Shown: positions 1-64,000 of the stretch, one piece after another
How positions within the stretch are numbered: the first letter of the stretch is position 1
Layout: every line of letters begins with the position of its first letter
Source of the DNA: Paramoeba atlantica
Taxonomy: Eukaryota; Protista; Discosea
Direction of reading: 5' to 3'
DNA: 64,000 bases
Assembly: GCA_977017575.1 (NCBI GenBank)
Contig: CDRNVI010000041.1
Span: forward strand, 248,001 to 312,000
Made by a program: the position numbers and the translations under genes
Notes under the pieces: generated by a model
The model's input: the letters and a program-made list of their open reading frames with translations, nothing else
Told to the model about the DNA's origin: nothing
Databases searched by the model: none

Positions 1-658
1 GGGACCGAGAGTGGTCAGTAAACTGCAAAAAGACAAATTTCATAAATTGTCTTTTGGTGATCTTGAGGCGGCGGTGGGGCGGTCTTCTGTATGGATCTGC
101 AGTCTTGCGGCTCAATATGCCACGCTTTTATTTAGCGATGAAAGTCGCGCAGCGTAGGATCAACTTATTAAATCGCTGTCCGTATTTTATCGACAAGCAG
201 TTGATCTTCCGGTAGTTACTCGTTCTACACTTACCGAATGGCGAAATGAATTGATATGCAATCTTCCCCGACCCCCGCCTCCTCATCCTGACACCGTTCC
301 TCACCACCACAAGTTATACACGGATGCTTCTGCGAAGGGATGGGGGGGCATCATTTACCTTGATTCTGGGGAGGTATTAATTACTGGTGAGGCATGGCCG
401 AAAAATTTTAAGTATGAAGTGAATCGGCCGAAGCGATGGCGGTCCGCTTAGCTATTAAAAAGTTTGCTATGCACTCCCCCAAAGGAACGTGCTTGGATAT
501 CTTCGTGGATAACACCTCTGTAAGGCAGCGTTGAACAGGAGATTATCGAAGTCAGAAGGAGTGTCAAAGAATTGAAAGAAATAATACGAGACACTGAGAA
601 ACGTGGGATTTGTGTCGAGGCGAGATATGTGTCTACGTTGAACAATCCGCCGATCATA

Positions 659-1617
659 TTTCTTTTTTAGGCTCTTCGTTAAACGCGGTGGTTGCTTTCA
701 ACTTAGAAGTCACTCATGCTGCGCGCTTCGCGTTGAAAACTACCGCCGCGTTTAACGAAGAGCCTAAAAAAGAAAATTTAGCCTGGAAAACGGAAAGATT
801 ATAGCCAAAAATAGCCGAATTTCGGGTACAAATGGGGTCATTTTCGCATATTTTTGGCTCTCAGAGCACTAAATCCGACATTTGCGCGTGGGAAATCACT
901 CGCAGCATGAATGAAAGCCTACCGAACGTATTGGGTAGAGAATACGACTCCAACCATACCATTCTTTCGACACAAAAATGCCCCTTTAGGTCCGAAAAAT
1001 ACTTTTTCACCTTTTTTAGTCAAAAGTGGGTCAATTTGAGGGGCGCACCACAGTTCGAAGAAGTGATACCTTGCGAAAACAACTGCGTAGAAAGCTAGTG
1101 TAGGTCCCAAACTATCAAAATACAATAGGGGAAACGATTTGGAAAATATTTTTTTTGTCATTTTTTTCGCCAAGTTGAATTTTTTTTTGGAAAAATTTTT
1201 TCCGAAAAAATCCGAACTTGGCGGACCCGTCCTGCGGATACGCGGGGGGGTCACCCCCGGGTAGGGGGGTGGAAAATGCGCGCCAAGACCCCGGCTACCC
1301 TTTCTGCGGTTTTTTTTTCGAAAACTAATTTTTTTCGAAAAAATTTGCTCGACCCTGGATGACCCCCCCCCTGGACCCCCCCCCTGGACCCCCCCCCTGG
1401 ACCCCCCCCTGGACCCCCCCCCTGGACCCCCCCCCTGGACCCCCCCCATGGACCCCCCATTTTTTTCAAAAATTTTTTTCAGTTTTGGACCACCGGAGCC
1501 CCCTTTTATATTTTTTTCTTCTATTATATTACTGTGTTCCTCTTTATATTTTCACTGTTTTTGTTCACTTTTTTTTCAATAATCGAGTGTAGAGCGGTAG
1601 TTTTACAACCACCGCAA
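659..1617 (+). mobile_element. Non-autonomous element family A, copy 1 (Helentron/HINE-like architecture)
   Basis: Near-identical to 1651-2548 (inverted) and 37651-38547. Left terminal hairpin (659-689 pairs with 746-775). Right end GCGGTAGTTTTACAACCACCGCAA is built from reverse complements of two left-end motifs. Non-coding, with an internal C-rich tandem repeat. Confidence 0.75.
1361..1459. repeat. (GGACCCCCCCCT)n-type tandem repeat inside element A; G-quadruplex-prone on the minus strand
   Basis: About 8-9 C-run units here; fewer units in copies A2 and A3. Confidence 0.85.
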
Positions 1618-1650
1618 TAAGTCGGGGTAAAGAAGTTGACATTAAACAGA

Positions 1651-2548
1651 TTGCGGTGGTTGTAAAACTACCGCTCTACACTCGATTATTGAAAAAAAAG
1701 TGAACAAAAACAGTGAAAATATAAAGAGGAACACAGTAATATAATAGAAGAAAAAAATATAAAAGGGGGCTCCGGTGGACCAAAACTGAAAAAAAAATTT
1801 GAAAAAAATGGGGGGTCCATGGGCGGGGTCCAGCGGGGGGGTCCAGGGGGGGGGGGCATGGTCGAGCAAATTTTTTCGAAAAAATTAGTTTTCGAAAAAA
1901 AACCGCAGAAAGGGTAGCCGGGGTCTTGGCGCGTATTTTCCATCCCCCTACCCGGGGGTGACCCCCCCGCGTATCCGCATGACGGGTCCGCCAAGTTCGG
2001 ATTTTTTCGGAAAAATTTTTTTGAAAAAAATTTCAACTTGGCGAAAAAAATGACAAAAAAGAATATTTTTCCAAAATCGTTTCCCCTATTGTATTTTGAT
2101 AGTTTGGGACCTACACTAGCTTTCTACGCAGTTTTTTTCGCAAGGTATCACTTCTTCGAACCGTGGTGCGCCCCTCAAAATGACCCATTTTTGACTAAAA
2201 AAGGTGAAAAAGTATTTTTCGGACCTAAAGGGGCATTTTTGTGTCGAAAGAATGGTATGGTTGGAGTCGCATTCTCTACCCAATACGTTCGGTAGGCTTT
2301 TATTCCTGCCTACGAGAGATTTCCCACGCGCAAATGTCGTATTTAGTGCTCTGAGAGCAAAAATATGCGAAAATGACCCCATTTGTACCCGAAATTCGGC
2401 TACTTTTGGCTATAATCTTTCCGTTTTCCAGGCTAAATTTTCTTTTTTAGGCTCTTCGTTAAACGCGGCGGTAGTTTTCAACGCGAAGCGCGCAGCATGA
2501 GTGACTTCTAAGTTGAAAGCAACCACCGCGTTTAACGAAGAGCCTAAA
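1651..2548 (-). mobile_element. Non-autonomous element family A, copy 2 (inverted relative to copy 1)
   Basis: Reverse complement of 669-1617 with SNPs and a shorter C-repeat. Confidence 0.75.
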
Positions 2549-3698
2549 TAGACCGGTCATCTATTATTGTGTTAACCTTCCCTAGTTATTTTCGAAGAGA
2601 GAAAAAAAAAAAATTACTGTGTGTTCGGGAAAATATTGTGACGTGTGTGTGGGCAGGTAGCCGCCGGGTTTGGCGGGTGCAACCCGCTAACATAGTGATA
2701 TATTATAAATTTATATTGTTTGTTTTGAAAGGCCTATTTTGCCAAGATGATGTAGAAGCTACATACGTTTCAACTTGCTTTTCATGTATATGATATGAAT
2801 AGGTGAACTCATGTGAAAATAAATTATTATTTCATCTTTATAGTTATTTTCTTTTATGTCCTGTGCGGCCCCTCGGTGTGGATTTCGTGCGGAATTCCGA
2901 CCTTGCTGGCGACGAAAACCTCAGCGTCACAGAACGTGCAGAATTAGCCATCGACCAACGCTCCATTAGAAATGCTCTCCAAACCGCCCGATCTGGGAAC
3001 ATAAGCAAAGCAACAAGAATCTTGGACAATGTTTACGAAACCTCCTCTTTGTCGCCCGATGCAAAAGTGAAAAAACTCCAAGAACTACACCCTGAAGGCT
3101 TGCCTATCGAAATTCCAGAAGCTGACTTCCCACGCATCGGCGTAGTAGAAAAAAACGAGCTTCGTCTGGCAACCGAGAAATTGGCTAAAGGTGCTTCCCC
3201 TGGACCAACCGGCTTTAGTGAGAGCATGATGCGACTTCTAGCAGACGACGAAGGATCATGCCTTTCACTTTGTCATATGTTTCGGGACGTTATCAACGGC
3301 GAAGTCCCTCAAAGTGTACGCAAACGGCTGACACGATGTAGAATCATTGCGCTTCCTAAGCCACAGAATGGCATACGACCGGTTGCTATGGGGGAGACTG
3401 TTTTGAAGCTTTGCGGTACAATTCTCCTTCAACGGCATGAAAGCGCACTTCAGGGTTTCTTTGCCCCTATCCAGCGAGGCATTTTACAGCGAAATGCTTG
3501 TGAATCAATCGTTCACGAACTTCTAGAGGAATACGATACCGGTCATGCTCTCTTAACTGTGGAATTCAAAAATGCGTACAACACCCCACAGCGGAACTCC
3601 ATCGTTAGAGCTCTTCTGGGTAACCCAATTTTCAAACCGTTTATGCGCCTTTTCTACTTTGAATATGGCTTACCCTCTGAGTTGCTCTTCTTTGCGAA

Positions 3699-5013
3699 CC
3701 CAGATTGAAAGGGGCGAGGAAGATACGAAGCAACAGGCGTGGCAGATTCCCACTGAAAAGAAATGGTATATCCCTGCACGAAGTTTGTCTCTGAGCTAGC
3801 AAGCGCAAAGGCTTTTCTCGTGCGGTGAGATACCATTTCTTTTCAGTGGGAATCTGCCACGCCTGTTGCTTCGTATCTCCCTCGCCCCTTTCAATCTGGG
3901 TTATCTACAAGCTGGCCGCCCTTCCACAACATGGCCAGCTGGCCACCCTTGTGTGCAGATGGCCACTGCAGCTACATTGCATTACTGCAGTCACTTCCTC
4001 ACGTGGCAGTGCACTTACTCTCGCACGTGCCACTGCAGCTACACTGCAGTCACTGACTCTCTCACGCGCCACTGCATCTACACTGTGTTCACTGCCTCAC
4101 GTGGAAGTAGGCTTACTCGCGCACGTGCCACTGCATCTACACTGCGTTCACTGCCTCACGTGGCAGTACTCTGTCACTTACCACTGTACTTACAGTGGTA
4201 GTGCACGTACTCTTGCACGTGCCACTGCAGCTGCAGTGCATCACTGCAGTCACTTCTTCACGCGGCAGTGCAGCTGCATTGCATCAATACAGTCACTGCC
4301 TCACGTGGCAGTACACTTACTCTCTCAAGTGCCACTGCAGCTACACTGCATTACTGCAGGCACTTCCTCACGTGGCAGTGCACTTACTCTCGCACGTGCC
4401 ACTGCGGCTACACTGCAGTCACTGCCTCTCTCACGCGCCACTGCGTCTACACTGTGTTCACTGCCTCACGTGGCAGTACACTTACTCTCTCAAGGGCACT
4501 GTATCTGCACACTACCACTCGGAGCTGCTCATTATTTTTCTCTCTATATATATACAAAATGCAAACCGTGTTTTTGGTGGCCAGCTGGCCACTTTTTCGA
4601 GAAAAAAAATTCTGAAAAAAAAATTTGTTCCGAATATGTTTTTTTTGCGATCTTGAGCAAATAATTTTTCTTGCGATTTTTTTAGTAAAATGTCGATGTC
4701 GGGAATCGAACCGCGGACGTCCAGCGTCAAAATGGAACCCCTTTACCAACTGGACTACTCAAAGGACGCTCCTTAGTCAACCAGTTTGTCGTATCGCAGG
4801 TCTTTGCACACGCACCTTTTTTTGCCAAAGGTGTTCTAAAATTTGGGAAATAAGGTTGTTTTAGATGATTTTTAGAGTATTGAAGAGTTCATCTAATGAC
4901 CTACTGCTCTGTTTCGGAATTTTGAAAAAACTCGATCTTATGCTTCTTTGATGATCTTTTTCAATTTTTGGAATTAACCTTAGTAAGCGAGTTAGATACT
5001 CCGTATCTCCCTC
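3699..5013 (+). mobile_element. Non-autonomous element family B, copy 1 (Helentron/HINE-like)
   Basis: Flanked by AA on both sides. ~82-bp-arm terminal hairpin at 3699-3900. Right end GATACTCCGTATCTCCCTC is a small hairpin plus a sub-terminal IR. Central CACGTG/CACTGCA minisatellite (~3960-4500). Homologous to 14991-17061. Confidence 0.8.
4688..4762 (-). promoter_or_regulatory. tRNA-derived Pol III unit (A box, B box, T4 terminator) inside element B1; not a functional tRNA
   Basis: TAGTCCAGTTGG ... GGTTCGATTCC ... TTTT. The T-stem and anticodon stem do not pair canonically. Confidence 0.6.
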
Positions 5014-6765
5014 AATAACTCTCTATACTCCACAATAGAAAGCACCTCAGGTATCCGACAAGGCTCTGCTCTCTCATCACTTTACTTCTGCGCACTTCTT
5101 CAGGGCCCCCTTTTGGAGATTGCATCCTTGTACCCTGAGGTCAAAATAAGAGCCTACCAAGACGATGTAACGATGAGTTCGAACAGCGTGACTTCGCTAG
5201 AAGCTGCTTTTCTACACCTGCGCGAAATTACGACGGAGCTTAACTTGCACATCAACTTTCAAAAATGTGAATGGTTCCAGAAAAGCAGTCCTTTATTCTT
5301 CCAAACTTCGCCGCTGCAGGGGCTTGGCGTTAGTGCGCGCCTAGATTCTATCAAAGTATTAGGAGCTTTCATCGGCGAAGACGCAGTAATTGAGAACCTT
5401 CTCCTCAAAAAAATGGAGAAGCATAAATGCCTGTTCCGTAGATTATTGCTTATGGGTCCTAGTAATTTGTCTCTCGCCATTCTTCGCCGCTGTACCATTC
5501 CGAGGCAAGATTACCATCTTCGAGTTCATCGACCAAGCGCCACTCTCACTTTCGCCCGCACTTTTGATTCGCACGTCCACAAAGTTCTGGAAAAGTGGTG
5601 TGGTGCGGATGAGAACACGCTAAAACTAGCAGCTCTACCTCAGAAACTTGGTGGCCTAGGCCTTATTTCGTCGACTCTGAAGCAAAAACACTTCTTTGAC
5701 ACTTCCCGCAATTCCATTGATGAGCATCCTAAACCCATTAACGCTCCGGTGGATTCAAAGGGAAACAACAAAGCGGTGAAAAAGGGACAAAGTCGGGGAG
5801 AAACGGCCCGGAAATTACTCAAGAAGCAAATACTCATAGAACACGAAAAACAGGCGTCGGAGCTGCAGAAGAAGAACAATCAGCTGGAGCATCTATTAAA
5901 ACGTACGAAGGAAGCTAACTCACACCTAACAAGCACCAACAACTACGTGAATCTCTACCTTTTCCGATACACGCTGATGATGCGCCTAGGCATCGGCCTA
6001 GCGAAAGCTCCCAAGGATGTGATATGCCCAGGATGCTGCGGTCGTGAAACTCCTTCCAGCATTATCCCGCACATCGCAGGCTGTTCTCGTTGTTCAGGGA
6101 TGAACTGTACGCGAAAACACTCGCACATAGTACGATATTTAGCAGAATTGTGCGCACGAGCCGGCCTGCCATGTGTCATCGAGCCGCGTATTCACACCTC
6201 CTTCTACTGTGTCAAGTGCAAGTGTTCAATTTCCGCAGAAGCGGCAGAGCAACATCCATGCAAAGCAAGAAGAATTCGCTCGGGTCCCGACCTAGCAATC
6301 ATGTGGCCTCACCTTGGAGAGGTGCTGTACGACTTCACAGTCGTACACACCTGCTGCAGCAGCTATGCCAAGAATACCACCAATGCTCTCATGCAGCAAG
6401 CCCTAGACCGCAAGGTAAAAAAGTACGTTCACGAAAAAGGTGTTGACCGCGAATCTTTCCGTTGCATTGCTGCCTCTGATTGTGGACTTTTGCACGATGA
6501 CACCAAGGACCTTCTCAAGGCGCTGTCTCATCGAACCTCGCAGGATTTTCAACACGTCAAGGAAGCGTTTCAACTCGAAATAGAAAAGTTGTCCGCTTAT
6601 ACGGTTGTGTCACAGCTCCGGGAATACATTCCTGGAGTGCAATGGGTGGGCGGCCTCCGCCGTTGAAAAGACAGCGAAGAACCCAAACTTTCAAATTCCC
6701 GCAATCCTAGCAAAATTTAACACTCTATCAACAATTTCCGCATTCCTAGCAAAATTTAACACTCT

Positions 6766-6905
6766 AACAACAACGACAACAACAAGAACAACAACAGCAG
6801 CAATATCAACAACAACAGCAATAGCGAAACAATAACAAAATCCATAACGACGAAGACGACGACGACGACGACAACAACAACAAAAGCAACAGCAACAACA
6901 ACAGC
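6766..6905. repeat. (AAC/GAC/AGC)n microsatellite in the CRE family-1 3' UTR
   Basis: Direct reading. Confidence 0.85.
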
Positions 6906-7048
6906 CTACCTTATCAAATTCTATTAACTATCCAAGAATGCTCTCATTTTCCCAGCATTTGTAAATAATTCCGTGTATCCGTTGTGCTAGAAACTTTCAT
7001 TGAAGCGATATATCATGAAGAGTAAAAAAAAAAAAATGTTTTTAAAAA

Positions 7049-7092
7049 TTGTTTTTATTGGTCTTATACTTACGGGAGATCGAATTGCTAGC
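7049..7092 (+). mobile_element. Very short 3'-terminal fragment of CRE family 2
   Basis: Matches 62395-62432 (CTTATACTTACGGGAGATCGAATTGCTAG). Confidence 0.65.
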
Positions 7093-7296
7093 TCGGATGT
7101 TACTCCGATGCGTACGACCGGTCCTTGCGGACCGGCGGGCGATCCAGCCGTAGAAAGCCACGGCTGGCACTTCACTTAGGACGGGAGTCGGAGACGCAGC
7201 GTGGCTAGGCCACACACTGACCAGCGGTCCCTACGAGAGGGGCAACCAATCCTCCGCGCGCCTTCAAAGAAGGTGGTACAAAACGTTTAATTTAAA

Positions 7297-7956
7297 TAAT
7301 AGTTCACGTTTTGAAATTCAGCCGAGGGGCGGCTATATATTTGCCTGCTGGCCCTTCGGGGCACATAATTTAACGATAAAGATACAGTGTCTGTACCTTG
7401 CTGGTTGTTATTTTGTTACGTTTAAAGTTTTGTGTATGAGATCCCAACGTTTACGGGCTCCGTCGGAGCCACGCCAGGAGCGCGATAGATCACCGAAGCG
7501 GAATAGGGCGCCGACACTCATTCAGACCTCCTCCGTCCAAGACCATTCTAAGCGTCAGTCCCTTTCGTGCCCTCCCGTGCGCGTCCCTCTCCCCCCTCTC
7601 CCCACGCAGCCGGCTCCGCAGGTATCCGCGCGACCTCCTCCGATTCCCCCTACTCCTGTCCCAGCGCGCCGAAAGGTACGCCCTTCTGGTAGAGCACTCA
7701 GCCCCGCCCGAGAACCGCCTAGCCCTCTCCCTTCCAACCTTGGCCGAGGGTTCCGGTGGGGGGGAACCCCTTTAACAGAGTGACATTGATTGTGCTGTTT
7801 TATGCAGGCTTGTTTCTTTTCCATCTTTGTGCGTGTGAAATGAATGAATGATATGTTGTGTCATTTTGAATTACGATTGAGCTATTCATAGTTGTTCATT
7901 TATTCATATATGTTATCAGTGTATATGTTTCCAGGGAGCCCCTCGACGTGGATTTC
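7297..7956 (+). mobile_element. 660-bp internally deleted mini YR retrotransposon (family Y) with both termini and an SL copy
   Basis: 5' hairpin module as at 50870; SL at 7369-7403; gag start MRSQRLRAP at 7436, matching 51048 up to ~7742; right terminus as at 2868-2886. No TSD compared with the empty site at 26705/26706. Confidence 0.85.
7369..7403 (+). ncRNA. Spliced-leader-derived sequence (nt 4-38, two substitutions)
   Basis: TTTAACGATAAAGATACAGTGTCTGTACCTTGCTG. Confidence 0.8.
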
Positions 7957-8812
7957 GTTATTGAATTCCAGATGCCCTACGTTTCCTTTTTCGAGCACAC
8001 GTCCCGTCTTCTTTGTGGTTCTTTATAGCTTGGGCCCACCTATTTCTGTTCTGGGCCATCGTCTTCCACAGTTGTGGTGGTATTCCTGACCTTTCACACG
8101 CTTTTTCTACGGCTTGAACGTAAGGAGGATTTGTGCATGGTAAGCGGTGGTGCATTAGTATCCCGAATAGCGTCTTATTAGGGTGCCGATGTTCATCCAT
8201 ACGAGCTACGTGCCCTGCATAGCTGAGAATTCTTGGGTCATAAAGCAGTTGAGTAGGCTCTTTGCCTATATCCTTGAACGTTACTCCCACTTCCTGTGCG
8301 CGCTTATCCACAAAATCCTTATATTTTTCGGTTTGTTCAATTGTACTTTTTTTTTTGTTTTCGTACGTCCCACTTGGGGATTAGCATCCCACACGGGAAA
8401 AAAGCAGAAAAGGCCGGATTAAAACTCAAATCAGAATTTTGAGGTGTAGCATACTTCTTATTCTACATATAAATGCTTCAATTACTTTCACAAGTTCTCA
8501 TTATCGTATGATGATGATGTATATTTATACGAAGATTTTTTTTTTTTGGGTGTGCACCCCCCTAGGCCCACCGGAAGCCTACCCACTTTTCATATGGATT
8601 TTCATCATATAAAAATCCATTTCTAAAGAAAATCCATTTCTAAAGAAAATACCTTTCTTTCTTAAGCAAAAAGGAAATTTGTCCATTTAATAGCCCTCAG
8701 AGTTTAGTGTCCTGTATCTGTGCCCATGTTGTCGTTGTTGGGTCCTGTATTTGTGCCCATGTTGAATAATACGAGATAGACTTGACTTTGGAGACTAGAA
8801 GATTATTCGGCT

Positions 8813-10073
8813 TCAAAGGCTTATGCCACCTAGCCATTTTTCACCCTGTATGTGGTTCCGCAATTGCGATACGATAGTGTAAGCCGCAAACTTTTCATTT
8901 TCCAATTGAAAAGCTTCACGTATAACTTTTGGGTCAGAATCGGCTCGTTTTGCAAGGGCTTTGATCAAGACCTTGGTATCTTCATGTAACATTCCACAAT
9001 CCGTTAAAGCGATGCAACGAAAATACTCTGGTTCTAACCCCTTCTCTACAACGTATTTCCGATGTTTTCTTTCTACGGCACTCTCTAACAGGGCTTTTCT
9101 GGTCTGTTTCTGGTAACTGCTGCATAGTGTGTGGACAACTGTGACATCATATAGAACTTCTCCAATATCTGGCCACATTATCGCCAGATCGTATACGACG
9201 AGCTCGGCATGGGTGCCTCTCTGCTGCTTCTGGTGATATGGAGCACTTGCACTTTGTGCAGAAAAACGAGGAATACAGACGCGGTTCCACGGCACATGGT
9301 AGGCCTGCTTTCCCACACAGATTTGATAGGTATCTCACAATGTGTGAGTGCTTTCTTGTGCAATTCATTCCGGCACATTTCGAGCATCCGGCGACATGAG
9401 GAATTATACCAATCGGCGATTCACTGATCCCACAGCCTGGGCAAGAGATTTTACTTGAAGCATTAGGCAGTCCAATAGCTAATCTCATCTTGAGTGTTTG
9501 CTGAAATAAGTACGGGTTTACATAATTGTTTGTCGAGAGTAGATGATAATTCGCTTCTTTGGAACGTTTTATAACCCCACTGAAACGAGGATTCGATTTC
9601 AGCTCCGCTGCTAGCTTTTCGTGCTCACTATTTGCCATTTTTTTCATTGCAGTACGTGCGCATTGTGATCCCGTTGTCCTCATACCTTTTCGTTGCTTCT
9701 CAAGTTTTTCTACCGGAGCTTCATGTGGTTTGAATTGCTCATCGATAGATTGACGAGAAGCGTCAAAGAGGTAACGATGTTTTAGGATCGTTGAGGTTAT
9801 TCCCAGTCCTCCCATTTTGCATGGCAAAGAAGCGAGTGTTAGAGCATCTTCGTCAGCGTCACACCATTTCACTAAGACCTGCCGGATCTCCTTATCGAAT
9901 TCCTGTGCTAGAAGAAGGGAAGCTCCCGGTTTGTGTACTCGCAAGTGATAATCATGACGTGGTAATGTACAGCGTTTGAGAATTGCTAGTGAGAGATTGC
10001 TTGGGCCCATGCGACTGAGTCTTCGAAACAAACAGTTGTGTTTTTCTAATTTTTCAAGGAGCATGCGTTCTAT
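8813..10073 (-). pseudogene. CRE family-1 RT C-terminus/RLE fragment, frameshifted
   Basis: MGPSNLSLAILKRC, LPCKMGGLG, CPGC..H..C, YDVTVVH. Confidence 0.88.
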
Positions 10074-10109
10074 CTTTAACGATAAAGATACAGTTTCTGT
10101 ACCTTGTTG
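10074..10109 (+). ncRNA. Spliced-leader-derived sequence (nt 3-38)
   Basis: CTTTAACGATAAAGATACAGTTTCTGTACCTTGTTG, about 30 nt before ATG GGC ATG (MGMFTRSRAK). Confidence 0.85.
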
Positions 10110-12414
10110 CTTTATTTTCTATTACTTTCTCACTTTCATGGGCATGTTCACGCGTAGCCGGGCGAAAGAAACGGGAGTAGCTCCCGTCGTACAGCCTCTA
10201 CCTCCGACCCGTCGCAGTAAGAAAACAATTGAGGAGAAACCGCCTGAGGCTCCGTCCGAACCGAGCGCTTCTCCTTCGCCGCCCCCGCCGCCCCCGCCGC
10301 CCTCACCACCCACGACTTTGTCCACTGAAACTCCGTCTCTTCCATCGCCCGTCCCCGCCGCATCGCGGTCACCTACTTCACCGCCACTTCCGCCGCCACT
10401 ACCGCCGCCATCACCACCATCAACGCCATCTGCGTGTCCACAATCTCCTCCTCCGTCGATGCGTCGATCGCCAACCCCACTGCCGAAAAGTGACTGCAAA
10501 GTCACAATTAAGAACGCATTGCTGTCTACAAATTTCTTCAATCGGCGAAACAAACAACTCAACCTTCTTCAGACAAGAGCTGACAAAGTGTCGCAAGACG
10601 AGAGCCCAACCATTCGTCACCCAGAAGGATGCATCAAAATAAGAACGAACACCGCTCGGAAAACAGCATTTACGAACTGGAGTAAGGAAACAACGTACGC
10701 TCAGGCGGCCACCCCTCCACCAAAAGATCCCACTACTCTGGATGAACTCGTTTTACGACCGTTAAATCCGTCGGCCGTTGCCATGGACAGTTACCGTAAG
10801 AAGGCTAAAGATCTGCAGGATGCTATCATCCAAAAGGAAAACGAGCACAACAAGAGTACAAAGAACGTCCAGGAAAATGGACGCGTACAAAACAACGAAC
10901 CGATTCAGTACGGCGAAATTTCGCCCAACGGCGACGAAGGTTTCCGACCTGACACATCGAGCGAAATACAGGTAATTAGCATGACTCCGGGCCCCAAAAC
11001 CAAGGAGTATGGAAGTAACACACCAAAACACAACAAGCGTTGGAGGACCGGGGCGTCGAAACTACATTTGAGATATAAAGGTCTGTTCGGCCATCGTGCA
11101 GAAGAAAGTTTTCCAGGTTTTCTTCCTCCGCAAGAAAATATCCGTGTATATCAGATCCGTTGGTACAGAGCTCCTCCAGCCATTGACGAGAACCTTCCTA
11201 TTGAGACCCGCGAAGAAACACATGTTAAAAAGGCCAGAGCGCTTAAGCTGGACACAGGAGCTGAAGACGTAGACCATCTCCCAGTTCCAACCGCGAAAAC
11301 CATTAGTCCTGATTTTATCTCCAGTGTGATTGCCATATACAGGGACATCATGCACATCTATGAAGAAAGCGACTACGTACAAAGAAATCAAATTTGGAAT
11401 AAAGTTTTGTCTGCAATGAAACTTTCATTAGCTTCCGTGCGTCAAGCCAATAGTAGACAACGGCGGCGAAGACCCATACAACAAGAGACAGTTGAACACA
11501 ATCAACCAGAAGACGAGTTTTTTCATGAGGACAAGCGAGCAATCAAACGGGCCACTCGTTTGGTGCTAGAAAACTGTACATCGAAGGCTTCAAGGATTTT
11601 GGGCTGTTCTTTTCAGAAGAGCACGTTGACTGATCAAGAAAAAGTCCAAAAACTACGTGCACTTCATCCAGAACAAAACTGCAATTTCAAAGTTCCGGAA
11701 GATGCACCGATTATCGCAGGAATAGCCGTACAAGAATTAAGATGTGCAAGTAGACGGCTGGCAAAAGGTGTGAGCCCTGGGCCTACAGGTACGACCGACA
11801 GCATCGTTAGACTTCTCATAGACGACGAGCCATGTTGCAATAGTCTTTGTCACATGATGAGCGATCTGATCAACGGATTCCTATCTAGACAAGTTCTACA
11901 GCGTCTAAATCGGGCAAGACTCGTAGCCATCGACAAGCCCAACGGGGGAGTACGCCCAGTAGCCATTGGAGAAATATTTAGCAAATTAGCTGGAATAATT
12001 CTGCTGCAAAGATACGAAAAGTCACTGGAACCCCTCTTTGCACCAATGCAACAAGGCGTATTCTCTCAAGCGGGGTGCGAACGAATCGTACACAAGTTGC
12101 GGGACCGCTAGCTTGACGGACACTCAATCCTGACCGTGGATATGCAAAATGCATTCAACTCACCCTCACGAGAGGAAATTGCAAAGTGCGTTTTTGCTTT
12201 CGCTACACTGAAACCCTTTCAAAGGTTCTTTGCAGCCGAATATTCAAATGCTTCCGAACCGATTTTATGGCTCCGATGGCAGCCTGACGGACATTATAAT
12301 GAGCTCAGCAGGTGTACGGCAAGGGTCCGCTCTGGCTAGTCTTTACTTTTGCGTATTCTGTCAACCAATACTCGAGACACTGGCCTCCGAATTTCCAGGT
12401 ATTGAAATAAATAA

Positions 12415-12430
12415 TTTCTGTACCTTGTTG
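12415..12430 (+). ncRNA. Spliced-leader 3' half (nt 23-38)
   Basis: TTTCTGTACCTTGTTG at the 5' end of a nested element, before ATG 12465. Confidence 0.7.
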
Positions 12431-14990
12431 CCTTGTTGTTTTTTTTTATTGAGATTACTTAAACATGTTCGCTCGTCAAGCGAGATTTGGAAAACACTTC
12501 ACGGACGACATCGGGGCGACATCGGGAAATTTTCTGCAAGCTACCCGGAAGGATGATTGTAGCGAAGGACGCTGTAGCGCTTCTCCGAACACCAGAATCA
12601 CCGAGCCGAGCTACAATAAAAGTGAGACCGCACCGAAACCCAAGAAGACACCACGAATTAGGGTTATCAGTCAAAGCACAGGAAAAGACATTTCTCCAAT
12701 TTGGGCTGACCACGAAATTCATGATCAAGTGGAAGCGAAGAATTCGAATCTCATCAAGTTGAAGAGATACACGATGCGAAACAGAATTGAACGAGGAAAT
12801 ATCGATATAGAAACTTCGGAAAATGATGAATCGAACGCCTCAAAGTCCGAAGACGAAAAAGCGTCACAATCAGATTCTATGTCGACAGACGGTGAAGAAA
12901 ACAAGAGCAACCCATGTTTCGCAAAAGCCCCTGACCAAGTCCAACAAATTATTAGAGAATGGGGCAAAGGTACGACTTGCGAGGTGCGATGGGGATTTAG
13001 CAGGAATAAAGAGATGTATCACTCCGTTGGCGAAGTCGTAAAAAGATCCTCACGGAAAGGAATGGTAAAGATTCAGATTTCTTATAAGGAGGGGAAAGGA
13101 GAGGGTCCACAAGGTATCCTACACTTACCGCCGTAAGACAGAATTAAAATATGGTCGCTAAGTGCTGTTAAGCTGAATAAGATAAAGGCGATTGGGAATT
13201 TCCTGGACGAGAAGAATGAAGATCAAGACGAAGAAGAAGAAAGCGCCGAGAATAACCAAGACTATGAACCTCTACCGACATTCGTTCAAATCGATCCATC
13301 ATTTGCAGTTCATGTAGTAGCCATCTTCCGATCCATTGTACGAGACTACCCTAAAACCATTTTAGAATCAGAGAAAACTTCCATATGGCACAAATTACTG
13401 GATGCTCCAATGGATTCGCTGGCCACAGTTCGTCTCACTTTGAAAAGAAAACAGAGTTCAGCCCACCGCCGTAGACACCGCGAGCTCTTAGACGACCAAA
13501 ATCTGAGTGAAGAACAACGTCAAGAACTTGCAATCGATCAGCGGTCAATAAGAAACGCACTGACAGCAGCAAAAGCAGGAAATTTGAGTAAAGCAACACG
13601 GATTTTGGACAATGTATACCGAGAGTCATCTCTAGAACCGCATGAGAAAGTTTTCAAGTTGAAAGAGCTCCATCCTACAGGACCCACCCCCAAACGTTTA
13701 GAAGAAGATTTTCCACGAATTGGGGTAGTTGAGCAATCAGAGCTTCGGGTGGCAACAGAAAAACTATCTCGAGGAGCAGCGCCGGGACCAACAGGCTTCA
13801 GCGAAAGCATGATGCGACTTTTAGTGGAAGATGAGGAATCCTGCCTAGCGCTTTGCCACATGTTTCGTGACGTCATAAATGGTGATGTGGCAGAAAGCGT
13901 GCGTAAACGACTGACACTCTGCAGAATAATTGCTCTAGCAAAGCCGCAAAACGGCATACGACCAGTTGCAATGGGCGACACAATTCTAAAAATATGCGGT
14001 TCGATTCTCTTAAACAGACACGAAAGCTCCCTCAAAACCCTTTTCCAGCCAATCCAACGGGGTATTCTACAAGAAAGAGCCTGTGAGTCAATAGTGCATG
14101 AGTTGTTAGAGGAACGAAAAGACGGATACACTATACTCACAGTTGATTTCAAGAATGCTTATAATACGCCACATCGTACGGAAATAGCGAAATCACTGCT
14201 TAAGGAGCCGATCTTTAAACACTTCATGCGGCTTTTTTATCTAGAATATGGCCAGCCTTCCGAACTCCTTTTCTTCGCCAATAATGCATTACACTCGATT
14301 ATAGAAAGTTCTTCAGGAGTAAGACAGGGATCAGCACTTTCATCGCTCTATTTTTGCTCTCTCCTGCAACAACCTTTGAAGGAGGTCTCCAAAAATTATC
14401 CCGAAGTAAAAATTCGAGCGTACCAAGACGACGTTACAATGAGCTCAAAGAATGTAAAGTCACTGGAGGCAGCTTTTCATCATTTACGTGAACTTACCCA
14501 GGATTTGAATTTACATATAAATTACGGAAAATGCGAGTGGTTCCGAAACACAAACGAAGTATTAAATAAAACCAACCTCAAGGAGCTTGGAGTCACAACA
14601 TGCGAACATTCCATCAAAGTGTTAGGTGGATACATAGGAAGTGCGAAAGTTGTGGAACATAAACTGATTGAAAAGCTGAGTAAACATGAATGCCTTTTTC
14701 GTCGTCTACGGGTGATGGGGCCAAGTAACCTGTCGCTAGCAATCCTGCGTCGGTGTACTCTTCCACGTCACGATTATCATCTTAGAGTGCACGTTCCAGA
14801 GGCAACGTTTTCCCTCGCTGAGGTATTTGATAAAGAAATCCACAAAGTGTTGAGACGATGGTGCAATGCAGATGATGAAGCCCTCCGACTAGCTTCTCTA
14901 CCATGTAAGATGGGCGGCTTAGGCATAACATCGACGATATTGAAGCAACGCTATCTTTTTGCGATTTCCCGTAAATCTATTGATGAGCAA

Positions 14991-17061
14991 CCCAGATTGA
15001 AAGGGGCGAGGGAGATACGAAGCAACAGGCGTGGCAGATTCCCACTGAAAAGAAATGGTATCTCCCGCACGAAGTTTGTCTCCGAGCTAGAAAGCGCAAA
15101 GGCTTTTCTCGTGCGGGGAGATACCATTTCTTTTCAGTGGGAATCTGCCACGCCTGTTGCTTCGTATCTCCCTCGACCCTTTCAATCTGGGTTATACGGC
15201 GGGCCTTTCGAGGCGGTGCAGACCCGCTGGCGCGGGTGGTGCTTTACCTCGTGACAAGTAATCTTGAAGGAAACAAGCTTCTGAAATCTTTTTTTTGAAG
15301 GGCCCGCCCGGCTAACATTTTGCCTCTGGGAGGTCTATGTTCGATTCTACTTACGTCTTGTTTATGTTAAGCATTGAGCCCTTTATGTTGTACTTTAATA
15401 ATGAAAAAGTGCACCTATGAGCACGTTCACTGGCTCAGTGAGACGGAACCGAGGTTCCCCCAACACTTACACCAGTTCGTGCATACGGAACATTTCGTTC
15501 GTTGACAGTTCTTTATGTATCTCTGCTTGTTTAGCCAACAGGCATTAAGCTCAGACACCACGTCAAGGCGAGAGATAATTGTCTGAGGACCCTCTTCTCA
15601 CGAAGAAGGTATTCAAAATGAATGTGATTTTCGTATCAATTTACTCTAATTTCTTTTCTATGTTCCACTGTACATTTCTTGTTCCACTGTATTTCTTGTT
15701 CTTCGCTCTTTCGCCCATACCGCTTCTACCGATTCCCGGCTGACGATCTGAGCAAGTTCCGTACGAGACAGTTCAGACTGTGGTCACCCTTCCACAACAT
15801 GGCCAGCTGGCCACCCTTCCACAACATGGCCAGCTGGCCACCCTTCCACAACATGGCCAGCTGACCACTCTTCCACAACACTCTCCCACCCCCGTGGGAC
15901 TCACTCAGTGGCCTCACTCAACGTGAGTCACTGCCCCACGTGGCAGTGCTCTGACTCTCTCACGTGCCACTGTAGGTACAGTGCCGATGCAGTCACTACC
16001 TTACGTGGCAGTACTCTCACTCTCTCACGTGCTACTGCAGCTGCACTGCATCACTGCAGTCACTGCCTCACGTGGCACTTCCTGTCACTCTGCCACTGTA
16101 TCTACACTGCAATCACTGCCTCACGTGGCAGTACACTTACTCTCTCACGTGCTACTGCAGCTGCACTGCATCACTGCAGTCACTTCCTCACGTGGCAGTA
16201 ATCTTACTCTCTCACGTGCCACTGTAGCTACACTGCAGTCACTGACTCTCTCACATTCCACTGTATCTACACTGCATTCACTGCCTCACGTGGCAGTAAT
16301 CTTACTCTCGCACGTGCCGCTGCAGCTGCGCTGCAGTCACTGACTCTCTCACATTCCACTGTATCTACACTGCATTCACTGCCTCACGTGGCAGTAATCT
16401 TACTCTCGCACGTGCCGCTGCAGCTGCGCTGCATCACTGCAGTCACTGCCTCACATAGCAGTGCACTTACTCTGGCACGTGCCACTGCAGCTGCACTGCA
16501 TCACTGTGCAATCACTGCCTCACGTGGCACTGCTCTCACTCTCTCAAGGTCCACTGTAGCTACACACTGTACCACTCGGACCTGCACATTATTTTTCTCT
16601 CTATATATATACAAAATGCAAACCGTGTTTTTGGTGGCCAGCTGGCCACTTTTTTCAAGAAAAAAAAATCTGAAAAAAAAATCGTTCCGAATTTGTTTTT
16701 TTCGCGATTTTGAGCATATAATTTTTTTTGTTCAAAAATGTCGATGCCGGGAATCGAACCGCGGACATCCAGCGTGAAAATGGAACCCCTTTACCAACTG
16801 GAGTACTCAAAGGACTCTCCTTAGTCAACCAGTTTGTCGTATCGCAGACCTTTGCAGACGCACTTTTTTTTACCAAAAGTGTTCTACAATTTGGGAAATG
16901 AGGTCGTTGTAGATGATTTTTCGAGTATTAAAGAGTTCATCTAATGAGCTACTGCTACGTTTTAAAATTTTGAAAAAACTGGATCTCTCGCTTCTTTGAG
17001 GGGCATTTTCAAGTTTTGGAATTAACCTTAGTAAGCGAGTTAGATACTCCGTATCTCCCTC
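14991..17061 (+). mobile_element. Non-autonomous element family B, copy 2
   Basis: Same termini and AA flanks as B1. Hairpin at 14991-15191; extra ~590-bp segment; 27-bp repeat x3-4 (15788-15880); minisatellite ~15915-16580. Confidence 0.8.
16736..16810 (-). promoter_or_regulatory. tRNA-derived A/B-box unit inside element B2
   Basis: TACTCCAGTTGG...GGTTCGATTCC...TTTTT, homologous to 4688-4762. Confidence 0.6.
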
Positions 17062-20000
17062 AACTTAAACCCACTAGCGCTCCAGTAGATATCACGGGAG
17101 AGCGGAAAGGTGCCAACCACAAGAAAATTTCCAGCCAAGCTGCACGTACTGATTTCAAAAAGCAGATTAAGTTAGAACATGAAACACTGGCTTCAGAACT
17201 GATGCAAAAGGATAGATTTGCGGGCATTATGAAGCGATCAAAAGAAGCAAATCTCCACTTGGCAGCGACAAATAATTACGTGAATCCGTATCTCTTCCGA
17301 TATACACTCATGATGCGGCTTGGTATCGCACTCCAAGGTGCGCCGAATGAAATTACTTGTCCAGGATGCGGCGCCACGGAAACACCACATGGAATCATTT
17401 CACATGTAGCTGGGTGTTCAAGATGTGCAGGGATGAACTGTACGAGAAAGCACTCCCACATCGTGCGCTACCTTTCCGATCTTTGTGCCAAAGCTGGAGT
17501 ACCCTGCGCTATAGAACCACGCCTTCATTCTTCCTTCTTCTGCACGAAGTGCAAATGTTCCATTTCACCTGAAGCTGCAGAACATCATCCTTGTCGTGCT
17601 CGGAGAATTCGTTCAGGCCCTGATCTGGCCATAATGTGGCCAAATGTTGGGGAGATACTCTACGATGTGACAGTGGTGCACACTTGTTGTGGGAGCTACA
17701 AGCAGCAGACAAGCGTTGCCCTCCTCCAAAATGCGGTAGACCGTAAGCAACGGAAATATGTGCAGGAAAAAGGATTGGACCAAGAATACTTTCGCTGCAT
17801 ACCAGTAACAGATTGTGGTCTTCTTCACAAGGAAACTAAGGAACTCCTCAAGACACTGGCAAATAGGGCAGGCCTAGATGCAGAAAACACTCGAGAAGCA
17901 TTCCAATTGGAAATTGAAAAATTCTCCGCATACACTATCTTCTCGCAACTGCGGCAATATATGGCCCAAGAACATTGGGTAGGAAGTCTGCAATTCTGAA
18001 CCTTTGAAGTTACTCCGGAAATCGTGCCAAAAGCACACAAGATAACACACAAAAAAAACAGTGATGACGGCACATAAGATAAAATGCCAGATGATGATTT
18101 GGTTTTAATCTCAAGACGTTGCAACATCTTAGGACAGACATTGGTGATAAAGATAGATAAAAAGTGGAACTGAGTATGTGCAATGGTTATCAATTTTATC
18201 AAGTTCTAAAAGTTAATATATATATGGCCCAAGAACATTGGGTAGGAAGTCTACAATGCTGAATCTTTGAAGTTACTCCGGAAATAGGGCCAAAAGCACA
18301 CAAGATAACACAAAAAAAAGCAGTAATGACGGCACATAAGATAAAAATACCAGATGATGTTGGGTAGTGGGGACCTTCGATGAAGCTTCATCGAAGGTGT
18401 TTTTGACTTTTTTTTTTTTTATCATGCTAACGTCTTCCTTTTCAATAAATGCATACATTGACGATATAACGTTAGTGTCTCGAGATTCAACCGAACTGGA
18501 GAAAGCATTCTTTAGGCTCAAAGGTCTCCTAGAAGAAAAACAGGTGAAACTAGCCGAGGCAAAATGCGTTTGGTTCAGAGGAAAATCCGGAAATTCCATA
18601 CCGAATTCGCTGAGCACCCAAGGTGTAAAGTCGGAGGACGAAGAGGTCAAAGTACTCGGAGCGTATGTTGGAGAAAACAACACAATAAGTGAACGACTTT
18701 TGCGTCAACTAGAGAAGCAGGTCACAGCTTTTCGGCGGCTAAAACGAATGGGCATCAATAATATATCGATGATTCTTTTAGCAAAATGTGCCAATGTTCG
18801 TCAACAATACCTGATTCGTGTCCACCCGCCCGAAACAACAGAGAAAGCATCATCACAATTCGATCAAGAGGTTGAAAATGTGGTAGAGTCTTGGATTGGT
18901 CCACTCTCTCCCGATCAAATGAAAATTGTACGATTACCCGTTAAGAAGGGAGGAATGGGTTTGACAGCGAGCAGTCCCCTTAGGGAGACGGCATATGTGG
19001 CATCCCGCTACTCGGTTCTTGAGCGCCGAAACTCTTTTTCAGCTCGGATCGACAACGCGGTGCCATCACACCCGTCTATTCCTAAGAACTCGACAATGAA
19101 AGTCATACCAGTGGACGAAAAAGCTTCCACCAGCATTCATCATCCTCAATAACCGAAACGCCCTCACCCATATCCCAGGCTGTGCTGGTCTTCTTGTTGC
19201 TCTTTTACTTTTACTTAATGGGAATGTTCACGCGGAGCAGGGCGAAGGACACTGGAGTAGCTCCAGAGGTTGTACCGCTGCCGCCATCCCGACGAGGGAA
19301 GAAGAAAACGCTTGAAGTGTGGCTGCCGCCCACAACACCGCAACATTCGCCACCGCTGCAGCAGCGATCGCCACATTCGGGGCAAAAAAAAGAAACCTTC
19401 TGAGGATTTGCCACAGTCGCCGCCACGGATTATACAATCTGCTGCGTTGCCTCTCTGCGACGTCTGCTCTCCCGCTGCGCCTCCGTTCCCCCCCATTGCG
19501 CCGCCGCTGCCGCCTCCCGCTGCACTGGTGCAGGTCACACCCTCCACGTGCTCAGGCCACCAGCGCCTCCACCACCGCAACAGTCCAGAGCCTCCAGCGA
19601 CCACAACACCGCAACAGTCGCCGCCGCCGCCGCAGCGATCGCCACCTTCGCGGAAAAAAAATAAAGCTCCTGAGACCCTGCCGCCACAGCCGCCGCCGTC
19701 CCATTGCGCTGCGCCGCCGTCCACTCCAGCTGCACTGGTGCAGGTCACATCCTTTACGCAATCGAGCATGCATGCGCTGTCGCGGAAAGCCCGCGCCAGC
19801 GTTACGGCGATGCAAACTGAGAGCCATCAACTTTCAGCAATCATCACCACGCAAACTACACGCCCGAGCCCTGAATCGCCAGATTTGCCACCGCCGTTGC
19901 CACCGCCGTCGCTGCCACCTCTGACACCGTTATCAGCTCCAGACCTCCATGATCCACTAAATTCTGCTAAAAATCATACGAGTTCGATGAATCATTCCCC

Positions 20001-22685
20001 AAGATGTCAAGACAGATCCAGCGAAGCGCCAAACATGCCACCGAGCGATGGGATGGCCAGCAAAGAAGTCGATAAACATTCGAAATCCAACTGCCGTATT
20101 CGATTCAAGAACTCGCTCCTCTCGTCCAGCTTTTTTAGTCGACGGAACAAACAGTTGAATTTAGTACAACAAAGTAAAGAACACGAGAACAGCAACCCGA
20201 CACTTCGAGATCCAGAAGGGAGCGTCATGCTAAAAACTAACACTGCAAAAGTAACTGCCTTCACCAACTGTAGTACAGAACCGACTTACGCGGACGCAGC
20301 CACCCCCCCACCGAAGGATTCGGAAACCCTTAATGAACTTGTCACGCGCCCACTAAATCCATCCTCCTTGATGATGGAAACTCTTCGACGGAGATACAAA
20401 GAACAGATAGACACAGCACAAACCGTTGCCGAGAACGATGTTCCTAGAGAGCAACTAGGAATTCGAAGAAAAACCATGCCAGAACAGCTTCCCGGAAAAC
20501 CGATGACACCATCCCCGGCCGACGATCTCAACAATGACACTGACGCTACCCCGACTCCAATTACGGAAAAGAGCACAGGAGCAGAAGAGTCTATAGACAA
20601 AGATGTTGAATTTCACGACTGTGAGTCTCCGACTCGCGGCGCAGCCCTTGAAACCCCACTACCACCAATTCCTGTGGACATAGCTGACGAAATACAGAGA
20701 GGTTCCGCGATCACTTTTTGCGATGGAATAAATGGCGAAGTCTTCGAGAACATTATCGGAGCCATAAAACCGGAAACAGATTTCCCCATCACCTCCAATG
20801 ACATCATCCAATCACTATCTCACATCAAAAACGGAGCGACGTGCACTATCGCTTGGACTTTCGACAGGCAAACGAAAATCAACATATCGGAGGGTGTCGT
20901 TACAAAAACAAATCGCAGAGCTAACAAGAAGATGATCACTCTTCGGTGCAGAGGTATCAAAGGCCATCATGCAAGCGAATATTTCGACGGCTTCCTTCCG
21001 CCTCAAGAAAACGTACGGATCTTTCACCTACGGTGGCACATAACGCCGCCAGAGTTGGATGAAAGCGACGAACAATCACACGAAGATACCACATTCAACA
21101 GTTTAGGTTTCAATGTGAGTGACTGGAAAGGCGACGACGTTGACCACCTTCCGATTCCCACGGCCAAAACAATTAGTCCAGACTTCATTCCGCGAATACT
21201 TGCCATATATCGAGACATTATGCAACCGTACCATCAAAGCGACTATCCGAAAAGGAACAAAATATGGAACCAAGTTCTGTCTGCTATGAAACTGTCTCTT
21301 GCAGAGGTCCGTCAATCCAGTGTCAGACAAAGGCGCCGAAGACCTCTACGAGACCCGTTTAATGACGACAAGGCGGAAGAAGAAGTAGTAGCGAAAGAGG
21401 ACCGAAGAGCCATCAAGAGAGTAACACGTCTTGCCTTAGAAGGCTGCGTTTCCAAAGCATGTAAAGTATTTGATCGTTCGTTTCAGAATAAGTCACTTAC
21501 AGACCTACAAAAGCTGCGAGACCTGCATCCGGAACAAAACAGCAAATTTGACGTACCCGAAGATGCACCCATCATAGCTGCAGTTTCGCCGATCGAAATT
21601 CGCAGCGCCAGCAAACGGTTGGCGAAAGGCGTCAGCCCGGTTCCCACAGGAACAACGGATAGTGTTATTAGACTACTGGTTGACGACGAGCCATGTTGTG
21701 GGAGTATGTGTCACATGATGGGGGACCTGATCAACGGATTTCTTTCACGCCAAGTGATGCAAAGACTTAATCGGGCCCGTCTGGTTGCAATAGCAAAACC
21801 CGACGGAGGAGTTCGGCCTGTAGCGATTGGCGAAATATTTGGTAAGCTAGCCGGCCTGATATTGCTGCAGAGGTATGAAAAAACGCTGGAACCCCTTTTC
21901 TCTCCAATACAACAGGGGGTGTTTTCGCAGGCGGGGTGTGAAAGAATCGTCCACAAGCTACGCGACCGATATCGAGACGGTCACACGATTCTATCTGTCG
22001 ACATGAGGAATGCATTTAACACCCCTTCAAGGACCGAAATGGCCAAAAGCGTCTTTGCATTTGCAACACTCAAGCCTTTCCAGAGGTTCTTCACCGCCGA
22101 ATACTCCGAACCCTCTGACCTGCTGTATTTCGGTTCTGATGGCAATTTAGCGAGCATTATACCGAGTTCCGCTGGAGTACGACAAGGTTCTGCCTTAGCA
22201 AGTCTATACTTTTGTGTATTTTGTCAGCCGATCCTTGAAACGTTGGCCATGGAATTCCCTGGTGTAGAAATCAACGCTTACATCGACGATATAACTCTGG
22301 TTTCGCGAGACCCTAACGAATTAGAAACGGTGTTTTTCCGACTTAGAGATCTTCTCAAGCAGAAACGGGTGAGTCTCGCCGAGACGAAGTGTGTGTGGTT
22401 TCAGGGAATGTCAGGAAACTCCATACCATGGTCTCTTCAACAGCAAGGTCTTAAAACAGAATCCGATGCCATTAAGATACTGGGTGCTCACATAGGTGAA
22501 AACGAGTCGATTAGTGAAAGGCTCCTTCGACAGGTAAACAAACATGATGACGGGTTTAGGCGGCTAAAGAAAATGGGTATAAATAATATTTCTCTTCTGC
22601 TGCTGTCTAAATGCGTAAACATTAGACTGCAATACCTCATGCGCGTTCACGAAGCGGACACCACAGACACTGCTACTTCGGAGTT

Positions 22686-23499
22686 GGCGGATTGTCAACA
22701 CCAACGCACCACTTTTTTTCCTAAAAAATAATTTTCTTGTCATTTCCAGTGCACCACTTTTTCTTAAAAACTGTATTCTCATTTCCAATGCACCATCAAT
22801 TATTTAAAGAAGTATTATTTTATATTATCCTTCGGATCTACACTACAAATGCGCCATTATTTAAGACTCAGTCATTACGATCGTAATCGTATTCAATCAC
22901 TCTTTACATCTGGCGAGAGTCGGCGAAGCATAGCTCGCATAATTGGCAAAAGTCACAGCACTGTTTGTAGCGAGTTGGCGCGTAATGCAAGAAGGGGTCA
23001 GCGCTATGAGGGGACGAGGGCACAGCGCATTTCGAAAAGACGCCTCTCGTGTAAAAAGGTCAAGCCTCACAAGATACAAGGCCTTTTGGAAGAGGAAGTC
23101 AGCTCTCGACTTCAAAAGAAGCACAGCCCGGAAATTATTAAATTATCGTTCTCCAATGGATTTTGTGAATGAACTGCGTAAGTAAAAGAAGCTAAGTAAG
23201 CAAAGGTACGTGAGAAAGCTTGTAAAGTTAGTCTGCTAGTGTTGGAAATTTAATGACAATAAATTTAAGCATTTTGTAAAGGTGAAGAAATTCTTGTCTA
23301 ATAAAGTTTCTTACTCAGATCTTACACTTGTATTACGCTTTCTTTAAATACTCTGGATAAGTTTTTATGTTGAAAGGAAAAAGGAACGATGTTCAACTAT
23401 GGTGAGGCGCAGAAAAAAGGAATGACGGTCGACTATGGTGAAAAAAGTGGTGCGCTGGAGTTGACAATGGGGTGGTGCACTGGAGTTGAACATCCGGGG
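22686..23499 (+). mobile_element. Internally deleted IS30-family-like insertion sequence
   Basis: Imperfect ~25-bp terminal IRs (CGGATTGTCAACACCAACGCACCAC vs the reverse complement of the right end, 20/25). TT on both sides. Repeated sub-terminal GCACCAC sites. Confidence 0.75.
22849..23172 (+). pseudogene. IS30-family transposase N-terminus (HTH region), truncated; no DDE domain
   Basis: LSHYDRNRIQ...SRRSIARIIGKSHSTVCSELARN...Y...AQ...L...HSPEII follows the IS30 N-terminal pattern. Confidence 0.75.
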
Positions 23500-25292
23500 T
23501 TTGATCAAAAAGTCGAGGATGTCGTGGAAGCCTGGTTCGGGCCGTTATCATCAAATCAAAAGAAAATCATCCGTCTTCCATTCAAAAAAGGGGGTTTCGG
23601 ATTAACAGCCAGTAATCCCAATAGAGCGAATGCGTACGCTGCTTCGCGTTTTTCAGTTCTTGAGCGCCAAAGATCTTCTTCAGCTCGGACTGTAACAAAC
23701 ACCACAGCTGCACACAAATGCATTCCAAAGAAATCTAGTCTAAAAATTACACCTGTTGACGACGAAACATCCAACGTGATTCAACATGAAAAGGATTGGA
23801 AAGAATTGCTGCTAAATCCCGAACTTAAGCCCATACTTCAAGCCACTTCTTTCAAAGGCAACAACGACTGGCTCACGTCACATGTACGAAGTATACCGTC
23901 ACACCTATTTAAGCTTGCGGTTATGCCTAGGCTAAATGCTCAACATCAAAATCTTCCGACCAACCTTCTTTGCCCGGGATGTGGCATTGTTCTCGACAAT
24001 CGGAATGCTCTGTCACATATCCCAGGATGCGTTCAATGCTCAGGATTCAATTCAACGGCGAAGCACAATGCACTTGTTACATTTCTACAGCGACTATGCC
24101 ACAAAGCTGGATTGCCATGTGAAAAGGAACCCAGAGCTTTCTCGTCATGGAAATGTCTGCAGTGCAGAGATATAATTAGTCCAAGCAATCACGTAACTCA
24201 TCAGAAAGTTTGCACTGGAAGACGGCTATGCCGATCCGGACCGGATCTCGTTATTTATTGGAACAACGGCGAGGTATACTATGACTTAACCGTAATACAC
24301 GAGCTTTCGCAGAGCAATAGGTCTAAAAAATGCATCCAACTAATCAACGACGCGATCAAAAGGAAACATAACACGTACGTGCAGACGAACATTATACGAG
24401 AAGAATGCTTCCAATGCTTGCCTGTTCTGTCCTGAGGTTCTTTACATCGCAACACGCAAAGTCTGATCCATGCGATAGCAGATGCCGCCTTACTAGGCCG
24501 GCAGGGGGTTGAACAGGAATTTAAACTACTGGTGCAGGAATTAAATGGTCTAGAAGTTTATTCCCACCTTCGGAAATACCTAAACGAAGAAGGCGCTACG
24601 CAGGAATTCAGTCTATAAATCAGCTCATTAGTTTTTATATCATAATACGAAATATTACACAGCTTGCAAAGTCGCGCAAGCCTTATATAAGCCTTATCTC
24701 TGATCCGTCATTGTGGCAGAATGCAAAAAAAAAAATCCTTATTGTAAGACCTTTCCTTCTCATAAAAAGAAAGGTTCTCATAAAAAGAAAGGTTCTCTTT
24801 TTCCAGGGCGTCGCACTCATTTATAATAGAGGAGTCTAGCTTTTCAGTGCTCAATGTTCAGGTATAAATACGACCGTGAAACATAACTCACTTGTCGGAT
24901 TTTTACATCGTCTATGCGTGAAAGCAGGCATCCCATGTGAAACGGAACCTAGAAACTTTTCTACGTGGAAGTGCATCGCTTGCCGATCTACAATCAGTCC
25001 GGAAAACCAGTTGGTACATCAGAAGACTTGTGCAGGAAAAAAACTTTGTCGGTCTGGCCCCGATCTCGTGATCTATTGGAACACGGGTGCGGTCTTCTAT
25101 GATCTGACAGTTATTCACGAACTATCAATGTCTAATCGTGGAAAGAAATGCACACAGCTCATGAATGACGCGCTGCAGCGAAAGTCCAACACATATGTAC
25201 GTACGAACTTAATTCGTGAAGACTCATTTCAATGTTTACCCGTACTGGCAGGAGGCGCTTTGCACCGCAATACGCAGCCTGCGTATTGCTGA

Positions 25293-25758
25293 TGTAAGAT
25301 TGTTTCTCGTTGAAGCTCCATCTGATTTCACATGTACTACCTTTGCCCCATTCCTTTATGATCTCATAAACACGATCAGGTGCTTTAGGAAATGCTCCGC
25401 TTGAAATTCCTTGAACTTCGTCCATCGACATCGTGTCTGAGAGTTCGCCGTCAGAGCTTTCCGGTGTCTCAGCATCTGAGCTGGACTTCGATGCGGAATC
25501 AACTTCGGAGTCGTCATAATTTTTACCCTTGGTTCGTTGTCTAGGTGGAAAGTCGTACGCCACATGATCTGCCCATGATTTCGAGAGTTCTTTCCGACTC
25601 GTCACTACTCTGATTCGAGAAATTTTCTTAGGCGTGATTCGTATGCATTCCTTCTGATCGGGGTGTGCAAGAGTCGTCTGTTGAAGAGAAATGCTGTGAG
25701 AAGTGGACATGACAATAATCGTTTAACGAAAGAAAAATAAGTCAACAAGGTACAGAAA
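25293..25758 (-). pseudogene. SL-led 5' fragment of a CRE family-1 element (subtype of 12465), with the SL 3' half at 25743-25758
   Basis: TTTCTGTACCTTGTTG, then ATG 25710. RIRVVTS..WADH..FPKAPD..IIKEWGKGSTCEIRWSF matches 12465-13136. Confidence 0.8.
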
Positions 25759-25844
25759 TGCACATACAAATGCACCACAAATATTTCCATCCACGTGTTT
25801 CATGCACTACGATAAATTACCAGGATTAAATGCTCAGCCAGCTT

Positions 25845-25970
25845 TGTAAGACCTTTCCTTATTGTAAGACCTTTCCTTATTGTAAGACCTTTCCTTATTT
25901 TAAGACCTTTCCTTATTGTAAGACCTTTCCTTATTGTAAGACCTTTCCTTATTGTAAGACCTTTCCTTAT
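25845..25970. repeat. 18-bp tandem repeat x7 (TGTAAGACCTTTCCTTAT)
   Basis: Seven units counted, one variant. The same unit occurs at 24737-24758. Confidence 0.9.
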
Positions 25971-26086
25971 AAACAAAAGAAGTTTAAGAAACATAGTTCA
26001 GACCCCTTTCGGGGCAATACCAATAATGATAGTCTCACAATGATAGTCTCCTAAATTTCCTCTCGTATACTTATAAAGAAATCAAC

Positions 26087-26555
26087 TTAATATGCACTTG
26101 CGTACATACGAGTCTTGCCTTGCGAACTTCCCAGAAACTGGCGTAACTGGGCGTAGACTTCGTTTCCATTTAAGTCTTGGAGTAGTAACTTGAAGTCCAT
26201 CTCCACTGTCTTCCTATCCAACATGGCTGCATCCGCAAGTGCATGTATCAGAAATCTTGTGTTCTGGTGGAGAGAACCGCAAGAAAAGATCGGAAGGCAT
26301 TGAAACGCGAACTCTGGAATCATACAGGTTGTAACGTAGGTATCTTTCTTCCGTCTAATTACGTCTTGCATTAGTTTCACGCAAGTTTTAGATTGGTTCG
26401 ATGGCGCAAGCTCGTGTATTATAGACACGTCGTAGAAGATTTCTCCGGTGCTTTTGGCATCCGGTGGTCCAGAAAATGGCCAGATCCGGCCCCGATCGGT
26501 ATAGCTGTCGACCGGTGCAACATTTTTCATGAGTCATTTTATTCTCGGGTAGCCA
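26087..26555 (-). pseudogene. CRE family-1 RLE C-terminal fragment
   Basis: RSGPDLAIFW, FYDVSIIHEL..., FQCLPIFSCGSLH. Confidence 0.8.
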
Positions 26556-27340
26556 GCCGTAGCAAGCCACGGCTGGCACTTCACTTAGGACGGGAGTCGG
26601 AGACGCAGCGTGGCTAGGCCACACACTGACCAGCGGTCCCTACGAGAGGGGCAACCAATCCTCCGCGCGCCTTCAAAGAAGGTGGTACAAAACGTTTAAT
26701 TTAAAGTTATTGAATTCCAGATGCCCTACGTTTCCTTTTTCGAGCCCACGTCCCGTCTTCTTTGTGGTTCTTTATAGCTTGGGCCCGCCTATTTCTGTTC
26801 TGGGCCATCGTCTTCCACAGTTGTGGTGGTATTCCTGACCTTTCACACGCTTTTTCTACGGCTTGAACGTAAGGAGGATTTGTGCATGGTAAGCGGTGGT
26901 GCATTAGTATCCCGAATAGCGTCTTATTAGGGTGCCGATGTTCATCCATACGAGCTACGTGCCCTGCATAGCTGAGAATTCTTGGGTCATAAAGCAGTTG
27001 AGTAGGCTCCATGTCAGACATTCGCATCACCTCGGAGTTGCTGGTTCGTTTGCGTTCGGGGCAGGTATTTCCATCAATTGGGCTCCATGGAATCTTGAGT
27101 GCCCTCCGGATCATACTCAAGTAGTGGACATCTAGTGTACTTTGGAGTTTGGCGTCCAGCGGACACACTTCCGTACATCAACCGTGAATAGACGTAAATC
27201 TTAAAGACAGTTGACTTCCGGTGCCTGGAGATGAGTTTGTTATTCCAAATCGATTTTAACTCGTGTATTTTAGTCTGTGCAACAAGGTACCCCCTTGTTA
27301 GGGTCGCATAAATGTATTTTGCCCCCGACCGCTCTCAATT
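26556..27340 (-). pseudogene. 3' fragment of an APE-type LINE (RT thumb to stop) plus structured 3' UTR; empty site for the 7297-7956 insertion
   Basis: KIHELKSIWNNKLI..., RILSYAGHVARM, ...ASGIQ*. Confidence 0.8.
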
Positions 27341-28773
27341 TCCGTTTTTGTGGATTCGAATTGTTGCTTGGAAATGTTGATTTTGGTGATTGGGACCGTG
27401 GTGGTCAGGTCGGGAATGTACCTTGCCTCTGTAGATGGGGGCCCACACAGCTGTTCGTGTGGACTATTGTGTGTGTGTGTTGGAGGATTGAACTCCATGG
27501 ATAAAGTTCTGCGTATGCTTGCCTTTTATTTGTGCGTGGTTTTAAATTTCTTTGGCATTGGCAAATTTTGTTTTGTTTCTCTTTTCCACATGCCGTCCAT
27601 TTTTGTGCGCTTGTGTTTGTGGAATGTTGTTCCCACTCCACTGCGCAGTGAGTGTTACAAGGGCTGCCGCCCCCACACGCCCTTTGCTTCACGTTACGGT
27701 GGGTATGGCACTTTCGGTGCGTAGACCACTTTACGAAGCGATTGGGAGATGCACAAACCCTCCATCACAACGGGGCGTTCGACGCCCCCCTCCCCTCGTG
27801 CAAATACGTAGAAATGACTGCACCTCGCCATTCCAGGCCCTGTGCGGACACACGGGATCGCCGATAACCCAAGGGACGTAGGGTCAAATTGAAACGTGTT
27901 GACTTCCCCAAGGGAAAACGATGTGCGACATGCCCCCGTCCCATCACGCGTTCGCTTGCTTGCGTTGAACGCACAAGTTTGAAAGCACGCCAAGATTTCG
28001 ACACAGAACAACGCAGGGACGACCAAGCCTCTCTCGTAGAGTTTTGCCTCTGCCTGTCACTCGGCGCAAAAAGAGAACAGGACCAACCACGAACTCTCCG
28101 CTAGGTGCGCCGACCCCACAGAAATCCCCCCCGCATCCCCCGCAGACGCCGTCCCCGCCCTTGAATTCCACACATCCGCGTACAGAGATACGACTAGAAT
28201 GCATGGAATCACCGAAGACGCCATCGCCGTCCCGAACCATGCGACAGCCACCGCCATTGCCAACGACACCGCTGTCACCGGGAACGCTTCCACAGTCGCC
28301 ACCATTACCGCCACCGCAGCCAACAACATTGCCGCAGCCGAGCTTACCACCAAGTCAATCTGACAAAATTATGGCAAAGAAACCCTCCTTCTATGATACC
28401 CTTGCGGCGCACTTCCCTTCACGGTTTCCAACGAGAGCCGCACGTAATCGTCGACTGCTCCATTCTCCGCCGCTTCTGAACTCCGCCCCCTCAGCTCTAC
28501 CGCGCCCTATGCCACCCCCGCTCGCCTCACCACAGCTAACCCGACTGAGCCCCTCTCCCGCACAAGGTGCTTCAACGGAGACTCCTCAGCCGCCTAAAGG
28601 ATTCTCGCACCGCAAGGATCACGAGATGGTCACGCCACAAAGAACAATACCAGTTGCGGTTTCACGAAAAGATTCAGAATTTCCACCATCGCTCTCGTCG
28701 ACAAACGTTTCGCCAAACGTCGCATCAGAATCACCAAACATCAGGTCTCAGAAAACCATGAAAATTACGGGTA

Positions 28774-30463
28774 CGTCTCTACTTCGTTGAATATTCAACG
28801 AACGGGATTTTAATTTTTTTTCGAGCGAGTGTTCGATTTTTTTAACATTTTAAAATGCCTCAACGGAGCAACAAAGGTAGCGCATGGTACTAGAAACTCT
28901 TTTTCGGCAAATCGATCTCATTTTTCCTGCGGAAACCACCCACCCATCATCCAGATGGGATGATCATCCACATCCTGCGGAAGTGGCAGACATAGGTTCT
29001 CAGTGCGCGACCCGCGCGCTGGAGCGCGCGGGTCGCCAAAAAATATAATTATGTCCCAGGGCTACGCTCACAGTTGGGCCTTGCTCGCAGACGGGGGCTT
29101 TTGCCTCCAGAAGTGGGCTTCGCTCAACGTTGGGCCTTGCCTCTCGACAATCCTGCGGAAGTGGCAGACATAGGTCCTCAGTGCGCGACCCGCGCGCTGG
29201 AGCGCGCGGGTCGCCAAAAAATATAATTATGTCCCAGGGCTACGCTCACAGTTGGGCCTTGCTCGCAGACGGGGGCTTTTGCCTCCAGAAGTGGGCTTCG
29301 CTCAACGTTGGGCCTTGCCTCTCGACAATCCTGCGGAAGTGGCAGACATAGGTCCTCAGTGCGCGACCCGCGCGCTGGAGCGCGCGGGCCGCCAAAAAAT
29401 ATAATTATGTCCCAGGGCTACGCTCACAGTTGGGCCTTGCTCGCAGACGGGGGCTTTTGCCTCCAGAAGTGGGCTTCGCTCAACGTTGGGCCTTGCCTCT
29501 CGACAATCCTGCGGAAGTGGCAGACATAGGTCCTCAGTGCGCGACCCGCGCGCTGGAGCGCGCGGGCCGCCAAAAAATATAATTATGTCCCAGGGCTACG
29601 CTCACAGTTGGGCCTTGCTCGCAGACGGGGGCTTTTGCCTCCAGAAGTGGGCTTCGCTCAACGTTGGGCCTTGCCTCTCGACAATCCTGCGGAAGTGGCA
29701 GACATAGGTCCTCAGTGCGCGACCCGCGCGCTGGAGCGCGCGGGTCGCCAAAAAATATAATTATGTCCCAGGGCTACGCTCACAGTTGGGCCTTGCTCGC
29801 AGACGGGGGCTTTTGCCTCCAGAAGTGGGCTTCGCTCAACGTTGGGCCTTGCCTCTCGACAATCCTGCGGAAGTGGCAGACATAGGTCCTCAGTGCGCGA
29901 CCCGCGCGCTGGAGCGCGCGGGCCGCCAAAAAATATAATTATGTCCCAGGGCTACGCTCACAGTTGGGCCTTGCTCGCAGACGGGGGCTTTTGCCTCCAG
30001 AAGTGGGCTTCGCTCAACGTTGGGCCTTGCCTCTCGACAATCCTGCGGAAGTGGCAGACATAGGTCCTCAGTGCGCGACCCGCGCGCTGGAGCGCGCGGG
30101 CCGCCAAAAAATATAATTATGTCCCAGGGCTACGCTCACAGTTGGGCCTTGCTCGCAGACGGGGGCTTTTGCCTCCAGAAGTGGGCTTCGCTCACAGTTG
30201 GGCCTTGCTCGCAGACGGGGGCTTTTGCCTCCAGAAGTGGGCTTCGCTCACAGTTGGGCCTTGCTCGCAGACGGGGGCTTTTGCCTCCAGAAGTGGGCTT
30301 CGCTCACAGTTGGGCCTTGCTCGCAGACGGGGGTTTTGCCTCAAGAAGTGGGCTTCGCTGGCAGAATCCCAGAAAAGTTCAGTGAAAAAAAATAAAAAAT
30401 CGGTTCGTTGAATCGTTCAACGAACCGACGGCGCTTCGTTGAATATTCAACGAAGTAGAGACA
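28774..30463. mobile_element. Non-autonomous TIR element C (29-bp TIRs, TA flanks; Tc1/mariner-type MITE-like) carrying a satellite
   Basis: TA-CGTCTCTACTTCGTTGAATATTCAACGAA ... TTCGTTGAATATTCAACGAAGTAGAGACA-TA; one terminal mismatch. Confidence 0.75.
28972..30358. repeat. 178-bp tandem repeat (6 full units + 1 partial) ending in 56-bp sub-repeats
   Basis: Unit starts at 28972, 29150, 29328, 29506, 29684, 29862 and 30040. Each has a GC hairpin (14-bp arms in the T-variant units). Confidence 0.95.
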
Positions 30464-32332
30464 TAGCCAAAATTACAATTTCAAAGTCAAACATTCGGAG
30501 GCAAACGTTCAACGATTTGTGGACACGCATGCAGAAAGAAAAACGAGAAGCTCAGCGAAAGAACGCCTCGGTAGCACCGCGCATAGTCCAATCTTCTCCT
30601 ATTAGCAAAAATCCGTATCAAGAAAATGGATGGAGTTCCATTATCACGAAATCGTGCGGCATGGCAGCGAAAACGTGCGGCGCAGCTGTCTCAACTTTGA
30701 CATCGATTGCAAGCAGTCAGCAAAGCATTCAGCTGCCTCAACTTCCTAATCGCAGCCACAGTCCATCACCAGTGAAACTGCGAAACGAGGATGATTCAAC
30801 TCGGATAAGGATCCAGAACGTGACAGCGGAAACGACAAATGGAACTGCGGTTACATGTCATAAATCACATCACGGGAATTCTCAAGTGAACACGAATACC
30901 CCGCCGACGGTAGCAAATGACGCCAATGAAACCAACATCGAGATGCATCCAGATCCCAAAGACCCTCGATTCGAAGGATACAGATAGATCGGTAATGGCT
31001 ACGTGCACGACGTTCACAATTTTGATGTTTTTTCTGAAGAGCCGTCTTCCCCGTCAGATGAGCCACGTCAGTTTTTTGAGTGCAACACTCCCGAAACTCC
31101 CATGAAAAAAACGAACCAACGTGATCAGATTCTCTCTCAGTTGGGGTCTCCATCAAGTCCCAAAATCGATGCGGAATTACCCGAGCGGGAGCCAAATGCA
31201 ACGAAGTCACAGAACGAGAAAAATTCAGCGATCATGTTTATCGGAATCGACCCAAGCACAGAGGAGAATAAATCCTTTGACCTGATGAAGAATGTAACGC
31301 CCGAGTCACAATTTCCGGCCTCGCCGGATGAGATTTGGACGCATTCGAAGCAAATCAAACCGGGCGCAATGTGTACAGTGGCCTGGACATTTAACAAACA
31401 AGGTGCGCTTAACATCTCAATAGGCAAAGTCACTCGAACACATAGTAAGCGTGGAGGATTTGGTAAGTTATCTATCTCGTATCGGGGCGTTGTTGGTCAC
31501 AAAGTTGGGGAACAATTTTCCGGGGTTTTACCTCCACAAGAGGACGTACGGATCTATAAACTAGCGTGGCATCAAGCGCCGCCAGCTATCGATACTACTA
31601 AGAAAGCCGAACTTAAAGTCCCTGAAGTACTAGAAGCTTTTCAACTTGAGATTGAAAAGCTTAATGCATATACAATAGTTGCGCAACTGCGCGATTATCT
31701 ACCCCGAGCATCGTGGCTTGGTTCACTGCAATCGTAAAGAATCCGTAAAGATTACGAATTGGTTACGAATTTTCATTAACTGAAAGAAGAAATGATGTTT
31801 TATTTTATTATATTAAAGTTTAAACGTATGCGTCTGGCATACTCCAAATTCCTACAAATGCACCACAAATATTTCCATTTTTTAAGACAAAAAAAAAAAA
31901 AAAAAAAAAAAAAACCTCGGTTTGCAGACGTTACTTCCATCCCACCACCTGCTCCAGTAGCGTGGCACCGCACTTCCTAACGGGGAGTATGGGGATGTAA
32001 AGGCACTTATGCCATATCGATACTCCACAGAGTATCGACCGTTCAGCGACCAGGCACTTTCCTCCAAGTTTCCCTGCCTTCTCAGGGGAGGCGACATCAT
32101 TGAACAAGGGTAACCGCCTGTTTTACATACATTCATACATACAAAGGCATCTATGCGCCCTGTATTATAAAGCCGTACGTAAAAATCACAGCGTCCCGAG
32201 GACTCAATGCCGATTCGAAACGCAACTAGGCCCTTGAGGTGAGAGAGGCAAAGACGACATTGAAGAAAATCTCGTGAAACGTCGTGAAAGGTCGTCGAAA
32301 TCTCACCACCTGATTCCTCTTGCATTTAAAAA

Positions 32333-32450
32333 GAGTACAACACTCAGGGTTCCCGAGCGATCGCTCACCTCAGTACTAACTGAGCCTGACGGTGCTTAAC
32401 TTCACAAAGCGAACGGGATGTGGTGTTTTCACCGTAGTATGGTCGTACCC
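32333..32450 (-). rRNA. 5S: 5S rRNA gene, kinetoplastid-type
   Basis: GGGTACGACCATAC...GAAGTTAAGC...AGTTAGTACTGAGG...CTCGGGAACCCTGAGTGTTGTACTC (118 nt), followed by a TTTTT terminator. Confidence 0.93.
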
Positions 32451-32582
32451 GGCGTAACTTGTGAAATCCCCACTATGAAAGAAATATTTTCCACGACAAT
32501 CTGCCTCATCCTGAGTGTCCCACAGAGGCGCTACTCACCATGTTTACGCTAGCGCAGTGGCTTCCGGGGTTTTTATCATTCG

Positions 32583-32746
32583 AAAAGGTCACACGGGCTG
32601 AGGATCGAACCTCCGTGCAAGTGTTTTGACATTCAGCACATGGCTACAGTTTGCCACGTGTTGCGAAAATTGACGGGGCGGGAATCGAACCAGGAGTTTG
32701 GTCCGTCAGCCTCCGAAAAGCACGCCCTGCCACTAGACAAGTTTCC
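32583..32746 (-). promoter_or_regulatory. Two tandem tRNA-like A/B-box units upstream of the 5S gene
   Basis: B boxes GGTTCGATTCC and GGTTCGATCCT, each followed by TTTT; A-box-like TGTCTAGTGG. Cloverleafs incomplete. Confidence 0.55.
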
Positions 32747-32839
32747 AGGCTGCATTTTGGGCTAAGACTCGTGGAACAACAAGTTCATCAGTTTGACAAA
32801 AGCGAACAATGAGCTCTGGTGGTTGGTAAAGCCCTTGTT

Positions 32840-32877
32840 AACTTTAACGATAAAGATACAGTTTCTGTACCTTGTTG
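32840..32877 (+). ncRNA. Complete 38-nt spliced-leader exon-like sequence (no GT donor follows)
   Basis: AACTTTAACGATAAAGATACAGTTTCTGTACCTTGTTG: AACT start, conserved CAGTTTCTGTAC, TTG end. Confidence 0.85.
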
Positions 32878-34192
32878 AATTATTTTCTTTATTTCATCTT
32901 TTCCAGGTACGCGGTTCTTTCTCATGTCTGAAGACGATCTTCTCAAAGCCTCACCTCCGCCGATGGACGACGATTCATTTTTACAAGAGGAAGCAGTACA
33001 CAATAGAGGATCCTGGGACCAGTTTGCTGGAAACGCACATCTCATTAAGCAACGGAGTACGTACAACGAATTGCTCTACACGGCCCCTATTCCTGCGAAC
33101 ATTCCGGAAGAATGGAACATGAACGCCGCCTTGATCTCAACTGAGAACCAGACACGTGATACGGGACAGGTAGATAGTAGCGATGAGGAAACAAACCACT
33201 CACGAGTCATCAGATTACATCATGGACACCAAAAAACGCAATCTGATAGCAACACTATCACTAAAAAGTTTACTCGATGCCAACCATCTTACACACCCCC
33301 AAGCGTCAAAGGGAATCGGGGAATCGTAAAGTCTCATCGAAAAGCGCGCGAACCAGCTACACCTCGAAAAGGGGAAGCGACGGAACATAACCACGAAAAC
33401 AACTCTCCACGCCAAATAGTACAAGGAACTTCCCTTGAAATCCCACCTTCGACGAGCGAAGCAGTTCTCACGTTTCCATCTTCCCAAAACCGTCCGACAC
33501 AAAGGGAGTGCCCCGCAGAAAACTGTATTTGGAAAACTCGTGCCCATGGAGGTCAATGGCAGTCGTACTACAACCACGTTGTTTACCGACACGGAAATAA
33601 CATACCCAATGACTGGTGGACAAAGGAAGGACGATTTCTCTGCGACGCATGCGGTCGTCATTACGATATTAGCAAGAAAACTTCTCATTTGAATCATTGT
33701 AAAATGCAATTTACACCACCCTCCTCGCAGCCGCCCTCACAACCGCAGCAGCCTTCACAGCTGTCAGAGTCCGGGGAAGCCATGTACGATATACAAGGTA
33801 CGCATAGTCTACCGTCCCTAGAGGAAGTTTGCACGACTCAAATAAGCACGTGCAAGGATGTCCCACACCGATGTCGATATCTGTGGACCAGAATTTTTAC
33901 CGCAGCCCTCTCCACCGCGGTAAACGAAAACTCACTGAGAGCCTGGACCCTTCTTGCCTTGCTTCCGAAATGCGTCCTACCAGCCCCGTACCGAGGAGGC
34001 CGCAAAGCTCACAAGTCCTATACCTCCTACATCTCAAAGCGAATGGAACTTTGGATACAAGGCCAATATACCACCCTATGGGCCCAAGCAAATTCGGAGC
34101 ATGACAGGAAGCGCTCAAAAGTGCCGAATAATGAGATTGAGGGTGAAGAAGACAAGGCTGCAATACGGGCTGAAATTCTGGTTCGCCAAGGA

Positions 34193-37100
34193 ACAGTTTC
34201 TGTACCTTGTTGGGTCTTGTTGTATTATTAACCCCCCGTCATGGGCATGTTCACCCGCAGTAGGGCGAAGGACACTGGAGCAGCTCCAGAGGTCCTACCG
34301 CTGCCACCTTCCCGGCGAAAGAAGAAAGTACCCGAGGAGCGACCTCCACCGCCACCGCTTCCGCCACCGCCGCCGCCACCACCACCACCAACACTCCGGC
34401 CGCAGCTCGCGCATTCGCCGCCCTCGCCCGCTCCACCGCCATCTCCTCCACATACGCCTCATCGGTCGCCACCTCCAGCGTTGCCGCTGCGGATGTCTCC
34501 GCCAAAGAAGCAAACACCAGAGGAACCGCAGCCGGTGCCGCCCTCGCCGCCAGCCCAAACGCCGCGGCGCTCTCATAAGCCGTCTCCGGTGCCAAGTCAT
34601 CCGCAGTCGCCGCCACAGCAGTTGGAGTCAGCACCACCTTCGCCGTTACCATCACACGCGTCGCTGCGACCTTCTCTGCCGAATCATCCGCAGTCGGTAC
34701 GTTCGCCGCTACCATCGAACACGTCAGCGCGGTTGTTTGCGACCCCAATTCATTCGCAACCGCCGTTACCACAGGCACGGTCGACACCATTGCCTCTGAC
34801 ATCGCACGTGCGATCGTCTCCGATGCCACATCATCCGCAATCGCCGCCACCTTCGCCACCGCAGCCACCTTCGCCACCGCTGCCGCAGTCGCAGTCGGTA
34901 CCGTCTTCACCTCCACCATCTCACGCACCGTTGCAAATCAAATCTCCGACGCACAGTCATCCGGGACCTCCTCCACCGCCACCTTTATCTCCACCGCCGG
35001 TGCCAACGCCGAAGCAGTCGGTCAAGAATCCGCCAAAGAAACCGTCCTTCTACGACACACTCGCCGCACATTTCCCGCCCCGCTTCCCCACGAGGGCCAG
35101 GCGTAATTGTTTCCAAGTCTCTTCACCGACCCCGACACCCCCGCCAAAACAACATACACCGCCCATAGCACTAGTTCCAGAGCCTCCTTCGGCGCCATCT
35201 CAGCCATCTCCGGTCATAACGCCCTCTCCGCCTTCTTTTCCGCCATCATCTCCGCATAAATCTCGTCCGAGCATGCACACAGCATCCCGGAGAGCGATGG
35301 TACGAGCACTGAATGGTGTGAGTGTTGAATCAAAATCTACAGATCTTGAAAGCAAAGGAAGCTCTTCGACACCGTCCCCATTGCCGCCTCCCTTACCAAC
35401 GCCGAACACGCCACCACCTATTATGCACTGTGAGGAGTCGCCCATTGCAAAAGGAGTAACGTACAACTTATACAGAACTCCAATCTTCGACACTGATTTC
35501 GAGAATCCTGAAGAACACACAGTCATTGCTAATAATCCTGCACACGATCAAAGATGCCAAAACACATCAACCCCCTTATTCCCACAAAATACAAATGATC
35601 AAGCACCCATTTGTGTTGATGAGTTTTTCGATTGCCCATCTCCACCAAAGGATACGACGATCTACGAACAAGCAACGAGTATTGTCGTTTCTCCCCGCGA
35701 AAATCAGACATCGAATGCACCTCCACACGAGAATAATCGGACGGGAACCCACCAGCCAAGTGCATCTGAAGAAAATATATCAAAAGACACAGAAGCATCC
35801 ATCGAAGAGTTCGCGATAGGGAACAGTATGATAGAAAAAATACACCCTTCTCAGGAATTCCCTTTGTCCCATCAGCCCATACTGATGTCAACAAAACAGG
35901 CAAAAGCAGATGACACAGTTATGGTGGCGTGGAGTTTCGACTGTCAAGAACAGCTGAACGTATCGAAAGGAACAGTCAAAAATGTGCGAGGAAGAGCTGG
36001 AAAAGGGAAAATAAGCCTGGAGTATTTCGGAATACACGGACACAAACAGGGTAAATCATTCAGTGGCTTCCTTCCTCCACAGTCCAATGTGCGTGTCTAT
36101 CATCTTGTTTGGAAAAACGGGGAAGGAAATTATGATCTTTCGCAAGCCACAAGCGATCCAGAACTCAACGATCCCTCGATGGCGTACAATCACACAACTG
36201 CGGACATGGATTTTGAACCAATCCCGACACAACGAAATATAAGTCCCGAATATGCTTCATGCGTTGTCGCCATATTTCGAGGAATAATTGGTGATTATAA
36301 GGAATGCAACTATGATGAGAAAAATCTTATATGGAATCGCGCCTTATCAGCCGTTAAGTCTCACTCACAACCGTCCAGATAGCCGAGGCCAGACGCAGAC
36401 GGCGACGTCCACTGAAAGAAAACCTTGAATCGACCACATCGCCTCAACAAGAAATCGACAAACGAGCAATTAAAAAAGCTATTCGATTAGTGCTGGAAGG
36501 TGCAGTCTCAAAAGCCACTAAAGTATTAGACAGGAAAATCAAGCCAAATACTCTATCCGACGAAGAAATTTTCTCCCAGCTTAAAACATTGCATCCGGAT
36601 GGCCCGATTACATTTCAGTTGCCTCATGATGCACCCCAAATCGCATGCATTACAACCGAGGAGCTCCGTTCTGAAGGACGTGGTTTGGCAAAGGGGGCAG
36701 CACCAGGCCCCACAGGACTGACCGACGGCATCATTCGTCTACTGTTAGATGATGAAGTCTGTTGCATAAACTTAAGCCACATGCTTCTCGATTTAATCAA
36801 TGGGTGTCTGTCCAAACAGCTCATGACACGCCTGCGACGCGCTCGACTTGTTGCCCTCCCCAAAGCCGAAGGTCGCGTACGGCCTATTGCGATGGGAGAA
36901 ATCCTCCTAAAGCTTGCTGGCCTTGTTCTGCTGCAACGCAAAGAAGGGACTAGAAAGTCTCTTCAAGCCAATGCAACACGGCGTAATGATGAACGGAGGA
37001 TGTGAACAAGTGGTCCATAAACTACACGCTTTGTACAATGACGGACATGCAATTCTTTCTCTGGATGTCAAGAATGCCTTTAACGTCCCCACCCGCGACG

Positions 37101-39960
37101 ACATTGCGAAAGCAATGTTTGCCTTCCACACGATGAAACCATTCCAAAGACTGTTTCACACCGAATATTCAGAGAGCTCGGAGTTGTTATTCTACGGTTC
37201 AAGTGGCAACCTCCATGGAATGGTTAATAGCACAGCAGGGGTCCGACAGGGTTCATCGTTATCTACGTTATACTTCTGTACGTTTTTCCAGCCATTGCTG
37301 GAAACAATGGCACATGAATTTCCCGAACTATATATCTACGCATGCATCGATGACGTAAATTTTGCTTCTAAAGATCCTGCGCTCATTAGCACGGCTTTCC
37401 AGCGTTTTAAGGTACTTCTTCAGGAGAAAAGAATAGAGCTGTCATGCCAAAAATGCGTTTGGTTCACCGGGAAGAATGACATCGCAATGCCTGATACTCT
37501 AGAGTGTCAAGGCACTTCAACAGAAGCTAAAGCCGATAAATTTCTCGGTGCCTTTGTTGGGGAGAATCAATCCGTGAGTTCGAAATTAGTTCAACAACTC
37601 GAAAAACATGACACCATTTTCCGGAGGCTGGAGGCCATGGGCGCTAATAATATTAGGCTCTTCGTTAAACGCGGTGGTTGCTTTCAACTTAGAAGTCACT
37701 CATGCTGCGCGCTTCGCGTTGAAAACTACCGCCGCGTTTAACGAAGAGCCTAAAAAAGAAAATTTAGCCTGGAAAACGGAAAGATTATAGCCAAAAATAG
37801 CCGAATTTCGGGTACAAATGGGGTCATTTTCGCATATTTTTGCTCTCAGAGCACTAAATCCGACATTTGCGCGTGGGAAATCACTCGCAGGCATGAATGA
37901 AAGCCTACCGAACGTATTGGGTAGAGAATGCGACTCCAACCATACCATTCTTTCGACACAAAAATGCCCCTTTAGGTCCGAAAAATACTTTTTCACCTTT
38001 TTTAGTCAAAAATGGGTCATTTTGAGGGGCGCACCACGGTTAGAAGAAGTTATACCTTGCGAAAACAACTGCGTAGAAAGCTAGTGTAGGTCCCAAACTA
38101 TCAAAATACAATAGGGGAAACGATTTTGGAAAAATATTTTTTTTGTCATTTTTTTCGCCAAGTTGAAATTTTTTTCAAAAAAATTTTTCCGAAAAAATCC
38201 GAACTTGGCGGACCCGTCCTGCGGATACGCGGGGGGGTCAACCCCGGGTAGGGGGGTGGAAAATGCGCGCCAAGACCCCGGCTACCCTTTCTGCGGGTTT
38301 GTTTCGAAAACTAATTTTTTCGAAAAAATTTGCTCGACCATGCCCCCCCCCCCTGGACCCCCCCCCTGGACCCCCCCATGGACCCCCCATTTTTTTCAAA
38401 TTTTTTTTTCAGTTTTGGGCCACCGGAGCCCCCTTTTATATTTTTTTCTTCTATTATATTACTGTGTTCCCCTTTATATTTTCACTGTTTTTGTTCACTT
38501 TTTTTTCAATAATCGAGTGTAGAGCGGTAGTTTTACAACCACCGCAATATTTCACTACGGTTACTATCGAAAAGCGTTAATGTAAGGCAAAATTACCACA
38601 TAAGGGTGCACCCCCCACAAGCCTCCCTTGACCTGACCAGAAATTTTGACGAAAAGGTTAACAGCGTATTACAGTCATGGTTTGGCAACCTAACTGCCGA
38701 GCAAATTTTATGGATGCGGCTGCCACTAAAGAAAGGTGGCTTAGGCCTGAGTCCAACAGAACCCTTTCGCCAAACGGCATACGAGACCTCTAAAAGCATA
38801 TCTCTTGAGCATTTTAATCTTAATTCAGCTCGGGAGTGCTTACTAGCGGCCCCTAAACCCGTCGGCGAGAATTCGATTACGGACTCCAAGGCCAACACTG
38901 CGTTATACCACGAAAACATTCGTACACGTCTCATGTTGAACCCAAAGACGGCGTCTGCCATCCTGTCCGCAAGCGAAAAGGGGAACCACGAGTGGCTGAT
39001 GTACACTGCACGTTTCGTTCCTTCACAGCAATTCACTTTCGCCATACTGCCGCGATTCAATCTACCACATCCGAACTTACCACCAAACGTACAATGTCCG
39101 GGGTGTCAAGTCACATATGACTCAGCCACAGCACTGCGGCACATCCCTGCATGTACGAAATGTCCGGGAATCAACGCTACAACTAAACACAATGCCCTCG
39201 TACGCTATATATATGGGCTGTGCCTCAAAGCAGGATTGCCGGCTGAACGCGAACCACGACAGTTCACATCTTACAAGTGTATGAAGTGCTCCGAAACAGT
39301 CGCCGAACGTCTTAAAAATGAGCACATGCAGAGGTATACTACGGGACGCATGCATCGCACAGGGCCAGACCTTGTTGTCTACTGGGCTTCTGGGGAAAAA
39401 TTCTATGACCTCACCGTGGTTCATGAATTGGCCCCATCGCATCAAGGCAAAAAGGCCCCCCAACTCATGCGTGACGCGATCTCCCGCAAGCAAAACACCT
39501 ATGTCGCATCAGGTTTGATCGAATCAGGACAATTCGAATGCATACCGATGCTCGCCGGAGGGGCACTTCATAAAAACACACGCAATCTACTATACGCGCT
39601 CGCGGACCGTTGCCAAATGCCTAGAGAAGATGTGATTCAACATTTTATTCTGCATCTCCAGGAACTAAACGGAACAACAACGCATGCTCACATGCGTCCG
39701 TTTCTTTCTTCCAATATGCAGGAAAAGGAATATGGTTTTTAATATGAGAGAGAAGAAGAGAAGTCTGATTTAACTAATGCAGGCAATCCCAATGAATAAA
39801 AAAAAAGGAGAAGTGACACGTAAACTCCTGAAGAAGAAAAAAAAATTATATATCTAAAGTATATCTCACGGATTTGATGGTTACTGTATATTAGTGAAGG
39901 TCTTAACAAAAAAAAAAAGACCATCGTTTTTTGTAAGACCATCGTTTTTTGTAAGACCAT
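34193..39960 (+). mobile_element. Nested full-length SL-led CRE family-1 element (ATG 34241; stops/frameshifts; split by element A3)
   Basis: 7-bp TSD CCAAGGA (34186-34192 and 39961-39967). SL nt 19-38 at 34193-34212. ACIDD RT. RLE ORF ends at 39742; poly(A) near 39907-39918. Confidence 0.88.
37651..38547 (+). mobile_element. Non-autonomous element family A, copy 3
   Basis: Removal restores GANN|ISLRLLSK in frame. The AT-rich junction is ambiguous (reads either as no TSD or as an AATATT duplication). Confidence 0.8.
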
Positions 39961-39967
39961 CCAAGGA

Positions 39968-42499
39968 GAATTTTCCCGAGGCATGGCTGCCCTTACTGCA
40001 GCTCCACTTGCACCATACAGCGAGGAAACCCTGCTAAAGCTGCAGGAAAAACACCCTAGCCCCCATGGTAATCCCATCTCGTGCCCCCTACCTCCCCTGG
40101 AAGAAGAAGCTTTAAAACTGGACGAATCCGAGGTAAGAAAAGCAGTAGATACCTTCCGTCGCGGATCCTCTGCTGGGGCTATGGGGCTCCGGCCTGAACA
40201 CCTCCAAACAGCGCTTCAAGAGCACGTCGACCAGAATATGAATCCTCTTACGACGCTCACTTCCTTCGTAAACCATCTCCTAGCTGGCAAAGCCCCAGAC
40301 GAAGTGCAACCTTTTTTTGCAGGGGCACGGCTATGCGCACTCGAAAAAGGGGAAGATGACGTGCGGCCTATCGCTGCGGGGGAAACCCTTAGACGTCTGG
40401 TGAGCAAGGCAGTGTGCCTTTCGATAAAAGAAAAAGCAGGATCCTTCTTTGGACGTCGTCAATACGGGGTCGCAGCGTCTGCTGGGGCGGAAAGAGTGAT
40501 ACACCTTTGTCGCCGTCTAATGAGAAATAATGAAGAAAATGAGAACATAACGTTCTGTAAGGTGGATCTTCGGAACGCCTTTAATAACGTGAGCCGACCC
40601 GTCTTCATCTTTCTCACACGAAAGCATTTCCCTGAACTATCCCCATGGGTAGAATGGTGTTATGCCAATCACAGCGGTCTCACATTCGGCAATGATTTTA
40701 TCACCTCGGCAGAAGGAGTGCAACAAGGAGACCCTCTGGGCCCACTCCTCTTCTCCTTGGTGTTAGCAGAGGTAACAGAAGAAATTGCATCAAATTCTAA
40801 CCTACGAACACAATTATGGTATTTAGATGACGGTGTGCTTGTAGGTGAGCCCAAAGAAGTCCGTAAAGCCCTAGACGTCCTCGACGAGATAGGACCGAAG
40901 TGGGGACTCTTCCTGAATCTCTCCAAGTGCGAGGTCATTACCCCCCCAGCATCAGCTCATACCTCCGTTTTCTTTCCTGACATCCCCAGCGATAAAATAC
41001 GGTACGACGGGAACTTCGACATTCTTGGAAGCCCAATAGGCTCTGCGGAACACTGTGCGGAGTTTCTCATGACACACGCGATTGAACCAGCCCGCGAAAC
41101 ATTAGAAGCTACTGCTGTGTTAGAAGATCCCCAAATAGCTCTCGCACTAATACGGCAATGTTCGGGGTTTTGTCAGATGGTGTACGCACTGCGCACCACT
41201 CCTCCCCAAGCCCTTGGAGAATTATGCCAAAAACTTGACTCTCATCTAGCCCAGGCCGTGGAGCACGCAATTTCTCCCTTAGGCGTCGCCGCTCGCGACC
41301 AAATACAACGACCAAAACGCCACGGCGGGTTCGGACTTCGCTCATCAATTCTCCACCAGTCAGCAGCCTACGTTTCTTCCGTCGCGCACGCCGCTAGCTT
41401 GGACAACTGGGACCCCACAGAAGCTGAGGGATTTTCCAGCTCAGCACATGACATAAATGACAAAGTTGGGACTGATCTGGTTGATCCATACACTGGACGC
41501 ATTACCAAACCTAGTGTGCCTGGTGAATATCATGCAAATCGGAGCATCCTTTCCCGCCCAGCGAAAAGAAAACTCGCACAATCCCTCAATCACGCCCTTC
41601 TCCCGGTCTCGACGGATCAGGAAAAGATCATCCCGAGGCAAAAACATCTCAGCCAAGCTATCTCGGATAGGGAATTTCAAACGGCATATTCAAAGGCAGA
41701 CGCAAGAACGCGGGCGCGATGGATCTCGCAGTCCGGAAAAGGGGCCGGAAACTGGGCTTTCGCAACTCCCTCCAAGACCAGAGGCTACGCTTTCACCCAC
41801 ACGGAGTTTCGTACCCTAACACGCTGGTGGCTAGGCATGGACGTCTTCCCCGAAGATCGGCCTTGCCCAGCTGACGGGTGCACCCTTCCCTTGCTCAAGA
41901 ATGGAGAGCACGCTTTGCTCTGCAAGAACGGCCATGGTATCATCTCACGGCACAACGCTCTGGCCCAACAATTTACATCGTTCTGCAGCAGTGCCTTCCT
42001 GGCGCCACAGAGAGAGAAGAGTTTGGGAAATCGGGGTCCTGGGGGGGCTCTCACGAGACCAGCAGACGTATTTCTGCCAACTGCCTCCATCGCCAAAGGA
42101 TCTTTAGCGCAAGGCATGGTCCTAGATTTTGCGGTCACTCACGCACAGCAAACAAAGTATTTGGACTCAGTCCACAATGCTAGCTGGGTGACCCCGGGGT
42201 CTTTTGCCGAGCACTTCGCGGAGACCAAGGCGCGACAGCGACAAGAAGCAGAAAAAGCAGGACACCTCTTCACAGCGATGGTGGTGGAATCCTTTGGTTC
42301 CTGGAGCGAGAGTGCGCTAGCGTTACTCCGGGACATCGGAACCCAACGGGCGAATGCATCCAAAGGGCTCCTTTCACGAGACCAAGCGCGAAACGATCTC
42401 CTAACAGATCTGAACGTGACGCTAATGCGTTCTCAAGCCAGGATGATGGTTTCGCGCATCCGCGTAGAGGACCCAGCGGATCCTTTGGTAGAGGCTTAA
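39968..42499 (+). CDS. CRE family-2 RT + restriction-like endonuclease (C-terminal part of the interrupted ORF)
   Basis: Uninterrupted 843 aa with all RT and RLE motifs. Confidence 0.9.
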   Translation, partial: EFSRGMAALTAAPLAPYSEETLLKLQEKHPSPHGNPISCPLPPLEEEALKLDESEVRKAVDTFRRGSSAGAMGLRPEHLQTALQEHVDQNMNPLTTLTSFVNHLLAGKAPDEVQPFFAGARLCALEKGEDDVRPIAAGETLRRLVSKAVCLSIKEKAGSFFGRRQYGVAASAGAERVIHLCRRLMRNNEENENITFCKVDLRNAFNNVSRPVFIFLTRKHFPELSPWVEWCYANHSGLTFGNDFITSAEGVQQGDPLGPLLFSLVLAEVTEEIASNSNLRTQLWYLDDGVLVGEPKEVRKALDVLDEIGPKWGLFLNLSKCEVITPPASAHTSVFFPDIPSDKIRYDGNFDILGSPIGSAEHCAEFLMTHAIEPARETLEATAVLEDPQIALALIRQCSGFCQMVYALRTTPPQALGELCQKLDSHLAQAVEHAISPLGVAARDQIQRPKRHGGFGLRSSILHQSAAYVSSVAHAASLDNWDPTEAEGFSSSAHDINDKVGTDLVDPYTGRITKPSVPGEYHANRSILSRPAKRKLAQSLNHALLPVSTDQEKIIPRQKHLSQAISDREFQTAYSKADARTRARWISQSGKGAGNWAFATPSKTRGYAFTHTEFRTLTRWWLGMDVFPEDRPCPADGCTLPLLKNGEHALLCKNGHGIISRHNALAQQFTSFCSSAFLAPQREKSLGNRGPGGALTRPADVFLPTASIAKGSLAQGMVLDFAVTHAQQTKYLDSVHNASWVTPGSFAEHFAETKARQRQEAEKAGHLFTAMVVESFGSWSESALALLRDIGTQRANASKGLLSRDQARNDLLTDLNVTLMRSQARMMVSRIRVEDPADPLVEA

Positions 42500-42539
42500 G
42501 CCTCTACTGACAGTCCTATTTCAGCACGAAGACGCCATG

Positions 42540-42790
42540 GTATCCAGGACGGGTGCTGGTCGGGTCGACAGAGTCTATGCTCACGCCTAGCCCGCGAGGG
42601 CTAGGTACCCCAAGTGAGGTATTACACGGGCAGTGAATCTCCTCCCCGTCGGCCAGCATCCTGTTTCGCGACCGTGTCGCTGTCGACACAGGCCCGCGCC
42701 TGCGCCCTCCCATATAGCAAGGGAAGGGTTCACAAGTCAGGCCGTGGAGTGGTCGAAAGACCAGGTCCGGAACGCGCGAATGGATTGGGT
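42540..42790 (+). other. Conserved structured 3' UTR RNA of CRE family 2
   Basis: Homologous to 62115-62370; long-range 12-bp helix and GNRA-capped hairpins. Confidence 0.65.
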
Positions 42791-43186
42791 CTGTATTGCT
42801 TGTTTTAGTTTTTACTGTTTCTTGTTTGTAGTATATACTTAGGGGAGATTAAATTGCTAGTTTTGGGCTGAGAAAAAACAAAAGGTACATCTGTGGAAAC
42901 AAAAAGAATTGCTAATTTGATTGCTTGTTTTAAATTCATATACCCCCCCCAATGGACCTGCTATGTACTTGGTTAAAAAAAAAAAAAGCAATATAAAAAG
43001 CATAAAAACAATATAAAATTGCTAATTTGATTGCTTTTTTTCAACTCGTAAAAAAAAAAAAAAAGATATTTTATGTATAAAATGGTTTTCTATAGACGCA
43101 AATTAAGAAAATTTCATGTTGGAGTTTCTTGAACACACAACATTCTATAAATTGAATTTAAGAAACTACGACTATTCCGCCATCCT

Positions 43187-43984
43187 ATGCCGGACGGTCA
43201 GCCCTCCGTTTCTGACGTCATGCGTCAATTGACGCTGTTAACTACCAAATTCGAATCAAATTCAAGTCAATTGCAAGTGTTGCAGGAAGGGATGGTGCAT
43301 CTACAATCCGAACTGAGACGGCTAGATCGTATGGAAGGAGATCTAAACAGGTTGAGCACGCAAAACAAGGAGGCGCTCCAAATGGTAGCACGATCCTCGG
43401 ACTCTCCGACGTACGATATTTCGGTGCACGATCTGCCGCAAGAACACGTGTTACAGCCCGAGCACTGGAAACCTGAGCATTACTGCTCGGACAATCTCCG
43501 ACGACAGCTCATCCAGCGCGTAGAGCACGAGGTGAGAAAACTATTTGGGAACTCTGCGGATCCTACGGCCGTGCCGGGAGATGCTATAGGTCTGAAGGAC
43601 GCTCTAGACACGATTCAAAGTCACCTTGAATGCTGCGATGAACTGGTTAAACGGGGCCAGGAGGTGTCGATGAAATCGATTTCCTCTGCCATAGAAAACG
43701 TAATCTTCTTGCGCTACAAACACAAGTGGGGCCGTCGTGTTGCGCTGCAATGGAAAGACGCACTCAAGTGTGCGCCAATCGGATCTAAGTATGACACGGC
43801 GCACAACACCGCAATGGAATTTTACAAAAACTGCTCGATTGCTCAAGGCGCGGTTGCTGTCTCGCAAGCAAAAAACGGCGGAGGGCGCGGGTTCGCTGCC
43901 AGTGGGCGCGGGAGAATCCGCGGGCGTGGAGGTCGAGGAGGTCTTGGCTACGCAGCTGCGACGGCTGCTCCCTCGTCCCAATGA
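43187..43984 (+). CDS. gag-like ORF1 of family X (N-terminal coiled coil, C-terminal RG-rich tail)
   Basis: Position first in the element; heptad-like N-terminus; RGRGRIRGRGGRGG. Confidence 0.6.
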   Translation: MPDGQPSVSDVMRQLTLLTTKFESNSSQLQVLQEGMVHLQSELRRLDRMEGDLNRLSTQNKEALQMVARSSDSPTYDISVHDLPQEHVLQPEHWKPEHYCSDNLRRQLIQRVEHEVRKLFGNSADPTAVPGDAIGLKDALDTIQSHLECCDELVKRGQEVSMKSISSAIENVIFLRYKHKWGRRVALQWKDALKCAPIGSKYDTAHNTAMEFYKNCSIAQGAVAVSQAKNGGGRGFAASGRGRIRGRGGRGGLGYAAATAAPSSQ

Positions 43985-44155
43985 CGGGACCTCGGGGCCG
44001 GACGACCCCTGACACGGTACGGCTGCTCGGGAGGCCGCACCGTAGAGACGATAACCACGGAATTCCCTGGTCCCGGCCAGGTCCCGATCAGAGAAAATTA
44101 TTTAGGTCACAATATAAGGTTAAAAAACATAAATTATCTCGAGCTTCCAGAAGAT

Positions 44156-45510
44156 GTGCTAGAGAGCTGTGTGCGACGAGCGGAAGAAATTTTCCGCGAA
44201 AAGTTTTCTCCAGGAACGCAGGAAATTATGAAGAGACTATGGCGAAGATTCGCAAGTTTCGGGGAACAGGTTCACTCCCAAGGATACGCGCTCGACGAAG
44301 AGAGGATGCTTTCCGCCTTTGCGCTCCATCTTTACGATCAAGAGGGCGTGAAAGGCCAAACAGTGGTGCAATATTTGTGCCACCTCGCGAACGAGTACTC
44401 CCTCTCGGGTGTGAAACTAGATGTAGCTCGGATGGATGCCTTAAAAATGGCCATGATGCGAAGGGCTTCTCCTGCTATAAAAGCGAACCCTATGTCTCGA
44501 GAGCAGGTAGTTCACTTTTTGAAGCAACCGCAACTGGCAGATATAGAAAGAACATTCATAATGGTGTACTGGCTCAGCGGCCAGAGGCCAGGCGAACTGC
44601 TAACTCTCAATGTGGACGAAGTGTCGATCACTTCCGAGGACAACGACGAGACACACTTAGCTATCTGGATGTTAAACCCGGCCAAGAATGTCACAAATCA
44701 GGAAAGAAGTACGCCCCGCTGCATACGAATGGTGATTCCTCAGGCCTGGAAGAAAACAATTCAAACCACTCTATGGACTTATCGGAGGATAGGTCGCGAA
44801 AAATGGTTCGGGGAAGTGGGCTTGAGAAAACTAAATCTGGCATTGAAAAAACTGCCGGCCGTTTTGAACCATCCTCGACTGAAGGAGAGGTTCAGTTTGT
44901 ATTCGATACGCAGAGGAGCGCTTCAACACCTTGCAGCGTTGGACGCGACAGCGTCGGATATTCAATGCTTAACTCGACATGTATCGGAAAACTCCCTTCG
45001 CGCTTACCTGGGATCCTACATGGATCCGAAAGCGGTGAAAGGTTTAGAGGTATCGAGACTACTAGGTGTACAGGCACCTCTGTATACGGAATTTCCCATG
45101 AAAGAACGAGGAACGTCTACCCGGAAAGATACCTTGACTCCACCCCCTACGAGGACACCAATCGAAATAGATTTGCCCCTCTGGGGGAGCGAGAATCCGA
45201 CCCCGGTTGCCGTGAGCGAGCGATCGTCAAAGAGGACTCCTTGCGATACGATGGCTTGCGAAACCCCGCGCTGGGAATCCAAAAAAAAAAAAAAAAAAAA
45301 TCCAAATCATTCCGGATTGCTCCGGATGGTCACTGGCAAGCCAGACCCTTCACAGACAGATTTGGAAGTTCCGAGGCCGACGTCCTCTACCAGTTTCCGC
45401 TTGTCCAAGGCGGCACCAACGTGCTGTTGCCAACACGCTGCGTCGACGAACTGTACGTCAACACGGCTTACCCAAGAGGTGTAAGCCGGGTAAGGGAGCT
45501 GGTTCCCTGA
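44156..45510 (+). CDS. Tyrosine recombinase of family X (C-terminal extension frameshifted by a 23-bp poly(A) insertion)
   Basis: GQRPGEL (R), PAKN (K), YSIRRG, LTRH...LRAYL (H, with Y at +9). Confidence 0.88.
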
Positions 45511-46789
45511 GGGGAGGGTCCGGGACGGTCCTACGAGTACTGGGCCTAGTCGGTTATCAGCCCAGCCTCTTAGAGTGAGGCCGCCAGGAATGTTGCGATG
45601 AGTGGGTTTGAACTCGCCGTCTGAGCACCATGTGCTTCAAACTTTGAGTTCTTGCCACTCCGCCACCTCCACCCCCGCGCTGGGAACCCTCGGGCAGGTT
45701 CGAAACACCCTGTTTTCAGAATGTGGCGAGAATACTCCCTTTGTCAACCCCACCACTGCCCGGAGTTTCCTCGACCCTCGCCGTTTTAGCGCCGGAGAGC
45801 GACATACCAGAATCGTGGTCGATCGAAAAGTCCGGCGCTCCCCCTCTCGCCGCCCTGGAATTTCCTCCCGTGCCTCGGTTTTCCGAGCGACCTCGCCTAC
45901 AGGATCCAATCCCCGAGTTTCCATTACAGGACAGCCTGTTTCGTACCCCCGCTCTGGTGCCAGAACCTCCCACCATCATTTCCCTGTCGCCCCCTCGGCA
46001 ACAAAGTTTCCAAAGTCAACCAACGTTCTTCCCCTCCTGGCTTGCCCAGCCGGAGAGAATGCAACAGCCGGAGATTGTCAACCCGGAGAACGTGTTTTCC
46101 TCCCCAAGCCACGCTCAAGGCATGACACCTTCGACTTTGACGCAGTTTCCCCTAGTCTCTCAGACTATCATACCGGTTCAAGTGGTATCTTCCCTTTCTC
46201 CGCAAGCCCCGACGCCACACCAGAAAAAACCCAGTCCAGTGTTGGGTTCTCCCCCCCCTCGGCTTCTGGCCCCACATCAGGAAGCACCAAGTCTGATGGT
46301 GTGCTCCCCCACCCCCCAGGCTCTGACGCCACATCAGGAAACACCAAGTCCGGTAGTGTCTTTTAGCACACCCGGGGCTCTGACGCCCCGTCCTGACCCC
46401 GTCAGGAAAGCTCAAGTCAAGCTCCTCCGTACATCACACCAGGTTTTGCCACTCCCGCAACTCCGTTCAACTTTTTGGCGTATCGGGACGCCGATCATTG
46501 GACCCCGCCTCCTCAGCCAACGCCGCCCCCCAATCCGCCGCCCCCCAATCCGCCGCCCGTAATTCATTACGAACCGCCGATGCAGAAAAAACGGTATCGA
46601 GTTCCTCAATACTTGTACAACCCGACAGGGACGGACTACGCGTCTCCCGTTCAATCGCGGGCGAGATTCAAGAAGGCAAAAAGAGACGAACGGGAAAGGG
46701 AACTGGCACAAGCGGAGCACGACGACATGGTAGCACAAAGGGGGATGGAGTCCGATACGGAACGGGACATCTAGGTCCAAACAAAAACG

Positions 46790-48232
46790 AGGCGATCACA
46801 GATTGTGGAGCCTGCGTCGCCGCACCAATAGGTGTCGGCACCTCGCCGTGGAAAGTGTTATTTGATTTCGCGTCATTTGGGTATGCGCGATCGGGAAAAC
46901 TTTTCAGCGAGAGAAATAGCAAGAAACCGCCGCAATGGCCGTTAGACCCGATGCCTGCGACGCGGTTAGATGTAAAATTATTGAAAAACATAGCACGGGA
47001 AGAACACCTGGAAGCTCAGGCCGAGATTTTAAAATACTTAGAAAGTGAACATTTCAACAGTTTAGGCTGTGCAAAAGCTACACCGGTTTATCGAGGTGAG
47101 TCCAAATATCTGTCCCCATTTTTAGACGACTTAGTGGAAAGTGGAATCTTGAAACCCCTACCGCGCCGAAAAGCAAAAATCTGGATGTCAGCATTCCTAG
47201 TCCCGAAGCAGCGCAAAAGAACCTTAAGGGCAATTCTGAATGCAATACCTCTGAATGACTTGCAGGAGATGGTGCCAGGGCCGTTAGATCTTCCAGGATT
47301 ATCCAACATTGAAGATATGATTAGGACTCATGCGTTTTTCTGTGAAACTGATGGAAAGAGCTGGTACAACCAGTTCGCTCTTCTTCAGTTGGCATTACCA
47401 TTTTTTGCTATCCGCATCTCTGGAAAAACATTTGCATGGGCTACGTTGCCAATGGGATGGAAGAGTTCCGTAAAGATTGCACCGAACGATTTTAGGTATT
47501 CAGGTAGATCTCACGCGTAAAACCCTATGTTTACCCTGCGATTTCATCGGAAAATTGGTAGCTCTGCGTAACACGTTTCAGACTCTTCAAAAAACTCAAT
47601 CCCGACCCTCGCATCGTCTAGTTTGGAAAGTTTTGGGTACTGTTTTTTGGGCCGCGCGAATTCTGGGGATTCCACAATGCGATTATATAACAGTGATGTT
47701 ATGGATTCGTAACAGGGCTCGATTTCTTTCATGCAATCCGCACTACTGGGATAAGGCTTGCTGGGTGAGAGCGGATTTTATCACTTCTTTGATTGAACTG
47801 CTAAATCGCATCGAAGTAAACAGGCCCCGAAACGTGGGAGAATCACAGGAAGAAAGTGAACGGATCTATGTAGACGCATCACAGGACAGGTGGGGTCTCG
47901 CCTGGTGGGCAGCAGGAAATCTACACTATCGAAGCGGAAAATTTCCCGGCTGGTTGACAGATAAGCCGATAGCCTACAAGGAACTTTATGCTGCTGAAAT
48001 GGGATTGGTAGAATCGGTAAAACGGAATTTAACTAATGTGACCATTATTTCGGACAACAAAAATGTCGTGTCTTGGATGTCTCGCTGGTGCGCGGGTCCT
48101 CCCATTATTATGTCATGGTTGCAGCGCCTCCTTACGGTTTATTACGTGAAGGGTACGTTCAAGGGCATCACCTGGACGAGCTCGCATACGAACCTTGCGG
48201 ACGCGCCATCACGACTGGGGGGGTCAGTATGA
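46790..48232 (+). pseudogene. DIRS-type RT and RNase H of family X; YxDD region deleted near 47480
   Basis: FLVPK..LRAILN, TDGKSWYNQF, LPMGWKSS, then a jump to ILGIQVD in another frame; RIYVDAS, KELYAA, ISDN, NLADAPSR. Confidence 0.85.
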
Positions 48233-48541
48233 ACGGCAGCATTACTAATAGTGAAAAGCGTTTAGCTCTTTATTTTTCACATTCGTACGCTTGGATAACA
48301 GTAACTGTGGCCGTGAACCGGAGGACGACAAACATGGTTATACACAACATTCTATAAATTGAATTTAAGAAACTACGACTTGATTAAGGTATGTAGGTTT
48401 AGTACTAAAAACAGAAATTATTAGATTAAACAACAAAAGCTTAATCGTGTTATTCTCCAAAGTAGAAACCGTTCCTAACAGTGAAATTTTCGCGTCTATC
48501 TCTTTAGCATATCCTTTTGGTATCTATAGTTCTTACTTCGC

Positions 48542-50869
48542 TTGGCATGTAACTCAGCCGTTATGGAAAAAAAAAATACTACTGTGCAAAGGGATGCGTT
48601 TCTGGAGAATCATCAGATGAACTTTCCAGAAAAAGCCAAAGATGATTCATCAGTGGATTTGTTACCAATACCCACGCTACGTTCAATAAGCCCTGACCTC
48701 GCTCCGTATGTTGTCGTGGTGCTGAGGAACATCGTCCAGGAGTATATAAATTCCGATCACACGCAAAGAACGAAAATATGGCACCGTTTGCTATCAGCCA
48801 TTAAGTTATCCCTAGCGACTGTTCGAGAAAACAGTGGAAAAAGGCGAAGACGGCTCCCGTTACGGGAGCCCGATGACGGTGAACGAAAAGAGGAGACACT
48901 GAGCGATACACGAGCCATCAAACGAGCGACAAGGCTAGTATTGGATGGATGTACTTCCAAGGCGGCCAAGGTCTTGGATCAGACCTTTACACCAAAGCAA
49001 CTAACGGATGAAGAGACCCTTGACAAGCTTGCCGCCTTACATCCGCAAAGACAATACGAAGTTTCTTTGCCGGAGGACGCGCCGATAATTAGCGGGATAA
49101 TGACGGAGGAGCTACGGAAAGCTGGGAAGCGACTCGCAAAAGGCGTAAACCCTGGCCCAACTGGAATGACAGACGGGATTGTGCAACTCATGCTCGATAA
49201 TGAGATTTCATGCACTAATCTTGCCCATATGATATCGGATCTAATCAACGGATTCGTGGATCACAGCGTTTTGTTTCGATTAAACCGAGCACGGCTCGTA
49301 GCCATTCCTAAATCCAACGGAGGAGTCAGACCAGTGGCAATGGGCGAGATATTTATGAAGCTTGCCGGCGTTATATTGCTCCAGCGCTAAGAACACACTT
49401 TGGGCCCTCTTTTTGCACCACTGCAACACGGCGTTTCGTCAAAGGCAGGATGCGAAAAAATCGTTCATAGACTGCATGAGCGTTTTAAGTCTGGACACGT
49501 CATTCTTTCCATTGACGCCAAAAACGCCTTCAACTCCCCGAATAGGGCGGATATCGCCAAACACGTATTTGCTTTTGGTACACTACGCCCGTTTCAACGG
49601 ATCTTTCACGCTGAATACGGCCAACCCTCAGAGCTACTGTATTACGGATCCGATGGAACGCTATTCGGAGTCATTCCCAGCACATGTGGTTTGCGGCAAG
49701 GTTCCCCGCTGGCATCTCTATACTACTGCGCCTTCCTGCAGCCACTATTGGAGATTCTGAAACAAGAGTTTCCCGACATCGAAATATATGCGTTTATTGA
49801 TGACGTGAACATGGCTTCGAAAAACTCACAATCATTGGCCAAAGCATTTGTAAGGCTCCAAGAAATGGTGAATGCTCACAACATTGAACTTGCGCCTGGA
49901 AAATGCGTGTGGTTCGGTGGACAGGAAAAAATCCCGATTCCAGAACAGCTTGCAAATGAAGGGGTCAAGGCTGCGTACGATTCTATAAAGATCCTTGGGG
50001 CACACCTTGGAGAAGATGAATCTGTAAAGTCGGGTTTGTTTCAGCAGCTTGTCAGGAATACCGAAGCTTTTCGCCGATTAAAACTTATGGGCGCCAACAA
50101 TGTCTCACTTTTGCTACTTTCCAAAAGCATGAATGTGAGGCATCAATACGCCATATGAGTGCACGAGCCAACGTTATCCGACGCGGTCTCTCTCAGTTTC
50201 GACAACAACGTCGAAAAAGTGCTGCACCAGTGGTTGGGAGAAATGACCAAAAAGCAAATCGAATTGTCTCGGCTGCCGCTAAAGAAAGGAGGCCTCGGTC
50301 TGACATCATGTCATAGTATTCGTGCGGCGTCATACGAAACTTCTCGTTACCTAGCTCTAGAGCGCAAAAACTCAATTTCTGCTCGGGCGGGCAATATGAG
50401 TAACGTATCCGCTATCATGGATAATGGAATGAGTCAAACAGCAGTGGTCGCCCCAATCGATGAAGTAACAACAGCCGCGCAATTGCACCAGAAAGCATAC
50501 GAGGCTTTAAAGGATCACGATCCCAAGCTAGCCACAATATTAAATGCCACCACACGGAAAGGAAACTATGACTGGTTACAGTCTAATGCTAAATTTGTAC
50601 CCACACGTGCATTTCAGATTGCAATCATGACACGTCTTGGGATGCCTCATCCTCGACTCCCGAAATCGCTGCTGTGCCCCGGCTGTCGTATGTTACTTGA
50701 CAACAAAACAGCTTTGCAGCACATCCCCGGATGCGTCCAATGTACAGGGCTTAATGCCACAGTGAAGCACAATCGGCTGGTTAAGTATATCTTCGATTTG
50801 GCGCAAAAGGCCGGTATACAATGCGAGAAAGAACCGCGATCTTTTTCGACTTGGCAATGCGGAAATTGC
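48542..50869 (+). pseudogene. CRE family-1 RT-RLE fragment with two in-frame stops, cut by the family-Y insertion
   Basis: LPIPTLRSISPD, GVRPVAMGE, GLRQGSPL, AFIDD, CPGC..HIPGC. Confidence 0.88.
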
Positions 50870-51047
50870 TAATAGTCCACGTTTTGAAATTTAGCCGATG
50901 GGCTGTTATGTATTTGCCTGCTGGCCCTTCGGGGCACATAATTTCTTCAAATTATGATTTGTGTTCTATAATTACATGGATTGGATATTCTACTATTTCT
51001 TATATATCCTTGTTAGGTTGTTAGTCGTACTACGTTTAAGTTTTTGT

Positions 51048-52451
51048 ATGAGATCCCAACGATTGCGGGCTCCGTCGGAGCCACGACAGGAGCGCGATAG
51101 ATCACCGAAGCGGAATAGGGCGCCGACACCCATTCAGACCTCCTCTTTCCAAGACCATTCCAAGCGTCAGTCCCTTTCGTGCCCTCCCGTGCGCCCCCCT
51201 CTCCCTCATCTCCCCACGCAGCCGGCTCCGCAGGTATCCGCGCGACCTCCTCCGATTCCCCCTACTCCTGTCCCAGCGCGCCGAAAGGTACGCCCTTCAG
51301 GAAGAGCACTCAGCCCCGCCCGCGAACCGCCTAGCCCTCTCCCTTCCAACCTTCCCAGTTTGCCTGCGAGCTCCCTCCCTAGCCCGTACCCATTTCCGCT
51401 GGAGGCTCCCGAGCCCCATATGCGACGAAGAGGAACCCTTAACCCTGACCAGGTTGAGGCTTCTCGCTCGCCGCGCCGTTACGAGGCCCTTGACATTGAC
51501 CACGTCGAGTTGCCGCAGCGTTCACGCTGTGATGCGCGTGGGATCATGACACAATCCAGCAAAGAAGAGTTCATCACGAAAGTGATTGAGCTTCTGCGCA
51601 AGGACTACGAGGTCACTGTCGAGGCTGTATGGTCCCTTCCCCGTGACGGCCTACGGCAGACGGTTATAGGGTTGGTGCATATGACGCATCCAAAGGACCC
51701 TAACTCAACTGAGTTGTTCGCCGAGTGGGATGGGGACAAGAACACTGCCTATCGTTTTCCCCATCCCGAGATCAACTACCACTCTTTGGAACTGTCTCAT
51801 GTTCGGGCGCAGATGCCGGGTGGGAAACCAGTTGAAGATCTGATCCCCACGTTTGAACGCGTCCGTATTACGGACCCGAAAGGCTTCTCCCCCTACGATC
51901 CGGTTACTTGGCAACCGTGGATCGACACGGATGATTTGTTCAAGCCACGTGAACTCATCCGTGAGCTGCGCGAAGCTCCGCAGCTTGGGGTACGCTTCAA
52001 CCCGCCGCCGCAGCGTGAGCGCCTGTTCAAAATGTTAACTGAATGGGTTTACGCTGCGTGTAATACGGAGGGATGGCTAGAGAAGCACAACCTCGCCGTA
52101 GCCCTTCTCATCATCGAAGAGCTTCGCAACCATTATTGGGCTGCGGCGGGCGTTGCTGTCGAGCGTGTGCAACAGCGGTTGCACCGTGACGACGACCCTC
52201 AGGACCGCTATGGTCAGCTTGTTGTGGACGAGCAACTGAGGGGCCGAACCGCTCAGCGTGCTCCCCGCCGACGAACCCAGGCGCCATATTGCTTCGCGTG
52301 CCACCACTCTGGCCACTTCCGCTCAAACTGTCCCCAATCATCTCAACACCAAGGGGGACAGTTCCGCAGCCAACGAACCCCAGCCCAGGATTTTCGAGGC
52401 GGGGTGGTGGGCGGCGCCAACCGTTACGGCGCAACACGGGCTTTCCACTAG
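51048..52451 (+). CDS. gag-like ORF1 of family Y with CCHC zinc knuckle
   Basis: CFACHHSGHFRSNC; the start matches the mini element. Confidence 0.85.
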   Translation: MRSQRLRAPSEPRQERDRSPKRNRAPTPIQTSSFQDHSKRQSLSCPPVRPPLPHLPTQPAPQVSARPPPIPPTPVPARRKVRPSGRALSPAREPPSPLPSNLPSLPASSLPSPYPFPLEAPEPHMRRRGTLNPDQVEASRSPRRYEALDIDHVELPQRSRCDARGIMTQSSKEEFITKVIELLRKDYEVTVEAVWSLPRDGLRQTVIGLVHMTHPKDPNSTELFAEWDGDKNTAYRFPHPEINYHSLELSHVRAQMPGGKPVEDLIPTFERVRITDPKGFSPYDPVTWQPWIDTDDLFKPRELIRELREAPQLGVRFNPPPQRERLFKMLTEWVYAACNTEGWLEKHNLAVALLIIEELRNHYWAAAGVAVERVQQRLHRDDDPQDRYGQLVVDEQLRGRTAQRAPRRRTQAPYCFACHHSGHFRSNCPQSSQHQGGQFRSQRTPAQDFRGGVVGGANRYGATRAFH

Positions 52452-52454
52452 GAA

Positions 52455-53725
52455 ATGCCCCCCACCCCAATTACTGCTCGTGCCCGTCTTCCCAGGCGAC
52501 GACGGGTGGATATTCTTACCCCTGTTTCCTCCCCGTCTCTCCGCCAGCGCGAAAGACGGCCACGCGTGCGTGGCACTACTCCTCCTCCCCGCCCTCTCTC
52601 CCCGTTACGTCTAAGGCGCAGAAGCGTCTCCCTCCCAATCCGTCCTCTACCCCGGCTTCCCGTTCCCGTTTACGCCGCCGCCAAGACGGCCGCCGCCAAA
52701 ACCGCCGCCGTCGTAACCGCCGACGCCGCACAGCCGCCAGGGAGACGCCGCCAGGAGTTGCTGAGGGCGATTCTTCGAATGCCCCCCGAGGACCCACGCG
52801 CCACCCAGATGAACGAGGCGCTCCAGCCCATGTGGGCGACGGCCACGTGGGCCACAAGGGAGCGTTTATGGTTCCGCCTGCGCGAGTATTGCCAGGCGAA
52901 GGGAATCACCGCGAATCCTGCAAACGCGGTGCTCTTCCTAGAGACTCTGCCTCTCGCTACCTCGACGCGCATGGGGTACGCAGGGGCATTGAGGACTCTG
53001 TTCGAGCTCATGGGAATCGAAGGTACCCCATTGAGTCTCTACGTAAAGGCCCTGCAGGCGCAGGGGGGGGCTAGAACCCACGCGGCAGATGCTACCAATC
53101 ACGCCACTTCTTCTAAAGAAGCTGAGACGTCACCTCGACGTAAAGGAGAGCATGTGTTGCCTCCTGTGTTGGAAAGCCGCTGCGAGATGGACCGAGACCG
53201 CCGACCTGAGGCGGGAGCAGCTTGTGAGTGTGGCCAGTCACGAGGTAGTCATTTATTGGGGCAGGGGGACCAAGACAACCCGTATGAATCTAATAGTCCA
53301 CGTTTGGAAATTTAGCCGCGGGGCAGGGAGTTGTTTATGCCTGCTTGGCCCTTCGGGGCACATAATTTCTTCAAATTATGATTTGTTTCAAATAGTGTTG
53401 TAATTTCATTATTCATTCTTTATATTCTTGGTAGGCTATTTTTTCTACTTACCGGCCGTACCTCTACGCGAGAGTGACTGGCCCCGGAACGCCCGAACTG
53501 GCTCAGTTTGTGGGAAGTATGAGACCAGGCCAACGCCTGTCTTACACGACGGTCCGGGAGATGGACCACAGGATGAATCAACTTCTCGGTCCCGGATATG
53601 GAGCACATTCCATAAAAAGAGGTGCGATTACTTACCTATTCCACGAGATCTCCCTCGGGAATCTCAGGATGGAGGACGTCCAGAACCTCACGAAACACCT
53701 CAACGTCGAATCACCAGTGCTGTAA
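52455..53725 (+). pseudogene. Tyrosine recombinase of family Y (extra G in the run at 53063-53070, 157-bp insertion, catalytic Tyr codon is TAA)
   Basis: AARWTET, GTKTT, AHSIKRG, LTKHLNVESPVL*. Confidence 0.85.
53291..53447 (+). mobile_element. 157-bp solo copy of the family-Y 5' module inserted in the YR gene
   Basis: Homologous to 50870-51020; removal restores TTRMN-P-YRPYLYARVTGPG. Confidence 0.75.
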
Positions 53726-54909
53726 CCTCGGAGCACGTGGCAAAGTGCTTCGAGGAAGTGCCTTACCTTCGCAGGCACTCCGTTGTTTGTGCACGCCGCT
53801 CTTCACGGCTAGCCAAGGCACACGACGCACACCTACCTTTGCACGTTAAGAAGTCGATACCTGTTATCCATTTGGATCAGGTTAAGGAGTGGATGAGTAT
53901 GTCAGCTGCCACTCGTTTTCGCAAGGTAGTGGATGAATTATTATGGGTACCTAAAGCCCCGTACCCCGAACCTAGTGTGAAAGGTTCATTGCCTGAGGCG
54001 GACGTCCGATTGTTGGAGGACGCAGGCATAATCTCTAAGGTCCCGGCGCAGGAGTTGAGAAAGCGCCCATCGATGCAGTTCACGATTCCCTTCACGGTTG
54101 TGGAGACCGATGATGAGGGCAATCAGCGCAGAAGATTTATTTCATGGACAAGGGACGATAACGATAGATTAAAATCATATGAACCAAAGGTCCCATTATA
54201 TCATCCCTCCAAGTATCTTCATAAGGCGCACGAGCCGATGGCTGTGAAGCGGGACTTCACATGCGGGTTTTACCAGATTGGTATCCCGAAGAGTGCGCGG
54301 CCCAAATTCCGCCTTAGAACGACCAGTGGAGACGTGTATGAGATGAACGTCCTCCCGATGGGCCATAGGTGTGCACCGGAGGTTATGCACACGGTTACCG
54401 CCGCGATTGCTGGCGAGGCGTCGATTTGTTCTCAGCGCTCCTCGTTTTTTTTCTTTTTTTTTGGATTTTTGGACTCGTTTCACCGAGGCGCTATCGACGT
54501 TTATGTTGACGGAGTTCGGTTTGCAGGAACCGACTCCGAGGCCACCACGTACGCTCAGTTCATTGACGAGCGTTGCGACAAAGCGAACGGTCTTTTCAAA
54601 GATCGGGGTCAGCCCCCTGTAGCACAGTACGTGTTCAATGGGGTGGCGTTCGACCATAACGCGCATACGGTCTGCCTGGGGCCGCGAGTGATCAGGAAAC
54701 TGCGAGCCGACTCTTTCTTCAACATTTCCTTTGTTGACCTAGAGGCGGTGGTGGGGCGCCTCATTTATGGCTCCGCAGTTCTCCGACTCAATATGCCGCG
54801 ATTTTATTTCGCTTTAAAGGTGGCGCAACGGCGTATCAACTTGTTGATATCAGAGAGAAGACCACTTTTTGTATTAAGACCACTTTTTGTATTAATACGT
54901 TGGTACAAA

Positions 54910-57900
54910 ATGGCGGAGGCCTCCGGACCGTTCGAAAGTGTGTTGGAAGTCTGTGGCAAACTTCGGACGGCCAGGTGTGGTCGGGGCAACCTTTTTCTGC
55001 CTCCACAGCAGAGGGGGGTTGGGACAAAACTCCGGCAGCGGGCCCTTTTACAGATGTCAAAGGTTTTGGCTGTGGGAAAACACGTGGCTGTTGTTTGGTG
55101 TATGGCTTATAACGAACGTATTACACTCTGGGAAGGGGTGGTTCACTCATCGCTTGATGGGTCTGGTTGGCTCGTCAAGTACGACTTGATGAATGGGCGA
55201 CTTCTCCCGTTTCCTCCGAGAGATGATCGTATCCATGTGCTAGGCGGCAGAGTTGGACTGCTTCCAAAATCTTTGCGCAAACGTAATCGGAAACGCAAAT
55301 CCTGCTTTCGGCGTGGCTACCGAGAGCAGAGACCCAAGATCAAAGCTATGAGAGAGGGGTTTGCAGTAAGCACCATGAATGTAGATACTTTAAAGTGTAA
55401 AACCACAGACGAGTTTGCTCTACGTAAATGTTTCCGTTTGCATCAAGCTGTAGAGTTCATGCGAAGTTACGGCGTAACAATAATGGCCTTGCAGGAAACG
55501 CGACTATCGTTCAAGAGCGAGGAACCGATCATTCATCGTAGGCTCTATCTGGCTGGCATTAGTGTTAATATATATATTATGAGTGCAATAAAGGGCTATA
55601 ACGGAATGGCAATGCTGAGTCTGCAACCCATGGGTGTTGAAAAGATCAATGATCGCATTATGAAAGGAACAATACATATTGGAAAGATGAAGGCGTGTAT
55701 ATTTAATGTTTACTCCCCGACGGCTGGTGCAAAGAAAGAGAAGCAAGAATCGTTTGATGAGGAGCTATTTGATGCTTGGCATGATTCCCAATGTTCGCTA
55801 AAGCTAATATGCGGAGACATGAACGCACCTTTGCAAGATCCAAACGGCAGAAAATGTTGTTCGGAAAGAGCGCAAGAATTTCGCAAATTTTTGGTAACCC
55901 TTGGATCTAAATCGGCTCATCAATGTTGCAGCGCAGAAAGAAAGTGGACTTATAGGTTTCCACCTACGCCGAAACACCCTGATGGTCTAACAAAACAGCT
56001 TGATCATATCATAATAAATTCCCGTTTCAGCTCAGCATTTCGGTATCAGAAGGTGCTTTTGGCTCCCATACCTACGAGACACTGTGCAGTAATAGCAGGA
56101 TTAAATATAAAATGGAGAGTGGCATGCAAACCTGGTAAGTTACAACCGTTTTGGGGATCCTTGAGAAACGAAACCATATGTGATACATTCGTGAAAAATG
56201 TGGAGGAGTCAATTCAGGGGGGAAATAAACGGTCACGAGAAGGGTCAATTGGCCCCGCTTTATGGGATAAGCTATCGTCCGCAGTCAACTCCGCCGCAGA
56301 GAAATTACCCAGGAAAATTGCCAATATTGGAAAAGCTCCTGACTCGGAAACTGACTCGCATTCCCTTGATATGAAAACTATTGTGCAAATTGCTCGAAAT
56401 CGAAGGACTTTCGATACCTTTGCTCGAGAACACGGAAAAATGATTGAAGAATGCGTGAAAGAAGAATGTGAAGTGATCCAAGAAAAGCTATATAAATGTC
56501 CAAAAAGCGCGTATCAAGCAATTCGCTATATTGTAGGGGAAAATCGAAAAGTATTCTCCATGTTTGGTGAAAATGTTCGAGACAGTATGTGCAGAGTGAG
56601 AGGACATTTTCAGGCGATAGGTAACCAATTAGATCAAATTTCCGAACCGGTAAACTTCCCTAACTGTAATAAAAGCTTAATTGGTATTGAGGATACGGAA
56701 TTTACCCCAAAGGAGCTCAGAATTTCTCTGCAAAAAGTCAAATCTGGAAAAGCTTCAGGCTCCGACAACATTCCTATTGAGGCTCTCTCTACATTGGCTC
56801 AGAGGGAAGAAGCACTTGGCATGCTCTTGAACATAATAAATGAAGTAATGTGTATCGGTGCCGCGGCGGATAAATGGAAGATGATTCTGCAAGTGCCACT
56901 TCCAAAGAAAGGGAATCTCAATGATCTTACAAATTGGAGACCGATATGCATTGTAAACCATGTGGTAAAGGTAATGAACCGGATGGTACTAGAGCGTATA
57001 CAACCAGCCGTTGAGAATATGCTTCGCTCAAATCAGTTTGGATTTCGCCCGCACCGATCCACTGCCGGCGCACAGGCAACTTTCGTGGAAATAGCTACTA
57101 AAGCTTCGAGGGGAGAAGGTGTTGCGGTAGCGTTTGTTGACTTTAAGCAGGCATTTCCTTCCGTTACTTTCTCTGCAATACGAGATGCGCTGAGAGCATT
57201 CCACATACCGGAAAATATTACTAAAGTTATTATGAGCATGTATGAAGGCCTGAAATCTTATGTGAGGACGCCTCATGGTGACACCGAATCGTTTTCTATT
57301 GAAAATGGTACTCTACAAGGGGATGTGCTCGCGCCATATCTCTTTATTATGGTCCTCGACAGGATTATGGCAGAGGCCATTGACGCGAAGGGGTTGGGTG
57401 TCATTGCTTATTCCACCGGGACGAAGAGTCGCGGCGAAAAGCACCTCCGAATTTCTGATGTGGCATATGCAGATGACGTAGTTCTCTTCGCTTCTTCTAG
57501 GTCTGAACTCTCCGAAATGCTAGAAAACCTGTGCAAGTATGCAAAGAGGGCAAACCTTCAGGTAAATCTGGGCAAAAACAAGACCGCATGGATGGTTCTA
57601 GGAAAAATTGATGACATGACAGCTCCCCTTCTAGTCCCAAGTGTTGGAGAAATCCCCCGAGTATACAAATATAAATATCTTGGAAGTACACAAGAGAATG
57701 AAAATCGTCATGTAGCCCCACAAGAACGCATTCGTCTAGGATGGGCCACAATGCATAAACTTCATGCGATATGGAACTCACCAATTCAAGTCGCAAGTCG
57801 GTTAAAAATATTTCGAACACTTGTTATGCCTGTTATTAATTACAACTGCGGCACGTGGAATATTTCATCGAATCAAATGAGCGAATTGGACGTACAAGTC

Positions 57901-59211
57901 AGCAAAATGCGAAGATGGGTATGCGGAGTAGGGAAAAGATGGAAAACGGGAAAGTGCATTCGTCTTGAATCTCTTTATCAAGATGACTTGAAACTCAGCA
58001 CAACATCAAAAATACAACGTGCTCAACTTATTGGCCATCTCGTTCGACATGAATCGCCGTTTAGCCTAGCCATTCTGTGGCGCGTGCAAGACAAATCATC
58101 ATATCCTTCGATCTCTGAATTATGCGCAAAAGATTTAAATCTTTCAATAGAAGAAGTCATACATTCGTCTCGGGACCGCGCCTTATGGAGGTCAAGCGTT
58201 GATCGACTACGAAATCGGATCGAACCACGCCCTGATTATGTACCCATCGAAGCAAAATCATGGGAAAAACGAGCAATGGTTGCACGAAAAGAGAGTCAAT
58301 ATAAATCACTACAATTCGTCGAAGAAGGCGCATTGCCATTCCCAAATATTTCTCCAGCCGTACACATGTATACTGATGGCTCTCTTAAAACAACGAAATC
58401 GAAAGTTACTTCTGGATGCGGAATCGTGTGGTGGGGGGATGGTGTTGAGAAGTCCTTAATGGGAGTACGACCTCCAACGGATATTGAGCTCACCATAACT
58501 GCGGTAGAGCTCTATGCCGTATATGAGGCACTGAATCTTGCGGCACATTATGGGCAGGACATTGTATTACACACAGACTCAAAATACGTATGGGAATTCT
58601 TCCACATTATAAGGCATCGATTTTGCATAGTTGGGTTTCAATTATTCCAGAGCGCACAACTACTCAAGAAGATACAACTTTTGTGTTCTAAGATCGAGCA
58701 AAATAGCAATGTATATTGCATCAAAACCAGAGGGCATGAAGGAAACCCGCACAACGCAACCTCAGACTGGCTCGCTAAACGAGCTTGCACACATCAAGAC
58801 GAAAACCCTTCCTTTACTTACCGCGGTTTTGATATCGTGACCAATGAAAAGAGGAAAGGTAACGAAATTCAAAACAATATGAAAAAGAACAAAAACAAAA
58901 ATACGAAATTACCAGAGTTTGCGCACACACCTATCGAAATGTCTCCTACGCACTCTATAAGCACGAAAAATAAAGGTAACCTGATAAATGAAAAGGGGAA
59001 ACGATCAAGATCCAAGAACAAGCGTGAAAATACGAATACGCACAGCAACCAAAAAGCACGAAAAACTGATGGAAAGAGGAGTACGAATGCATATTCACCA
59101 GGATTAGCAGAGGTAACTTTAGCAAGAAAGCATCCACAAAGAAAGCGAGCTAATTATGAAGAGGAGTGCAAGAGAACTCGAAAGGGGGGGAGCTCTTCTT
59201 CTAAAACGTGA
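54910..59211 (+). CDS. Intact single-ORF APE-RT-RNase H non-LTR retrotransposon (RTE-group/ingi-like layout), 1433 aa
   Basis: APE: MNVDTL, ALQETR, NVYSPT, CGDMNA, LDHI. RT: QFGFRPHRST, VDFKQAF, LQGDVLAPYLF, YADD. RNase H: YTDGS, VELYAV, TDSKY, GHEGNPHNATSD. Confidence 0.92.
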   Translation: MAEASGPFESVLEVCGKLRTARCGRGNLFLPPQQRGVGTKLRQRALLQMSKVLAVGKHVAVVWCMAYNERITLWEGVVHSSLDGSGWLVKYDLMNGRLLPFPPRDDRIHVLGGRVGLLPKSLRKRNRKRKSCFRRGYREQRPKIKAMREGFAVSTMNVDTLKCKTTDEFALRKCFRLHQAVEFMRSYGVTIMALQETRLSFKSEEPIIHRRLYLAGISVNIYIMSAIKGYNGMAMLSLQPMGVEKINDRIMKGTIHIGKMKACIFNVYSPTAGAKKEKQESFDEELFDAWHDSQCSLKLICGDMNAPLQDPNGRKCCSERAQEFRKFLVTLGSKSAHQCCSAERKWTYRFPPTPKHPDGLTKQLDHIIINSRFSSAFRYQKVLLAPIPTRHCAVIAGLNIKWRVACKPGKLQPFWGSLRNETICDTFVKNVEESIQGGNKRSREGSIGPALWDKLSSAVNSAAEKLPRKIANIGKAPDSETDSHSLDMKTIVQIARNRRTFDTFAREHGKMIEECVKEECEVIQEKLYKCPKSAYQAIRYIVGENRKVFSMFGENVRDSMCRVRGHFQAIGNQLDQISEPVNFPNCNKSLIGIEDTEFTPKELRISLQKVKSGKASGSDNIPIEALSTLAQREEALGMLLNIINEVMCIGAAADKWKMILQVPLPKKGNLNDLTNWRPICIVNHVVKVMNRMVLERIQPAVENMLRSNQFGFRPHRSTAGAQATFVEIATKASRGEGVAVAFVDFKQAFPSVTFSAIRDALRAFHIPENITKVIMSMYEGLKSYVRTPHGDTESFSIENGTLQGDVLAPYLFIMVLDRIMAEAIDAKGLGVIAYSTGTKSRGEKHLRISDVAYADDVVLFASSRSELSEMLENLCKYAKRANLQVNLGKNKTAWMVLGKIDDMTAPLLVPSVGEIPRVYKYKYLGSTQENENRHVAPQERIRLGWATMHKLHAIWNSPIQVASRLKIFRTLVMPVINYNCGTWNISSNQMSELDVQVSKMRRWVCGVGKRWKTGKCIRLESLYQDDLKLSTTSKIQRAQLIGHLVRHESPFSLAILWRVQDKSSYPSISELCAKDLNLSIEEVIHSSRDRALWRSSVDRLRNRIEPRPDYVPIEAKSWEKRAMVARKESQYKSLQFVEEGALPFPNISPAVHMYTDGSLKTTKSKVTSGCGIVWWGDGVEKSLMGVRPPTDIELTITAVELYAVYEALNLAAHYGQDIVLHTDSKYVWEFFHIIRHRFCIVGFQLFQSAQLLKKIQLLCSKIEQNSNVYCIKTRGHEGNPHNATSDWLAKRACTHQDENPSFTYRGFDIVTNEKRKGNEIQNNMKKNKNKNTKLPEFAHTPIEMSPTHSISTKNKGNLINEKGKRSRSKNKRENTNTHSNQKARKTDGKRSTNAYSPGLAEVTLARKHPQRKRANYEEECKRTRKGGSSSSKT

Positions 59212-59688
59212 TTTTGGAAGCCCAAAAGTTGAATGGAGTATCATTTTATTTATTTTGTTTATTTATTTTTACTTTTATTTTATATTCAATAATGCGATCA
59301 ATTGGTCTGTTTCAGCAGTTGAATAGGGGGTTGTGAGACGAAGGGTTGTTCATATATTTATATATTTATATATATATTTATAAATTGTATTTATACGTTA
59401 TTATTTGTTTTAGTTGTGTTTCGCCAGCAGATAAGGTGGCCAAGTGTATGGGAGGTGAGTTGGAGGACATTTTCGCCCTATAGGGCCATTCTCATAAGAA
59501 AGTAATGAGGATGCACGAGTTCTTGGCTGCAGATGGACTCTTTGCGCGTGAATTTTATGTGAGTTTACATGGAGAAGTGTTTATGTTTATGGTGTAAATT
59601 GTAAACCCCCCAGCTGATACATATGTATCAGTGTCTTTGTTGTGTGTGTGTGTTGTTGTTGTGGACGCAGAGAGTCTCAGCACGTCTC

Positions 59689-61385
59689 CCAGTGCTGTAA
59701 CCTCGGAGCACGTGGCAAAGTGCTTCGAGGAAGTGCCTTACCTTCGCAGGCACTCCGTTGTTTGTGCACGCCGCTCTTCACGGCTAGCCAAGGCACACGA
59801 CGCTCACCTACCTTTGCACGTTAAGAAGTCGATACCTGTTATCCATATGGATCAGGTTAAGGAGTGGATGAGTCTGTCAGCTGCCACTCGTTTTCGCAAG
59901 GTAGTGGATGAATTATTATGGGTACCTAAAGCCCCGTACCCCGAACCTAGTGTGAAAGGTTCATTGCCTGAGGCGGACGTCCGATTGTTGGAGGACGCAG
60001 GCATAATCTCTAAGGTCCCGGCGCAGGAGTTGAGAAAGCGCCCATCGATGCAGTTCATGATTCCCTTCACGGTTGTGGAGACCGATGATGAGGGCAATCA
60101 GCGCAGAAGATTTATTTCATGGACAAGGGACGATAACGATAGATTAAAATCATATGAACCAAAGGTCCCATTATATCATCCCTCCAAGTATCTTCATAAG
60201 GCGCACGAGCCGATGGCTGTGAAGCGGGACTTCACATGCGGGTTTTACCAGATTGGTATCCCGAAGAGGGCGCGGCCCAAATTCCGCCTTAGAACGACCA
60301 GTGGAGACGTGTATGAGATGAACGTCCTCCCGATGGGCCATAGGTGTGCACCGGAGGTTATGCACACGGTTACCGCCGCGATTGCTGGCGAGGCGTCGAT
60401 TTGTTCTCAGCGCTACTCGTTTCACCGAGGCGCTATCGACGTTTATGTTGACGGAGTTCGGTTTGCAGGAACCGACTCCGAGGCCACCACGTACGCTCAG
60501 TTCATTGACGAGCGTTGCGACAAAGCGAACGGTCTTTTCAAAGATCGGGGTCAGCCCCCTGTAGCACAGTACGTGTTCAATGGGGTGGCGTTCGACCATA
60601 ACGCGCATACGGTCTGCCTGGGGCCGCGAGTGATCAGGAAACTGCGAGCCGACTCTTTCTTCAACATTTCCTTTGTTGACCTAGAGGCGGTGGTGGGGCG
60701 CCTCATTTATGGCTCCGCAGTTCTCCGACTCAATATGCCGCGATTTTATTTCGCTTTGAAGGTGGCGCAACGGCGTATCAACTTGTTGAACCGTTGCCCG
60801 AAGTTATGTGACCGTCCGGTCGCACTCCCTGTCGTCACTCGCTCCATGCTAGCAGAGTGGAGAAACGAGTTGTTGGAGAATGTTCCACGGTCTCCACCTC
60901 CCCATCCCGATGTTGTTCCACACAAGCATCGTCTCTACACCGATGCCTCGGTGAAAGGATGGGGAGCGATTATGTATTTAGACAGCGGAGAGGTTTTGAT
61001 TACGGGAGAGGCGTGGCCTGAGTCATCCTCGTATGAGGTGAATCGTGCGGAAGCTGCAGCAGTCCGCTTAGCCCTCGAGAAGTTTTCCGCGCATTGCCCC
61101 CGTGGAACCTGCTTGGATGTTTTTGTTGATAACACCTCCTGTCAGGCTGCACTGAACAGGATGATCTCCAAGTCAGAGGGGGTTTCAATGGAATTGCGCG
61201 AAGTCCTGCGACTGACAGAGGAGAAAGGTATTTGTGTGAAGGCAGCGTATATATCCACGGATGAGAACCCGGCGGATGCTGTCGGTCGCGGGAAGGAGAT
61301 TGAGATGGAGAAGGTCGAGAGATACGAAGGTAAGATCGAGAGAGACATTAGTAAGGTAGGCAGTCATATTCAGAGAAAGCCCTAA
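59689..61385 (+). CDS. Family-Y RT-RNase H (duplicates 53714-54847, then continues to a complete RNase H)
   Basis: KRDFTCGFYQI, LPMGHRCAP, YVDG, LYTDAS, NRAEAAA, VDNTS, ENPADAVGR. Confidence 0.88.
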
Positions 61386-61478
61386 GGGACAGGATCACCA
61401 AATACAAAAAAAAACAAGCCAAGAAAAAAAGAAAAAAAAACAAAGAGACAAAAAAAAACAAAAAAGACAAACACAAAA

Positions 61479-62506
61479 GGGGACCACGCATTGTCTTGCA
61501 AGCACGACGGAATTATCGCGAGGCACAATGCCGTGGCAGATCACTTCACGGACCTTTGCAGCAGAGCCAAACTGGCCCCACAACGGGAGAAAAGTCTTGG
61601 TAACAGAGGCCCAGGGGGTGCCCTCACCAGACCTGGCGACGTATACCTGCGCAGTCTTTTCTTGGGGAATCCCATCGTGCTTGACTTCGCGGTCACCCAT
61701 GCTCAGCAACTAAAATATACGGACAAAGTCCGGAACGCTAGCTGGGTAACCGCGGGGTCGTTTGCCGAGCAATATTCCTCCATGGAGAAGGGTAGGCAGC
61801 GCCGGGAAGCCGTTGACGCCGGGTGTGACTTTACGGCCATGGTGGTCGAAAGCTATGGCGCCTGGAGCCCCAGTGCTTCAGCAGTGATCCGCAAAGTTGG
61901 GGAACGTCTCTCACATGCCTCGTGTGGGTTATTGACAGAGGGGGAAGCCACGAGCAGAATCTTTACGGAGCTGAACGTCACCCTCATGCGCCTTCAGGCG
62001 CGCATGATGGTTACTCGTTTACTTCCTGAGGATCCGCTCTCTCCTACGGAGGTGTAAACGTTCGTAAACGTCGACCGCGCCCCTTTTGGCACGGGAACAC
62101 GTTTGCGCCCATGAAGAGCTGGTCGGGATGCTGGTCGAGTCGACAGAGTCTATACTCACGCCTAGCCCGCGAGGGCTAGGTACCTCAAGTGAGGTAGTAC
62201 ACGGGTAGTGAATCTCCTCCCCGTCGGCCAGCATCCTGTTTCGTGACCGTGTCGCTGCCGACACAGGCCCGCGCCTGCGCCCTCCCATATAACAAGGGGG
62301 AAGGGTTTACAAGTCAGGCCGTGGAGAGGTCGAAAGACCCGGTCCGGAACGCTCGAATGGATTGGGAATGGATTGCTTGTTTTTATTGTTATTGTTTTTA
62401 TTGTTCTTATACTTACGGGAGATCGAATTGCTAGTTTTGGGCTCCAAAATATGAAATTGCTAATTTGATTGCTTGTTTAAAAAGACAAAAAAAAAAAAAA
62501 AAAAAA
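61479..62506 (+). pseudogene. 5'-truncated CRE family-2 copy: RLE C-terminus (to 62057), structured 3' UTR, poly(A)
   Basis: GIIARHNAVA, RPGD..LDFAVTH; UTR homologous to 42540-42920. Confidence 0.88.
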
Positions 62507-62542
62507 CTTTAACGATAAAGATACAGTTTCTGTACCTTGTTG
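62505..62542 (+). ncRNA. Spliced-leader sequence directly after a poly(A) tail (nt 1-2 ambiguous with the tail)
   Basis: (A)n-CTTTAACGATAAAGATACAGTTTCTGTACCTTGTTG. Confidence 0.85.
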
Positions 62543-64000
62543 AATTATTTTTCCTTTCTTTAGTTACTCCCCGGGGATTAGCGTCCTTCCCCATGAAAAG
62601 CGATCAAAGTCTTCGATCTCGCGCAAGCCTAGACAAAAATCCACCTTCACCCCACATATTGACTAACACAAACGAAGGTAAGCTCAGCGAAGGCACTTTC
62701 ACCGATGAAGAGCGTTCCCACCGACTCGGCAGTTGGGACCAGTTTGAGGGGAACAAACACTTGATCTCCACTGCAAGTACATACAACGAGCAACTTTATA
62801 CCACGCCGATCCCCATGGATATTCCCGCGGAATGGATGGATCACGCACGCCAAATTGCACAGGAGAGGGAAACTCCAGACACGGGCCATACTGAGGCAGA
62901 AAACGAGGAAATGCAACACTGTGGGGTAAGACGGCAGAGCACAACTCATGAAAACGCACCTGCATCTCGGACCCCCGACAAAGCACTGAAGCTTAATGCC
63001 GTAGTACAGGACGTCTCTCCCCGTCTGCTACACAACGTTTCTCCCTCGAAAGGACCCACGAAGACAGACACGAGGCATTCTAAACGAATACCGGCGACAG
63101 AGAAAAACCCTCCCTCACCTCTCCTAGCTGAGGCCAAGGACTCAGCCACCGAAGTTACACAAAACAGAGAAGAATTCCGAGAATGCTCGGCGATGGGATG
63201 CACTTGGCGGAGCCCGGCGCACGGGGTATCGTGGCAAGCGTTTTATAACCACGTCGCCTGTCGCCACGGTAGCAGCATCCCTGCCGCCTGGTGGGCTACA
63301 GAAGGTAGATTCCTGTGTGCTGCATGCGGGCGCTCTTACGATGTCAATAAAACGGAAACACACCCACAGTCCTGAAAGGGAAAGATGACAACCCCTCAAA
63401 GCCCATCACACATGTCACACCCAAGCGACGAAAGCCACCCACCCACAACTCAGATGCATCAACCCGAGCTTCCCTCGTTGGCCTCTATTTCTCAGACACA
63501 ATTGAGCACTTGCAAAGACGTCCCCGCCCGATGCCGTCATCTTTGGGGAGAAATCTTAACAAAAACGGCCGAAAACGCAGTCAAGGAAAACTCCCCCGCC
63601 GCGTGGACGTTATTCGCTATGCTCCCGAAGTGTCTCCTACCAGCTCCGCACCGAGGAGGACGCAAGCATCACACAACATACGCATCATTCGTCGAAAAGT
63701 GCATGAACCGATGGCTGGCGCAAGATTACGTACCCTTGTGGAATGATACAGTAAACAACGCCCTCAAAAAGCAATCCGCAACCCCTAACATAGTTCACGA
63801 TGAGGAGGAAAAAGCTGCCATCCGGTCAGAATTGCTGGTTCGACAAGGCGAGTACTCAAGAGGAATGGCAGCACTCACGGCTGACCCAATGGCTCCTGAC
63901 GACGAAGAAACGTATATCAAGCTTCAGAACAAACACCCGTGCCGCCTTTCAGACAGCGACGCCATCGATTACACCCCCCCACCAACAGCGCCCTTACAGG
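62505..64000 (+). mobile_element. SL-led CRE family-2 element 5' part (ATG 62593; stop at 63373-63375); runs off the window
   Basis: Homologous to 32924-34192: GSWDQF.GN.HLI, C..C..H..H, LCAACGR, ELLVRQGEYSRGMAALTA. Confidence 0.85.

Follow-up and report, generated by a model that had tools for sequence, protein, structure and literature searches.

A 38-nt sequence, or its 3' part, recurs seven times in the stretch of DNA analysed here (64,000 nt, hereafter the window), each time shortly upstream of a retroelement ORF. The locus thus raises the question of whether this sequence is the spliced leader (SL) of the cell and, if so, how it came to head mobile elements. The reading favoured below is that the dispersed copies probably preserve, as DNA, the 5' ends of retroelement RNAs that bore the capped SL.

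The spliced leader and its genes

The 38-mer is the real SL exon of this organism, as the initial annotation had proposed and as SL RNA gene arrays, an RNA fold and one contig of a probable RNA run now bear out. Canonical SL RNA genes, approximately 34–38 in number, lie at other loci; each has a promoter, the exon and a GT intron, and a 5S rRNA gene is linked to it. A search of the genome recovered 34 promoter-plus-exon sites and 38 exon-plus-intron sites, organised in tandem arrays with 5S rRNA, and bona fide genes stand in such arrays on contigs C3, C11, C24, C74, C97 and C107, where a promoter and a 38-nt exon precede a GT intron containing stem-loops. The SL RNA folds into three stem-loops (z = -6.4), and in the probable RNA run (X5) one contig passes from SL nt 3–38 into non-TE sequence precisely at the exon end. 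The genome is of the kinetoplastid type. The SL arrays are located on short contigs, where the assembly may be incomplete.

Tagged elements in the window

All seven copies (Table 1) are present and non-random. The 13-mer TTTCTGTACCTTG, allowing up to two mismatches, matches the window 7 times against 1.69 expected, with none of 100 shuffles reaching 7, and a 32-mer of the SL has four matches against an expectation of zero; these statistics rule out a chance origin of the tags. The tags stop exactly at the exon border, the SL intron is absent behind all seven, as originally claimed, and the distance from tag to ATG, first given as 30–50 nt, measures 28–50 nt for every copy. Four tags start within SL nt 1–4 (7369, 10074, 32840 and 62505), the leading AA of the last being indistinguishable from the upstream poly(A), and the copies at 12415 and 25743 share an internal start at nt 23, both points in agreement with the first description. 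The accompanying claim that every tag marks an element 5' end holds for most of them, but the tag at 7369 lies 72 nt inside its element and that at 32840 is a genuine SL-gene exon. Both RLE-type LINEs and a tyrosine-recombinase (YR)-type element are tagged, so that the involvement of several retroelement orders stands.

Table 1. Spliced-leader tags and associated features, in window coordinates.
Feature	Position	Strand	Details
Non-autonomous YR (VIPER/DIRS-like) copy	7297..7956	+	660 bp, without TSD, without poly(A)
SL nt 4–38	7369–7403	+	2 substitutions; 72 nt inside YR element, joined to leader GTTGTTA...
SL nt 3–38	10074–10109	+	heads RLE-type LINE G', ORF from 10138; unique sequence upstream
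SL nt 23–38	12415–12430	+	heads LINE family C, ORF 12465, RT 13410–15254
Stacked 8-nt relic CCTTGTTG	12431–12438	+	directly after tag 12415–12430
SL nt 23–38	25758–25743	-	heads family E, ATG at 25710 (minus strand)
Possible eighth SL remnant	27290–27280	-	11 nt
SL RNA gene repeat-unit fragment	31915..32839	+	unit positions 530–1454, promoter side
5S rRNA gene	32332–32450	-	inside SL-unit fragment
SL nt 1–38	32840–32877	+	genuine exon in register with promoter, then LINE F leader in place of intron
LINE F, 5' part	32878..34192	+	leader AATTATTTTC..., ATG 32924, N-terminal LsmAD-like motif, C2H2 zinc fingers
SL nt 19–38	34193–34212	+	heads LINE G
LINE G, inserted in F	34193..39960	+	SL nt 19–38, Pro-rich ORF1, RT, CCHC and RLE C-terminus, 3' tandem repeat without poly(A)
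LINE F, 3' part	39968..42945	+	RT, CCHC, restriction-like endonuclease motifs, poly(A) tail
Full-length YR element, 5' part	50870..53315	+	standard form, without SL; 5' module of 72 nt, then pyrimidine tract and acceptor AG 51015–51016
Poly(A) tail of F-like element	62487–62504		directly before LINE K tag at 62505
SL nt 1–38	62505–62542	+	heads LINE K, leader AATTATTTTTCC..., ATG at 62593

The tyrosine-recombinase element

The 5' 445 nt of the YR copy at 7297 match the full-length element at 50870, and the empty site of this copy was located at 26705/26706, in a repeat 99.3% identical. Of the ORFs in the element at 50870, one is gag-like and bears a CCHC knuckle, and another is recombinase-like; by eye, the knuckle, a recombinase-like N-terminal region and the RT motif YVDG could be recognised. 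The recombinase ORF had no Pfam match, and the catalytic R..HxxR..Y was not located in the copy broken by an APE-type LINE. No Rfam ribozyme matched the YR 5' module or any other part of the window, even at E = 1.

The SL-less form is common, with at least 40 scored of 229 candidates and identities of up to 100%. It reads ...CCTTGTTAG followed by GTTGTTA, and in the window copy at 7369 and at least eight others the SL is followed directly by GTTGTTA. Because the pyrimidine tract and AG of the SL-less form sit exactly where the variants have the SL, addition of the leader by ordinary trans-splicing at this acceptor is shown for the YR family.

The LINE families

RT, then a CCHC motif, then a restriction-like endonuclease were read in the F and G translations, and the best PDB matches of the LINE RT/RLE proteins were the R2 proteins 8gh6 and 9nl3; protein searches for the LINE clade returned matches that carried no names. 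LINE F fits the CRE-clade layout in its single ORF, N-terminal zinc fingers and poly(A) tail. LINE G departs from the single-ORF plan, having a separate Pro-rich ORF1 and a tandem repeat replacing poly(A). It is flanked by a 7-bp TSD (CCAAGGA, 34186–34192 and 39961–39967) that encloses its tag, and a contig of one DNA run (X2) bridges the junction between F and G. Leader patterns of the G subfamily matched the window copy only. Copies of family C begin at SL nt 22–24 or at the 8-nt relic, and relatives of family E (73–75% identity) likewise begin at SL nt 23–24.

The junction between SL and leader is uniform in the assembly, being found in 14 of 14 F copies (plus one variant with a 7-nt deletion), in 13 of 13 K copies and in every G' copy. 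The SL itself is perfect in F subfamilies that are only 72–76% identical beside it, yet the bases preceding CTTTAACG vary among F copies that are 99% identical (AT, GAT, GACT, GGGGT and others). Eleven of the 13 other F copies adjoin poly(A) tails of unrelated elements. No AG-preceded, SL-less source was found in the assembly for F, K or G', nor were F copies found that had been spliced at the good pyrimidine tract and AG of their own leader; standard trans-splicing of read-through RNA from F copies therefore cannot regenerate the junction. The initial annotation, which held that the elements are trans-spliced and re-integrate with the SL, had itself named a fixed tag without an AG acceptor as the contrary case, and this is what F, K and G' present. 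Its proposal is supported by the YR acceptor AG and by the tag inside a TSD, but trans-splicing in each cycle is not sustained for these three families.

The tag at 32840 is distinguished by its upstream sequence. Over the preceding 925 bp the sequence shares 99.6% identity with what lies upstream in a genuine SL RNA gene unit, and the tag is therefore a real SL-gene exon; compared with the units of the C3 mini-array, the SL-unit fragment shows 4 differences in 963 positions (0.42%). The left border of the fragment adjoins the poly(A) tail of another element (31888–31914), and no tRNA genes were found within it. The arrangement is the only one of its kind in the genome, the other promoter-plus-SL sites among the 34 all having the intron. 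Site specificity for SL genes is thus not apparent, given that one of 34 promoter-linked exons precedes an element, F occurs mostly at poly(A) tracts and G lies inside F. In a four-copy comparison the window F copy, which groups with one other, showed 16 private substitutions (0.37%), and F has at least three source variants, visible at the ORF start; together these results indicate that the window copy is not the sole source. As a single master it is disfavoured by the three ORF-start variants.

Tags across the genome

Throughout the genome, 877 matches include the final 20 nt of the SL or more and 251 further tags start at nt 21–24, giving a total of about 1,100 against about 35 SL genes. 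At nt 2, the roughly 20 unambiguous heads show T 14 times, C 4 times and the A of the gene only 4 times. The suggestion that reverse transcription stalls at the cap is borne out to the extent that 5' ends cluster at SL nt 1–4 with non-gene bases at nt 1–2, a pattern that fits a hypermodified cap.

Stacked relics, in which an SL 3' end is followed by nt 23–38, number 14 exact copies, and TG precedes nt 23 in up to about 33 copies; DNA-encoded tags are therefore re-spliced at their internal AG and then retro-copied again. Partial, duplicated and inverted SL pieces occur just upstream of some tags (L007, L010, L025 and L029). Together with the SL, the first 14–20 nt that follow it (AATTATTTT...) show 95–98% conservation among many families that are otherwise unrelated; no such conservation is seen in G-type leaders. 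Ten ORFs behind tags, a small unbiased sample, gave RT, LsmAD-like or no Pfam matches, and no host gene was recognised among them. A junction of poly(A), TT and SL intron lacking the exon lies at C25:199062–199109 and, like the orphan SL-intron sites of the genome, is known by its coordinates alone. In run X5, probably RNA, neither the F body nor the G body is covered. The read runs consist of contigs built with short words, which break inside the 38-nt repeat and therefore neither confirm nor deny the junction of promoter, SL and F.

Origin of the tags

Retrotransposons that begin with a DNA copy of the SL of the cell would have been copied back from capped, leader-bearing RNA, and it is this reading of the dispersed tags that we consider probable. 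The tag belongs to the retrotransposed unit, because it ends at the exon border, lies inside the TSD at 34193 and differs in its first bases among 99%-identical copies. Reverse transcriptase would reach the cap or stop just short of it, and the leader would be integrated as part of the cDNA. For F, K and G', and probably also C and E, the junction between SL and leader would likewise have arisen by trans-splicing, as it sits exactly at the exon border; from then on it would have been inherited as the conserved 5' module that every copy carries, although the 5' terminus itself would still be re-made on capped RNA in every round. How a LINE RNA could acquire a 5' end at SL nt 1 with no AG acceptor is best answered, as a leading candidate, by copies in register behind SL RNA gene promoters, such as that at 32840. 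The favoured reading has to contend with the 14–20 nt conserved after the SL across families, which independent trans-splicing would not predict, with the single element in the genome behind an SL promoter, and with the F and G bodies uncovered in the probable RNA run.

The missing AG acceptor, the uniform junction and the perfect SL would also be accounted for if the sources resided in SL genes, LINEs at the exon/intron border being transcribed from SL promoter +1 and capped without trans-splicing, with the dispersed tags as off-target progeny. This would be a relaxed form of SLACS/CZAR/CRE biology, and we regard it as possible but rather unlikely. At 31915–32877 an SL promoter and exon run straight into F, the left edge at 31915 adjoins poly(A) as ordinary F insertions do, and the divergence of the fragment (0.42%) approximates the private divergence of F (0.37%), both fitting a retrocopy of a read-through transcript; the exon-less junction at C25:199062–199109 and the perhaps incompletely assembled SL arrays on short contigs can be counted on the same side. 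However, an element stands behind 1 of 34 promoter-linked exons only, no promoter-linked copy was found for K, G', C or E, at least three sources would be required for F, which is uncovered in X5, and the window copy is equally explicable by homologous recombination or by RT having switched templates via the 38-nt SL. The SL exons could, in a classical manner, simply be flanks of CRE-type elements inserted site-specifically in SL RNA genes, as CRE-clade elements are known to do (PMC12278014) and as the one window copy with SL-gene DNA upstream might suggest, but this is highly improbable: no tag is followed by the intron, some tags follow poly(A) tails of other elements, about 1,100 tags face about 35 genes, and the 5' bases are variable. 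For six of the seven window copies it is ruled out by the missing intron, the lack of upstream SL-gene DNA and, at 34193, the TSD enclosing the tag.

The conservation of the SL and the next 14–20 nt across many families, and the retention of this module in every F and K copy, recall an internal promoter. In such SL mimicry, tag and conserved pyrimidine-rich leader would act like Pr77, which binds the SL gene promoter factors SNAP50 and TBP (PMC8190864), and RNA polymerase II would start at tag nt 1 wherever the element lies, yielding an RNA that resembles a trans-spliced mRNA. We hold this to be improbable, as G-type leaders lack the conservation and run X5 shows no RNA coverage of F or G; moreover, trypanosomatid SL RNA gene promoters sit upstream of the exon. 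Scarcely more than a slight chance is given to copy-choice renewal, whereby RT on read-through RNA would switch by homology within the tag to an abundant SL-bearing RNA and run off at its cap. R2-type RTs do jump between templates, the SL pieces upstream of tags indicate template switching at SL sequences, and the window copy could represent a switch onto an SL-array read-through transcript, but the switch would be needed in nearly every event, 5'-extended copies being rare, and 38 nt of homology is short for such efficiency. A broader proposal, to which we attach limited credence, is that several LINE families have adopted the host SL as a heritable 5' module, which would give their RNAs a host-like capped SL end without trans-splicing, through either SL-promoter capture (by 38-nt homology) or an internal start; the copy at 32840 would then be a living intermediate towards the SL-gene-resident SLACS, CZAR and CRE elements.

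If the favoured reading, retro-copying from capped SL-bearing RNA, is correct, mobile elements in an organism that trans-splices have taken the leader common to all its mRNAs for their own 5' end, a one-step answer to the difficulty that LINEs face in keeping their 5' terminus complete and translatable. The tags would be a natural record of RNA 5' ends, in which the non-gene nt 1–2 may report cap-adjacent modifications, with the stacked relics as a tally of splicing and copying rounds. The in-register copy at 32840 would offer a concrete route for CRE-type elements to become SL-gene specialists, and the approximately 1,100 tags a simple genome-wide marker for dating and classifying retrotransposition in this lineage.

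Comparison with known systems

No publication was found describing SL-headed retroelements in kinetoplastids. DinoSL relics are documented in dinoflagellate retrogenes (PMC6050394, PMC5585692, PMC12014239). The present tags resemble them as DNA-encoded leaders at the 5' end of retro-copies, ending at the exon border, and in the stacked relics from re-splicing at an AG within the encoded leader, of which there are 14 here. They differ in that the cargo comprises autonomous and non-autonomous retrotransposons of at least two orders, with no host gene in the sample, that the organism is kinetoplastid-type, and that most tags are single and full-length and, in LINE families, inherited without an acceptor.

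Trypanosomatid SLACS, CZAR and CRE elements are transcribed from SL RNA gene promoters; classical CRE elements occupy one position inside the SL exon (nt 11/12 for SLACS) and carry only the first SL bases. The CRE clade includes SLACS, CZAR, CRE1 and CRE2 of trypanosomatids, inserting in SL genes (PMC12278014). Its RLE-type LINE plan is shared here, F having a single ORF, zinc fingers, RT, restriction-like endonuclease and poly(A), motifs that make it a candidate member. The link to the SL is shared too, as the copy at 32840 lies behind an SL RNA gene promoter and its RNA would therefore start at SL +1. In contrast to the clade, the copies are dispersed, mostly at A-tracts, and carry the whole exon, joined at its end. 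R2 is co-transcribed with its host gene, bears host sequence at its RNA 5' end, undergoes end-to-end template jumping, and uses a self-cleaving ribozyme and 28S rRNA sequence. The related RT/RLE enzyme and the host-derived sequence at the 5' end of the element RNA are common to both systems, and junctions of poly(A), a few extra bases and a 5' end resemble template-jump junctions, whereas no ribozyme was detected here and the host sequence is an mRNA leader.

Pr77 of ingi/L1Tc is the element's own promoter and ribozyme, on unspliced RNA (PMC1874656, PMC8190864, PMC3185411). Like the tag, it is a short conserved 5' module common to different kinetoplastid retroposon families and thought to secure a usable 5' end, but the module here is the host SL itself and its promoter activity is only hypothetical. 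Tyrosine-recombinase elements are represented in trypanosomes by VIPER/SIRE (PMC12278014), which the YR element resembles in its gag-like ORF bearing a CCHC knuckle, its recombinase-like ORF and putative DIRS-type RT, its insertion without TSD and its short non-autonomous derivative. What sets it apart from VIPER/SIRE is that a minority of its copies have the SL written into them where the trans-splice acceptor lies, 72 nt within the element.

SL RNA genes and the identity of the 38-mer

The 38-nt sequence at the heads of the retroelements recurs elsewhere in the 45.7-Mb assembly with a fixed sequence upstream and GTATGAG... downstream, in gene units that form tandem arrays and also contain a 5S rRNA gene (genome-wide, the exon is joined to the promoter at 34 sites and to the intron at 38). 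Exon and intron together fold into three stem-loops (z = -6.4), AAC is encoded at the 5' end by 34/34 promoter-linked genes, and nt 3-38 are joined to unrelated sequence precisely at the exon end in a contig from a single probable RNA run. Because the 38-mer possesses gene arrays with promoter and intron, this fold and the RNA-run junction at the exon end, it is the organism's real spliced leader (SL), and the alternative raised in the initial annotation, that the real SL differs, fails.

SL and 5S genes were linked in every array seen. Four exon+intron sites without the canonical promoter (G000:C6:27072, C83:133012, C87:74375 and C87:106933) may represent retrocopied SL RNA or genes broken upstream. 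At G000:C25:199062-199109 (minus strand), poly(A), TT and the start of the SL intron follow one another with the exon absent; this marks either the 3' junction of an element lodged where the exon and intron of an SL gene meet, or a retrocopied free SL intron. At L054 and L055 (G000:C74), the SL array spacer carries an inserted element, at unit position 375, whose head comprises only the final 7-9 nt of the SL.

Distribution of SL copies

All seven SL copies of the initial annotation were recovered in the window. When at most two mismatches were allowed, a 13-mer of the motif's 3' half matched 7 times against 1.69 expected, a number reached in 0 of 100 shuffles, and a 32-mer of the SL occurred 4 times against 0 expected. 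Every copy finishes in ...CCTTGTTG, after which the sequence varies between copies, and has an ATG 28-50 nt downstream (7/7); an 11-nt remnant at 27290-27280 (minus strand) may be an eighth.

Features of the window: SL copies, the retroelements that carry them and neighbouring sequences
Feature	Position	Strand	Description
SL copy, YR	7369-7403		SL nt 4-38, two substitutions
SL copy, G'	10074-10109		SL nt 3-38
SL copy, C	12415-12430		SL nt 23-38, plus 8-nt relic
SL copy, E	25758-25743	minus	SL nt 23-38
SL copy, F	32840-32877		SL nt 1-38
SL copy, G	34193-34212		SL nt 19-38
SL copy, K	62505-62542		SL nt 1-38
YR insertion holding the 7369 copy	7297-7956		660 bp; without duplication or poly(A)
Full-length YR relative	50870		gag-like ORF with CCHC knuckle, recombinase-like ORF, DIRS-type RT broken by APE-type LINE
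Chimeric ORF	53428-59211	plus	1,927 aa; YR DIRS-type RT in frame into inserted APE-RT-RNase H LINE
Partial copy of chimeric ORF	59689-60789		96.6% identical
LINE F	32878-34192 + 39968-42945		one long ORF: LsmAD-like motif, C2H2 fingers, RT, CCHC, restriction-like endonuclease motifs; poly(A) tail
LINE G	34193-39960		Pro-rich ORF1, RT, restriction-like endonuclease as in F; 3' end a tandem repeat
LINE C			RT R2/L1-like
LINE K			N-terminal motif in common with F
5S rRNA gene	32332-32450	minus	complete, 99 bits; within the SL-gene unit fragment
Tandem repeat	28972-30359		period about 178 bp
Tandem repeat	25844-25970		18-bp repeat, present also next to an F copy in L085

The 3'-terminal 20 nt of the SL occurred 877 times genome-wide, and further tags, that is, DNA copies of the SL or its 3' part heading a retroelement, started at SL nt 21, 22, 23 and 24 (34, 47, 114 and 56, respectively), leaving about 1,100 tags once some 38 SL genes were subtracted. 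In an unbiased sample of 30 matches, nearly all tags lay 22-50 nt upstream of the ATG of repeated, TE-like ORFs. Heads at nt 23, just past an AG, numbered 114 against about 14 (nt 22), 34 (nt 21) and 56 (nt 24), an excess partly due to tandem duplicates and the T-run; C and E heads, and those of E relatives at 73-75% identity, were consistently at nt 22-24. The SL followed by a second nt 23-38 occurred 14 times in the genome, and encoded tags are therefore sometimes re-spliced at the internal AG and then copied again.

A dispersed repeat (L031-L042, e.g. G000:C3:18104 and C4:128700; an estimated 85 or so copies) starts at SL nt 10-16, extends to the exon end and goes on with GTAC(A/T)TTTT... 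and a strong hairpin, and has a leader like that of F. In the tandem array L001-L004 (G000:C1:9752-25049; period 5,093 bp), the SL tag of each unit has one and the same 28-nt sequence on both sides.

Insertion of the tag with the element

Comparison with three unbroken F copies showed that F is split at 34192/34193 by the insertion of G, whose borders enclose SL nt 19-38 at its start; the 7-bp duplication CCAAGGA lies on both sides of G with the tag included within, and the F/G junction is spanned by a contig from an independent DNA run. Directly upstream of 11/13 other F copies, and of the K copy at 62505, lies another element's poly(A) tail, with 0-5 odd bases between. The tag is thus part of the inserted DNA.

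Its 5' end is made afresh in each event. The bases ahead of CTTTAACG vary among 99%-identical F copies (AT, GAT, GACT, GGGGT, TGTAT and others), and the RNA that served as template therefore had its end at SL nt 1 every time. At SL nt 2, about 20 independent, unambiguous heads had T (14 heads), C (4) or, in only 4, the A of the gene. Hard-to-copy first bases with untemplated additions would fit a capped, hypermodified SL 5' end. Partial SL pieces, direct or inverted, lie immediately upstream of full tags at L007, L010, L025 and L029, an arrangement expected when the template is switched at the 5' end of the RNA.

Trans-splicing in the YR family and inheritance in LINE families

The proposed trans-splicing of SL-capped retroelements held for the YR family, whereas in LINE families F, K and G' the junction is fixed and has no AG-preceded source. 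The standard YR 5' end is SL-less (of 229 candidates, at least 40 were scored as such, many of them 99-100% identical), with a pyrimidine tract and ...CCTTGTTAG followed by GTTGTTA... (AG at 51015-51016). The SL is joined to the same GTTGTTA in the window copy and at least eight others, 96-98% identical and starting at the SL, so that the SL replaces the AG-acceptor sequence; this establishes trans-splicing in the family. The SL of the window copy sits 72 nt within the element, downstream of the element's own 5' module; replication of the circular or template-switching kind would presumably restore a 5' end of this form. The module start (TAATAGTCCACG) at 50870 occurs again at 53291, 2.4 kb downstream, and this recurrence may reflect a direct repeat that has been split, or a second copy starting there.

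In F, the SL lies upstream of the leader in 14/14 genomic copies, a fifteenth leader copy having a 7-nt deletion at the junction. Among all genomic F copies, none had an AG-preceded leader or splicing at the favourable pyrimidine-tract/AG within the leader. All 13 K copies begin at SL nt 1-13, and 99%-identical G' copies at nt 26-36. Many other families conserve the SL and the 14-20 nt after it at 95-98%, and F subfamilies with only 72-76% identity in the adjoining sequence still have a perfect SL. In F, K and G' the SL is accordingly a fixed TE 5' sequence, the second alternative raised in the initial annotation, and ordinary trans-splicing of read-through RNA from their copies cannot recreate the TTG/leader junction.

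The SL promoter copy upstream of LINE F

The copy at 32840 is not an ordinary retro-copied tag, as the genuine promoter side and exon of an SL gene lie upstream of F. Positions 31915-32839 are 99.6% identical to SL gene unit positions 530-1454, 5S gene included, and the exon stands in register with the promoter, with the F leader in place of the intron; among the 34 promoter-linked exons in the genome, this alone lacks the intron. The unit fragment is isolated, its left edge adjoins a poly(A) tail, like ordinary F insertions, and it differs from the nearest units by 0.42%, comparable to the private divergence of F (0.37%). Recombination of F with an SL gene, or joining to it through homology, fits this arrangement, as do retrocopying of the entire piece from a read-through transcript of an F copy in an SL array, and a switch of the RT, by way of the SL, to a transcript of an SL array. 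As F copies form at least three variant groups, 32840 was ruled out as their only source.

Comparison with known systems

The nearest described process is that of dinoflagellate retrogenes with leader relics (PMC6050394, PMC5585692), and the nearest described elements are CRE/SLACS/CZAR (PMC12278014). Compared by architecture only, the window LINEs match the description of CRE, but lack its defining site specificity (PMC12278014). A full-text literature search returned no description of SL-headed retrotransposons in kinetoplastids. New here are the SL-promoter copy in register with F, three LINE families without any acceptor-bearing source, the pattern of SL nt-2 misreading, and the relic and start-point counts.

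The best solved relatives of F are R2 proteins. The N-termini of F (32924..), K (62593..) and further LINE families with tags (L006, L016 and L024) have an LsmAD-like motif in common, although a weak one (Pfam PF06741, E 2e-5 to 3e-3).
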